A stretch of DNA of 32,000 nucleotides, from NCBI GenBank assembly GCA_008932965.1, contig WBXG01000003.1, positions 1-32,000 of the forward strand. The letters are read 5' to 3'. Source of the stretch: Verrucomicrobiota bacterium. GTDB taxonomy: Bacteria; Verrucomicrobiota; Verrucomicrobiia; Chthoniobacterales; UBA6821. Numbering within the stretch: the first letter of the stretch is position 1; the number at the start of each line of letters is the position of its first letter. The notes under the pieces were generated by a model that saw nothing but the letters and a program-made list of their open reading frames with translations, had not been told where the DNA came from and ran no database searches. The position numbers and the translations under genes were made by a program. Below are positions 1 to 32,000 of the stretch, in pieces.

Positions 1-1024
1 CTTCCGATCTCCCACTCTCTTTGCGTACTTCTCCAGCCCCAATCTCAGCTGCAATACGCTCGAGAAGATCCCCCATTTTATCGAGCTCTTCATTATTAAG
101 GGTGAAGGAGATGTTCGTTGTTCCGTGAGCAGAAACGTCCTGAACAATCACATCGATAACGAGCTGAGCCTCCGCAAGAGCACTAAAAATATGAGCAGCA
201 CAACCAGGGTGATCAGGAACATGGGTGATGGTTACCTTAGCTTGATTTTTCTCAATGCTAATACCACGTACCACCACTTGCTCCATTCCAGGAGATTCTT
301 CTTCTACGATAGTTCCTCGTGCTTTGTGAAAACTACTACGCACTTCAAAAGGAATGTTGAATTTTTTAGCAAACTCGACGGAACGGGATTGCATCACTTT
401 AGAACCACTGCTAGCCATTTCTAGCATCTCTTCATAAGCAATAATCTCAATTTTTTTAGCATTGGGAACAATACGAGGATCACATGTTAAAACCCCATCC
501 ACATCAGTTAAAATGTGACATTCGTCAGCATGCAATGCAGAGGCCAGGGCAATAGCAGTTAAATCAGAGCCTCCTCTACCAAGAGTCGTTATATCACCAT
601 CACGTGTCTCTCCTTGAAACCCAGCAACAATCACAATGGCTCCAGCATGAAGCTGTTCTTCAATTTGGTTAGGAAGGATCTGATCGATTTTTGCTCTTGT
701 ATGAAAATCATCTGTCACGATTCCAGCCTGAGCTCCCGTCATAGATACAGCCTTACCACCCAATGCTTCAATAGCCATTGCTATTAATGCAATGGTGGTC
801 TGTTCGCCAGTAGCAAGAAGCATATCGAGTTCACGTCCCTGTGGCTGGGGAGTGATTTCTTTTGCAAGTCGAATGAGAGAATCAGTGACCCCTGACATCG
901 CAGAAACAACACCAACCACGGAGTGCCCTTGTTGTTGGGTTTCTAACAAACGTTGAGCTACTGCTTTTATCCGTTCTGGATTAGCAACAGAGGTTCCACC
1001 ATATTTTTGAACAATAAGAGGCAT
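1..1024 (-). CDS. lysC: Aspartate kinase (aspartokinase), 3' end truncated by the window edge
   Basis: Absent from the ORF track because no stop lies in the window. Manual reverse-complement translation from ATG at 1024-1022 gives MPLIVQKYGGTSVANPERIKAVAQRLLETQQQGHSVVGVVSAMSGVTDSLIRLAKE..., the classic aspartokinase N-terminus (QKYGGTS, VVSAMSGVTD). The frame stays open to position 1. It follows hom-thrC on the same strand. Confidence 0.9.
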   Translation of the reverse strand, partial: MPLIVQKYGGTSVANPERIKAVAQRLLETQQQGHSVVGVVSAMSGVTDSLIRLAKEITPQPQGRELDMLLATGEQTTIALIAMAIEALGGKAVSMTGAQAGIVTDDFHTRAKIDQILPNQIEEQLHAGAIVIVAGFQGETRDGDITTLGRGGSDLTAIALASALHADECHILTDVDGVLTCDPRIVPNAKKIEIIAYEEMLEMASSGSKVMQSRSVEFAKKFNIPFEVRSSFHKARGTIVEEESPGMEQVVVRGISIEKNQAKVTITHVPDHPGCAAHIFSALAEAQLVIDVIVQDVSAHGTTNISFTLNNEELDKMGDLLERIAAEIGAGEVRKESGRSE

Positions 1025-1077
1025 GAAATAAAGAAAGAGAAAATAGTAGTGAGTAGAGGAAAGTATTCAAGGCTTAG

Positions 1078-1093
1078 CCCGGATATTTCATCC
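1078..1093 (+). repeat. Solo copy (S1) of the dispersed end motif: CCCGGATATTTCATCC
   Basis: Matches the terminal motif of the 7601-7786 and 25694-25950 elements (CCCGSATATTTCATAC). Lies in the 76-nt spacer between the thrC stop and the lysC start. Confidence 0.6.
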
Positions 1094-1100
1094 TAAAAAA

Positions 1101-2201
1101 TTAGGAGCCTTGGATCACATTTAAGACTGCTTCTTCTGTCGCCTCAGCCTGGAGTGGCTCAGAAAGAGTATGAGATGCTGTTTCTGGATCTTTTAATCCA
1201 TGACCGGTAATAGTAAGAACAATTGTTGGATGAAGCGGAAGCTTACTAAAAATAGTTTTAGAGCGACAAAGATGATGATCCTCAGATTGAAAGATTTTTA
1301 GTAAAAGAGCCACAGGAACAACACTTGCCGGTTCTGCAAAGACCCCTTCTTTACTTGCAAGCCATTTCTGTGCTGCCAAAATTTCTTCATCAGTCACCAT
1401 ATCAAATTCACCCAAGGATTCCTTCACAGCCCCCACAGCCCCATTCCAACTTGCGGGCTGACCGATACGAATAGCTGTTGCAAGGGTCTCTGGATGATCC
1501 ATCGGTGCTCCATGATAGAGAGGGGCCGCTCCCGAAGCCTGAACTCCAAGCATGATAGGGAGATTATAACTACGACCTACATCATAAAATTCACGATATC
1601 CTTTCCAGTATGCAGTAATATTTCCAGCATTCCCGACTGGTAAAATATGAAGATCTGGAGCCTTTCCTAACTCTTCGATGATTTCAAAGGCAGCAGTCTT
1701 CTGGCCTTCAAGGCGGTAAGGATTTGTAGAATTGACTACTACAAAATCCCCTCTCTCACCTAATTTTTGAACAATGCGAAGAGCATCATCAAAATTTCCT
1801 TTAATAGCCACTACCGTAGCACCGTAGAGGTATGCCTGTACCATTTTACCTCCAGCAATCCGTCCTGCAGGAAGAATGACCACACACTGCATCCCTGCAC
1901 GAGCTGCATAGGCAGCTGCAGAGGCTGAAGTATTCCCAGTAGAAGCACAAAGGACTGCCTTGGCACTATGCTCTGCAGCTTTGGAAATGGCAACCGTCAT
2001 CCCACGATCTTTGAAAGAACAGGTAGGATTGAGACCTTCATACTTAAGATAGATATTCCCTTGAACCATCTCACTCAATGTTGGGGCATGGATTAAAGGT
2101 GTCGATCCCTCGCTCAACGAGATAATAGGGGTTGCCTCACTTACTGGGAGATACTCTCTGTAGCGGTTAATAACACCAAAATCTCCTCTTATTTTTTGCA
2201 T
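1101..2201 (-). CDS. thrC: Threonine synthase
   Basis: 366-aa ORF with the PLP-lysine motif CSFKDRGMT and an overall threonine synthase-like sequence. Sits 5 nt downstream of hom. Confidence 0.93.
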
Positions 2202-2206
2202 GCTAT

Positions 2207-3526
2207 TTAAAAAATTTCGACGTTTAAAAGAACTGGCTTTGCTTTAACACAGGCAAGAAGTGTTATTTTTTGAAGGGCAGCCTGCATCATACCATAACGG
2301 GCCTTGTGAATCATAAAGACAAGAGGAGTCTCTCCCTCACCTTGAGATTCAGGTTGCACCAGCGAAGAGATACTAATTCCTTCCTCTCCAAAAATCGTTG
2401 CAATCGTGGCAAGCACCCCAGGGCGATCTTCAACTGCAAGTCGCAGGTAATAGGAAGAGATGATTTCAAGAGCAGGACGACTTTTTCCATAAAGGGAATG
2501 AGGAGTAAAACCGACTAAGTGGCTTGAGACCTCGTTGGTTGGGGTAGTATGAAGTCTATGAGCTGCTGCTACCACAAGATCCCCAATGACAGAGCTTGCT
2601 GTAGGCTCACATCCAGCCCCACGTCCATAAAAAAGAGCCTCCCCGACTAGATCCCCTTTTACCGCAATAGCATTGAAGGAGCCACTCACAGAAGCCAAAA
2701 TACTTTTTTTCGGAATGAGCGTAGGACTGACTCCTACTTCGATGAAGCCATCAGCAGTATCACGAATGCTAGCTAAAAGCTTAATAGAGTAACCAAATTT
2801 TTTTGCAAAAGTGATGTCAGCTGCAGTGATTGCTTCGATCCCCTCGACTCGAACCTCCTCTGGTCGTACCCAGAAGCCATAAGCCAAGGCAGCTAGAATA
2901 ATAGCTTTGTGTCCCGCATCCCATCCACTTAGATCGAGTGTTGGATCTGCTTCTGCATAGCCACGAGCGGTCGCCTCAGAAAGGGCCTCATCATAATCCA
3001 GCCCCTCCTCTTCCATGCGAGAGAGAATATAATTGGTCGTTCCATTAAGAATTCCATGAATCGATTCAATCCGATTTCCCACAAAAGCGTCGCGTAAGTT
3101 TTGAATAATAGGAATGCCTCCAGCCACCGCAGCTTCATAAAAAATAGGAACACCCTTTTTTTTCGCAAGCGCAAAAATCTCCTCCCCTCGCTCTGCCAAG
3201 AGTGCTTTATTACCGGTAACAACAGTGCGACCCGATTCCAGCGCTCCTTTAATGAGCTCAAAAGCATCGGTGGTTCCCCCCATGAGTTCTACAATGACTT
3301 GAATCTTCGGATCACGTAAGAGATCTCTCCATGAATCGACTAGAAGGCATTTAGGAAGAATCGCATCACGTTTTTTCTTGAGGTCACGCACAGCAATAGC
3401 ACCGATCTCAAAAGAGGCCCCTGTGCGCTCTAAAAGAAGTTCCCGTTGCTTCTCTAAATATTTAAAAACCCCACCACCAACCGTACCAAATCCTGCAAGA
3501 CCGATACTGATGGGGTGAGTTGTCAT
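2207..3526 (-). CDS. hom: Homoserine dehydrogenase with C-terminal ACT-like regulatory domain
   Basis: 439-aa ORF. N-terminal Rossmann [12 protein letters not shown], and a C-terminal [31 protein letters not shown]-type segment. In hom-thrC-lysC gene order. Confidence 0.92.
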
Positions 3527-3538
3527 AGAAACACTTTT

Positions 3539-5308
3539 TTAAATTGCAGTCCCTATTATACCTTGGAGAAAAGGAGCAGCCCCTGCACACAGTGTGCAGA
3601 TATACCCTATAAGTCCTCCAGCATAGGCTTCAAAGCCTACTGCCATCCTTGAAGAATGCTCAGGATCTGCATTATATGCGTATAGTGCATAGCCTAAAGA
3701 ACCGGAAATAATGGCTGTAGCAAGCGTTGGAGATACTTCATATAACTGTGTCAACATTGTGCCGAATTGGGTACATAGTGCTCCCATTCCTGTTTGAGCG
3801 GCGTCAACAATCACACCTTCGGCAGCGCCTTCAGCTACTGGAGCTGCTTGGAAACACCCGAAAAGATTTTGAAAAGCATTCCTAAGACAATCAGGGATCA
3901 ACCAATTCCCTATCCACTGGATAGCGGAGATAATTCCATTTATAAAAAGCCCTAAAAAATGTTTTAAACCAAGCAAGAAAAAATGGATACTCCCTCCAGT
4001 TCCAGCACCTATTCCATAATCAATTGTTCTGTAAAGAACATCAGGATGATGTGGGAGAGCAGAAAAACCCTCCTTAGGATTATACACATCATGGAAATCT
4101 TGTGATATCACTTCTTTTGATTTTTCGTACATACCGGAAAGAGATGTATCTTTAGGCTCAATCAACACCACCCGAAAGCCAACATCATTGGAGGCATATT
4201 GAAGCAGTGAAAGACCTTGAGAACCATGTTCGTGGGGATCATTACTCTTCTGATCAATGAACACATAATTTTCAGAACTAATTTCCATTGGGCTAGTTGA
4301 TTTCCATGAACCTCCTCGAATAATAGTTGTTTCCATGGTAACAAGAGAATTAGTAGACGTTCTAACAAGAGATCTAGAATCAGTCCATTGAGCCACATTC
4401 CCCCCCATATCACAGGTTCCAAAAGGTCCTGGGGAGTGTTTAAAAATACCAACCGGAGTTATCTTTGGTTGGAATTTTTCAGTTTGAGTATAATTATCAT
4501 TTAGGTGGTAATTGACATTTTGAAATGCCCCTTCAGTATCAATTGGCTTGTTATATTCCTCTTCAGTGCTATTAAATGGTTGGTCTCCTTTGGATGTGGA
4601 ATAAAGCCAATATTGTCCCTCATTGGCTTTATCATAATAGGCAGCCTTGTACCATTCATCTTCGCTAGGCAAGCGCCAGAATCCTCCTGGCCATTTTGAT
4701 TGATCGTAGGTTACTTGATCTTGTGAAAAATTAGCATGACAGAGATCATCATTAATTTTGTAGGGACCATCTTCAGTAGTGTTTTTATCTTCTTCACCCG
4801 TCTGGGGCTGTCCATTGGAGAGCCAGTTACAAAAGCGCACTGCTGCAAAAAAATCGACATACGTGATAGGTAACTGACCTCGATCGAGTGAATCAAGATC
4901 GTTTTTTGCTTCTTCATCACCATTTTTCTTGCTGATTACTTTATAAGAAATGGTTCCTCCTGGACTCGTGATTTTTTTAATACAATTCGCAAAAGAATCT
5001 GTCTGCATTTTTGTATTAAAGAGATGAAAAGGATCAGCAGGAAATCCTTTTGTTGCTACCGCATTGAGGAAAGCACACCACTCTCTGGCAGTAACATCAA
5101 ATTTTCCAATTTTAAAATCATGATTGACGGTACCGCGACCATTAGTATCAAATTTATTTCCAGCATCATCAACGGTCATCGTCTCGATCGTTAAAGTAGG
5201 ATTGGAATCCTTCGTGCTGTTTTCCTCGGCTTTCAAACAAAAGCTAGATAACCCAAAAAGGGTGCAAAAAAGAACTGTATATAGGGGATTTCTGGGGGGA
5301 TTCATCAT
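3539..5308 (-). CDS. FGE/SUMF1 (formylglycine-generating enzyme family) domain protein with signal peptide and Gly/Ala-rich hydrophobic C-terminal region
   Basis: 589-aa ORF. N-terminal hydrophobic signal-like segment (LYTVLFCTLFGLSSFCLKA). FGE-sulfatase-type motifs CDMGGNVAQWTD and IRGGSWKS. The last ~158 aa (nt 3542-4015) are Gly/Ala-rich hydrophobic stretches (GIGAGTGGSIHFFLLGL..., AVGFEAYAGGLIGYICTLCAGAAPFLQGIIGTAI). Confidence 0.75.
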   Translation of the reverse strand: MMNPPRNPLYTVLFCTLFGLSSFCLKAEENSTKDSNPTLTIETMTVDDAGNKFDTNGRGTVNHDFKIGKFDVTAREWCAFLNAVATKGFPADPFHLFNTKMQTDSFANCIKKITSPGGTISYKVISKKNGDEEAKNDLDSLDRGQLPITYVDFFAAVRFCNWLSNGQPQTGEEDKNTTEDGPYKINDDLCHANFSQDQVTYDQSKWPGGFWRLPSEDEWYKAAYYDKANEGQYWLYSTSKGDQPFNSTEEEYNKPIDTEGAFQNVNYHLNDNYTQTEKFQPKITPVGIFKHSPGPFGTCDMGGNVAQWTDSRSLVRTSTNSLVTMETTIIRGGSWKSTSPMEISSENYVFIDQKSNDPHEHGSQGLSLLQYASNDVGFRVVLIEPKDTSLSGMYEKSKEVISQDFHDVYNPKEGFSALPHHPDVLYRTIDYGIGAGTGGSIHFFLLGLKHFLGLFINGIISAIQWIGNWLIPDCLRNAFQNLFGCFQAAPVAEGAAEGVIVDAAQTGMGALCTQFGTMLTQLYEVSPTLATAIISGSLGYALYAYNADPEHSSRMAVGFEAYAGGLIGYICTLCAGAAPFLQGIIGTAI

Positions 5309-5350
5309 AGTATTTTTGGAAAAAGGGAAGTGAATATAATTCGATCCTCT

Positions 5351-5378
5351 AAAACTTCAAGGGATAATTTTGAAGTTT
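5351..5378 (-). terminator. Candidate weak stem-loop downstream of nuoF
   Basis: AAACTTCAA (5352-5360) pairs with TTGAAGTTT (5370-5378), a 9-bp AT-rich stem with a 9-nt loop, 45 nt past the nuoF stop. On the minus strand the hairpin is followed by TTTTAG. Confidence 0.3.
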
Positions 5379-5422
5379 AGCGAAGGAATCAAGCTCCTCC
5401 CCATTGATAGGGCATCACAAAT

Positions 5423-6769
5423 TTATTGATGAGCTATTTGCGCTCCAAATTCCTCGGGGAACTTATCAATGAAGCTTTGGGTCGGCCATGAAGCAGCCTC
5501 ACCAAAAGCGCAAACGGTTCGTCCTGCGATATGATCAGCAATATTGTGCAGCGAGATAGAATCTGATTCTTGAGTGCCTTCGGCAATCATACGGGTAGAA
5601 AGCTTCGACATCCAGAGCACTCCCTCACGACATGGAGTACATTGCCCACAGCTTTCGTGAGCGTAGAATTGATTGAGATTGTTAAGAGCCCACAGCATGT
5701 TACGAGAATCATCCATCACAATGACCCCTGCACTTCCAATCATGGAGCCAGCGGCAGCAAGATTTGCCGCGTCCATTACCATATCAAGGAGAGGCACCTC
5801 TTTATCAATCACAGTTCCATCATCAGCCTTGGATTTGATTTTAAAAATTTCATTTGCACGTAAGACTTTGGAGGAGCTCCCACCAGGAATAATTGCCTTC
5901 AGACTTCTTCCAGGGCGAAGGCCACCACAGATATCAAAAATTAATTCACCCAAGGTTACCGATCCAACAGCTAACTCATAAGGACCTGGTTTCATCACAT
6001 CACCACTGACACAGAGAACGCGGGTTCCCCCATCACCAGCAGTTCCCATGGCGGCATACTCAGCAGAACCAAGACGAAGTATATGCTTTACATGGCAGAT
6101 TGTCTCCACGTTGTTGACAATGGTTGGAGCCATGTAGAGACCAAGCACTGCAGGAAAATAAGGTGGCTTAATTCGAGGATAAGGACGCTTTCCCTCAAGT
6201 GATTCTAGAAGGCTTGTCTCCTCTCCGCAAATGTAGGCCCCTGCCCCTTCATGAAAGTAGATATCAAGATCAAATCCCATTCCAAAAATATTCTTTCCTA
6301 AAAAACCCCGGTCACGGGCCTCTTGAATCGCTTTTTCCATGATCTCTTTGGCATGGGTATATTCACAACGTACATAGATGTAGGCCAGATGAATATTGAG
6401 TGCATAGCACGTGATGATCATTCCCTCAAGTAACTGGTGAGGATCACGGTGGAGAATATAACGATCTTTGAATGTCCCAGGTTCCGACTCATCTCCATTC
6501 ACACAGAGATAGTGGGGCTTTCCATCATCACGACGAATAAATCCCCACTTTACTCCTGTTGGAAAAGCAGCCCCTCCGCGTCCTCGCAAATTAGAAGCCT
6601 TGACTTCATTGACGATTGCCTCAGGGGTCATAGTAAAAGCTTTTTTAGCTTCCTCATATCCCCCATGCGCTAGGTAGTTCTCAATATCAGGAGTATAGTC
6701 TGACTTTCCAGCATTTTCAAAAATGATACGACGCTCTTTAGGGTGAGGATGTTCAATAAGAGAAGACAT
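5423..6769 (-). CDS. nuoF: NADH:quinone oxidoreductase subunit F-like flavoprotein (FMN/NADH-binding, 4Fe-4S)
   Basis: 448-aa ORF with GRGGAAFPTGVKW (FMN/NADH site) and ESCGQCTPCREG (N3 4Fe-4S cluster motif). Confidence 0.92.
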   Translation of the reverse strand: MSSLIEHPHPKERRIIFENAGKSDYTPDIENYLAHGGYEEAKKAFTMTPEAIVNEVKASNLRGRGGAAFPTGVKWGFIRRDDGKPHYLCVNGDESEPGTFKDRYILHRDPHQLLEGMIITCYALNIHLAYIYVRCEYTHAKEIMEKAIQEARDRGFLGKNIFGMGFDLDIYFHEGAGAYICGEETSLLESLEGKRPYPRIKPPYFPAVLGLYMAPTIVNNVETICHVKHILRLGSAEYAAMGTAGDGGTRVLCVSGDVMKPGPYELAVGSVTLGELIFDICGGLRPGRSLKAIIPGGSSSKVLRANEIFKIKSKADDGTVIDKEVPLLDMVMDAANLAAAGSMIGSAGVIVMDDSRNMLWALNNLNQFYAHESCGQCTPCREGVLWMSKLSTRMIAEGTQESDSISLHNIADHIAGRTVCAFGEAASWPTQSFIDKFPEEFGAQIAHQ

Positions 6770-6774
6770 AAAGT

Positions 6775-7362
6775 TTAGGAATTTTTTTTGATAATATCTT
6801 CTACATCTTGAAGAGAGACTCTTTCCACAAGGTCTTTGTTAACGAGACAGACAGGGGCAGATCCACAGCTTGCAAGACATTCCACAAATTCCACACTAAA
6901 CTTTGCATCAGGGCTTGTTGGAATTCCGTGATGTCCTTCACAAGTGGGATCGATTCCCGTACTCTTACAAAATTTTTCATGTATTTCATAGCTACCAGCC
7001 AATGCACAGGAAAGGGTACGACAGACACGAATGATTGTTTTTCCTGGGGCCTTTTGGCGGAACCATGGATAGAAAGTGATGAGCTCTAAAATCGAAATTG
7101 AATTAAGATCCAATTTTGCAGCAATCCACTCAACTCCACTCTCATCAATAAAACCGAAATGATTTTGCCACAAGTGGAGCAAGGGAAGTGCAGCACTTCG
7201 TTTAGAAACGGGATAGTGGGTGATGGCTTCTTCCACCTTATCGAGCAACCCTGAGGTAATCCTCTCTGCTTGTGACAGTGTAGAACCAAGAACATCATCG
7301 TGAGACAATAGCTCACCATGGGAAGAGGTTTGTTCGATAGTGTTATGAGCTCGTTGGTCCAT
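6775..7362 (-). CDS. nuoE: NADH:quinone oxidoreductase subunit E-like 2Fe-2S thioredoxin-like protein
   Basis: 195-aa ORF with the Cys pattern CRTLSCALAG ... CLASCGSAPVC typical of NuoE/HoxF-N. Stop lies 5 nt before the nuoF start. Confidence 0.9.
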   Translation of the reverse strand: MDQRAHNTIEQTSSHGELLSHDDVLGSTLSQAERITSGLLDKVEEAITHYPVSKRSAALPLLHLWQNHFGFIDESGVEWIAAKLDLNSISILELITFYPWFRQKAPGKTIIRVCRTLSCALAGSYEIHEKFCKSTGIDPTCEGHHGIPTSPDAKFSVEFVECLASCGSAPVCLVNKDLVERVSLQDVEDIIKKNS

Positions 7363-7494
7363 TAGAAAATTTTCAGAATTTTAATCAGGTAAGTTTTCCA
7401 AGTGTACAAAATGAATTTGGAATGACGAGAAGATCTTTCTTGTTTTTTATCAATATTTAAAAACAAGCTCTCTATGACTCGAATTTCAAAATCA

Positions 7495-7569
7495 TGGCTC
7501 CAGCGGTAGGATTCGAACCTACGACCAATCGGTTAACAGCCGACCGCTCTACCACTGAGCTACGCTGGA
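7495..7569 (-). tRNA. tRNA-Asn (anticodon GTT), CCA encoded
   Basis: The minus strand reads TCCAGCG TA GCTC AGTGGTA GAGC G GTCGG CTGTTAA CCGAT TGGTC GTAGG TTCGAAT CCTAC CGCTGGA G CCA. This gives a 7-bp acceptor stem, D arm, anticodon loop CTGTTAA (GTT), T arm with TTCGAAT, 75 nt in total. Confidence 0.93.
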
Positions 7570-7600
7570 TCTAGTGCTTAAACTTTTTTCACAACACAAA

Positions 7601-7786
7601 GGGTTAACCCGCCTATTTCATACCGATTCTGCTGCGGCTTGCGAACACCTGATGGATACTGCGTCAGCTTCGAATTGCTCCTCGGGCGGTATGAAACATA
7701 CAGCCGTCGTCGCAATCCATCACTTCCTTGTCTGCATCAGGATTCGCGGCGCCTCGCGACGAATCAGTATGAAATATGCGGGTTAA
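7601..7786 (+). repeat. Full-length copy A of an inverted-repeat-bounded, GC-rich, non-coding dispersed element (MITE-like or structured RNA)
   Basis: Left end is TTAACCCGCCTATTTCATACCGA. The reverse complement of the right end is TTAACCCGCATATTTCATACTGA (21/23 identical). The element matches the reverse complement of 25697-25950 with 6 mismatches over 178 aligned nt plus one indel. It is visibly more GC-rich than its flanks. Confidence 0.85.
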
Positions 7787-7848
7787 TGATTATTCATAAA
7801 TCAACTGAGAAAGCAACAGTCTTTAGAAAATAGTGACAAGGTCCGAAG

Positions 7849-7870
7849 TTAACCCGGATATTTCACACTA
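7849..7870 (+). repeat. Solo copy (S2) of the end motif: TTAACCCGGATATTTCACACTA
   Basis: Matches the TIR consensus. Lies 62 nt right of copy A, in the spacer downstream of the carA stop. Confidence 0.65.
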
Positions 7871-7899
7871 AATCTATTACGACTTATGAAAAGCTCCTT

Positions 7900-9051
7900 T
7901 TAGCCTGCCCGACTCGCAATCATCTTTCTAAATTCTTCAAACAAATAAAGGGAATCATGAGGGCCTGGAGAGGCCTCTGGATGGAACTGAACGGCTAGGA
8001 GTGGTTTTTCTCGATGAGCAAGTCCTGCCACCGTACGATCATTGAGATGCCGGTGGGTTACCTCTAATGATAAAGGAAGGCACTCTTCATCGATTGCATA
8101 GCCATGATTTTGAGAGGTAATCATGACCTTTCCCGTACGTAAATCTTGCACTGGTTGATTAGCCCCGCGATGTCCAAATTTTAATTTGAAGGTGCTCGCC
8201 CCGAAAGCATGACCAAGAATTTGCAATCCTAAACAGATTCCAAAAACTGGTTTATGATCAGCGAGCAGACGCGCATTTTGGTGAATAGAAGAGAGTTTGG
8301 CTGGATCTCCGGGACCATTGGAAAAGAAGATCCCATCAGGATTCATTGCCAATACATCCTGTGCGGAGGTGAGTGCTGGGACTACCATCACGCGCATTCC
8401 ATGAGAGCGCAGCAAGCGCAAAATATTTTTTTTAACCCCAAAGTCATAGGCCACAATAATAGGTTCCTGTTCTTTTTTTGAAAAAGAGGTGTTCACTTCT
8501 CCCCAAGGAGCTTTTTCATTGCCTGCGGGATCCCACTCATAAATTTCTTTAGTAGAAACTTCTTTGACAAGATCGCTTTCTTCAAGGAAAGGAGTCGCTT
8601 TCGCAAGCGCCACAGCCTCCTGGTCGCTCATCAGTTCTGTTGTTAAACAGGCTCTCATGACCCCGCTGATTCGAAGATGTTTTGTTAATGAGCGAGTATC
8701 AACACCACTAATAGCAACCACATGATGGCGCTGAAGATATTCTTGAAGTCTTAACTCAGAGCGCCAGTTGCTTGAAATATCGCTTGTCTCTTCGATAATA
8801 AATCCACGTAGATGAATTTCTCCACTTTCACAATCATCTTGATTTGTTCCATAATTACCTACTAGGGGATAGGTCATAGCCACCATTTGGCCACGGTAGG
8901 AGGGATCAGTAAGGACCTCTTGGTACCCACTCATTGAAGTATTAAAGCAAATTTCCCCTTGGCATGTTCCCATCGCCCCAAAAGAAAACCCTCTAAATAA
9001 ACGTCCATCTTCGAGTGCGAGGAGAGCAGGAGGGTGAATAAGCGACGGCAT
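7900..9051 (-). CDS. carA: Carbamoyl-phosphate synthase small (glutamine amidotransferase) subunit
   Basis: 383-aa ORF with the GATase triad context [17 protein letters not shown] and [12 protein letters not shown]. No carB is adjacent. Confidence 0.93.
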
Positions 9052-9220
9052 GATCTGTTAAGAAACCATGTTCTACCCTCCTAGGAAATAAAAAAAATGA
9101 ATAAAGAGTAAAAAAAAGAGATCTTTTTTTCAGAGATGCTAAAGTGAGGTTCATTCAACTCCATATCCAAGAGAAATCTATTCCCACCATTGATTCCCAA
9201 AAGCCTCTTAGAATAAAACA

Positions 9221-9985
9221 TTGATCATGAAACATGATTTTAATGAAAGATGTGATTCATCATCTCAAACGTACCAATATTATCATTGTTGCAGTTTTCT
9301 AGCTCGACTTTTGTTTCGAGTTTTTTGTCGAGTGCATCTCGTGATCCTTGAAACCCCTCCCAAAGAGGGTCCTTCTATCATCGCTTCCAATCATATCAGT
9401 CATTTTGAGCCAGCACTATTAGGTGGTTTTTTTCCTCGAGCACTCGATTGGGTTGCCATGGAAGAATTATTTCAACATCCACTAGGCAGATGGTTATTGA
9501 AACATCTTCATGTTATTAGCATGGATCGCTTCGGAAAAAATTTCGCACACAATCGTCACTCGCTTCGCTCTATTTTGCAGAGGCTGCGTCTTGGACGGGC
9601 TGTTGGTATTTTTCCAGAAGGTGGAATTCGTTCCGGAGAGGAATCGATTTTAGAAAAGGCCCCTATGAAACCTGGACTCACAATGCTAAGTTTCTTTTCT
9701 CAAGCCCCTGTTATTCCCTGTGTTGTTTTGGGAACGGATCGACTTTATCTTTTTAAAAATTGGCTCCGTCGTCCTCCTATTTGGATTATCATTGGAAAAG
9801 CCATGAGACCTCCCCCCAAAGAGGAGAGAAACAACGCACAAGCACGCCTCAATTTTGAAGAAAAATTAAATTCTGTTTTTCCAGCGTTACAAAAAGAGCT
9901 GTACGAACGTTTTCAATTAACTCCTGAGGACCTTCCAAAAACAGCAGCAGAAAGAAGAGGAACCAGTATAAAATATCCGGGTTAA
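9221..9985 (+). CDS. plsC: 1-acyl-sn-glycerol-3-phosphate acyltransferase-like (LPLAT/PlsC family)
   Basis: 254-aa ORF with SNHISHFEP (an HX4D-type motif, here with Glu in place of Asp) and GIFPEGGIRSG. The track start 9221 is TTG; the ATG at 9227 is an alternative start. The last codons and the stop lie inside repeat S3. Confidence 0.75.
   Translation: MIMKHDFNERCDSSSQTYQYYHCCSFLARLLFRVFCRVHLVILETPPKEGPSIIASNHISHFEPALLGGFFPRALDWVAMEELFQHPLGRWLLKHLHVISMDRFGKNFAHNRHSLRSILQRLRLGRAVGIFPEGGIRSGEESILEKAPMKPGLTMLSFFSQAPVIPCVVLGTDRLYLFKNWLRRPPIWIIIGKAMRPPPKEERNNAQARLNFEEKLNSVFPALQKELYERFQLTPEDLPKTAAERRGTSIKYPG
9965..9985 (-). repeat. Solo copy (S3) of the end motif overlapping the 3' end of the plsC-like gene
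   Basis: The plus strand reads AGTATAAAATATCCGGGTTAA. Its reverse complement is TTAACCCGGATATTTTATACT. The TTAA supplies the TAA stop codon. Confidence 0.65.
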
Positions 9986-9992
9986 GGAAAAA

Positions 9993-10967
9993 ATGACTGT
10001 TCCAAAACAATCACACTTGAGAGGTCTTCAGTACCACATCATGGATTCCATCATGTATGGAATGATGAACTATGTACAATGGCAGCTACGCCATGAAGTC
10101 TCTTCTCATGAGGCTCTAGAGACCTATTTAAAAGAGTGTGCCTCCTGGGACCGTGCTTCTTATTTTTCAGCTCCTCCTATGAAAACATATGAGATGGACA
10201 ATAATATTCTCTCTTGGGAAAGCCCTATCTCCTCTTCTTTCGTAGAGAACAATTGTGTTCGGGTGCTTTTTTTTCCTGCCTCTAAAAAAAAGAGTGATCA
10301 CCATCCCACCCTTATCATTCTACATGCACTCATGTCAGCAAGTGATCATGGCTATCGGCGTATTGCAGCTCAGATGAATCAACGTGGTTGGAATGTTCTT
10401 TTTCCGCATCTCCCATTTCACTATTCACGAAGACCACGAGGCCATACGAATGGAGCTCTAACAATTACCACCGATTTGATCCGTAACGCTGAAACAGTGC
10501 GTCAAGCTATTCAAGAAATACGACAGTTAATGCTCTGGTTGCGTATGCAAGGTTCAGAACGGATAGGAATTCTAGCAACGAGCTATGGCGGTTGGCTTGC
10601 CTCACTCTTACTCTCGTTAGAACATGTCGACTTTGCCATTCTCTTGCAGCCTATCATTGATTTGAATGTAGCACTCTTTCACAGCCCCCTTGCACGTATG
10701 ATGGGATCTTCTTTAAGAGCGCACGGAGTGACTCCTGCACATCTTGACCGTCATGCACATCTTACAGGGCCAGCACACGAACAACCACTGACTCCATCAG
10801 AACGAATTGTCGTTATTGGCGGTACCTACGATTGCATTGCACCTCCTAAGCAGCTCCAACATTTTTCCTCAAATTGGAATGTTCACTATGAAGAGGTCGC
10901 ACAAGGACATTTTGGATATAAAGCGATGAAAAAAGCCATTCTCATCCTGCAAGAAATGTCCCACTAG
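9993..10967 (+). CDS. Alpha/beta-fold serine hydrolase, substrate unknown
   Basis: 324-aa ORF with nucleophile elbow ATSYGGW and downstream Asp (GGTYDCIAP) and His (AQGHFGY) candidates for a Ser-Asp-His triad. Starts 7 nt after the plsC-like stop. Confidence 0.7.
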   Translation: MTVPKQSHLRGLQYHIMDSIMYGMMNYVQWQLRHEVSSHEALETYLKECASWDRASYFSAPPMKTYEMDNNILSWESPISSSFVENNCVRVLFFPASKKKSDHHPTLIILHALMSASDHGYRRIAAQMNQRGWNVLFPHLPFHYSRRPRGHTNGALTITTDLIRNAETVRQAIQEIRQLMLWLRMQGSERIGILATSYGGWLASLLLSLEHVDFAILLQPIIDLNVALFHSPLARMMGSSLRAHGVTPAHLDRHAHLTGPAHEQPLTPSERIVVIGGTYDCIAPPKQLQHFSSNWNVHYEEVAQGHFGYKAMKKAILILQEMSH

Positions 10968-11027
10968 AAAAGAAGAGATATTTTTTCTTCTTCGTCTTGG
11001 AAGTAAAATACTCTAGAGTAAAAAAAT

Positions 11028-12884
11028 ATGACTGACGAACTTACTCAATGCATCGCTGCTGGAAAAATTAGCCCTCCTGACGCCGAAAAACTCCAATCTC
11101 TTTCTCCAGGATCTTACTGCAAACATCGCAGCTGGGGATTTGGACGTGTCAACGCATGGCATCTTTTAACAGATCAAGTCATCATCGATTTTGTCGGGAA
11201 AAAAAATCACCCGATGCAATTACATTATGCAGCAGAAACATTGATTCCTATTCCTGATAACCATATCTTGGCACGACTAGAAAATGACCCTACTGCGATT
11301 CAAGAAGAGGCCAAGAAAGACCCTGTAGGACTCGTTCGAATGATCTTAGCAGATCATGGCGGAGCTGCCACCATGGATGAAATTTCAGAAATCCTAGTGC
11401 CTGTTATTTTTGATGCTGCTGGATTCAAAAAATGGTTTGATACCACGAAGAAAAAACTAAAAGCAGATGGTCACTTTGAAATACCAACAAAGAAAAATAT
11501 TCCGATCAAATTACAGGAGGTCAAGGTTGAGCAGCATCATCGGACCCTAGAACAATTCCACACAGCTCGCCATCCTAAGGAACAAGTTACAGCTATTGAT
11601 GCTCTCATTAAAACACTGGATGCTTCCACACTGAGTCTGGAAGAACTTCAAATAGTCATTCGTCATCTAGATGATGCTGCACGCCGAGCAGAACGCTTGC
11701 ATATTTCCAAGGGACTTGAACTTTTATTAGCACGCAATGAAATTGCCAGCTTTCACAAAGAATTAGAGCCTGCCTCCATTCAACCCTCAATCACTGAGTT
11801 TTTAGCCAATACTGTAAAAAAACTGCACGATATCTTTTCAGAACTTCCTGCTTCAAAATACCGACGTATTCTTAAAAATTTCCCAACAGTGTTTCCTCAG
11901 AAATGGCAGGATCAGGCAACACAACTCTTGCGCCATGCAGAACCGCGACTTGTAAGTGAGATATTACTTCTTTTTAAAGAAAATAATAGTGAGGCTGCCT
12001 TTGCCTCCATCCTGGGACGGATGATCCAAGATCGCTCCGCTAGCTCGGATCTTCTCTCTTGGATCTGCGAGGAGAGGAAAAAAACCTTCCCTGAATTTAT
12101 CAATAGTGAGCTTCTCTCAGCTATTATCTCCTCCCTAGAACGGGATATGCATCTGGAGGGAAAAAAAGGGAATCGCTTACAAGAGCTTCTTTTTACTGAT
12201 CGAGAACTCATTGCAGATCTTCTATCATCAGCACATGATGACATAGCACGAAACATCATTAGAAAAATTATGATGAGTCCTGTCTTTAATGATCTTGACC
12301 GTCGCTCCCTTTTAGCACGTATTTTAAAAACTCACCCTGAGCTTCAATCGCTGGTAACAGGGCATCAAGAAAAAGAACATTCCGCTGCTCGTGATGAAAA
12401 TCTTATTGTTTCTTGGAAAAGCTTAGAACGACGCAAGAACGAGTATGAAAATCTCGTTAACAAATTAATTCCACAAAACACAAAAGATATTTCTATTGCT
12501 CGTTCCTACGGAGATTTGCGTGAAAATTTTGAATTTAAATCTGCCAAAGAACAACAAACAGTCCTACTTCGTCAAAAAGGGGAGCTAGAACTACTACTAA
12601 ATCGAGCTCGTGGAACGAATTTCGAAAATCCTGATACTTCTGTTGTTTCCATTGGAACCGTTATTTCCCTACAAGATAAAGTTACCGGAGAAAAAGAGAG
12701 CTACTCTATCTTAGGAGCTTGGGATGGAGCACCAGAAAAACGCTGGGTCTCCTATCAAGCAGTCATTGGACAAGCTTTGCTGGGTCATGCTCAAGGCGAT
12801 GTAGTCACCCTCCCTGCAGAAAAAGGAGACCGGTCGATGATCATTGAAAAAATTGAACCTTTTACTGAGAGCATCGAGAGTTAG
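11028..12884 (+). CDS. Long GreA-family transcript-cleavage factor homologue: ~455-aa N-terminal extension plus a complete GreA-like module
   Basis: The C-terminal ~160 aa contain the coiled-coil tip SYGDLRENFEFKSAKEQQ (acidic D/E pair conserved) and a GreA C-domain-like stretch VSIGTVISLQD...VSYQAVIGQALLGHAQGDVV. I did not recognise the N-terminal 450 aa. Confidence 0.7.
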   Translation: MTDELTQCIAAGKISPPDAEKLQSLSPGSYCKHRSWGFGRVNAWHLLTDQVIIDFVGKKNHPMQLHYAAETLIPIPDNHILARLENDPTAIQEEAKKDPVGLVRMILADHGGAATMDEISEILVPVIFDAAGFKKWFDTTKKKLKADGHFEIPTKKNIPIKLQEVKVEQHHRTLEQFHTARHPKEQVTAIDALIKTLDASTLSLEELQIVIRHLDDAARRAERLHISKGLELLLARNEIASFHKELEPASIQPSITEFLANTVKKLHDIFSELPASKYRRILKNFPTVFPQKWQDQATQLLRHAEPRLVSEILLLFKENNSEAAFASILGRMIQDRSASSDLLSWICEERKKTFPEFINSELLSAIISSLERDMHLEGKKGNRLQELLFTDRELIADLLSSAHDDIARNIIRKIMMSPVFNDLDRRSLLARILKTHPELQSLVTGHQEKEHSAARDENLIVSWKSLERRKNEYENLVNKLIPQNTKDISIARSYGDLRENFEFKSAKEQQTVLLRQKGELELLLNRARGTNFENPDTSVVSIGTVISLQDKVTGEKESYSILGAWDGAPEKRWVSYQAVIGQALLGHAQGDVVTLPAEKGDRSMIIEKIEPFTESIES

Positions 12885-12928
12885 AAATAGAAAGAGCCTC
12901 CTTAGTAAATTGTAGATTCATAGAAAAT

Positions 12929-12966
12929 GGGCAGCAGCCCCTCTTCGTATCGTTGCTGATCTGCCC
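12929..12966 (+). terminator. Candidate stem-loop downstream of the GreA-like gene and upstream of eno
   Basis: GGGCAG-CAGC (12929-12938) pairs with GCTG-(AT bulge)-CTGCCC (12955-12966), 10 bp in total with a 16-nt loop. It is followed by TTCATT...TTTTTATTT, so the T tract is imperfect. Confidence 0.35.
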
Positions 12967-13010
12967 TTCATTGTGACGATTTTTATTTGGAGCCCCACAT
13001 TTTTCTGTAA

Positions 13011-14330
<1,320 letters not shown>

Positions 14331-14472
14331 AATGTATCATCTCAAAGAGAGCTTGGATCCTACGAGATGTGCTGCCAAGGAAGAGCAAAACAAATAAAAA
14401 GCCACTCTCCTAAAGTCTTATTTCAAGCTCCTTTTTTTGCGATAGCCCCATGTGGGGTAGTGATTACAAGTT

Positions 14473-14841
14473 TTGACGAACATCATGCACCGATCTCGTA
14501 CTCATCAAAGTACCTCCAGGCGAGAGAAACAGACGACGCTTCTTCCAATAATTAACCGTCTGTTGCTCATGCTCATATTTTTGGGTGTTTTGGCACTTGT
14601 GCTCATGGCTTTTTATCCAGAATGGAAAAAACTCTCGCAAATGCGCCACACATTACAAAAAGATCGTAATGAATTAACAAAATTACAAAAAGAGACGACC
14701 CATCGAGAAAGGGAGCTCTATTTACTTCAACACGACAAGGAATACCTAGAACTCATTGCTCGAGATCGACTCGACCTCATGAAGCCCAACGAAACAATCT
14801 TTCGTTTTAGCCCGCCTCGAGGAGAATCAAAAACAAAGTAA
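14473..14841 (+). CDS. ftsB: Septum formation initiator (FtsB/DivIC family)
   Basis: One N-terminal TM helix (LLLMLIFLGVLALVLMAFY), then a coiled coil and the ELIARDRLDLMKPNETIF motif typical of FtsB/DivIC. Position after eno is common. The track start is TTG; the ATG at 14485 is more likely. Confidence 0.8.
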   Translation: MTNIMHRSRTHQSTSRREKQTTLLPIINRLLLMLIFLGVLALVLMAFYPEWKKLSQMRHTLQKDRNELTKLQKETTHRERELYLLQHDKEYLELIARDRLDLMKPNETIFRFSPPRGESKTK

Positions 14842-14846
14842 TCTAG

Positions 14847-14864
14847 TCCGCATATTTCATACTA
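14847..14864 (+). repeat. Solo copy (S4) of the end motif: TCCGCATATTTCATACTA
   Basis: Matches the TIR core. Begins 6 nt after the ftsB stop. Confidence 0.65.
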
Positions 14865-14944
14865 ATGTGTCGTGCACTCAGCTTCATCACTCATTCCCGT
14901 TTAGGATGCTTGTAAAATAAGGTGAGAGCATTTATTTTTCTATC

Positions 14945-15526
14945 ATGTTGAGGAATGCTTTTAATTCTATAGAACCATTTGCGTTCAAAGAATGGGCTCT
15001 CGTTTGTGAAGCGCTTGGTTCTGGAGATCAAAGTCTTTTACTACGCAAGGGAGGAATCGCTGAGGGAAAAGAGGGATTTGGTTTTAAGCACTCCGAATTT
15101 TTTCTCTTTCCGACATGGTTTCATGGACAAATTGAAAAGATACGTCCCCTGCGTGCCTCTGCAATTTTAGAGGAAGCTCCCGAAGTTTTCAATTTGGAGT
15201 ATATGGCTTCAATAGAGTGGAATGATTTTATCACCGATCGCAAGAAGCTAACTCGTCTCGCCTCTTTTCATATTCTTGAGGAGTCGGTCATTGAAGAGCG
15301 CTTTGGTTATACCGAAAAACATCAGAAAAATATTCCTGGGATTCATGTGGCTTTTGTTCGTGTCTATCGCCTTGATATTCCATTTCAAATCACCATGGAG
15401 AAACGTTTTGGGGGATGTCGCTCTTGGATTCAACTTCCTAAAATGATCGTTGGCACCTCCGTTTCTGTTTTAAGTGACGAGGAACATAGCGAGCGCCGCA
15501 ATTTTTTGGCACAGGCACTAGCCTAA
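14945..15526 (+). CDS. Conserved hypothetical protein (resembles DUF1802 family from memory)
   Basis: 193-aa ORF. The N-terminus FKEWALVCEALGSGDQSLLLRKGGIAE...FFLFPTWFH resembles what I recall of DUF1802 proteins. No catalytic motif recognised. Flanked on both sides by repeat motifs S4 and S5. Confidence 0.6.
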   Translation: MLRNAFNSIEPFAFKEWALVCEALGSGDQSLLLRKGGIAEGKEGFGFKHSEFFLFPTWFHGQIEKIRPLRASAILEEAPEVFNLEYMASIEWNDFITDRKKLTRLASFHILEESVIEERFGYTEKHQKNIPGIHVAFVRVYRLDIPFQITMEKRFGGCRSWIQLPKMIVGTSVSVLSDEEHSERRNFLAQALA

Positions 15527-15597
15527 ATATTTCATACCGAACACCTGCCTTGCCCGGATATTTCATACTGATCGTTATAAGGAGTATGAAACATTCG
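15525..15597 (+). repeat. Composite degenerate copy (S5): truncated left end plus a mini hairpin version of the element
   Basis: AAATATTTCATACCGA-ACACCTG equals the copy A left end with the 18 nt TTCTGCTGCGGCTTGCGA deleted. It is followed by CCCGGATATTTCATACTGA-TCGTTATAAGG-AGTATGAAACAT, in which TTTCATACT and AGTATGAAA form a 9-bp inverted repeat. Confidence 0.7.
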
Positions 15598-15661
15598 AGT
15601 TCGAAAAATTTTTTATCACGAAGCTGGATTTTCTGCAGACATCTTTTATGTTCTTAGGTAC

Positions 15662-17272
15662 ATGAAATACATTTTTGTCACAGGTGGGGTTGTTAGCTCT
15701 CTTGGAAAAGGCCTTGCAGCTGCTTCGTTAGGTACATTGCTAGAACGTCGAGGACAACGTGTTTCGTTACAGAAGCTTGATCCTTACCTCAACGTCGATC
15801 CTGGGACAATGAATCCGCTCCAGCATGGAGAGGTCTATGTTCTTGCCGATGGTGCTGAAACTGATCTGGACTTAGGACATTACGAGCGTTTTACCAATGC
15901 GATATTGACTCGCGCCAACAATGTGACGAGTGGTCAGGTCTATGAGACGGTCCTTTCTAAGGAACGGCGTGGAGATTACTTAGGAAAAACAGTTCAGGTG
16001 ATCCCTCATATCACCGATGAAATCAAAGCTCGTATCCGTTTGTTTCAAGAAACGATGAATGCAGATATCCTCATCACAGAAATTGGAGGAACAACGGGAG
16101 ATATTGAAGGGCTGCCTTTCTTGGAAGCGATCCGTCAATTCATTCTTCAAGTCGGTCCTGAGAATGCAATTCTCATGCATGTGACCTTAGTTCCCTTTAT
16201 TAAAGCGGCTGGAGAGCTCAAGACAAAACCCACCCAGCAAAGTGTAGCAAAGCTGCGTGAAATCGGATTACAACCCCAAGTTCTGCTTTGTAGGACAGAG
16301 CGTCCACTCGATCAGGAAGTACGAGAAAAACTCTCCCTTTTCTGTAACGTCCCACTGGATGCAGTCATTGAAGCTCGTGATGTGGAGCACTCCATTTATG
16401 AATACCCCCTCTTACTCCAGCAAGAGGGACTTGATGAAAAGGTGTGTCGCCTTTTTGGAATTCAGAGTCCTCCTGCTGAGATGTCGGCATGGCGCCATTT
16501 AGTCAAGACAATCGTCTATCCTACTCATCATGTAAAAATTGCCATTATCTCCAAATACGAATTACAAGATGCCTATAAGAGTATTTATGAATCATTAACA
16601 CATGCTGGAGGAGCCAATGATTGCGGTATTTCCATTGTGGTCGTGGATGCTGAGGAAATCGAACGCTATGGCCCAGAAAAGTATCTTGCTCATGTCTCTG
16701 GAATTCTTGTTCCAGGTGGCTTTGGAGACCGAGGTACTGAGGGAAAAATCACTGCCACTCGTTATGCACGAGAAAACTCTATTCCGTATCTTGGGCTCTG
16801 CTTAGGAATGCAAATTGCAACCATTGAATTTGCTCGGAATGTTTGTCAGCTTGCCGGGGCTAACAGTACAGAGTTTGATCCCTCCACTCCACACCCTGTG
16901 ATTTGTCTGCTTGAAGAGCAAAAGGAAGTCTCTGAAAAAGGGGGCTCTATGCGTTTAGGAACATGGCCTACCATTTTGAAAGAGGGCTCTGCAGCTCAAC
17001 GTATTTATGGTCGCTATGAAATTGCAGAGCGACATCGGCATCGTTTTGAATTTAATAACACTTATCGTGCATCATTGGAAAAAGAGGGTCTTACGGTTTC
17101 TGGAACCTCATTAGATGGAGACCTTGTTGAAATGATCGAGATTCCTAATCACCCATGGTTCATTGCAGTTCAATTTCACCCAGAATTTCAAAGTAAGCCC
17201 AATGCCCCTCACCCACTCTTTCAGGCTTTTGTGGCCGCATGCATGGTTCATGATGGAGTCCTCAAAAAATAA
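15662..17272 (+). CDS. pyrG: CTP synthase
   Basis: 536-aa ORF with [24 protein letters not shown] (GATase Cys) and [10 protein letters not shown]. Confidence 0.97.
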
Positions 17273-17314
17273 ATAACATCTTACTGCAGCCACGCTCTAT
17301 CTTTAATATCCTTC

Positions 17315-19252
17315 ATGTCTGAATTAACTCCTCCTCCATTTGATAACGTGCTAGAACCTGCAGCCGATTGCACCTCCTCCTATAATATCCATCAATGGTC
17401 TGAAGGCTACGCCAAGATCAATGAGCAAGGTCACGTTGCAATTCTCCCAACACGTGAAGAGGATAAAGCCATCGATCTAATGGCACTTGTTGCAGAGGGA
17501 AAAGAACGTGGATTGCGCGCTCCCCTTTTAATTCGTTTTCAAGATCTCTTGCGTGATCGTGTGCGTCGACTTAATGAATCTTTTGAAAGCTCTATTCAAG
17601 AGGCTGGATACAAAAATGTTTATCGTGGAGTTTTTCCAATCAAGGTGAATCAGCTTCATGAAGTTGTGGAGGAAATTGTAGATGCTGGAAAAAAATACCA
17701 CTTTGGTTTGGAGGCTGGAAGTAAGCCTGAAATGATCGCTGCCCTCTCTGTGCATGATGATCCAGAGAGTTTGATCATCGGAAATGGCTATAAGGATTTC
17801 GAATTGATTCGTGCAGCTTTATTAGGAGTGAAGCTTGGAAAAAAAGTGATTTTAGTTGTCGAAAAACTCGAAGAGCTTCATCAGATTTTAGCACTTGGAA
17901 AACAGATGGGAGTGACCCCTCTTATTGGAGCCAGAGCTCGCCTCCTTTCCAAAGGTGCTGGAAAATGGGCTACAAGCGGTGGAGAAAATGCTAAATTTGG
18001 ACTTGATACTGCAGAGCTTGTGGAGATGAGTGATATTCTCCATGCTGCTGGTATTCCTGAGGCACTCAAGATGCTCCATTATCATGTAGGATCTCAAGTC
18101 CCAGATATTAGCACAATTAACCGAGCAACCTGCGAAGCCACTCGCTTTTATGCCAAACTTTATCAAATGGGACATCACCTTGAATATCTCGATGTCGGTG
18201 GTGGTCTCGCCATTGATTATGATGGGTCACGAACTTCATTTGATAGCTCTGCTAATTACTCGGTTCACGAATATACAAGGGCTCTTGTTTATAATATCAT
18301 GGAGGTCTGCGATTCAGAGAAGGTTCCTCATCCCATTTTAGTAAGTGAAAGTGGACGATATATCGCAGCACCTCACTCCGTCTTAATTGTAGAGGCTTTT
18401 GGAGCTATTGAAAAAGATCATGCCTCTGCTTCTGTGATTGCCGCACCTTCAGATCATAAGCTTGTGAGTGAAATGTTGGAAATTAGAAATACCCTCAACA
18501 AAAAAAGACGGCAGGAACACCTCCACGAAGCCCAACAGATCCGAGATCAAGGACAATCGATGTTTGAGCTAGGATTACTTGATCTTCGCTCCAAAGCCAA
18601 AATCGATGCTCTTTACTGGGAAATTGCTACTCAGGTGGTGCAGCTCTATCAAGGAGTGAAATATATTCCAGAAGAGGTGAAGGAGCTTGAAATCTCACTT
18701 GCAGATCAATTAATTTGTAATTTTTCAGTCTTTCAATCCCTCATTGATCATTGGGCCTTAGGACAACTTTTTCCTATTATGCCGATTCATCGTCTCCATG
18801 AAAAAGCAGAATGCTCAGGAACTTTAGTTGATATCACGTGTGACTCTGATGGAAAAATTGCGAAGTTTATCGATTTTCAAGATGTAAGGCCTACATTGCA
18901 ACTCCATGAACTTCGCCCTAACGAGCCTTACTATTTAGGATTTTTCCTCACTGGAGCTTACCAAGATATTATGGGGGATCATCACAATCTTTTTGGGCGT
19001 GTTCATGAAATGCATGTCTTCTTAGATGAAGATGAAGAAGATGGTTACTACATTGAAGAAGTGATTCCAGGAACAACAGTAGGTAGCGTTTTAACCCATA
19101 CTCAGTGGGATACTAAAGAAATGGTCCGTCGCATTAAAACCCAACTCGATGCTGCTATCAAAAGTGACCGACTGAAGCCTAATGAAGGAATGCGTTTACT
19201 TAGCGAATACGAGCGAACATTATCTTCTTACACCTACTTGAATTTTTCCTAA
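17315..19252 (+). CDS. speA: Biosynthetic arginine decarboxylase (PLP-dependent, SpeA type)
   Basis: 645-aa ORF with FPIKVNQ (PLP lysine), LDVGGGLAIDYDG and SESGRYIAAPH. Length and layout are typical of SpeA. Confidence 0.9.
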   Translation: MSELTPPPFDNVLEPAADCTSSYNIHQWSEGYAKINEQGHVAILPTREEDKAIDLMALVAEGKERGLRAPLLIRFQDLLRDRVRRLNESFESSIQEAGYKNVYRGVFPIKVNQLHEVVEEIVDAGKKYHFGLEAGSKPEMIAALSVHDDPESLIIGNGYKDFELIRAALLGVKLGKKVILVVEKLEELHQILALGKQMGVTPLIGARARLLSKGAGKWATSGGENAKFGLDTAELVEMSDILHAAGIPEALKMLHYHVGSQVPDISTINRATCEATRFYAKLYQMGHHLEYLDVGGGLAIDYDGSRTSFDSSANYSVHEYTRALVYNIMEVCDSEKVPHPILVSESGRYIAAPHSVLIVEAFGAIEKDHASASVIAAPSDHKLVSEMLEIRNTLNKKRRQEHLHEAQQIRDQGQSMFELGLLDLRSKAKIDALYWEIATQVVQLYQGVKYIPEEVKELEISLADQLICNFSVFQSLIDHWALGQLFPIMPIHRLHEKAECSGTLVDITCDSDGKIAKFIDFQDVRPTLQLHELRPNEPYYLGFFLTGAYQDIMGDHHNLFGRVHEMHVFLDEDEEDGYYIEEVIPGTTVGSVLTHTQWDTKEMVRRIKTQLDAAIKSDRLKPNEGMRLLSEYERTLSSYTYLNFS

Positions 19253-20352
19253 TGAAACACTCTCCTCTCGAACCAGCACACCGTGAAGCTGGTGGACGTA
19301 TGATTGATTTTGCAGGGTGGTCCATGCCCGTTTACTACACAAGCATTAAGGAGGAGCACGAAGCAGTACGCTCCAGTGCTGGTATTTTTGATGTATCGCA
19401 CATGGGGGAAGTTTTTGTATCTGGTGAACAAGCTTCCCAGTGGCTTGAGACCCTCTTTACCAATCGTGTTGGAAAATTAGCTGTGGGACGTGGGCAGTAC
19501 ACAATAATGCTCAATCATGAGGGAGGGGTCATTGATGATCTCATTCTCTATAGAACCAAGGAAAACGAATTTTTCTTTGTGATCAATGCAGCTCGGCTTG
19601 AAGAGGATGTTACCTGGTTAAACAAAGAGCTCCCCCACGAGGGAGCACTCATTGTGGAAAACAAAAGTGAAATGCTAGCAGCCTTTGCATTGCAGGGGCC
19701 AAAGGCTGAGGAAATCCTCACCAAAGTACTTCCAGATTTCAAGCCTCTGAAACGAAATGAAATTGCTCCTATTGCTGGTTATCAATCAGCTTTGATAGCA
19801 CGTACTGGATATACTGGCGAAGATGGCTTTGAAATTTTTGTAACTAAGGAGGATGGACTCACCCTGTGGCAATCCTTTGTAGCTGCTGGAGCCAAGCCCT
19901 GTGGCCTTGGAGCACGGGATACCTTACGCCTTGAGATGGGCTACCCACTGAATGGTTCCGATCTTTCAATGGAGCGAACACCGCTTGAAGCAGGTCTTGA
20001 AAAATTTGTAGCCCTCCATGACCCCCTCAAGGGAGAGTTCATTGGTCGTGCAGTATTAAAACAGCAGTCTGCTTTAGGAGTTACCCAACGACTCACCCCT
20101 CTCCAACTATGTGAAGAGGGCCCACCTCTTCGTTCTCATTATCAGATTTATTCTGGAGAAGAGCTGCTTGGAGAAATTTCAAGCGGTGCTTTTTCTCCCT
20201 CTCTAGGAAAAGGAATTGCCATGGCTTATCTCCCAATCGAGTTCACTAAGTTAGAAACATTTTTGGAAATCGATATCCGCGGAAAGCGTTACAAAGCCGT
20301 GGTGACGACCTTACCCTTTTATAAGAAGATTTCTCCTAGCTCAAAAGTTTAG
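19252..20352 (+). CDS. gcvT: Glycine cleavage system aminomethyltransferase (T protein)
   Basis: 366-aa ORF with FAGWSMPVYYTSIKEEHEAVRSSAGIFDVSHMGE and RTGYTGEDGFEIF. The start ATG shares one base with the speA TAA stop (TAATG). Confidence 0.93.
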   Translation: MKHSPLEPAHREAGGRMIDFAGWSMPVYYTSIKEEHEAVRSSAGIFDVSHMGEVFVSGEQASQWLETLFTNRVGKLAVGRGQYTIMLNHEGGVIDDLILYRTKENEFFFVINAARLEEDVTWLNKELPHEGALIVENKSEMLAAFALQGPKAEEILTKVLPDFKPLKRNEIAPIAGYQSALIARTGYTGEDGFEIFVTKEDGLTLWQSFVAAGAKPCGLGARDTLRLEMGYPLNGSDLSMERTPLEAGLEKFVALHDPLKGEFIGRAVLKQQSALGVTQRLTPLQLCEEGPPLRSHYQIYSGEELLGEISSGAFSPSLGKGIAMAYLPIEFTKLETFLEIDIRGKRYKAVVTTLPFYKKISPSSKV

Positions 20353-20394
20353 TTCATGAAATTCCAAAGGGCATGATAGAAGCGCTTGAATACA

Positions 20395-21216
20395 CTAATG
20401 CTCTTTTTTTACTTTCAATCCCAAAAAATCTCGTACGCAAACATCAGTACGAAACGAAAAAGAGATTGGCTTTGTATCAGCCCATAAACCGGATGAGGAG
20501 CCTCCATCGAGGTTCAAGGCTCGTGTAAGGAATTTTGTTGTTAGTCCAGGAATAGGGGTAGAGCGAAGAGTAAAAAGAATTTGAGCGGCCTCAGCAAGAG
20601 TCACTGGTGAGATAACACCCATCATCCATACCCCCTGTCCATTCGTTGCTAAAAAAGTTCGGTACGCCTTTTTTGTTGATTCCAAGCCAATGACTGGATG
20701 CCCATGATCAAAAAGGAAGGGGCCTGCTTGAAGCACTTCAGTAGCATCAGGAGGAATAGGTTCTCCAGTGCGAAGCAGACTCATCCCATGAGGTGTGTTG
20801 ACAAAGAGTCCACTGAGAATACCTGCATGCTGTAATGGATGGATCATTGTTCCATGGTGCATTAGAAGTCCCAAAGGAGTCCCACTGAGCTGAAAATATC
20901 CACCGTTAACCCCAGCACTACACGAGGCCTCTCTGACTGCTTCTAAAAGCGATTTATTCTGTAATGGATAATCCATCACTAGCAGCGAAAAATCTTTCTC
21001 CTGAAAAATAAGGGCATTCATTTCTACGTCTTCCTCTACTCCATTCTTAAAAGAAAAAGAGCGTAGTACAGCAGAAGGGTTGATTGTTCCAAACTCTCGG
21101 TTGGAGAGTAGAGTCCATGTGGTTTCTGAAGTCGCTCCCAGTAAAGAACTCAAGGGAAGAAGAGCCAATAACAACCAGATGCGTAACAAAAAACCCATAG
21201 TACAAAAGAGGTTCAA
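20395..21216 (-). CDS. Secreted phosphodiester glycosidase-like protein (NAGPA/DUF2233-type)
   Basis: 273-aa ORF with signal-like LLRIWLLLALLPLSSLLGA and a C-terminal LNLDGGSSSGLW motif typical of the phosphodiester glycosidase family. Start lies 9 nt after the cobA-hemD stop. Confidence 0.6.
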   Translation of the reverse strand: MNLFCTMGFLLRIWLLLALLPLSSLLGATSETTWTLLSNREFGTINPSAVLRSFSFKNGVEEDVEMNALIFQEKDFSLLVMDYPLQNKSLLEAVREASCSAGVNGGYFQLSGTPLGLLMHHGTMIHPLQHAGILSGLFVNTPHGMSLLRTGEPIPPDATEVLQAGPFLFDHGHPVIGLESTKKAYRTFLATNGQGVWMMGVISPVTLAEAAQILFTLRSTPIPGLTTKFLTRALNLDGGSSSGLWADTKPISFSFRTDVCVRDFLGLKVKKEH

Positions 21217-21225
21217 ATAAATAAC

Positions 21226-22818
21226 TTAGATTTCAACTTTGGGAGTAAAGTATTTTGCAATCGCCTCCACAAGCCCAGGAATATCATGCTCTTCGGCCTC
21301 CACGCTCACAGGCATCTCCAGTACTTGCATCACACTTGAGGTCACCGGACCAATACTTGCCGTAGCGCAGTTAGCAGGAAATGGGAATCCTCTTTTCTTT
21401 AGGAGTTCCTGAAAATGTTCTGCTGTTGAGCCGCTAGTAAAGGTGATCATATCGACTTTCTCTTCACAAAAACGTTGAAGCCCCCCACCTTCATCATTGA
21501 GTTCGGGAAGAGTATCGTAAACAGGAACGTCATCGACAATGGCTCCAAGATCTTCAAGAGCTATTGCTAATAATTCTCGAGCTCCGCTAGCCCGAGGTAA
21601 TAGAATACGCAGATTTTCTACATTCACTTTTTTCAGCTCCTCGAGTAAGGATTCTGCCACAAATTGAGGAGGAATCAGGTCTACTGAAAAACGATACTCT
21701 TCTATTTTTTTTGCAGTTCCCGGACCAATGGCTGCAATACGCGCTGCTCCTAATGAACGAGCATCATGATGGTGGAGATAAAAGGCTTCAAAAAAAGAAG
21801 TCACTCCATTAGGGCTTGTAAAGACAATCCAATCATACTGATGGGCAGCAGTAACAGCCTCAGCAAAGGCTTCTCGTTCCTCTTTCTTTTGAATCGCTTC
21901 TATACGAATGGTAGGAAGTTCAAAGGCATCAGCACCGAGCTCGCGTAAGAGCTTAACCAATTCACTAGCTTTATCGCGAGTACGAGTGACAGCAATACAA
22001 CGTCCAAAAAGGGGACGTGTCTCAAACCAGTTCAGTTTTTTTCGAAGAGAAACAACCTCCCCAAAAACAGCAATGCAGGGAGCTGAAAATTGCTTTTCCT
22101 GAGCAATAGAAGCAATTGTTTCAAGCGTTCCGGTAATGGTCTTGTGACGGCCTGTTGTAGCCCATCGGACAAGGGCTACAGGAGTTGTTGATTCCATTCC
22201 TGCAGCAATCAAGGAATGCGTAATCGAACTCAATCGTTCAACACCCATGAGCATGACTTTGGTTCCAGGAGCTGTCGCTAGGGAGTGATAATTTAAGGAT
22301 GAGGCCTCTTTGGAGGGATCTTCATGACCAGTAAAAATCGTGAGTTGAGAATTATTACTGCGATGGGTAACCGGAATGCCAGCATAAGCAAGTCCCCCAA
22401 TGGCAGAGGTAACCCCAGGGACAATTTCAAAACGTAGAGAGGCATGTGCTAAGGCTTCAGCCTCCTCTCCACCACGACCAAAGAGAAAAGGATCTCCTCC
22501 CTTAAGACGTACAACTCGGTGACCTTCTTGTGTCTTTTTCACAAGCAACTCATTAATTTCTTGCTGAGGTAGAGCATGTTTTTTTGCACTCTTGCCAACG
22601 TAGATTTTTTCTGCGTTGGGAGGAACATGACGAAGAAGCTCTTTGTTACAAAGATAGTCATAAAGAACAACCTCAGCACGCGAGAGACATTCTTTTCCAC
22701 GAAGAGTGAGGAGCCCAGGATCACCAGGACCTGCCCCCACTAGATAACAAATACCATCATGCTTTTGGGGAGGTTTTATTTTTCTTTTGGAGTTAGGAGA
22801 AGTTGATTTTTGATTCAT
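21226..22818 (-). CDS. cobA-hemD: Bifunctional uroporphyrinogen-III C-methyltransferase / uroporphyrinogen-III synthase fusion
   Basis: 530-aa ORF. The N-terminal half is SUMT-like (YLVGAGPGDPGLLTLRG, RLKGGDPFLFGRGGEE, VPGVTS). The C-terminal ~250 aa is HemD-like (two repeated flavodoxin-like halves, FTSPNGV / FTSGSTA). Confidence 0.85.
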   Translation of the reverse strand: MNQKSTSPNSKRKIKPPQKHDGICYLVGAGPGDPGLLTLRGKECLSRAEVVLYDYLCNKELLRHVPPNAEKIYVGKSAKKHALPQQEINELLVKKTQEGHRVVRLKGGDPFLFGRGGEEAEALAHASLRFEIVPGVTSAIGGLAYAGIPVTHRSNNSQLTIFTGHEDPSKEASSLNYHSLATAPGTKVMLMGVERLSSITHSLIAAGMESTTPVALVRWATTGRHKTITGTLETIASIAQEKQFSAPCIAVFGEVVSLRKKLNWFETRPLFGRCIAVTRTRDKASELVKLLRELGADAFELPTIRIEAIQKKEEREAFAEAVTAAHQYDWIVFTSPNGVTSFFEAFYLHHHDARSLGAARIAAIGPGTAKKIEEYRFSVDLIPPQFVAESLLEELKKVNVENLRILLPRASGARELLAIALEDLGAIVDDVPVYDTLPELNDEGGGLQRFCEEKVDMITFTSGSTAEHFQELLKKRGFPFPANCATASIGPVTSSVMQVLEMPVSVEAEEHDIPGLVEAIAKYFTPKVEI

Positions 22819-23798
22819 AGAGTATTAGAGCCCTGGAAAGCTATTTTATCACCGAGCTGTAGTGCCACAAGGAGAGCCACCTCTTCTGGAGTCTTGCCAG
22901 TGGCCTCTCCTTTGCGAGCTGGAGCTCCTGCGGATGAGAAATAGATTCCTTTAAGATGAAGGTGATCTGATGTTGAATCAAGCGTTGCTAAAGCCCCCAG
23001 AGCCATATGACACCCCCCTCCTAAGTAATGAAGTAATAGACGTTCTGCAGTAACACAACGATCCGTCTTTTCATCATGGAGTGCAGCTGCATAGGCCGCA
23101 GCAGAGGAGGAACTCTCTTCAGCACGTGTCTCAATAGCGATGGCCCCCTGTCCTGGAGCAGGGAGCATCATCCCAAGCTCAGCAACAAAAAGTCTGGTCT
23201 GATCAAAAATAAAATCTCCCTGACCCTCACTTATTTTTAAATCATATCCAAGCCGCTCCAGCCCTGCGCGGGCAAGCACCAAGCCGTCGAGAGGATAGTG
23301 AGATTGATTCATAGCAAGTTTGCGCAATCGTGTTGGAACATTACCTCGTAGTGTCATAAAAGAAAGATCAGTGCGTTGGTTTTTTAAAATTTCAGTACGA
23401 CGAGGGCTGCTTGTTCCAAGAACCCCGTTCAAGGGTAATGCTGCAAGCCCGCCCGGCCGGAGTGTTATGAGTAAATCACTACTGCTAGCCCGTGGAAGAA
23501 TCGCAGCAAGTTTGAGTCCAGAAGGGATGATCACAGGAAGATCTTTGAGGCTATGGACTGCATAATCGATTTCATGCAAAAGCAATGCCTCTTCTAGCTG
23601 ACGAGTAAAAAGGCCGCTCGATTCGGATGTCGGTTGATGAATAGCCATTTTAGGATGGGCATCCCCTACTGTGGTAATGATTTTTTGTTCTAACTGGAGA
23701 TTGGGATGCACCCCTTGCAACAGAGTGGAAAAAAGCATTGTCTGAGCCCGTGCCAGAGCACTTCCACGAGTTCCAATATAAAAAGATGTGGGTACCAT
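22815..23798 (-). CDS. hemC: Porphobilinogen deaminase (hydroxymethylbilane synthase)
   Basis: 327-aa ORF with IGTRGSALARAQ, LRGNVPTRLRKL and LGGGCHMALGA (cofactor Cys). There is a 4-nt ATGA overlap with cobA-hemD. Confidence 0.93.
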   Translation of the reverse strand: MVPTSFYIGTRGSALARAQTMLFSTLLQGVHPNLQLEQKIITTVGDAHPKMAIHQPTSESSGLFTRQLEEALLLHEIDYAVHSLKDLPVIIPSGLKLAAILPRASSSDLLITLRPGGLAALPLNGVLGTSSPRRTEILKNQRTDLSFMTLRGNVPTRLRKLAMNQSHYPLDGLVLARAGLERLGYDLKISEGQGDFIFDQTRLFVAELGMMLPAPGQGAIAIETRAEESSSSAAAYAAALHDEKTDRCVTAERLLLHYLGGGCHMALGALATLDSTSDHLHLKGIYFSSAGAPARKGEATGKTPEEVALLVALQLGDKIAFQGSNTL

Positions 23799-23816
23799 GA
23801 TAAAAAAATTCTTTTT

Positions 23817-24842
23817 TTAGTGAGCTTGCTGAAAGAGTGTTTTATTTTTCATACAACGAAGAAATTCTCTCACATTTTCCTCAATGAGTGATTCACAACG
23901 GACCACTTCTTGGCGGCGAACCTCGATCGATTCAGAAGCAATTTTTTGAAGACTATCGATATCATAGAGAAAGACTCCCTCCATCTTGTTAATCGATGGC
24001 TCCGCATCTCGTGGCACTGCTAAGTCGATGATAAAGAGGGGGCGTCCTTGACGTTGTTTTAAAAGTGGCTTGAGTTTCTCAACAGTGAGAATGGCATGAG
24101 GTGCTCCAGTCGCGCTAATAATGATATCCACATCGAGTATATTTTTATCCCAATGATCAAAGTGAAGGGCCATACCTCCCATTTCAGCGGCTAAGGCAAC
24201 CGCTTTATCGTAATGACGATTAGAGACGATAAGGCTCCTCACTCCCCGAGATTGAAGACTACGTGCCGTTCGTTCGCTAATCTCTCCTGCTCCTAAAATC
24301 ATCACACGACACTGTTCTAATTTTCCAAAGATTTTCTCTGCAAGCTGGACGGCAACCGATCCAACTGAAGAGGCTCCACGAGTAATGTTTGTTTCTGTAC
24401 GCACATGTTTTGTAACACGAAAGGTATGTTGAAAAAGACGATGTAGCGTATGGGTGGTCATATCTCTTTTGGCAGAGAATGAGTAGGCATTTTTCACTTG
24501 TCCAAAAATCTCTGTCTCTCCAATAACCATGGAATCAAGACCGCTAGCAACCCTGAAGAGGTGTCGAACGGCATCTGGAGTTGAGTAATGATAAAGAGGA
24601 ATATCCATTCCTGTTTGTTCCTGAAGAATAGAACGACACCCACCTAGTGCCTGAAGGGGGCACAAGGTTGAAGCATAAAACTCAACTCGATTACACGTTG
24701 AGAGAACGACAGCTCCAAAAACACCCTCAATAGAGTGGATTTGACGTAGTAATTTTTCCATCTCATCATCACTCACAGCCAAGCGTTCTCTTATTTCAAG
24801 AGAAGTCGTTTTATAATTGAGACCTGCACAGAAGATATTCAT
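23817..24842 (-). CDS. hemA: Glutamyl-tRNA reductase (short form, 341 aa)
   Basis: Contains LSTCNRVEFY (catalytic Cys), NADPH-binding VMILGAGEISE and IIDLAVPRD. The protein ends soon after the start of the spinal helix. Confidence 0.9.
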   Translation of the reverse strand: MNIFCAGLNYKTTSLEIRERLAVSDDEMEKLLRQIHSIEGVFGAVVLSTCNRVEFYASTLCPLQALGGCRSILQEQTGMDIPLYHYSTPDAVRHLFRVASGLDSMVIGETEIFGQVKNAYSFSAKRDMTTHTLHRLFQHTFRVTKHVRTETNITRGASSVGSVAVQLAEKIFGKLEQCRVMILGAGEISERTARSLQSRGVRSLIVSNRHYDKAVALAAEMGGMALHFDHWDKNILDVDIIISATGAPHAILTVEKLKPLLKQRQGRPLFIIDLAVPRDAEPSINKMEGVFLYDIDSLQKIASESIEVRRQEVVRCESLIEENVREFLRCMKNKTLFQQAH

Positions 24843-25627
24843 CTAACGGCAAGATCAGAGAGATAGCGGATGAGTGGGAGAATCATGAGTGCACAAAAGA
24901 AAATAAAAATTGCGAAGAAAGCAAAACGATGTCCGGATAATCGATTTTTTTGATTTAAAATAAGAATGAGTGAGTAGGCTCCCCAAAGAAGAAGAGAGAC
25001 CCCAAATTTCGTTCCTGAAATGGAGCGGGAACCTATCCATCCTGCTGCAAAACTCACTGTAAGCAAAATCAATCCCATCCAAAGCAACCGAATAGTCGCC
25101 TCTTCTAAAATACGTATTGGGGGAAGATGATGAAAAATAGGATCGGGATGTTGTGACTTAAGTTGTCTCTCTTGGAAAAGAAACATTATTCCTGAAATAG
25201 AACCTAATCCAAAGGCTCCAAAGGCTACGAGCGACACAGCAGCATGCGCTTCAATCCACGGATTCATGGGCATCATGGAGGTTATCTTTTCGGCAGGCAA
25301 AAGAAGTGCCATCGATTGAAGTCCAAGAATAAGCGGTGCCGTGAAAGTGCCCATGAGCGAAATACGATAGGTGGTTCCAATCACGAGATAAAAAACACCA
25401 ATAGCCCAACTCAAAAAAATGATAATCTCAGGAAGCGTTCGAATCGGACATGCCTGATCAATTTTTCCCTGTTGTATTAAAAAACAACTTTGAGCAATGA
25501 CCCCAAGGGCGATAGTGATCACGTTAAAACGCCCTGCACGAAATTCACCGGAGCGAAAACTAACAACTGCTGAACAACAACTTAAAAAATAGAATAAAGT
25601 CGATGCTAACAGGGGGAGATGATTCAT
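24839..25627 (-). CDS. HemX/CcsA-like cytochrome c assembly family integral membrane protein
   Basis: 262-aa polytopic ORF. The central HAAVSLVAFGAFG...FLFQERQLKSQHP...LPPIRILEE...GLILLTVSFAAGW resembles YpjD/HemX-type proteins. There is a 4-nt overlap with hemA, as in hemA-hemX operons. Confidence 0.7.
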   Translation of the reverse strand: MNHLPLLASTLFYFLSCCSAVVSFRSGEFRAGRFNVITIALGVIAQSCFLIQQGKIDQACPIRTLPEIIIFLSWAIGVFYLVIGTTYRISLMGTFTAPLILGLQSMALLLPAEKITSMMPMNPWIEAHAAVSLVAFGAFGLGSISGIMFLFQERQLKSQHPDPIFHHLPPIRILEEATIRLLWMGLILLTVSFAAGWIGSRSISGTKFGVSLLLWGAYSLILILNQKNRLSGHRFAFFAIFIFFCALMILPLIRYLSDLAVR

Positions 25628-25693
25628 AGGTTCAGTATTTTATCGCAGAAGTGATATTGACTCAAATGCAAACTCCTAGAAGAAGCAAATAAG

Positions 25694-25950
25694 GGGTTAA
25701 CCCGCATATTTCATACTGGTTCGTCGTGAGGCGCCGCGAATCCAGATGCAGACACCACCGGCGGTCGGGAGACTGCGGTGGAGACTGCCCTGAAAGGGCG
25801 AGACGAGCGGGAGCAAGCGAGTCAACGAAGGTGATGGATTGCGACGACGGCTGTATGTCTCATACTGCCCGAGGAGCAATTCGAAGCTGACGCAGTATCC
25901 ATCAGGTTTTCGCAAGCCGCAGCAGAATCGGTATGAAATAGGCGGGTTAA
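25694..25950 (-). repeat. Full-length copy B of the dispersed element, inverted relative to copy A, with 76 nt of GC-rich sequence where copy A has 5 nt
   Basis: Positions 25697-25754 match the reverse complement of copy A with 3 mismatches in 58 nt. Positions 25831-25950 match with 3 mismatches in 120 nt. Positions 25755-25830 (76 nt) replace 5 nt of copy A. The same TIRs are at both ends. Confidence 0.85.
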
Positions 25951-25982
25951 CTCTTTTTGATCGTTTGATGAGAACGCTTCTA

Positions 25983-27344
25983 TTAGGGATCTGGAACAAC
26001 CTTTCTTGCTTTTTCAGATGCACGTATGACATCACGGTAGTAAAAAGCAGAAGATTTTAATTTTCTTTGGAAAGTTTTTTCATCCATTGTTGCCAATCCG
26101 AATTTGGGAACATATCCGTAGTGCCACTCATAGTTATCCGCTAGTGACCAAATGAAGTACCCTTTGACATCGTATCCTTCTTCACGTGTTTTTTGAAGCT
26201 GTGCAATGTGGTCATGAAGATATTCAATCCTCTTTTGCTCATTTAAAGTGGCTATTCCATTTTCTGTAATCATCATCGGTTTATCATAGCGCTTTCCAAT
26301 TTGACGAATCAGTTTCCCAAGAGCTGGTGGATCAATATGCCATCCCATCATGGTAAAATGAGTTCCACGATGACTTCCTTGAGTTAACATGCTCAGAGGA
26401 CCGGCTATCTGACTGTAATAATAATTAAATCCAATGATATCACAGACGTCGTAGATTTTATCAAGATGATCAAACGCATTGTGCTCAACCGTGTTGTATA
26501 TCATCCCACCAGGATCAAGTGGACCATGATACCAGTAAGGAATAGCCTCTATGCTTACAATTTTCGCATCTGGTTGGATTTCTTTAATACGAGCAGCAGC
26601 ATCACGGAAAAAGTCAGCACTAACAGCAATGGCTTGTTTATAACCTTGAAAATCTAAAGTGTGATTGGGGGGCCATAAGCCCACGATGTAAGCAGTTAAA
26701 ATTTGACCATTGGGTTCATTTTGAGGCGCGTAATAAGTGGCATAGGGAGCCATCTCCTGGACCATTCTAGAAACATAGCGATTCCAATGTGAGCGTGCTA
26801 AAGGATTCAACCAATTTGTATTTGCACCATTTTTTTTGTCCACCAACCAAGAAGGAAACGTAAAATGCCAGAGACAGACGTAGGGCTCAATCCCAGCTTC
26901 CTTGAGCTTCCGTACCATCGCAACATAGCGATGAATTGCTTCCTCGTTGTACTCCCCCGGACGAGGTTCAACACGGGCCCATTCAATACTAAAACGATAG
27001 GAATTAACCCCAATTTTTTTGAGTGCTTTAAGATCCTTATCAAAATGAGACCAGCTGTAGAGTGCGTTACCAACAGGAGGAGCTTTCTTATCTTGAACCA
27101 AAATATCCCAATCACGCTCAAAATATTCTTTTGTTCCCGATTTTTTAGAACGATCCTCATACTGCAAACTACTCGTTGAGATCCCCCAGGCAAAAGGGTG
27201 ATAGCCACTATTTTTTGCAGCTTGATGCCTTGGTGCTTTATCAAGAGGTCCTAAAGGGTGCAATGCACAACCGGTAAGAAAAAATAAAATCACTAATACT
27301 GAAAAAAAATAACATCGCATCGGTTTGGTTTTTAGAAATGTCAT
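25983..27344 (-). CDS. Glycoside hydrolase family 1 (beta-glucosidase-like) lipoprotein, paralogue 1
   Basis: FAWGISTSSLQYED, YRFSIEWARVEP, acid/base PQNEPNG, nucleophile MITENGIAT and WSLADNYEW. Lipobox-like FLTGC. The track start 27380 overlaps the upstream gene, so I prefer ATG 27344 (MTFLKTKPMRCYFF...) or 27320 (MRCYFF...). Confidence 0.85.
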   Translation of the reverse strand: MTFLKTKPMRCYFFSVLVILFFLTGCALHPLGPLDKAPRHQAAKNSGYHPFAWGISTSSLQYEDRSKKSGTKEYFERDWDILVQDKKAPPVGNALYSWSHFDKDLKALKKIGVNSYRFSIEWARVEPRPGEYNEEAIHRYVAMVRKLKEAGIEPYVCLWHFTFPSWLVDKKNGANTNWLNPLARSHWNRYVSRMVQEMAPYATYYAPQNEPNGQILTAYIVGLWPPNHTLDFQGYKQAIAVSADFFRDAAARIKEIQPDAKIVSIEAIPYWYHGPLDPGGMIYNTVEHNAFDHLDKIYDVCDIIGFNYYYSQIAGPLSMLTQGSHRGTHFTMMGWHIDPPALGKLIRQIGKRYDKPMMITENGIATLNEQKRIEYLHDHIAQLQKTREEGYDVKGYFIWSLADNYEWHYGYVPKFGLATMDEKTFQRKLKSSAFYYRDVIRASEKARKVVPDP

Positions 27345-27351
27345 CTCTGTT

Positions 27352-28245
27352 TTAGTTGGAAGAGGAGATGTAGGGAACAACCTTTAATTGATTCGCTCCA
27401 TCACGGTAAAAACCGTAAAATCCTGGAAGCTTACCAAACCAATCCATCATAGATGTCTGAAGGAAATCATGATGCTGTAGCTCCCTGTTTTTTTTCAATA
27501 CTCCATTTTTATTTCGAATTTGATCAAAAGGTAATGTGAGTTTTTGATATTCGGCATCATTCAAACGAGCCTTGGCAAGCCGCTCTGGATCATAAATGGA
27601 AATCCACCATGCCCCGAATGAGTCAGATTCGGTAGGCGGCTTAATTTTAAAAATAAATTTTCCTGCACGTTTCTCTTCCCCCTTGAGGTTAAGACTATAA
27701 AAGGTAGCAAGTGCTGAACGTGAAGAAATATAACCTGCCAAAAATTCTCGTGCGAGTTCTTGAAACTTTTCTAGCCGCTCTCCCCGTGCATAGCTACCAA
27801 GCTCAACGCAGGCAGGATCCTTAGGATTTCCATAAACATTCATCTCTCCATGATTGTTCACTTGAAAGGAGAGATAAGGGACATTTTTTAAATACCCTTC
27901 ATCGATCCTGGTAGCCGGTATCTGAAAAAAAGATTTTACCATATCATTACACCTTAGGTCTTGAACCATCATTCGCCAAGGAGGAGCCTTATCTGGGTCC
28001 ACAAGATCAGCAAAGTAGACCATGCTTTTATCAGCATCATTGATACGTTGCACGGAGGCTTTATTAATAATTCGTTCTCCTAAGGACTGCTGGAGGATAA
28101 TTTCTTTGGCATTACTTTTAATGATTAATCCTTCATAGCGTGTCCCATCTTTCATAATCACTAAATCAGGTAAAAGGCGGTCTAATCCATAAGAAATTCC
28201 AAAACAGGTATTCAAAAAGAGTAGTAATAAAATTATTTGCTTCAT
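27352..28245 (-). CDS. Secreted hypothetical protein, no recognisable domain
   Basis: 297-aa ORF with signal peptide MKQIILLLLFLNTCFGISYG. Its stop lies 7 nt before the preferred start of GH1 paralogue 1, which implies co-transcription. Confidence 0.6.
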   Translation of the reverse strand: MKQIILLLLFLNTCFGISYGLDRLLPDLVIMKDGTRYEGLIIKSNAKEIILQQSLGERIINKASVQRINDADKSMVYFADLVDPDKAPPWRMMVQDLRCNDMVKSFFQIPATRIDEGYLKNVPYLSFQVNNHGEMNVYGNPKDPACVELGSYARGERLEKFQELAREFLAGYISSRSALATFYSLNLKGEEKRAGKFIFKIKPPTESDSFGAWWISIYDPERLAKARLNDAEYQKLTLPFDQIRNKNGVLKKNRELQHHDFLQTSMMDWFGKLPGFYGFYRDGANQLKVVPYISSSN

Positions 28246-28313
28246 ATGTGATGACTTCCTTAGTTACTAGTAGTTGACTTTCATATCAAGCATCCATCTT
28301 CACTACGAGACCA

Positions 28314-29633
28314 ATGTTAAGAATTCTCTTTTGCTTCCTCACTCTTGTTTTTTTTAGTAGCTGTGTTACTGCACCAGGCCATTATCACACACCTGCTAAC
28401 AAAGTTGTCCTGAAGCCACTTCCCAAGGAACCATTCTGGTGGGGCATCTCTACTGCTTCTTTTCAAAATGAAGATCGCGGCTATCCACGTAACTCATCAT
28501 GGTATTTTAAAACTGATTGGGATCGTTATGCCGAGGAGGGCTTAGTACCGCCGCGCGGAGATGATGCAGTTTTTTCTTGGAGTGAGTTTGATCGAGATAT
28601 AGCGGCAGCAAAAAAACTCGGAGTGAATCATTTTCGTTTCGGTATTGAATGGGCTCGTATTGAACCCCATCCAGGAGTGATTAATCATGAGGCCTTGAAC
28701 CAGTACGTCTCCATGGCACGCCGTCTCAAGGCCAATGGTATTGAACCCATTGTCACTCTCTGGCACTTTACTTTTCCAGATTGGCTTTATGATGGAAAAA
28801 AGAAAAACCAATCTAACTTTTCGCATCCTGATGTTCAAAAAGCATGGCATGCTCACATGGAAAGAACCGTCCATGCCCTTGCTCCCTACGTACAGATTTA
28901 CGTTCCACAAAATGAACCCAATGGGGCCTTGCAACTTGGATGGATTGCTGGACATTGGCCACCAGGACTTCTGCTTCATCCTATGGGTTATAAAAAAGCG
29001 ATGAATACTGCAGCCTCTATGTTTCGAGATGCCGCTGCAATCGTGAGAAAAGAACGTCCTGATGCCATCATTATGGGAATTTATTCACTCCCTGAATGCA
29101 GGCGTTCCTTCACTCATGACCCTACTGCCCTTATTTACAATATTTATCAACGACAAAACTACGACCACCTCGACAAGGTTGTTGATACCTGTGACATCAT
29201 TGGTGTGAACTATTATTACTCCAAAAGCTCCAGTATTCGTGAACTCTTAGTACGTCCTATGGGAGAACGAAGTTCCGAGTACACCCAGATGGGCTGGGAA
29301 ATTGTCCCTGAAGGACTTTATCGGACCCTCTGTTGTATTCGTGATCGCTATCACAAGCCTATTGTTGTTTCAGAAAATGGAATTGCCACTCAAAGCGCCC
29401 AGAAATCCATCTCTTTTTTTCGCAATCACATCGCTCAAATGCGGCGTGCTATCAATGACGGAGTCGATGTTCGAGGCTATTTTCCTTGGACACTCGTTGA
29501 TAACTACGAATGGACCGAAGGATGGCATGGACAGTTTGGGCTCTTTTCCTACGATAAAAAGACCCATGAGCGCCATATCACTCCACCAGGCATTTGGCTC
29601 AGTCGCTTTATTAAGGCATATCCCGAGCCATAA
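28314..29633 (+). CDS. Glycoside hydrolase family 1 (beta-glucosidase-like) lipoprotein, paralogue 2
   Basis: FWWGISTASFQNED, FRFGIEWARIEP, PQNEPNG, VVSENGIAT and WTLVDNYEW. Signal plus lipobox-like FFSSC. Collinear similarity to paralogue 1 throughout. Confidence 0.85.
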   Translation: MLRILFCFLTLVFFSSCVTAPGHYHTPANKVVLKPLPKEPFWWGISTASFQNEDRGYPRNSSWYFKTDWDRYAEEGLVPPRGDDAVFSWSEFDRDIAAAKKLGVNHFRFGIEWARIEPHPGVINHEALNQYVSMARRLKANGIEPIVTLWHFTFPDWLYDGKKKNQSNFSHPDVQKAWHAHMERTVHALAPYVQIYVPQNEPNGALQLGWIAGHWPPGLLLHPMGYKKAMNTAASMFRDAAAIVRKERPDAIIMGIYSLPECRRSFTHDPTALIYNIYQRQNYDHLDKVVDTCDIIGVNYYYSKSSSIRELLVRPMGERSSEYTQMGWEIVPEGLYRTLCCIRDRYHKPIVVSENGIATQSAQKSISFFRNHIAQMRRAINDGVDVRGYFPWTLVDNYEWTEGWHGQFGLFSYDKKTHERHITPPGIWLSRFIKAYPEP

Positions 29634-29641
29634 TTATCAGA

Positions 29642-29657
29642 GCATATTTCATACTGA
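29642..29657 (+). repeat. Solo copy (S6) of the end motif: GCATATTTCATACTGA
   Basis: Identical over 16 nt to the left end of copy B (25703-25718) and to the reverse complement of the right end of copy A. Begins 9 nt after the stop of GH1 paralogue 2. Confidence 0.7.
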
Positions 29658-29919
29658 TTCTTAGTGAATCTCTGAGCAGCATAATGCAGTCAGAATAGTG
29701 CATGCTAATCATGGCAAGGAAGAAAGTGCCCCGCAATGCCGTTAAGGATGCTAAACCGTTCCATTAAGAAAAGGTGGATATCGCTAATCGAAATGCTGAA
29801 GTCCAATAAAGGCATGTCATTATTTCGTCTAGTAGAGATTTCCGTAATGTTTTACATAGGTCCGGGAGCAATATATACCGGTATCTCGAACACCGCAGGG
29901 CATAGAGATGCTAATGTAT

Positions 29920-32000
29920 CTACGATCTAACTTCAACACCTAATAGCTCCTGGAGCCGAACAATCAATCGATCACAGGCAGAAGTGACTTCTTGAGTAGT
30001 TAAGGTGCGATCCTCGTGTTGGAATGTTAATTGTAGTGTTACTGATTTTTTTTCTACTGCAATTTTCTCTCCAGTAGGATCCATAAAGATATCAAGAGGG
30101 ATGATCTTTTTAAGAAGTGGTTCTTGCGCTGCTTGGAGTTCTTTTTCAAGAAGTTCGTAGGGTACTAGCGTGTCCATTACCATTGCAAGATCACGCGTGA
30201 TGGTTGGAAGTTTTGAAAGCCCCTCCTCTTTTTTCCATGAATCACGTTCTGCGGCATGTTGAAGAGCAGTCACTTCGAGTTCAGCAACACTGAGAGAGTA
30301 TTCCTGCCCTGTCACCGTGATTTTACGGGCCATTGCAGGAGCCATGAGTCCAATATATCCGCAGTATTGCCCATCACAAAAAACATCAAGCATCCTAGCC
30401 ATTATTGGGGGTAATGCTCGTACGGAAGGACGATAACTCATTTTTCCTGGAACTAAATGATCAAGGACTCCTTTTAAATCAAAGAGATCTAGCGAGCGCG
30501 GGACTTCTTCTCGCCAGGAAAGAGGGAGGGCGTTGCCGGTCATGATAAGGCCAATTAAGATCCGTTCTTCCTCTTTAGTGATATTGCCAAAAACTTTTCC
30601 CATTTCAAACATGCGAACCGAATGTGCTCCCTGATAAAGATTATGCTTTACCACCTCTTGTAATCCGGAGATCAGGCCTGCTCTTAAAACCGATTGTTGT
30701 TCCCCTAATGGATTACAAAGCCTCAGAGCCTCAGAGGAAGAGCTCTCTAGTGGAACTAAGGCACTGGTACGGGCTTCATAAAAACCACTAGCAATCAAAC
30801 GCCGACGCAAAAGCATCATAAAATCATGGATCTTATCGGTTGGACTTGAAGGAACAGAAAAACTTAACGTACGAGCCTTGATCGATTCCAGCCCGTAGAG
30901 ACGGGCGACTTCTTCGATGAGGTCGATTTCACGCGTGAGGTCGAGACGCCACGGAGGGATTTGCCACCCCGTGTCACAGGAAAAGAGTCCAAATTTTTTT
31001 AATAGCAAAGAAATTTCTTCATCTTGAAGAGAAATTCCAAGCAGCTGACGACAACGATCGAAGCGAAAGAGGACCTCAGTTGGCAATAGCATTTCTCCAG
31101 CGATGCTAACTTCATGAGATGCTACAGCGCCTGAAATTTCAATGATCATAGCAGTAGCACGTGCTGAAGCTTCTCTAGCATTATCTGCCTGAGAACCCCG
31201 TTCAAAACGATAGGAAGCATCGGTTGCTAATCCATGAGCACGAGCAGAAGCGCGAATCATGCTAGAATTAAAAACAGCACTTTCCAATAAAATGGATTTT
31301 GTCTCTTTGGTAACGCTACTTTCAAGACCACCAATAATCCCTGCTAAGGCTTGAGCCCCCTTTTCATCGGCAATCACCAGATCAGAAGATCGTAGTAAAT
31401 ATGTTTTTCCATCGAGCAAGCTTATCTTTTCTCCCTCCGTTGCAAAACGAACCGTGAGTGCTCCTTGAATTTTATCAGCATCAAAAGCATGCAGCGGATG
31501 CCCCATTTCCATCATTACGTAATTTGTAACATCAACGATATTGTTGATACTTCTTAATCCAATCGCCTCAAGGCGTTGTTGTAACCATGAGGGGCTAGTC
31601 TTGACTGCAGTATTGGAAATAGAGCGTAAGCTATAGAAGGAACAAGCATGAGAATCTTCAATAGCAGCACGAGAACTCTCTTTTTTTACTAATGGGAGTA
31701 TCACCTCATTGCGAAAAAACTCCCCAGCTCCGAAAGCTGCAGCTTCACGAGCCACACCAACATGTCCTAACCAATCTGGACGATTTGGAGTGATTTCTAA
31801 CTCCAAAATTGTATCACTTGGAAACAGCGCGCCAAACTCAGTCCCAATAACGGTCTTAGGATCGAGAATATGAAGCCCTTCCCCCCCTTCTCCTAGCCCA
31901 AGTTCTTTTGCACTACACATCATTCCTTCACTCTCTACTCCGCGAAGCTTACCCACTTTAATTTTGATTCCACCTGGAAGAACCGCTCCCGGTAGGGCAA
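29920..32000 (-). CDS. pheT: Phenylalanine--tRNA ligase beta subunit, 5' end beyond the window
   Basis: The 678-aa track ORF has B3/4, B5 and C-terminal FDX-ACB-like regions (ITPNRPDWLGHVGVAREAAAFG, HPLHAFDADK). The frame stays open upstream of M at 31956 to the window edge (…LPGAVLPGGIKIKVGKLRGVESEGMMCS, tRNA-binding domain). Confidence 0.92.
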   Translation of the reverse strand, partial: ALPGAVLPGGIKIKVGKLRGVESEGMMCSAKELGLGEGGEGLHILDPKTVIGTEFGALFPSDTILELEITPNRPDWLGHVGVAREAAAFGAGEFFRNEVILPLVKKESSRAAIEDSHACSFYSLRSISNTAVKTSPSWLQQRLEAIGLRSINNIVDVTNYVMMEMGHPLHAFDADKIQGALTVRFATEGEKISLLDGKTYLLRSSDLVIADEKGAQALAGIIGGLESSVTKETKSILLESAVFNSSMIRASARAHGLATDASYRFERGSQADNAREASARATAMIIEISGAVASHEVSIAGEMLLPTEVLFRFDRCRQLLGISLQDEEISLLLKKFGLFSCDTGWQIPPWRLDLTREIDLIEEVARLYGLESIKARTLSFSVPSSPTDKIHDFMMLLRRRLIASGFYEARTSALVPLESSSSEALRLCNPLGEQQSVLRAGLISGLQEVVKHNLYQGAHSVRMFEMGKVFGNITKEEERILIGLIMTGNALPLSWREEVPRSLDLFDLKGVLDHLVPGKMSYRPSVRALPPIMARMLDVFCDGQYCGYIGLMAPAMARKITVTGQEYSLSVAELEVTALQHAAERDSWKKEEGLSKLPTITRDLAMVMDTLVPYELLEKELQAAQEPLLKKIIPLDIFMDPTGEKIAVEKKSVTLQLTFQHEDRTLTTQEVTSACDRLIVRLQELLGVEVRS

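Follow-up and report, generated by a model that had tools for sequence, protein, structure and literature searches.

The short motif that recurs at gene ends in the 32-kb window (the whole stretch of 32,000 nucleotides analysed here, from a low-GC Chthoniobacterales population) very probably represents the terminal inverted repeat (TIR) shared by one clade of insertion sequences (ISs) in the IS1380 family. Its copies in the window would be transposase-less derivatives, positioned near stop codons by the targeting of YTAR tetranucleotides. The TIR comprises an outer 16 nt, or about 24 nt when a less conserved inner portion is included.

Motif enrichment and placement in the window

The enrichment of the motif in the window is confirmed as genuine. 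In pattern searches of the window, CCCGSATATTTCATAC with up to three mismatches gave 12 matches against 0.39 expected, distributed over eight loci, and CCCGSWTATTTYAYAC with up to two mismatches gave nine against 0.14, a number attained in none of 100 shuffles. All copies listed in the initial annotation were recovered where it had placed them (1078, 7853, 9966(-), 14847, 15522/15553/15584(-) and 29639), together with four ends belonging to the full copies A (7608/7767(-)) and B (25701/25931(-)). As had also been described there, every match was found in a spacer or in the final codons of a gene, and non-coding DNA makes up 6.7% of the window. The window has 15 spacers of more than 40 nt, seven of which contain a copy, and a stop codon is present within 8 nt at six of the eight loci. 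The gene names thrC, lysC, carA, pyrG and GH1 were upheld; the FtsB/DivIC match is weak.

Table 1. Full and remnant copies of the element in the window
Feature	Position	Strand	Description
S1	1074..1097	+	Lone TIR, TTAG + CCCGGATATTTCATCC; the thrC stop (1101-1103) and the lysC start (1024) lie on either side
MITE A	7604..7786	.	183 bp: TTAA + 175-bp core + TTAA
S2	7849..7899	+	About 50 nt, left end: TTAA + CCCGGATATTTCACAC + TAAATCTATTACG...; adjoins the carA stop (7900-7902)
S3	9957..9985	-	25-nt TIR + TTAA flank, within the 3' end of the plsC-like ORF
S4	14843..14862	+	CTAG + TCCGCATATTTCATAC; flank begins 1 nt past the ftsB stop
S5a	15518..15548	+	CTAG + CCTAAATATTTCATAC + CGAACACCTG...; old remnant, includes the DUF1802 stop (15524-15526)
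S5b	15549..15603	.	47-bp mini-element: TIR + 15-nt loop + decayed inverted TIR (CCCGGATATTTCATAC...GTATGAAACATTCGAG)
MITE B	25697..25950	.	254 bp: TTAA + 246-bp core + TTAA
S6	29639..29692	+	A/B-type left end, decayed, about 51 nt

Full and remnant copies

Copies A and B are non-autonomous palindromic hairpin MITEs, each flanked by TTAA on both sides (Table 1). MITE A, with TIRs of 26 nt that are 92% complementary (inverted repeat I7), is located 35 nt upstream of a tRNA-Asn (7495-7569, minus strand) and 113 nt from a stop codon, and its predicted RNA fold reaches -73.2 kcal/mol (z -6.0). MITE B corresponds to MITE A in reversed orientation with about 70 additional internal bp (I1/I2, 129 nt at 96% and 58 nt at 95% complementarity); its own TIR spans 32 nt at 84% (I5), its distance to a stop codon is 32 nt, and its RNA fold is predicted at -116 kcal/mol (z -6.2). 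In an 82% relative (L124), the orthologous spacer lacks MITE A exactly from boundary to boundary. An identical copy of MITE B occurs in L239, and the L240 contig ends within it.

The six smaller copies, previously regarded as solo occurrences, are, judging from their sequences, truncated, internally deleted or recombined MITEs, and the label is partly a misnomer. For each of them a fuller counterpart was identified, in some cases within the window and in others at the corresponding site in a relative. The initial proposal of footprints or decayed remnants is retained for remnants formed by deletion and recombination and abandoned for excision footprints. The inner side of S1 is directed at the thrC stop, 7 nt from the 16-mer core. 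S2 represents a different subfamily, with matching interiors in L025 (5443, 6230) and L041 (2714); its site has no S2 in L124 and carries a full 176-bp element in L126. S3 supplies the final residues of the plsC-like ORF (TSIKYPG), its TTAA flank acting as the stop, with the next ATG 7 nt further on. It is 90% complementary to an end of B over 29 nt (I6), and in a 91% relative (L235) its position coincides with the end of a fuller, though decayed, element some 170 bp long, with whose right TIR it aligns. The C-terminal tail that it provides is missing in L124.

The S4 site is polymorphic among 99%-identical contigs. In L115-L119, L122 and L123, it consists of CTAG, a 97-bp element, CTAG and a second TIR copy, while in the short allele shared by the window and L120 the first TIR is fused to the sequence downstream of the second. 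S4 is a recombinant solo TIR, the window allele being the product of a deletion between two direct TIR copies. The same spot in L235 is occupied by a different, full 176-bp element. S5a, which looks like the left end of an internally deleted A-type element, is common to the window and L235, the corresponding L235 stop codon reading TGA; S5b is not found in L235. S6 begins 5 nt past the GH1-2 stop (29631-29633) and lies between it and the 3' end (29724) of a 6S RNA identified with Rfam; over 51 nt it shares 73-75% identity with the ends of B and A (D9/I3).

Evidence of mobility in relatives

Among relatives, some sites are empty, one holds a fuller orthologous copy, and one shows an indel within the population. 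In L124/L125, a related in-frame copy was found in a class A PBP gene and is missing from the L237 ortholog; the net gain is 176+4 = 180 bp, adding 60 residues between two catalytic domains. The sole population polymorphism, that of S4, is a deletion rather than a new insertion. Of 40 copies with lengths of 170-186 bp, 34 keep at least one stop-free frame, which may reflect inheritance from few master copies rather than selection for translatability.

Parent elements

The link to the IS1380 family comes from metagenome contigs, in which the 16-mer with its YTAR flanks occurs in inverted orientation at both ends of 1.57-2.25-kb elements. The transposases of two of these, L166 and L138, scored 344 and 356 bits against NF033539 (cutoff 180) and matched PF13701 with an E-value of 1e-133. 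An IS1380 transposase gene was present in 17 motif-bearing loci, and all full-length elements recovered with such ends code for a transposase of this family. The 16-mer is almost invariant across ISs whose transposases share only 38-73% pairwise identity, a conservation partly ascertained by the search itself, as the loci were collected by exact motif match. The sizes of 87 inverted TIR pairs display a sharp mode at 176 bp and an IS-sized class.

This IS1380 clade occurs widely among Verrucomicrobia and Planctomycetes. All IS-bearing loci have a GC content of at least 0.49; no IS1380 transposase was detected in the window or in about 50 low-GC Chthoniobacterales loci examined, and MITE interiors past about 24 nt gave no clear match to the subterminal regions of the recovered ISs. 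The TIR with its YTAR flank preference appeared in none of the papers and plasmid records searched. The MITE family is probably new, while bacterial MITEs as such are known and constitute fairly ordinary junk DNA.

Target site and proposed mechanism

The same 4-mer was found on both sides of 33 of 56 TIR pairs (CTAG 15, TTAA 14, CTAA 4). The flanks of the other 23 differ at one position, so that 2-bp (TA) and 4-bp duplications both fit, and the central TA is invariant. Among 298 TIR copies, 32 have the TAR of their flank as the exact end of an open frame that spans 100 codons or more. Proximity to stop codons follows from a YTAR target that includes TAA and TAG, combined with the small non-coding share of the window.

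We infer that the MITEs are mobilised in trans by an IS1380 DDE transposase, encoded outside the window, that binds the shared TIRs, and that insertion takes place at Y-TA-R tetranucleotides (TTAA, CTAG, CTAA, TTAG) with target duplication; the subsequent steps are evident in the sequences. Since YTAR includes TAA or TAG, a gene ending in NNY-TAR offers a target at its own stop, which stays intact after insertion. With about 7% spacer DNA in the genome, surviving copies accumulate at gene ends. Each insertion also creates a new YTAR beside the TIR, so that later insertions adjoin older ones. Mutational decay and deletions, the latter between direct TIRs or internal sequences resembling them, then leave the apparent solo ends, some of which now provide stop codons or short C-terminal tails.

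Alternative explanations

The initial annotation also considered a protein-binding or RNA-processing signal. A selected gene-end signal, whether a host-protein binding site, a processing or stabilising hairpin or a terminator, would account for the closeness of six loci to stop codons, for the near-invariance of the 16-mer among divergent ISs and for the very stable RNA hairpins predicted for full copies, and comparable MITEs such as Correia and ERIC are known to influence mRNA fate. Such a signal is nonetheless unlikely: copies point either way with respect to the gene upstream, the solo remnants have lost their hairpin partner, and orthologous spacers of relatives have no copies or different ones. 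No Rfam family matched the motif copies, a scan of one stretch, 7300-10100 (holding A, S2 and S3), gave no terminator-like site followed by a T-run, and the spike of copies at offset 0 from stop codons is approximately that predicted by the target and exclusion from coding DNA. The invariant central TA and the YTAR flanks could also indicate a MITE whose parent is of IS630/Tc1-mariner type or belongs to IS5 (IS427 group), and which inserts at the TA of CTAG or TTAA and duplicates 2 bp; the many CTAG/CTAA or TTAG/CTAG pairs would suit duplication of TA alone if the TIR ended in a G:C pair. Against this very unlikely origin, no full-length element encoded an IS630 or IS5 transposase; the 180-bp gain in the PBP gene, the sole cleanly resolved site, fits both models.

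The suggested bracketing of two loci by copies is not supported. DUF1802 and the GH1-hypothetical-GH1 cassette might have arrived as composite or one-ended transposition units, given that S4(+) and the decayed right end of S5b (-) form an inverted pair around DUF1802, that two inverted elements of about 75 bp with CTAG/CTAG outer flanks surround a 192-aa gene in L080, and that IS1380-family elements mobilise adjacent DNA (TMos, PMC3281130). Flanking by chance is expected, however, because copies occupy seven of the 15 sizeable spacers; L235 has ftsB-DUF1802-pyrG with old remnants and without S5b, S6 has the same, non-inverted orientation as the left end of B, and more distant relatives differ in synteny on both sides, with no clean indel callable. 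Import of this kind is highly improbable. From the earlier idea of a REP-like family served by an enzyme encoded elsewhere, the external enzyme survives as an IS1380-family DDE transposase sharing the TIR; the REP palindrome and the RAYT do not. A REP/REPIN-like family with a RAYT (Y1) transposase would explain a short, high-copy, intergenic repeat often arranged in inverted pairs as hairpins, but it is largely refuted and retains hardly any probability: the 16-20-nt unit is non-palindromic and lacks a GTAG or CGTC head, YTAR flank duplications and empty sites are present, and the same ends enclose the DDE (IS1380) transposase genes at 17 loci.

Comparison with known systems

Members of the IS1380 family, among them IS1380, IS1247, ISEcp1 and ISPme1, have inverted repeats (IRs) beginning with CC and direct repeats (DR) of 4-5 bp according to ISfinder. 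The motif-bearing autonomous elements resemble the family in their NF033539/PF13701 transposases, in their 1.57-2.25-kb size, in IRs that begin with CC and in flanks suggesting a 4-bp duplication; IS1247, for instance, has 1672 bp, 16/13-bp IRs and a 5-bp DR (PMC3281130). In contrast, the window copies are all transposase-less derivatives. With other bacterial MITEs (Correia/NEMIS of Neisseria, ERIC of enterobacteria, RUP of pneumococcus and Nezha of cyanobacteria) they share a size of 100-250 bp, the non-coding and high-copy character, TIRs, TA-containing target duplications, intergenic location beside genes, long hairpins, indel size variants (A, 183 bp, versus B, 254 bp) and mosaic subfamilies. 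They differ in their unrelated sequences, in an IS1380 parent instead of IS630 or an unknown one, and in the host phylum, Verrucomicrobia/Planctomycetes. The in-frame 180-bp copy of L124/L125 recalls the Rickettsia palindromic elements, from which the present family differs in that a single such case was seen, and none in the window.

A further lead is provided by piggyBac, whose TTAA target duplication adjoins ends that begin with CCC, and the junctions of the window family, TTAA or CTAG followed by CCCG, may be analogous. IS1380 transposases serve as the prokaryotic outgroup of piggyBac (PMC10813416). The transposase here is nevertheless of the bacterial IS1380 type, and its target is looser, YTAR as opposed to the strict TTAA of piggyBac.

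Distribution and anatomy of the repeat in the window

The initial annotation had described an end motif scattered through non-coding DNA or at the extreme 3' ends of genes, and this description was borne out. When its degenerate pattern was searched in the window with up to 2 mismatches, 9 matches were found for 0.14 expected from dinucleotide-preserving shuffles, and the core CCCGSATATTTCATAC, with up to 3 mismatches, gave 12 matches for 0.39 expected. These matches are grouped at eight loci, comprising the full-length elements A and B and the "solo" copies S1 to S6. Based on the gene map, the tRNA-Asn and the 6S RNA, non-coding DNA makes up only 6.7% of the window, and all copies fall in spacers or in the final few codons of ORFs, with a stop codon at most 8 nt away at six of the eight loci. 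The repeat is real and strongly non-random.

Motif-bearing loci in the window
Locus	Position (nt)	Strand	Ends	Evidence
A	7604-7786		two inverted ends	motif match
B	25697-25950		two inverted ends	motif match
S1	1078			motif match
S2	7853			motif match
S3	9966	minus		motif match
S4	14847			motif match
S5	15522, 15553, 15584 (minus strand)			motif matches
S6	29639			motif match

A (183 bp) and B (254 bp) are one element in opposite orientations, sharing 129 nt at 96% and 58 nt at 95% complementarity, with about 70 additional internal bases in B. Both lack transposase coding capacity, fall below the limit of about 500 bp used for miniature inverted-repeat transposable elements (MITEs) and are flanked by TTAA on each side. 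Their terminal inverted repeats (TIRs) measure 26 nt (92% complementary) in A and 32 nt (84%) in B, and an imperfect palindrome extends along the whole length of each, with predicted RNA folds of -73 kcal/mol (z -6.0) and -116 kcal/mol (z -6.2), respectively.

The "solo" copies are more than bare motifs. S2 extends over about 50 nt, and its interior (CACACTAAATCTATTACG...) is recurrent in other genomes; 51 nt of S6 are 73-75% identical to the end of A and B. S3 is a 25-nt TIR plus TTAA that codes for the final residues of the plsC-like ORF, TSIKYPG, and for its stop codon. S5 consists of an old, internally deleted remnant resembling A's left end (S5a) and a mini-element of 47 bp in which a 15-nt loop separates a TIR from a decayed inverted TIR (S5b). 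The S6 remnant lies between the 3' ends of two convergent genes, GH1-2 and a full-length 6S (SsrS) RNA gene on the minus strand (29724-29904; Rfam RF00013, 55.4 bits).

A family of elements beyond the window

A scan of one genome per species with a 15-mer query returned mostly chance matches; among the matches listed, the motif nonetheless clusters in genomes of the Planctomycetes-Verrucomicrobia-Chlamydiae (PVC) superphylum, where it is preceded by TTAA, TTAG, CTAG or CTAA (YTAR). The motif-bearing genomes among these listed matches included a Spartobacteria MAG, a Chthoniobacterales MAG, several other Verrucomicrobia, Planctomycetes and Phycisphaerae, and the interiors of the motif-bounded elements vary from lineage to lineage. 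A metagenome scan with YTARCCCGSATATTTCATAC added 107 loci. Across all retrieved loci, 87 inverted pairs displayed a sharp mode at 176 bp, together with half-size and mini forms, and a second size class of 1.57-2.25 kb. The 176-bp class is a mosaic of subfamilies assembled from a handful of half-types. TIR searches of plasmid records by BLASTN gave chance matches only.

Many contigs start or end within an element (L240 at 1-30, and the ends of L012, L030, L051, L093 and L173), making the repeat a regular cause of breaks in short-read assemblies of these lineages. In a Verrucomicrobia MAG (L080, 5827-6921), a 192-aa flavin-reductase-like gene sits between two inverted copies, each of about 75 bp, that belong to this TIR family and have CTAG at their outer edges; this arrangement, with 1087 bp between inverted TIRs, was rejected as an insertion sequence (IS) and is possibly a MITE-bounded composite unit. 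Two other candidate ISs were also discarded: a 1.7-kb, low-GC region (L149, 8321-10030) has an ORF unrelated to IS1380, and an inverted pair at 1467/2652 of L132 encloses a trmD-like gene.

The motif as an IS1380-type terminal inverted repeat

IS1380-family elements are about 1.55-2.0 kb long, with inverted repeats (IRs) beginning in CC and direct repeats (DRs) of 4-5 bp (ISfinder description). The long class of motif-bounded inverted pairs consists of insertion sequences whose lengths (1.57-2.25 kb) agree with this and whose IRs likewise start with CC. The 1.76-kb copy in L166 begins with CCCGGATATTTCATACCCGGATTG after a CTAG flank, ends with CAATTCGGGTATGAAATATCCGGG before CTAA, and contains a 504-aa ORF; a 2.25-kb copy in L138 has the same architecture, with a 492-aa ORF. 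The two products matched NF033539 at 343.7 and 355.8 bits (cutoff 180) and PF13701 with an E value of 1e-133. An additional small ORF of about 70 aa is located beside the transposase gene in the L138 copy (3013-3230).

TBLASTN searches placed IS1380 transposase genes beside the motif at 17 loci, namely these two and 15 others. The transposases are mutually just 38-73% identical, yet the IS ends are nearly alike, and the 16-mer that bounds them, flanked by YTAR, is identical to the window motif; none of the 17 loci comes from the window's own lineage. Several of these ISs have CTAG on both sides, but L166 and L138 have CTAG/CTAA, which leaves the DR length ambiguous. IS1247, a member of the IS1380 family, has 1672 bp, IRs of 16/13 bp and a 5-bp duplication (PMC3281130).

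Because the same ends bound ISs encoding IS1380 transposases, the end motif is best identified as the TIR of an IS1380-family clade, and the window elements as transposase-less derivatives (MITEs) of that clade. Small size, TIRs, a target-site duplication, multiple copies with empty sites and TIRs shared with an autonomous element were all found. Given the shared ends, an IS1380 transposase would move the window MITEs in trans. No transposase gene occurs in the 32-kb window or in about 22 kb of variant contigs of the same organism, and no IS1380 gene was detected in the low-GC Chthoniobacterales loci examined, every IS-bearing locus having a GC content of at least 0.49. The L221 transposase, used as a protein query, yielded 7548 relatives, most of them on 1.5-2 kb contigs; the only one with an assigned source came from a Planctomycetaceae MAG, and none was labelled as Chthoniobacterales.

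The initial annotation had also considered a REP-like family serviced by a dedicated enzyme encoded elsewhere. REP and REPIN units are imperfect palindromes of 20-40 nt with a GTAG or CGTC head. The core CCCGSATATTTCATAC has no internal complementarity and its heads are YTAR, which argues against a REP/REPIN family with its RAYT; the notion of a remote enzyme survives in another form, as an IS1380 transposase shares the TIR. Integron attC sites were rejected as well, with neither a cassette array nor a GTTRRRY core present, as were the palindrome-associated elements (PATEs) of the IS200/IS605 type, which have no TIRs.

Insertion, deletion and decay in related genomes

Relatives were gathered through the central GreA-like gene (11028-12884, plus strand), which had 5190 protein relatives at E values of 1e-30 or lower. 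Its 618-aa product, which joins HTH_GRAD to GreA/GreB N- and C-terminal domains, greatly exceeds a typical Gre factor in length; it is conserved in Chthoniobacterales and other Verrucomicrobia.

In an 82% relative (L124), the tRNA-Asn-carA spacer lacks A: homology restarts exactly at the TIR boundaries, and 4 nt stand in place of the TTAA...TTAA of the window. A is probably not the source of the tRNA-Asn promoter, since this MITE-free spacer aligns with the 35 nt that separate A from the tRNA. S2 is also absent from L124, and a 79% relative (L126) carries a full 176-bp element of a different subfamily at its position. In a 91% relative (L235), a full A-type element sits at the ftsB stop (CCTTAA followed by CCCG), adjoining the ortholog of the old S4 remnant, and a decayed element of about 170 bp occupies the S3 position, its right TIR aligning with S3.

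S4 differs among contigs 99.0-100% identical to the window. The long allele (L115-L119, L122 and L123; 101 bp longer) reads CTAG, TCCGCATATTTCATAC, the remainder of a 97-bp element ending in CCCGGG, CTAG, CCTGCACATTTCATAC and TAATGTG, and the short allele (window and L120) reads CTAG, TCCGCATATTTCATAC and TAATGTG, that is, the first TIR fused to the sequence after the second. The short allele would have arisen by recombination between the two direct TIR copies. This deletion is the most economical reading and would resemble solo-LTR formation. The solo copies are thus products of deletion and decay rather than excision footprints, and their original interpretation as MITE remnants is in that sense upheld. 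Elsewhere in the 99%-identical contigs, a length polymorphism of about 30 bp was observed in an FGE-sulfatase-domain gene (window 4496-4501 versus L115 3418-3453), whose products are called at 589, 606 and 578 aa in different contigs; no motif copy occurs there.

Two loci bracketed by motif copies, the gene between ftsB and pyrG and the GH1-hypothetical-GH1 cassette, had been singled out as possible indels, and the comparison did not sustain this. Copies occupy 7 of the 15 window spacers longer than 40 nt, with S3 as one more, so that any gene has a good chance of copies on both sides. The bracketed ftsB-pyrG gene encodes DUF1802 (PF08819). L235 retains the order ftsB-DUF1802-pyrG and has S5a and a DUF1802 stop at the same codon (TGA versus TAA in the window), but lacks S5b; DUF1802 was thus in place there before S5b arrived. 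S6 has the orientation of the left end of B, which leaves the GH1 cassette without inverted ends on its two sides. No clean indel could be called because more distant relatives have other neighbours on both sides. The two oppositely oriented GH1 genes are themselves joined by a 27-nt inverted repeat (26707-26733 and 28898-28924, 89% complementary), most likely a conserved coding motif of the paralogs; it has no relation to the MITE motif.

Target site and placement at stop codons

Among 56 flank pairs, 15 were CTAG/CTAG, 14 TTAA/TTAA and 4 CTAA/CTAA, giving the same 4-mer on both sides in 33; the remaining pairs have a single mismatch, and TA is invariant at the centre. These flanks fit a 4-bp target duplication. 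A 2-bp TA duplication, with a terminal R:Y pair belonging to the TIR, may instead account for them, and the 56 pairs do not separate the two lengths because the palindromic TTAA and CTAG dominate.

At 32 of 298 TIR copies, the stop codon of an open frame of 100 or more codons coincides exactly with the flanking TAR, and lesser spikes of frame ends fall at a TGA within or right after the TIR. As TAA or TAG lies within YTAR, the gene's own stop codon would serve as the insertion target. On a rough estimate, every 100 nt of spacer offers about 2 YTAR sites and about one third of genes have a usable stop codon, which predicts a stop-codon share of the same order as observed. The copies might instead, with low probability, carry a selected gene-end function, such as the protein-binding or RNA-processing signal suggested earlier. 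Against this, Rfam matches in the whole window at gathering score were limited to the tRNA and 6S RNA, with none to A or B, and the interval 7570-7900 gave no match at E values up to 1. No terminator-like site overlapped motif copies within the scanned 7300-10100, and inspection found no T-run downstream of the ends of A and B. Target specificity combined with selection against coding insertions is enough for stop-codon placement, so that a gene-end function is not needed.

In-frame insertion in a penicillin-binding protein gene

In L124 (13969-14152), and also in L125 (7624-7807), a 176-bp MITE with a 4-bp flank (180 bp) lies in frame in a class A penicillin-binding protein (PBP) gene, whose product gains 60 residues that lie between its transglycosylase and transpeptidase domains. 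The PBP ortholog of L237 has no such copy and lacks exactly those 60 residues. The insertion is not an assembly artefact, since it was found in contigs from two samples. Among the 40 copies of 170-186 bp in all retrieved loci, the modal net insertion was 180 bp and 24 were a multiple of 3; at least one stop-free frame was present in 34, as against 41% of shuffled controls. Common ancestry in a few master copies, and not selection for translatability, may account for these frames.

Significance and comparison with known systems

A conspicuous repeat of uncultured freshwater Chthoniobacterales can now be accounted for by a superfamily of MITEs, together with its remnants, that derives from IS1380-family insertion sequences, and YTAR followed by CCCGSATATTTCATAC can be annotated as an IS1380-type end. 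The superfamily is tied to the IS1380 family in Verrucomicrobia and Planctomycetes, a link for which literature searches found no paper; they likewise returned none containing the motif string, no relevant one on MITEs in Verrucomicrobia, none linking the IS1380 family with TTAA and none on IS1380-derived MITEs in these two phyla. These elements illustrate how target specificity by itself can put mobile DNA precisely at stop codons, and how copies can remodel gene 3' ends, seed small deletions such as the S4 alleles and break metagenome assemblies, several contigs stopping inside an element.

Three features stand out: the piggyBac-like junction, the exact stop-codon insertion and the single in-frame 60-codon PBP insertion in a relative. 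A broader scenario, which we regard as rather unlikely, would unite them in a PVC-wide IS1380 clade with piggyBac-like end chemistry (a TTAA/CTAG target beside CCC termini), whose MITEs use stop codons as safe landing sites and, through their modal net 180 bp (60 codons) and frequent stop-free frames, repeatedly enter genes to give stop codons, C-terminal tails and in-frame protein linkers. IS1380 commonly serves as the prokaryotic outgroup for piggyBac (PMC10813416), and the likeness of the window-type elements to piggyBac resides in the TTAA/CTAG plus CCC junction. In this role the MITEs would, as in the PBP case, act like the Rickettsia palindromic elements (RPEs).

What the first reader, a model, noticed from the sequence alone, without database searches (positions are those of the whole stretch)
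7601..7786. 186-nt GC-rich element with 23-nt terminal inverted repeats and an internal third copy of the repeat core, next to tRNA-Asn
Directly visible in the sequence:
- The left end TTAACCCGCCTATTTCATACCGA and the reverse complement of the right end TTAACCCGCATATTTCATACTGA match at 21/23 positions.
- A third copy of the core sits inside. CGGTATGAAA (7687-7696) is perfectly complementary to TTTCATACCG (7616-7625). The left ~100 nt therefore form an inverted-repeat-bounded sub-unit, and the whole looks like a nested or modular element.
- Further pairing potential: GATGGAT (7651-7657) with ATCCATC (7725-7731), and GATTCG (7741-7746) with CGAATC (7760-7765).
- The element is markedly more GC-rich than the surrounding AT-rich spacers and lies 31 nt from the 5' end of tRNA-Asn (minus strand).

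The architecture is that of a bacterial MITE such as the Neisseria Correia elements (short, TIR-bounded, intergenic, no ORF). I saw no transposase in the window and cannot assign the TIR to a known IS family. A structured small RNA is an alternative reading.
Basis: partly seen in the sequence, partly recalled or inferred. Interest (0 to 1): 0.72.

Follow-up and report, generated by a model that had tools for sequence, protein, structure and literature searches.

The report
In-frame-tolerant IS1380-type MITE family
The element is one copy of an abundant miniature transposon of freshwater Verrucomicrobia that inserts at TTAA-like sites, carries the end sequences of an IS1380-type (piggyBac-related) transposon, and is sized and phased so that it can sit inside protein-coding genes without breaking them.

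Summary
Window 7604-7786 is a 175-nt element with 22-26-nt terminal inverted repeats, flanked by TTAA.

- The window holds a second full copy (25697-25950) and at least six remnants.
- Nested insertions and flank statistics show a 4-bp target duplication of YTAR.
- A relative about 90% identical in DNA has an empty site next to tRNA-Asn.

- **Parent family.** The same ends bound 537-593-nt elements that carry remnants of an IS1380-family transposase. Full-length IS1380 elements from metagenomes have ends YTAR|CCCGSATTTCTCAC.
- **Coding compatibility.** The Chthoniobacterales subfamilies add 180 nt and are stop-free in one frame in both orientations. At least 12-16 copies lie in frame inside genes, including pheT, gcvP, comEC, malQ and an LMW phosphatase. 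Many others sit exactly on stop codons, which the duplication regenerates.

The behaviour resembles the Rickettsia palindromic elements, here with a candidate transposase family. The cognate autonomous element was not found. A structured-sRNA reading is not supported.

The parts
7604..7607 (.). Left target-site duplication (TTAA)
   Evidence: The same tetranucleotide is found at 7783-7786. Across the family the flanks are identical in 87/134 pairs. Non-palindromic direct pairs (CTAA/CTAA, TTAG/TTAG) outnumber inverted pairs 8 to 0. Nested insertions show one YTAR before insertion and two after.
7608..7782 (+). MITE core, subfamily A: arm class I, apex hairpin, arm class II. It is 175 nt, 1 nt shorter than the 176-nt consensus.
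   Evidence: It is 97.2% identical to copies at unrelated loci of another MAG.
7608..7629 (+). Left terminal inverted repeat (CCCGCCTATTTCATACCGATTC)
   Evidence: (I1).
7689..7701 (+).
   Evidence: A motif GTATG-N(1-5)-CATAC (one mismatch allowed per arm) lies near the centre of 80 of the 98 copies of 165-195 nt. It forms the terminal loop in the MFE folds.
7761..7782 (+). Right terminal inverted repeat (GAATCAGTATGAAATATGCGGG)
   Evidence: I1.
7783..7786 (.). Right target-site duplication (TTAA)
7849..7896 (+). Truncated copy: TTAA plus 44 nt of a subfamily-C class-I arm. It abuts the carA stop codon at 7900.
   Evidence: (D1). The relative L041 has a full subfamily-B copy at this position.
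9943..9985 (-). Remnant of one element end. It supplies the last codons and the TAA stop of the acyltransferase ORF 9221-9985.
25697..25950 (-). Second full copy, 'A-long' subfamily, with a ~70-nt GC-rich internal insert. It is in the opposite orientation, is flanked by TTAA/TTAA, and lies 33 nt downstream of the GH1 gene stop codon.
   Evidence: Seven further copies carry the same insert.
1074..1104 (+). Remnant: TTAG, 23 nt of the element end, TTAG. The stop codon of ORF 1101-2201 (minus strand) lies in the right TTAG.
14843..14875 (+). Remnant: CTAG plus TCCGCATATTTCATAC..., 2 nt after the DivIC stop codon.
15518..15600 (+). Two degenerate ends forming a mini-palindrome. The stop codon of ORF 14945-15526 lies inside the first end.
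29639..29663 (+). Remnant of an element end, just after the GH1 stop codon (29633) and upstream of the 6S RNA gene.

Best explanation
The element is a non-autonomous DNA transposon (MITE) of a large, mosaic family found in freshwater Chthoniobacterales (Verrucomicrobiota). Related subfamilies occur in Phycisphaerae.

**Shown:**
- It is multi-copy.
- It has conserved 16-26-nt terminal inverted repeats beginning CCCG.
- It inserts at YTAR (mostly TTAA) and duplicates those 4 bp.
- It inserts into other copies of itself.
- It is present or absent at orthologous sites.

**Inferred:** It is moved in trans by an IS1380-family DDE transposase, the prokaryotic relatives of piggyBac. Three results point that way. 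The identical ends bound deletion derivatives that still carry IS1380 transposase remnants. Full-length IS1380 elements have closely similar ends. Those elements also have YTAR flanks.

**Shown as a pattern, inferred as an adaptation:** The Chthoniobacterales subfamilies are built to do little harm.
- The net insertion is 180 nt (60 codons), or 183 nt in subfamily C.
- The frame TTA-ACC-CGC... is stop-free in both orientations in subfamilies A, B and 6/5, and in one orientation in C. An insertion into a TTA codon therefore adds about 60 residues (LTRIFHTD...YEICGL) instead of truncating the protein.
- Because YTAR contains TAA or TAG, insertions exactly on a stop codon regenerate that stop.

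The copy at 7604-7786 is an intergenic, slightly decayed member with a 1-nt deletion. It was inserted after the split from its ~90%-identical relative. Its position next to tRNA-Asn is incidental.
For: **Copy number**
- The window has 6 TIR matches, against 0 in shuffles.
The modal length is 184 nt including both flanks.

**Target-site duplication**
- Flank pairs are TTAA/TTAA 69, CTAG/CTAG 10, CTAA/CTAA 4, TTAG/TTAG 4, and inverted non-identical 0.
- In L030, a type-C copy sits in a type-B copy as ...GAGT CTAA[element]CTAA CGCAG.... Intact B copies have a single CTAA there.
- Similar nested cases occur in L025, L005 and L074.

**Empty sites**
- L041 is 89.7% identical to window 2245-7576. It lacks the 7604-7786 copy.
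- L004 lacks L013:5006-5181.
- The window's PheT lacks the 60-aa insert present in L014.

**IS1380 link**
- L032:2264-2817 has the exact ends and YTAR flanks (TTAA/TTAG).
- It encodes a remnant that matches PF13701 positions 5-50 (E = 3.8e-8) and NF033539 'IS1380 family transposase' (E = 3.8e-4).
- The same kind of derivative occurs in L093-L102.
- Full-length elements of about 1.6-1.8 kb (more than a dozen with clear ends) have ends YTAR|CCCG(C/G)ATTTCTCAC, 13/16 identical to the MITE TIR. Three of their transposases scored 390-394 bits against NF033539, whose cut-off is 180.

**Coding compatibility**
- The net length is 180 nt in 55/77 copies and a multiple of 3 in 59/77.
- Frame 0 is open in 61% and 47% of copies for the two orientations, against 4% of shuffles and 0-3% for the other frames.
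- The consensus sequences of subfamilies A, B and 6/5 are open in both orientations.
- 16/135 copies lie in frame within long ORFs.
- Pfam confirms GcvP, PheT, ComEC, GH77 and LMW-PTP as host proteins.

**Stop-codon sites**
- 50/354 element ends close an ORF of at least 100 codons, against 2.3% of all YTAR sites.

**RNA families**
- No Rfam family matches.
Against: - No full-length autonomous element with the exact MITE ends was found.
- No transposase occurs in the window or in about 600 kb of Chthoniobacterales loci.
- The link to IS1380 rests on the 16-20-nt ends and the flanks only. Subterminal sequences of the MITE and of the derivatives show no significant similarity.
- YTAR with a 4-bp duplication is also the signature of IS5 (PMC5009759).
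- Flanks of the IS1380 derivatives are YTAR but not identical in 5/5 distinct loci.
- The 'adaptation' reading of the open frame could partly reflect shared descent, because palindromy makes the two orientations non-independent.
- Subfamily D is not ORF-compatible.
- Translation of the in-gene copies is inferred from intact ORFs, not observed.
- MAG sequences may contain assembly errors in repeats.
Confidence: 0.8

Rival explanations
1. It is an ordinary MITE with no evolved coding compatibility. The 180-nt length and the open frame are accidents of the master copies. The in-gene copies are simply the ones purifying selection did not remove.
For: - The two orientations are not independent in a near-palindrome.
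- The subfamilies share ancestry.
- Subfamily D in another host has stops in all frames.
- Most copies are intergenic.
Against: - Three diverged subfamilies, whose arms cluster apart at a 30% distance cut-off, keep frame 0 open in both orientations at the consensus level and have a length that is a multiple of 3.
- The shuffle expectation is 4% per frame.
- 46 of 65 copies not in genes are still open in at least one orientation.
Confidence: 0.3
2. It is a MITE mobilised by an IS5-family transposase rather than an IS1380-family one.
For: The YTAR target with a 4-bp duplication is the classic IS5 signature (PMC5009759). IS711 also targets YTAR (PMC2266754).
Against: - Elements with the exact MITE ends carry IS1380 remnants, not IS5 remnants.
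- Full-length IS1380 elements have CCCG... ends with YTAR flanks.
- From my own knowledge, IS5-group ends start GG or GA. This was not tested here.
Confidence: 0.08
3. It is a structured small RNA or cis-regulatory RNA gene, for example a terminator or stabiliser, that is merely repeated.
For: - The fold is very stable: -89 kcal/mol, z = -7.7.
- Inner stems differ in sequence between subfamilies but stay complementary. 12 of 28 consensus pairs show double changes.
- One strand folds 11-17 kcal/mol better in 76/77 copies.
Against: - No Rfam match was found.
- Copies lie in both orientations relative to genes.
- Copies occur inside coding regions in frame and inside other copies.
- Copies have target-site duplications and empty sites.
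- The covariation comes from a few subfamily-level events in a foldback transposon.
Confidence: 0.03
4. It is a REP/REPIN-type palindrome moved by a RAYT (IS200/IS605-like tyrosine transposase).
For: It is a long hairpin-forming doublet, highly abundant and mostly extragenic. No transposase lies nearby.
Against: - It has a 4-bp target duplication.
- It has long true TIRs shared with DDE-transposase elements.
- The ends do not begin with GTAG or CGTC, the tags of the two REP super-families (abstract of PMC3733652; ends seen).
Confidence: 0.03

Closest known systems
Rickettsia palindromic elements (RPEs; Ogata et al. 2000, as summarised in PMC10969869)
   Same: - Both are short palindromic repeats of about 150-180 nt.
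- Both are frequently inserted in frame within unrelated housekeeping genes.
- Both encode a conserved peptide.
- Both leave the host ORF intact.
   Different: - The hosts differ: free-living freshwater Verrucomicrobia, not Rickettsiales.
- This family has clear TIRs, a defined 4-bp YTAR duplication and a candidate transposase family.
- From my own knowledge, no mobilising enzyme has been identified for RPEs. This was not checked here.
- Sequence similarity to RPEs was not tested.
IS1380-family insertion sequences (e.g. IS1247, ISEcp1), relatives of eukaryotic piggyBac
   Same: - Ends begin CC(C).
- The target duplication is short. IS1247 is listed with a 5-bp direct repeat in PMC3281130.
- Elements with the MITE's exact ends carry IS1380 transposase remnants.
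- TTAA target plus CCC...GGG termini mirror piggyBac (from my own knowledge). IS1380 serves as its prokaryotic outgroup in PMC10813416.
   Different: - The element itself encodes no transposase.
- The cognate full-length IS was not found.
- I found no description of IS1380-derived MITEs among the titles and abstracts returned by the library search. That absence is not proof.
Neisseria Correia elements
   Same: Both are short, TIR-bounded, abundant, foldback-forming elements without a transposase ORF.
   Different: From my own knowledge, Correia elements are about 100-155 bp, duplicate TA, carry IHF and promoter motifs, and are restricted to Neisseria. Here the duplication is 4 bp (YTAR) and the ends are of IS1380 type.
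IS5 and IS5-derived MITEs
   Same: The target motif is 5'-YTAR-3' with a 4-bp duplication (PMC5009759).
   Different: The terminal sequences and the transposase remnants linked to these ends are IS1380, not IS5.

Membership tests
MITE (miniature inverted-repeat transposable element) | Short (well under 1 kb) and without a transposase gene | tested here: met
   The core is 175-176 nt, or 246 nt in the long variant. The only ORFs are read-through frames.
MITE (miniature inverted-repeat transposable element) | Terminal inverted repeats | tested here: met
   Arms are 26 nt and 92% complementary in the window copy. The 16-nt core is conserved in 395 ends.
MITE (miniature inverted-repeat transposable element) | Target-site duplication of fixed length | tested here: met
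   The duplication is 4 bp, YTAR. 87/134 flank pairs are identical, and direct non-palindromic pairs outnumber inverted ones 8 to 0. Nested insertions confirm it.
MITE (miniature inverted-repeat transposable element) | Multiple dispersed copies with filled and empty sites | tested here: met
MITE (miniature inverted-repeat transposable element) | A related autonomous element with the same ends | tested here: inconclusive
   Deletion derivatives with identical ends and IS1380 remnants were found. Full-length IS1380 elements have ends 13/16 identical. No exact full-length cognate was found.
IS1380-family-derived element | Ends beginning CC and a 4-5-bp duplication | tested here: met
   The element reads CCCG...CGGG with a 4-bp duplication. 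Related full-length IS1380 elements read YTAR|CCCG.... IS1247 is listed with a 5-bp direct repeat in PMC3281130.
IS1380-family-derived element | Ends recognised by an IS1380 (DDE_Tnp_1_4) transposase | not testable with these tools
   Only association was shown: remnants matching PF13701 and NF033539 lie inside elements with these ends. Binding and transposition need an experiment.
Rickettsia palindromic elements (RPE) | Palindromic repeat inserted in frame in protein-coding genes and encoding a conserved peptide | tested here: met
   16/135 copies are in frame in long ORFs. Hosts are verified by Pfam and by an insert-free orthologue. The peptide LTRIFHTD...YEICGL is conserved.
Rickettsia palindromic elements (RPE) | Sequence homology to an RPE family; Rickettsiales host | not tested
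   No RPE sequences were compared. The hosts here are Verrucomicrobiota and Planctomycetota MAGs. This is an analogy, not membership.
REP/REPIN | 20-40-nt palindromes with a GTAG or CGTC tag, no target duplication, associated RAYT | tested here: not met
   The ends begin CCCG and a 4-bp duplication is present. No RAYT was searched for.
IS5-family-derived MITE | YTAR 4-bp duplication together with IS5-type ends and transposase | tested here: not met
   YTAR is met, but the transposase remnants inside elements with these ends are IS1380.
Any Rfam RNA family | Covariance-model match at or near the gathering score | tested here: not met
   Only tRNA and 6S RNA reach threshold in the window. Nothing credible overlaps 7601-7786 even at E up to 10.

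The most novel reading that the evidence does not exclude
This is a previously undescribed lineage of IS1380/piggyBac-type miniature transposons with a TTAA/YTAR target and CCC...GGG ends. It has evolved to be translation-compatible: 60 codons, stop-free in both orientations, and stop-codon-regenerating when it lands on a terminator codon. It therefore colonises essential genes of free-living bacteria as well as intergenic DNA. That would make it a second, independent 'RPE-like' system, and the first with an identifiable transposase family. It would also give a prokaryotic parallel to the target and end chemistry of piggyBac.
Probability: 0.45. Interest if true: 0.75.

Novelty: new variant of a known kind. 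Interest (0 to 1): 0.62.

Why it matters
- **Beyond Rickettsia.** In-frame 'selfish DNA inside proteins' has been known mainly from Rickettsia and a few endosymbionts, and its mechanism of spread is unresolved. Here the same behaviour appears in free-living freshwater Verrucomicrobia.
- **A tractable mechanism.** The family has defined ends, a defined 4-bp target and a candidate IS1380-type transposase. That makes the spread of coding palindromes experimentally approachable.
- **Link to piggyBac.** Prokaryotic IS1380 relatives are shown here with YTAR (often TTAA) flanks and CCC...GGG termini, as in piggyBac. This is relevant to the origin of that superfamily.
- **Practical consequences.**
  - The repeats break MAG assemblies.
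  - They are annotated as dozens of spurious 45-107-aa hypothetical proteins.
  - They add 60-residue insertions to housekeeping enzymes.
  - They can serve as strain-level markers.

Tried and rejected
- **Rfam.** Searches at the gathering score and at E up to 10 found nothing for the element.
- **Transposase between distant TIR pairs.** The 2-5-kb TIR-bounded segments hold ordinary genes. In L003 the two ORFs look, from their sequences alone, like a glycosyltransferase and a ketoacyl synthase, and in the window the segment holds carA.
- **Multi-copy ORFs.** None occur in about 600 kb of loci. All ORF pairs found are orthologues between MAGs.
- **Strain variants through exact-protein look-ups.** Look-ups with carA and nuoE returned the same strain, or contigs that break at the repeat.
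- **Orientation bias relative to genes.** It is weak: 8 against 19.
- **Counting wobble-type differences between the two arms in a MAFFT alignment.** The counts are balanced. MFE folds show only 6 versus 3-5 G:U pairs, so the strand asymmetry in stability remains unexplained.
- **RNAalifold consensus over all subfamilies.** The result is poor, -6 kcal/mol, because the alignment mixes mosaic modules.
- **Similarity beyond the TIR.** MITE arms show no significant similarity to the IS1380 derivative or to full-length IS ends.
- **Peptide-profile search of protein databases.** It returned mainly spurious short ORFs called on the elements, not host proteins.
- **Search with the transposase remnant.** It found a single 76-aa fragment.
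- **Viral contigs.** No match.
- **Literature.** Titles and abstracts returned by the searches gave no description of this family or of IS1380-derived MITEs.
Full report
**1. The observation**

- A 26-nt inverted repeat, 92% complementary, spans 7604-7629 and 7761-7786.
- The internal decamer 7687-7696 is perfectly complementary to 7616-7625.
- GC is 0.49-0.53, against 0.30-0.37 in the neighbouring spacers.
- tRNA-Asn lies at 7495-7569 on the minus strand.
- One coordinate is off by ten: ATCCATC is at 7715-7721.

The pattern is not chance.
- The terminal 20-mer has six matches at up to 3 mismatches in the window. It had none in 100 dinucleotide-preserving shuffles.
- The element folds far better than shuffles: z = -5.0 on the plus strand and -7.7 on the minus strand.
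- No Rfam family matches it, even at E up to 10.

**2. It is a repeat family**

The window holds more than one copy.
- A second full copy lies at 25697-25950. It is in the opposite orientation and carries a ~70-nt internal insert.
- Truncated copies lie at 7849-7896 and 9943-9985.
- Further remnants lie at 1074-1104, 14843-14875, 15518-15600 and 29639-29663.

- Nearly all hits come from two Chthoniobacterales/'Spartobacteria' MAGs and one 'Phycisphaerales' MAG.
- About four chance matches are expected for a 19-base pattern in a collection of that size (my estimate). This accounts for the isolated hits in unrelated taxa.
- The loci hold 395 ends and 135 paired elements. The modal length is 184 nt including flanks.
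- The window itself comes from a close relative of the Tobar2m-G38 MAG: 89.7% DNA identity over 5.3 kb.

**3. Anatomy**

Each element has a fixed polarity. It consists of an arm of class II, an apex hairpin GTATG-N3-4-CATAC, and an arm of class I. Each class has three main variants, which combine into subfamilies A, B, C and a frequent 6/5 combination. Rarer chimeras also occur.
- A further subfamily, D, of 172-173 nt, populates the Phycisphaerales MAG.
- An 'A-long' subfamily carries a 70-93-nt insert. The window copy at 25697 belongs to it.
- The inner stems differ completely in sequence between subfamilies but remain complementary: CATTTTGAT/ATCAAAATG, GGATTGC/GCAATTC, GAAGTCT/AGACTTC and GATTGTGA/TCACAATT.
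- The foldback is therefore maintained. This rests on a few subfamily-level events.

**4. Evidence for transposition**

*Flanks.* The four bases outside CCCG...CGGG are TTAA/TTAA in 69 pairs, CTAG/CTAG in 10, CTAA/CTAA in 4 and TTAG/TTAG in 4. The inverted arrangement (CTAA/TTAG) never occurs. These bases are therefore a direct 4-bp duplication of YTAR, not part of the inverted repeat.

*Nested insertions.* In L030 a type-C copy interrupts a type-B copy as ...GAGT CTAA[C]CTAA CGCAG.... Removing it with one CTAA restores a sequence 90-97% identical to dozens of intact B copies. L025 (TTAG), L074 (CTAG) and L005 behave likewise.

*Empty sites.*
- The orthologous tRNA-Asn locus of the Tobar MAG (L041) lacks the 7604-7786 copy. 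It aligns on both sides: 86.8% over 341 nt across the junction. The upstream spacer is too diverged to read the exact empty YTAR.
- L004 lacks L013:5006-5181.

*Age.* The window copy is 97.2% identical to copies elsewhere in the Tobar MAG, although the two genomes differ by about 10%. Nearest-neighbour identity within a MAG has a median of 94-95% and a maximum of 98%. The family has therefore been active since these lineages split.

**5. Which transposase**

No transposase is in the window. Every ORF of at least 100 aa not nested within a longer ORF was scanned against Pfam. All but one (27352-28245, no family) match housekeeping families, and none matches a transposase family. No multi-copy ORF occurs in about 600 kb of loci.

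*Deletion derivatives.*
- A 554-nt element in a Phycisphaeraceae MAG (L032:2264-2817) has the exact ends CCCGCATATTTCATAC...GTATGAAATATTCGGG and YTAR flanks (TTAA/TTAG).
- It encodes a frameshifted remnant, GRQLVIADLSGGRISSDGGALLLREAERSLKLA/EGLVGRLAACIADQR.
- The remnant matches PF13701 positions 5-50 (E = 3.8e-8) and NF033539 'IS1380 family transposase' positions 2-43 (E = 3.8e-4).
- The same kind of derivative, 537-593 nt, recurs in microbial-mat metagenomes. It fuses the N-terminal remnant to what looks, by inspection only, like the transposase C-terminus.

*Full-length relatives.* A metagenome scan with the remnant recovered full-length elements of about 1.6-1.8 kb.
- Their transposases are 452-489 aa. 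Three were tested and scored 390-394 bits against NF033539, whose cut-off is 180.
- Their ends read YTAR|CCCG(C/G)ATTTCTCAC..., 13/16 identical to the MITE end, or YTAR|CCCGTCTTATTCATG.

*Assessment.* The ends and the target belong to an IS1380 clade. IS1380 is the prokaryotic group used as outgroup for piggyBac (PMC10813416). From my own knowledge, piggyBac also has TTAA targets and CCC...GGG termini. There are three caveats.
- No full-length element with the exact MITE ends was found.
- Similarity between MITE and IS is confined to the ends.
- YTAR with 4 bp is also the IS5 signature (PMC5009759).

**6. Compatibility with coding sequence**

*Length and frame.*
- The net insertion is 180 nt in 55 of 77 oriented copies and a multiple of three in 59.
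- The frame starting at the first base of the duplication (TTA ACC CGC...) is stop-free in 61% of copies on one strand and 47% on the other. Shuffles give 4% and the other four frames 0-3%.
- The consensus sequences of subfamilies A, B and 6/5 are open in both orientations. Subfamily C is open in one orientation and D in none.

*Copies inside genes.*
- 16 of 135 paired copies lie in frame inside ORFs with at least 40 open codons on both sides, often hundreds.
- Pfam confirms real hosts:
  - glycine dehydrogenase GcvP;
  - PheT;
  - ComEC;
  - a GH77 4-alpha-glucanotransferase, with the insert inside the catalytic-domain match;
  - an LMW phosphotyrosine phosphatase.
- The window's own PheT (29920-31956) aligns with the L014 orthologue on both sides of a 60-residue insert, LTRIFHTDSAAAC...NQYEICGL, which it lacks.

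*Copies on stop codons.*
- YTAR contains TAA or TAG. In 50 of 354 ends the flanking duplication is the stop codon of an ORF of at least 100 codons, against 2.3% of all YTAR sites in the same DNA.
- An insertion on a stop codon regenerates the stop.
- Six of the remnants and the second full copy in the window lie within about 30 nt downstream of a gene's stop codon or overlap it.

*Comparison.* This is the behaviour described for Rickettsia palindromic elements. The 2024 review states that about half of those are in-frame in genes, and it speculates that similar cases may exist elsewhere (PMC10969869). Whether the open frame is an adaptation or an inherited accident filtered by selection is not settled. 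I put about 0.3 on the accident reading.

**7. The copy in question**

The element at 7604-7786 is an intergenic subfamily-A copy with a 1-nt deletion: its core is 175 nt. Its frame therefore ends on the right-hand TAA (ORF 7574-7786). Nothing ties it functionally to tRNA-Asn, because the site is empty in the nearest relative. Its most likely effect, if any, is a strong hairpin in whatever transcript crosses it. This is inferred and was not tested.

**8. Rivals**
- **Structured sRNA.** Rejected on orientation, intragenic and nested copies, duplications and empty sites.
- **REP/REPIN.** Rejected on the duplication and the DDE-type ends.
- **IS5-derived MITE.** Less likely than IS1380, because the remnants inside elements with these ends are IS1380.

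**9. Unexplained**
- The strand beginning with arm class II folds 11-17 kcal/mol better in 76 of 77 copies. Only a modest excess of G:U pairs accounts for this. That strand is more often antisense to neighbouring genes.
- Flanks of the IS1380 derivatives are YTAR but unequal.

**10. Verdict**

The finding is real and the MITE interpretation is right. The element is a new variant of a known kind: an IS1380-type, YTAR-duplicating MITE family with RPE-like tolerance inside genes. Its interest is moderate to high. It rests mainly on the in-frame biology and the IS1380/piggyBac-like target and end features, not on the single copy next to tRNA-Asn.

Noticed in passing
window 29724-29904 (-): A 6S/SsrS RNA gene (Rfam RF00013, 55.4 bits) lies about 60 nt downstream of an element remnant (29639-29663) and of the GH1 gene stop codon.
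   Followed up: no
window 1074-1104, 14843-14875, 15518-15600, 29639-29663, 7849-7896, 9943-9985: All six truncated remnants of the family in the window lie within a few bases downstream of a gene's stop codon or overlap it. Two of them supply the stop codon or the last codons of the ORF.
   Followed up: partly
all oriented copies (loci L001-L089 and window 7608-7782): One strand, the one starting with arm class II, folds 11-17 kcal/mol more stably than its complement in 76/77 copies. It is nevertheless more often antisense to flanking genes (19 against 8).
   Followed up: partly
L169:3060-3218: A soil or sediment metagenome contig carries a 159-nt element bounded by CCCGCATTTCTCATAC...GTATGAGAAATGCGGG, next to a full-length IS1380 element. 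This suggests that other IS1380 clades also spawn MITEs.
   Followed up: no
protein database hits P0001-P0120: The elements are annotated as many separate 45-107-aa 'hypothetical proteins' in Chthoniobacterales and Verrucomicrobia MAGs (locus-tag prefixes K9M81, QE493, DVB29, FJ390). These are spurious gene calls on the open frame of the repeat.
   Followed up: partly
window 11028-12884 (+): A GreA/GreB-domain ORF has a ~460-aa N-terminal extension with no Pfam match.
   Followed up: no
window 3539-5308 (-) versus L041:2457-4322: The FGE-sulfatase-domain protein is only about 82% identical to its orthologue, while neighbouring proteins are 86-96% identical. The locus is locally fast-evolving or rearranged.
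   Followed up: no
L041, L091, L092 and many Tobar2m-G38 contigs: Assembled contigs often end in or next to these elements. The repeats seem to fragment short-read assemblies of these genomes.
   Followed up: no

Follow-up and report, generated by a model that had tools for sequence, protein, structure and literature searches.

The window (the whole 32,000-nt stretch of verrucomicrobial DNA analyzed here) contains two inverted copies of one repeat, the longer of which carries an extra GC-rich segment, and the locus raises the question of what kind of repeat this is and where the extra segment came from. A repeat search of the window returned two inverted-repeat pairs, 7595-7723 with 25831-25959 (129 nt, 96% complementary) and 7729-7786 with 25697-25754 (58 nt, 95% complementary). 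Aligned with MAFFT, copies A and B differed by a single 71-column gap and by 3 mismatches in each of the two arms, which are 58 nt and about 120 nt long. Thus, the original prediction of a second, inverted copy with arms about 97% identical and a net gain of 71 nt was borne out. The arms are this similar because both copies belong to the same arm subtype, and both are bounded by TTAACCCGC[A/C]TATTTCATAC ... GTATGAAATA[G/T]GCGGGTTAA.

The exact extent of the extra segment had to be redrawn. It had been described as 76 nt (25755-25830) replacing AGGAA of copy A; the net difference stands, whereas comparison with the canonical 184-nt form of the repeat reduces the foreign part to 71 nt (25755-25825, with GAGTCAA as its last letters), which stands in place of a single A, with the neighboring G changed to C. 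Copy A, at 183 nt, is 1 nt shorter than the canonical form owing to a deletion. The small features noted inside the segment are all present at the positions given for them: the direct repeat GGAGACTGC at 25768-25776 and 25780-25788, the stem of CCACCG (25755-25760) with CGGTGG (25776-25781), and the stem of GCCCT (25787-25791) with AGGGC (25795-25799) around a GAA loop. The 9-nt direct repeat is exact in copy B only, where a private C-to-T change creates it; other copies have GGAGACCGC / GGAGACTGC. On the evidence set out below, copy B very probably consists of two unrelated nonautonomous mobile repeats, one nested in the other, which we refer to as the host and the module (Table 1).

Table 1. 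Parts of copy B, copy A, and other remnants of the host element in the window; "+" for copy B denotes the better-folding reference strand
Feature	Positions	Strand	Basis or remark
Copy B, composite long-form MITE-like hairpin repeat including TTAA at both ends (254 nt)	25697..25950	+	Repeat pairing, alignment, folding
Left target-site duplication TTAA (consensus YTAR)	25697..25700		
Left terminal inverted repeat CCCGCATATTTCATACTGGTTC	25701..25722	+	Helix 1, 92.9% paired
Nested structured module, 71-nt copy without P2 hairpin	25755..25825	+	Covariance model, alignments, covariation
Module P1, bulged hairpin with GGGA loop	25755-25781		
Module AGACUG	25782-25787		
Module P3	25787-25799		
Module conserved purine-rich tail GAGACGAGCGGGAGCAAGCGAGTCAA	25800-25825		
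Host hairpin apical palindrome GGCTGTATGTCTCATACTGCC	25849..25869	+	Helix 9, 98.1% paired
Right terminal inverted repeat, reverse complement CCCGCCTATTTCATACCGATTC	25925..25946	-	
Right target-site duplication TTAA	25947..25950		
Copy A, short canonical form (183 nt)	7604..7786	-	TTAA-flanked, 35 nt from tRNA-Asn
Truncated left end, other arm subtype of the same MITE family (TTAACCCGGATATTTCACACTAAATC...)	7849..7891	+	Matches left arm of L017:2679-2866
Solo right element end	9966..9985	-	Acyltransferase ORF 9221-9985 stops at the terminal TAA of this end
Internally deleted 47-nt mini-copy, two ends joined via short loop	15553..15599	+	
Diverged half-element, 73-75% to copy A/B arm	29642..29692	+	Directly 3' of 6S RNA gene

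The host was characterized from its copies in other genomes. Its terminal inverted repeats of 22 to 26 bp begin CCCG..TATTTCATAC and are conserved in all copies. Scanning species-representative genomes with an exact pattern gave at least 95 loci, nearly all of them in metagenome-assembled genomes (MAGs) of Chthoniobacterales/Spartobacteria; among the matches listed, a few lay in MAGs labelled Phycisphaerales, Planctomycetia, Opitutus, and Pseudomonadales. Some copies in the Chthoniobacterales MAGs are nearly identical to those of the window, which suggests that the window comes from this order. When left and right ends were paired, the lengths peaked sharply at 184 nt, the exact length of about 30 of 83 copies (at identities down to about 70%), with a second group at 252 to 280 nt and a few deletion derivatives of 67 to 137 nt. 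This clustering at 184 nt and 252 to 280 nt agrees with the earlier expectation of a discrete module rather than continuous decay.

The flanks of these copies and several rearranged loci show that the host is a MITE-like element that inserts at, and duplicates, a 4-bp YTAR target. The 4-mers outside the CCCG...CGGG ends were TTAA (199), CTAG (42), CTAA (23), and TTAG (20), in a sample that the search pattern biased toward TTAA and in which many pairs were mixed or nonidentical. Nonpalindromic flank pairs were direct (four CTAA/CTAA and two TTAG/TTAG) and never inverted. In one locus (L073:2404-2770), a host element lies inside another, the inner copy being flanked by CTAA/CTAA; if this copy and one CTAA are taken out, a canonical element of 184 nt results, and the uninterrupted site with a single CTAA is present in about 40 other copies. 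Furthermore, a filled site TTAA...TTAA in L089 has a homologous empty site, TTGA, in L021, and tandem copies with a common terminal TTAA were seen. Thus, the recent mobility that had been suggested for the window copies is supported by target-site duplications, a nested insertion, and an empty site. At one orthologous site, two related genomes (L120 and L129) carry different variants, a short one and a long one inverted relative to each other, which shows rapid turnover at a fixed site. Besides, another genome has the same terminal inverted repeats around an unrelated AT-rich interior of 252 nt, which would be expected of ends that a transposase binds. For copy B, we found no empty site among other contigs with the flanking gene, which were either identical or ended inside the repeat.

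Remnants of the same element are scattered through the window. The terminal motif CCCGNNTATTTCATAC, with up to 2 mismatches, occurs 11 times against an expectation of 0.15, and none of 100 shuffles reached 11. Besides A and B, the motif sites comprise solo ends, the mini-copy, and the diverged half-copy by the 6S RNA gene. The mini-copy lies upstream of ORF 15662-17272, which we take, from reading it by eye, to be the CTP synthase gene pyrG. The YTAR target overlaps the stop codons TAA and TAG.

The host elements, 184 or 254 nt long, have no coding capacity, and the ORFs predicted in them are spurious. That the 70-aa and 112-aa ORFs across copies A and B are real small proteins deserves practically no credence: it is true that neither frame is interrupted and that the last 16 residues agree, but residues are shared because the DNA is shared, only the C-terminal IRGASRR[I/T]SMKYAG is common, and on the upstream side of the 71-nt indel the two are read in different frames, in line with the original prediction. 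Against this reading, moreover, the target-site TTAA provides the TAA at which both ORFs stop, the longer one (112 aa) shares sequence with the 3' end of the GH1 (glycoside hydrolase) gene, and hundreds of other copies vary by indels.

We looked for an autonomous partner or a transposase with host ends among terminal-repeat pairs 0.7 to 5 kb apart in about 200 loci and found none; the genes between distant end pairs were housekeeping genes (glycosyltransferase, KAS, PriA, ribosomal proteins, MFS transporter, and others). Movement of the host would presumably depend on a DDE-type transposase acting in trans through recognition of the ends, an enzyme that we infer only, since no transposase with such ends was found in any of the loci. 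Viral contigs had no match to the terminal inverted repeat and none to the module. The literature on MITEs in Verrucomicrobia/Chthoniobacterales and on in-frame palindromic elements, searched also for the literal tail sequence of the module, yielded no description of either host or module.

The host itself is an ordinary element, a further member of the familiar kind of repeat known as MITEs. The Correia elements of Neisseria, the BOX and RUP elements of pneumococci, and the ERIC sequences of enterobacteria are short noncoding intergenic repeats that form long hairpins and occur in long and short or modular forms. The host resembles them in its terminal inverted repeats, short target duplication, hairpin, and discrete long and short forms. 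Unlike in those elements, however, the long form here owes its length to a nested unrelated element and not to internal sequence that was duplicated or deleted, the host targets YTAR (4 bp) instead of TA, the arm cassettes are mosaic yet paired, and the carriers are Verrucomicrobiota (Chthoniobacterales) and other PVC-labelled MAGs. A 4-bp duplication at YTAR is typical of the IS5 group, and a TTAA target with CCC...GGG ends is typical of IS1380/piggyBac-type elements. The host is similar to both in its 4-bp YTAR/TTAA duplication and its CCC ... GGG ends, and the variant turnover between L120 and L129 would fit precise excision and reinsertion. We regard IS5 or IS1380/piggyBac parentage as a lead only.

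Folding of both variants, which the original prediction had proposed, gave very stable RNA structures. Copy A folds into an imperfect rod-like hairpin over the whole unit (-88.9 kcal/mol, z -9.1), and copy B (z -6.2) reaches -116 kcal/mol on the plus strand and -99.1 on the minus strand. In 42 of 46 host copies it is the same strand that gives the more stable fold, by about 12 kcal/mol on average. When the copy A fold was projected onto the alignment of these 46 sequences, 81.4% of cells were paired, compared with 31 to 45% for slid partners, and 188 cells had changed on both sides, compared with 95 ± 9 in shuffles; many of the pairs are G-U. The host arms are mosaic cassettes, and pairing is nevertheless kept. 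The orientation of the host relative to its neighboring genes showed no bias (10 same/same, 14 opposite/opposite, 17 convergent, and 9 divergent), so that cotranscription with host genes does not explain the strand asymmetry. A count of one arm against the other gave 239 G-U and 169 A-C, a modest bias only, and insufficient as the sole explanation of the 12-kcal/mol asymmetry. Strand asymmetry and double changes are not predicted by a plain DDE-transposon model, and they hint at selection on a single-stranded form, either RNA or DNA.

The module is a structured unit of its own. It is strand-specific, about 80 to 100 nt long, and composed of a bulged P1 hairpin with a GGGA loop, the trinucleotide AGA, a variable P2, P3 (GCCC/GGGC), and a purine-rich tail ending in GAGTCAA. 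When 35 copies, most of them stand-alone, were aligned with MAFFT and a consensus structure was computed by RNAalifold, 90.9% of cells were paired, compared with 73.3% in shuffles and 24 to 40% in slid controls. Cells changed on both sides numbered 143 versus 53 ± 5.5 in shuffles, and the covariation score of 0.457 (versus 0.154) was reached by none of 500 shuffles. Double changes occurred in 14 of 22 pairs, including all nine pairs of P1 and all three of P2, while P1 retains its bulged base, an A-G mismatch, and the GGGA-containing loop. Covariation support comes from P1 and P2; the helices that involve the tail, GACU/AGUC and GC/GC, never vary. The 27-nt tail, GAGMCGAGC-N7-AGCGAGUCAA, is nearly invariant, which is in part imposed by the search pattern that gathered the copies. 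Relative to L069 and L092, the module of copy B lacks P2 through an 11-nt deletion; other copies keep this hairpin.

We further searched for relatives of this fold. A covariance model of the module (R1) had only one match in the window, at 25748-25827 on the plus strand (67.3 bits, E value 4.1e-13), and 32 matches in 665 kb of loci selected for the host. The whole window, searched against Rfam 15 at the gathering threshold, contained only tRNA and 6S RNA; copy B and two stand-alone modules, searched at E ≤ 10, gave chance matches only. The module apparently represents a family not described before, and it combines properties in an unusual way. Candidate identities were also considered individually. 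The conserved cores of hammerhead, twister, and HDV-like ribozymes are not present, nor is there an Rfam match; the core sites do not fit an integron attC site; and the module is too short for a part of an IS110 bridge RNA and lies inside the transposase ORF.

The insert junctions of copy B, ...GACA|CCACC... and ...GAGTCAA|CG..., are common to many copies in at least two MAGs. The same junction was found in at least 11 loci, including hosts of other arm types (e.g., L018), and most module copies with these junctions are 82 to 100 nt long. This bears on whether the length difference is ordinary decay, that is, a random insertion or duplication in one repeat copy. Copy B does have private changes, namely the 11-nt deletion of P2 and the C-to-T change, but the same segment with the same junctions recurs in many loci of other genomes and has homologues outside the repeat, which refutes decay and leaves it next to no probability.

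The module also occurs in other positions and without the host. Other hosts (L028, L029, L071, L075, and many metagenome loci) contain it reversed, in their apical loop, and it is also seen in rearranged right-arm contexts, so that within MITEs it is found at three positions and in both orientations. It stands alone between genes as well; examples of copies outside any host are those in L038 (7049-7133, just 3' of tRNA-Gln), L025, L064, L058, and L075. The reading that the L038 copy had inserted in the anticodon loop of this tRNA was dismissed, the 5' half of the tRNA being absent there. A metagenome scan with a module-specific pattern found at least 110 loci. Among 127 copies tested, 66 had no host end within 300 nt, and such copies lie on contigs of 41 to 65% GC; by a second count, 44 of 124 distinct copies of up to 92 nt had no host end. 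A plasmid collection contained no match to a stand-alone module.

In several metagenome loci outside the window, protein-coding genes also contain the module, invariably in the frame translated as ...GRDERERASQ. They encode LpxB (lpxB), the E2 subunit SucB of a 2-oxoacid dehydrogenase (sucB), GcpE/IspG (ispG), an IS110 transposase, and RHS proteins. Pfam domains are intact on both sides of the module in LpxB, E2, and GcpE/IspG: LpxB is matched in two stretches around it and GcpE in three, while in E2, which keeps its lipoyl and catalytic domains, the insertion lies in the linker. The IS110-family transposase genes with an in-frame module are those of L139 and L170, and L099 and L115 have similar flanks, apparently at the same site. 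A protein word search with the module-encoded peptide gave no scorable match. The original prediction had proposed checking whether the segment occurs independently; modules were found without a host, in both orientations, in three host positions, and inside genes.

These distributions decide against copies A and B being genes of one structured noncoding RNA family in which the 76-nt segment is an optional domain, as had been suggested. Such a family would account for the very stable folds of both copies (z -9.1 and -6.2), for the strand that folds better in 42 of 46 copies, for a rod kept by many G-U pairs and compensatory changes, and for the covarying stems of the module. The host, however, has 4-bp target duplications, nested insertions, tandems sharing a TTAA, deletion derivatives, and solo ends, and its orientation is unbiased relative to flanking genes; the module forms a separate family that occurs host-free, in both orientations, in three host positions, and within ORFs; and the module of copy B has lost P2, with no Rfam family matching. 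We therefore consider the RNA-family reading improbable and retain that of a nested pair of mobile repeats.

It is somewhat less improbable, though still unlikely, that the module is a functional RNA acting in cis or trans (a ribozyme, riboswitch, or small regulatory RNA) that was captured by a MITE and spread through its function. Strong covariation of P1 and P2, the invariant unpaired GGGA loop, AGA, and 27-nt tail, and conservation across contigs of 41 to 65% GC are all in its favor. On the other hand, the 148 ORFs next to stand-alone modules fall into 118 Pfam families and give no consistent neighborhood, and the module is in frame in unrelated essential genes and an IS110 transposase, has both orientations in MITEs, shows a filled/empty polymorphism, and matches no Rfam family at E ≤ 10. 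The diversity of its neighborhoods argues against a riboswitch-like or gene-linked role and for a dispersed nonautonomous element that is tolerated when translated.

The module is a mobile unit itself, as judged from one filled/empty pair and otherwise from its distribution. In this pair, the only clean one for the module, the filled site GGTGA-TCAA-TACGTG...GCGAG-TCAA-ACCTCGG (L114) corresponds to the empty site GGTGA-TCGA-ACCTCGG (L135); the pair lies beside tRNA-Thr and adjoins an 18-nt duplicate of the 3' end of this tRNA. For the two positions within MITEs, the host without a module has the sequence ...ACA-A-GGAAGG... and ...GGGCA-G-TATG..., respectively. The junctions reconstructed in these three cases differ in form, and in none of them did we find terminal inverted repeats or a long target duplication. 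They have in common a similarity of 3 to 4 nt (TCAA or CAA) between module end, left junction, and target, while the 5' flanks of the module vary (ACA, GTA, ATA, and TGA). Since terminal inverted repeats and long target duplications are absent, the chemistry is probably not DDE cut-and-paste; insertion by a single-strand or site-specific mechanism may be somewhat more likely. Recombinases, HUH enzymes, and reverse transcriptases were not enriched among the 148 ORFs near stand-alone modules, and Y1_Tnp and OrfB were absent from the 25 most frequent of the 118 neighbor families. A tentative possibility is that the module represents an undescribed class of small mobile element, defined by its fold and not by inverted repeats. 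Such an element would insert, with no target duplication, into loops of other repeats, beside tRNA genes, and in frame into essential genes of PVC-type bacteria, and it would move via RNA or single-stranded DNA, either by its own catalysis or with an HUH, IS110-like, or reverse-transcriptase partner.

Two kinds of known element offer partial parallels to the module. Rickettsia palindromic elements (RPE) are selfish repeats found in frame inside protein-coding genes. Like RPE, the module is in frame and stop-free in unrelated, partly essential genes (LpxB, E2, and GcpE) as well as between genes. In contrast to RPE, it is no simple palindrome and has three hairpins and an invariant single-stranded tail; other differences are its strand specificity, its high GC content, its nesting in MITEs, and its presence in free-living PVC bacteria. 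PATEs are nonautonomous derivatives of IS200/IS605, and IS110/IS1111 elements can target other repeats. The module resembles these elements in having neither terminal inverted repeats nor a long target duplication, in its strand-specific hairpins with a bulged base, in its 3' end TCAA, and in its insertion into loops of another repeat. However, its ends lack similar hairpins (the bulged form is present in P1 only), it has no conserved 5' target tetranucleotide, and no TnpA, TnpB, or IS110 gene is linked to it except the IS110 genes that it interrupts. A derivation from IS200/IS605 as a PATE was accordingly set aside on the grounds of the hairpins, the 5' flanks, and the absence of Y1_Tnp and OrfB from the most frequent neighbor families.

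How copy B came about can be reconstructed in outline. The module would have entered an internal loop in the left arm of a host once, and the composite would then have multiplied as a long subfamily, swapping arms with other host subtypes; copy B would have lost the P2 hairpin of its module afterward. The insertion did not take place at the window locus and the composite spread as a unit, because the same junction is present in many copies of other genomes. Copy B presumably carried the module already when it arrived at its site. A JGI metagenome contig (L206) carries the locus with 100% identity, and a further contig (L207) ends inside the repeat. Elements A and B are both intergenic and surrounded by ordinary housekeeping genes. 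Both neighbors of copy B, a GH1 gene and a cytochrome c assembly protein gene, lie on the minus strand, so that the structured module strand is antisense to them; no promoter-like or terminator-like signal stands out. This antisense placement and the lack of an evident promoter- or terminator-like signal make a local function unlikely, and the module of copy B is most likely a decaying passenger without function at this locus.

The GC-rich island of the window and its spurious ORFs are thereby accounted for as repeats. Host repeats occupy much of the intergenic space in Chthoniobacterales genomes, where they break assemblies, as in contig L207, and yield false gene calls. The host is also a clean case of a transposon whose target overlaps stop codons, one of its ends in the window supplying the stop of a gene. 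The module is a widespread covarying fold outside Rfam, selfish-like in its behavior; it tolerates being translated in one of its frames, and no enzyme partner is apparent. Its in-frame insertions would mark permissive sites in essential proteins, and its mechanism of mobility, if worked out, could reveal a new route of movement for small structured nucleic acids.

We found that the module in LpxB and in the E2 subunit sits within a larger common insertion of roughly 170 nt, on contigs of low GC content (about 41 to 43%). The peptides SKLA.ADEVQG and VVGRPRDRLRRA.LEQPEGRAERERASQFRKNS are common to both insertions. Because the two modules belong to this common insertion, the sequences suggest a second type of host element, which likewise nests the module.

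Besides, a 217-nt variant of the MITE host was identified at two loci, in which the 5' portion of a module in forward orientation directly abuts the end of one in reverse orientation, with the junction ...GAGACGAGC joined to ACTGGTGTTGC... This variant looks like the product of a deletion or a recombination between two modules within one host. Two stand-alone modules were also observed in very small islands adjoining tRNA-Gln and tRNA-Thr genes; at the border of each island, the 3' part of the tRNA recurs as a direct duplicate (43 nt for Gln and 18 nt for Thr). Judged from sequence, these islands resemble leftovers of tRNA-targeted integration.

At a locus labelled Pseudomonadales (OZ241746.1), the 22-bp terminal inverted repeats of the MITE, flanked by TTAA, enclose an unrelated, AT-rich interior of 252 nt, implying either a transposase family common to several phyla or a wrong MAG label.

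Coordinates of the features (L-numbers, loci from other genomes or metagenome contigs)
Feature	Location	Strand	Remark
LpxB and E2 loci with the insertion	L138:1318-2655; L191:259-1560
217-nt host variant	L015:1424-1640; L117:10190-10580
tRNA-Gln island	L038:6923-7180
tRNA-Thr island	L114 reverse complement 2900-3200; L135:6520-6775		module present in L114, absent from L135
MITE ends, foreign interior	L079:4327-4578
6S RNA gene	window 29724-29904	minus	55.4 bits
Diverged half-copy of MITE arm	window 29642-29692		~30 nt past 3' end of 6S RNA gene
tRNA-Asn(GTT)	window 7495-7569
MITE copy A	window 7604-7786		35 nt from tRNA-Asn
Truncated MITE end, different arm subtype	window 7849-7891		63 nt after copy A
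GH1 family glycosidase genes (two)	window 25983-27380; 28314-29633	opposite
ORF, 297 aa	window 27352-28245
Acyltransferase ORF	window 9221-9985
Solo MITE right end	window 9966-9985

In the window, MITE remnants lie beside the 6S RNA gene and after copy A, which itself is close to tRNA-Asn. Near copy B, the module-carrying MITE, are two neighboring GH1 genes, and the ORF between them is unannotated and without a Pfam match.

The solo MITE right end overlaps the 3' end of the acyltransferase ORF, whose stop codon is the TAA within the terminal TTAA of the MITE end. Gene pairs flanking MITEs were convergent in 17 cases versus divergent in 9. Since the YTAR target includes TAA or TAG, stop codons may be preferred landing sites of MITEs.
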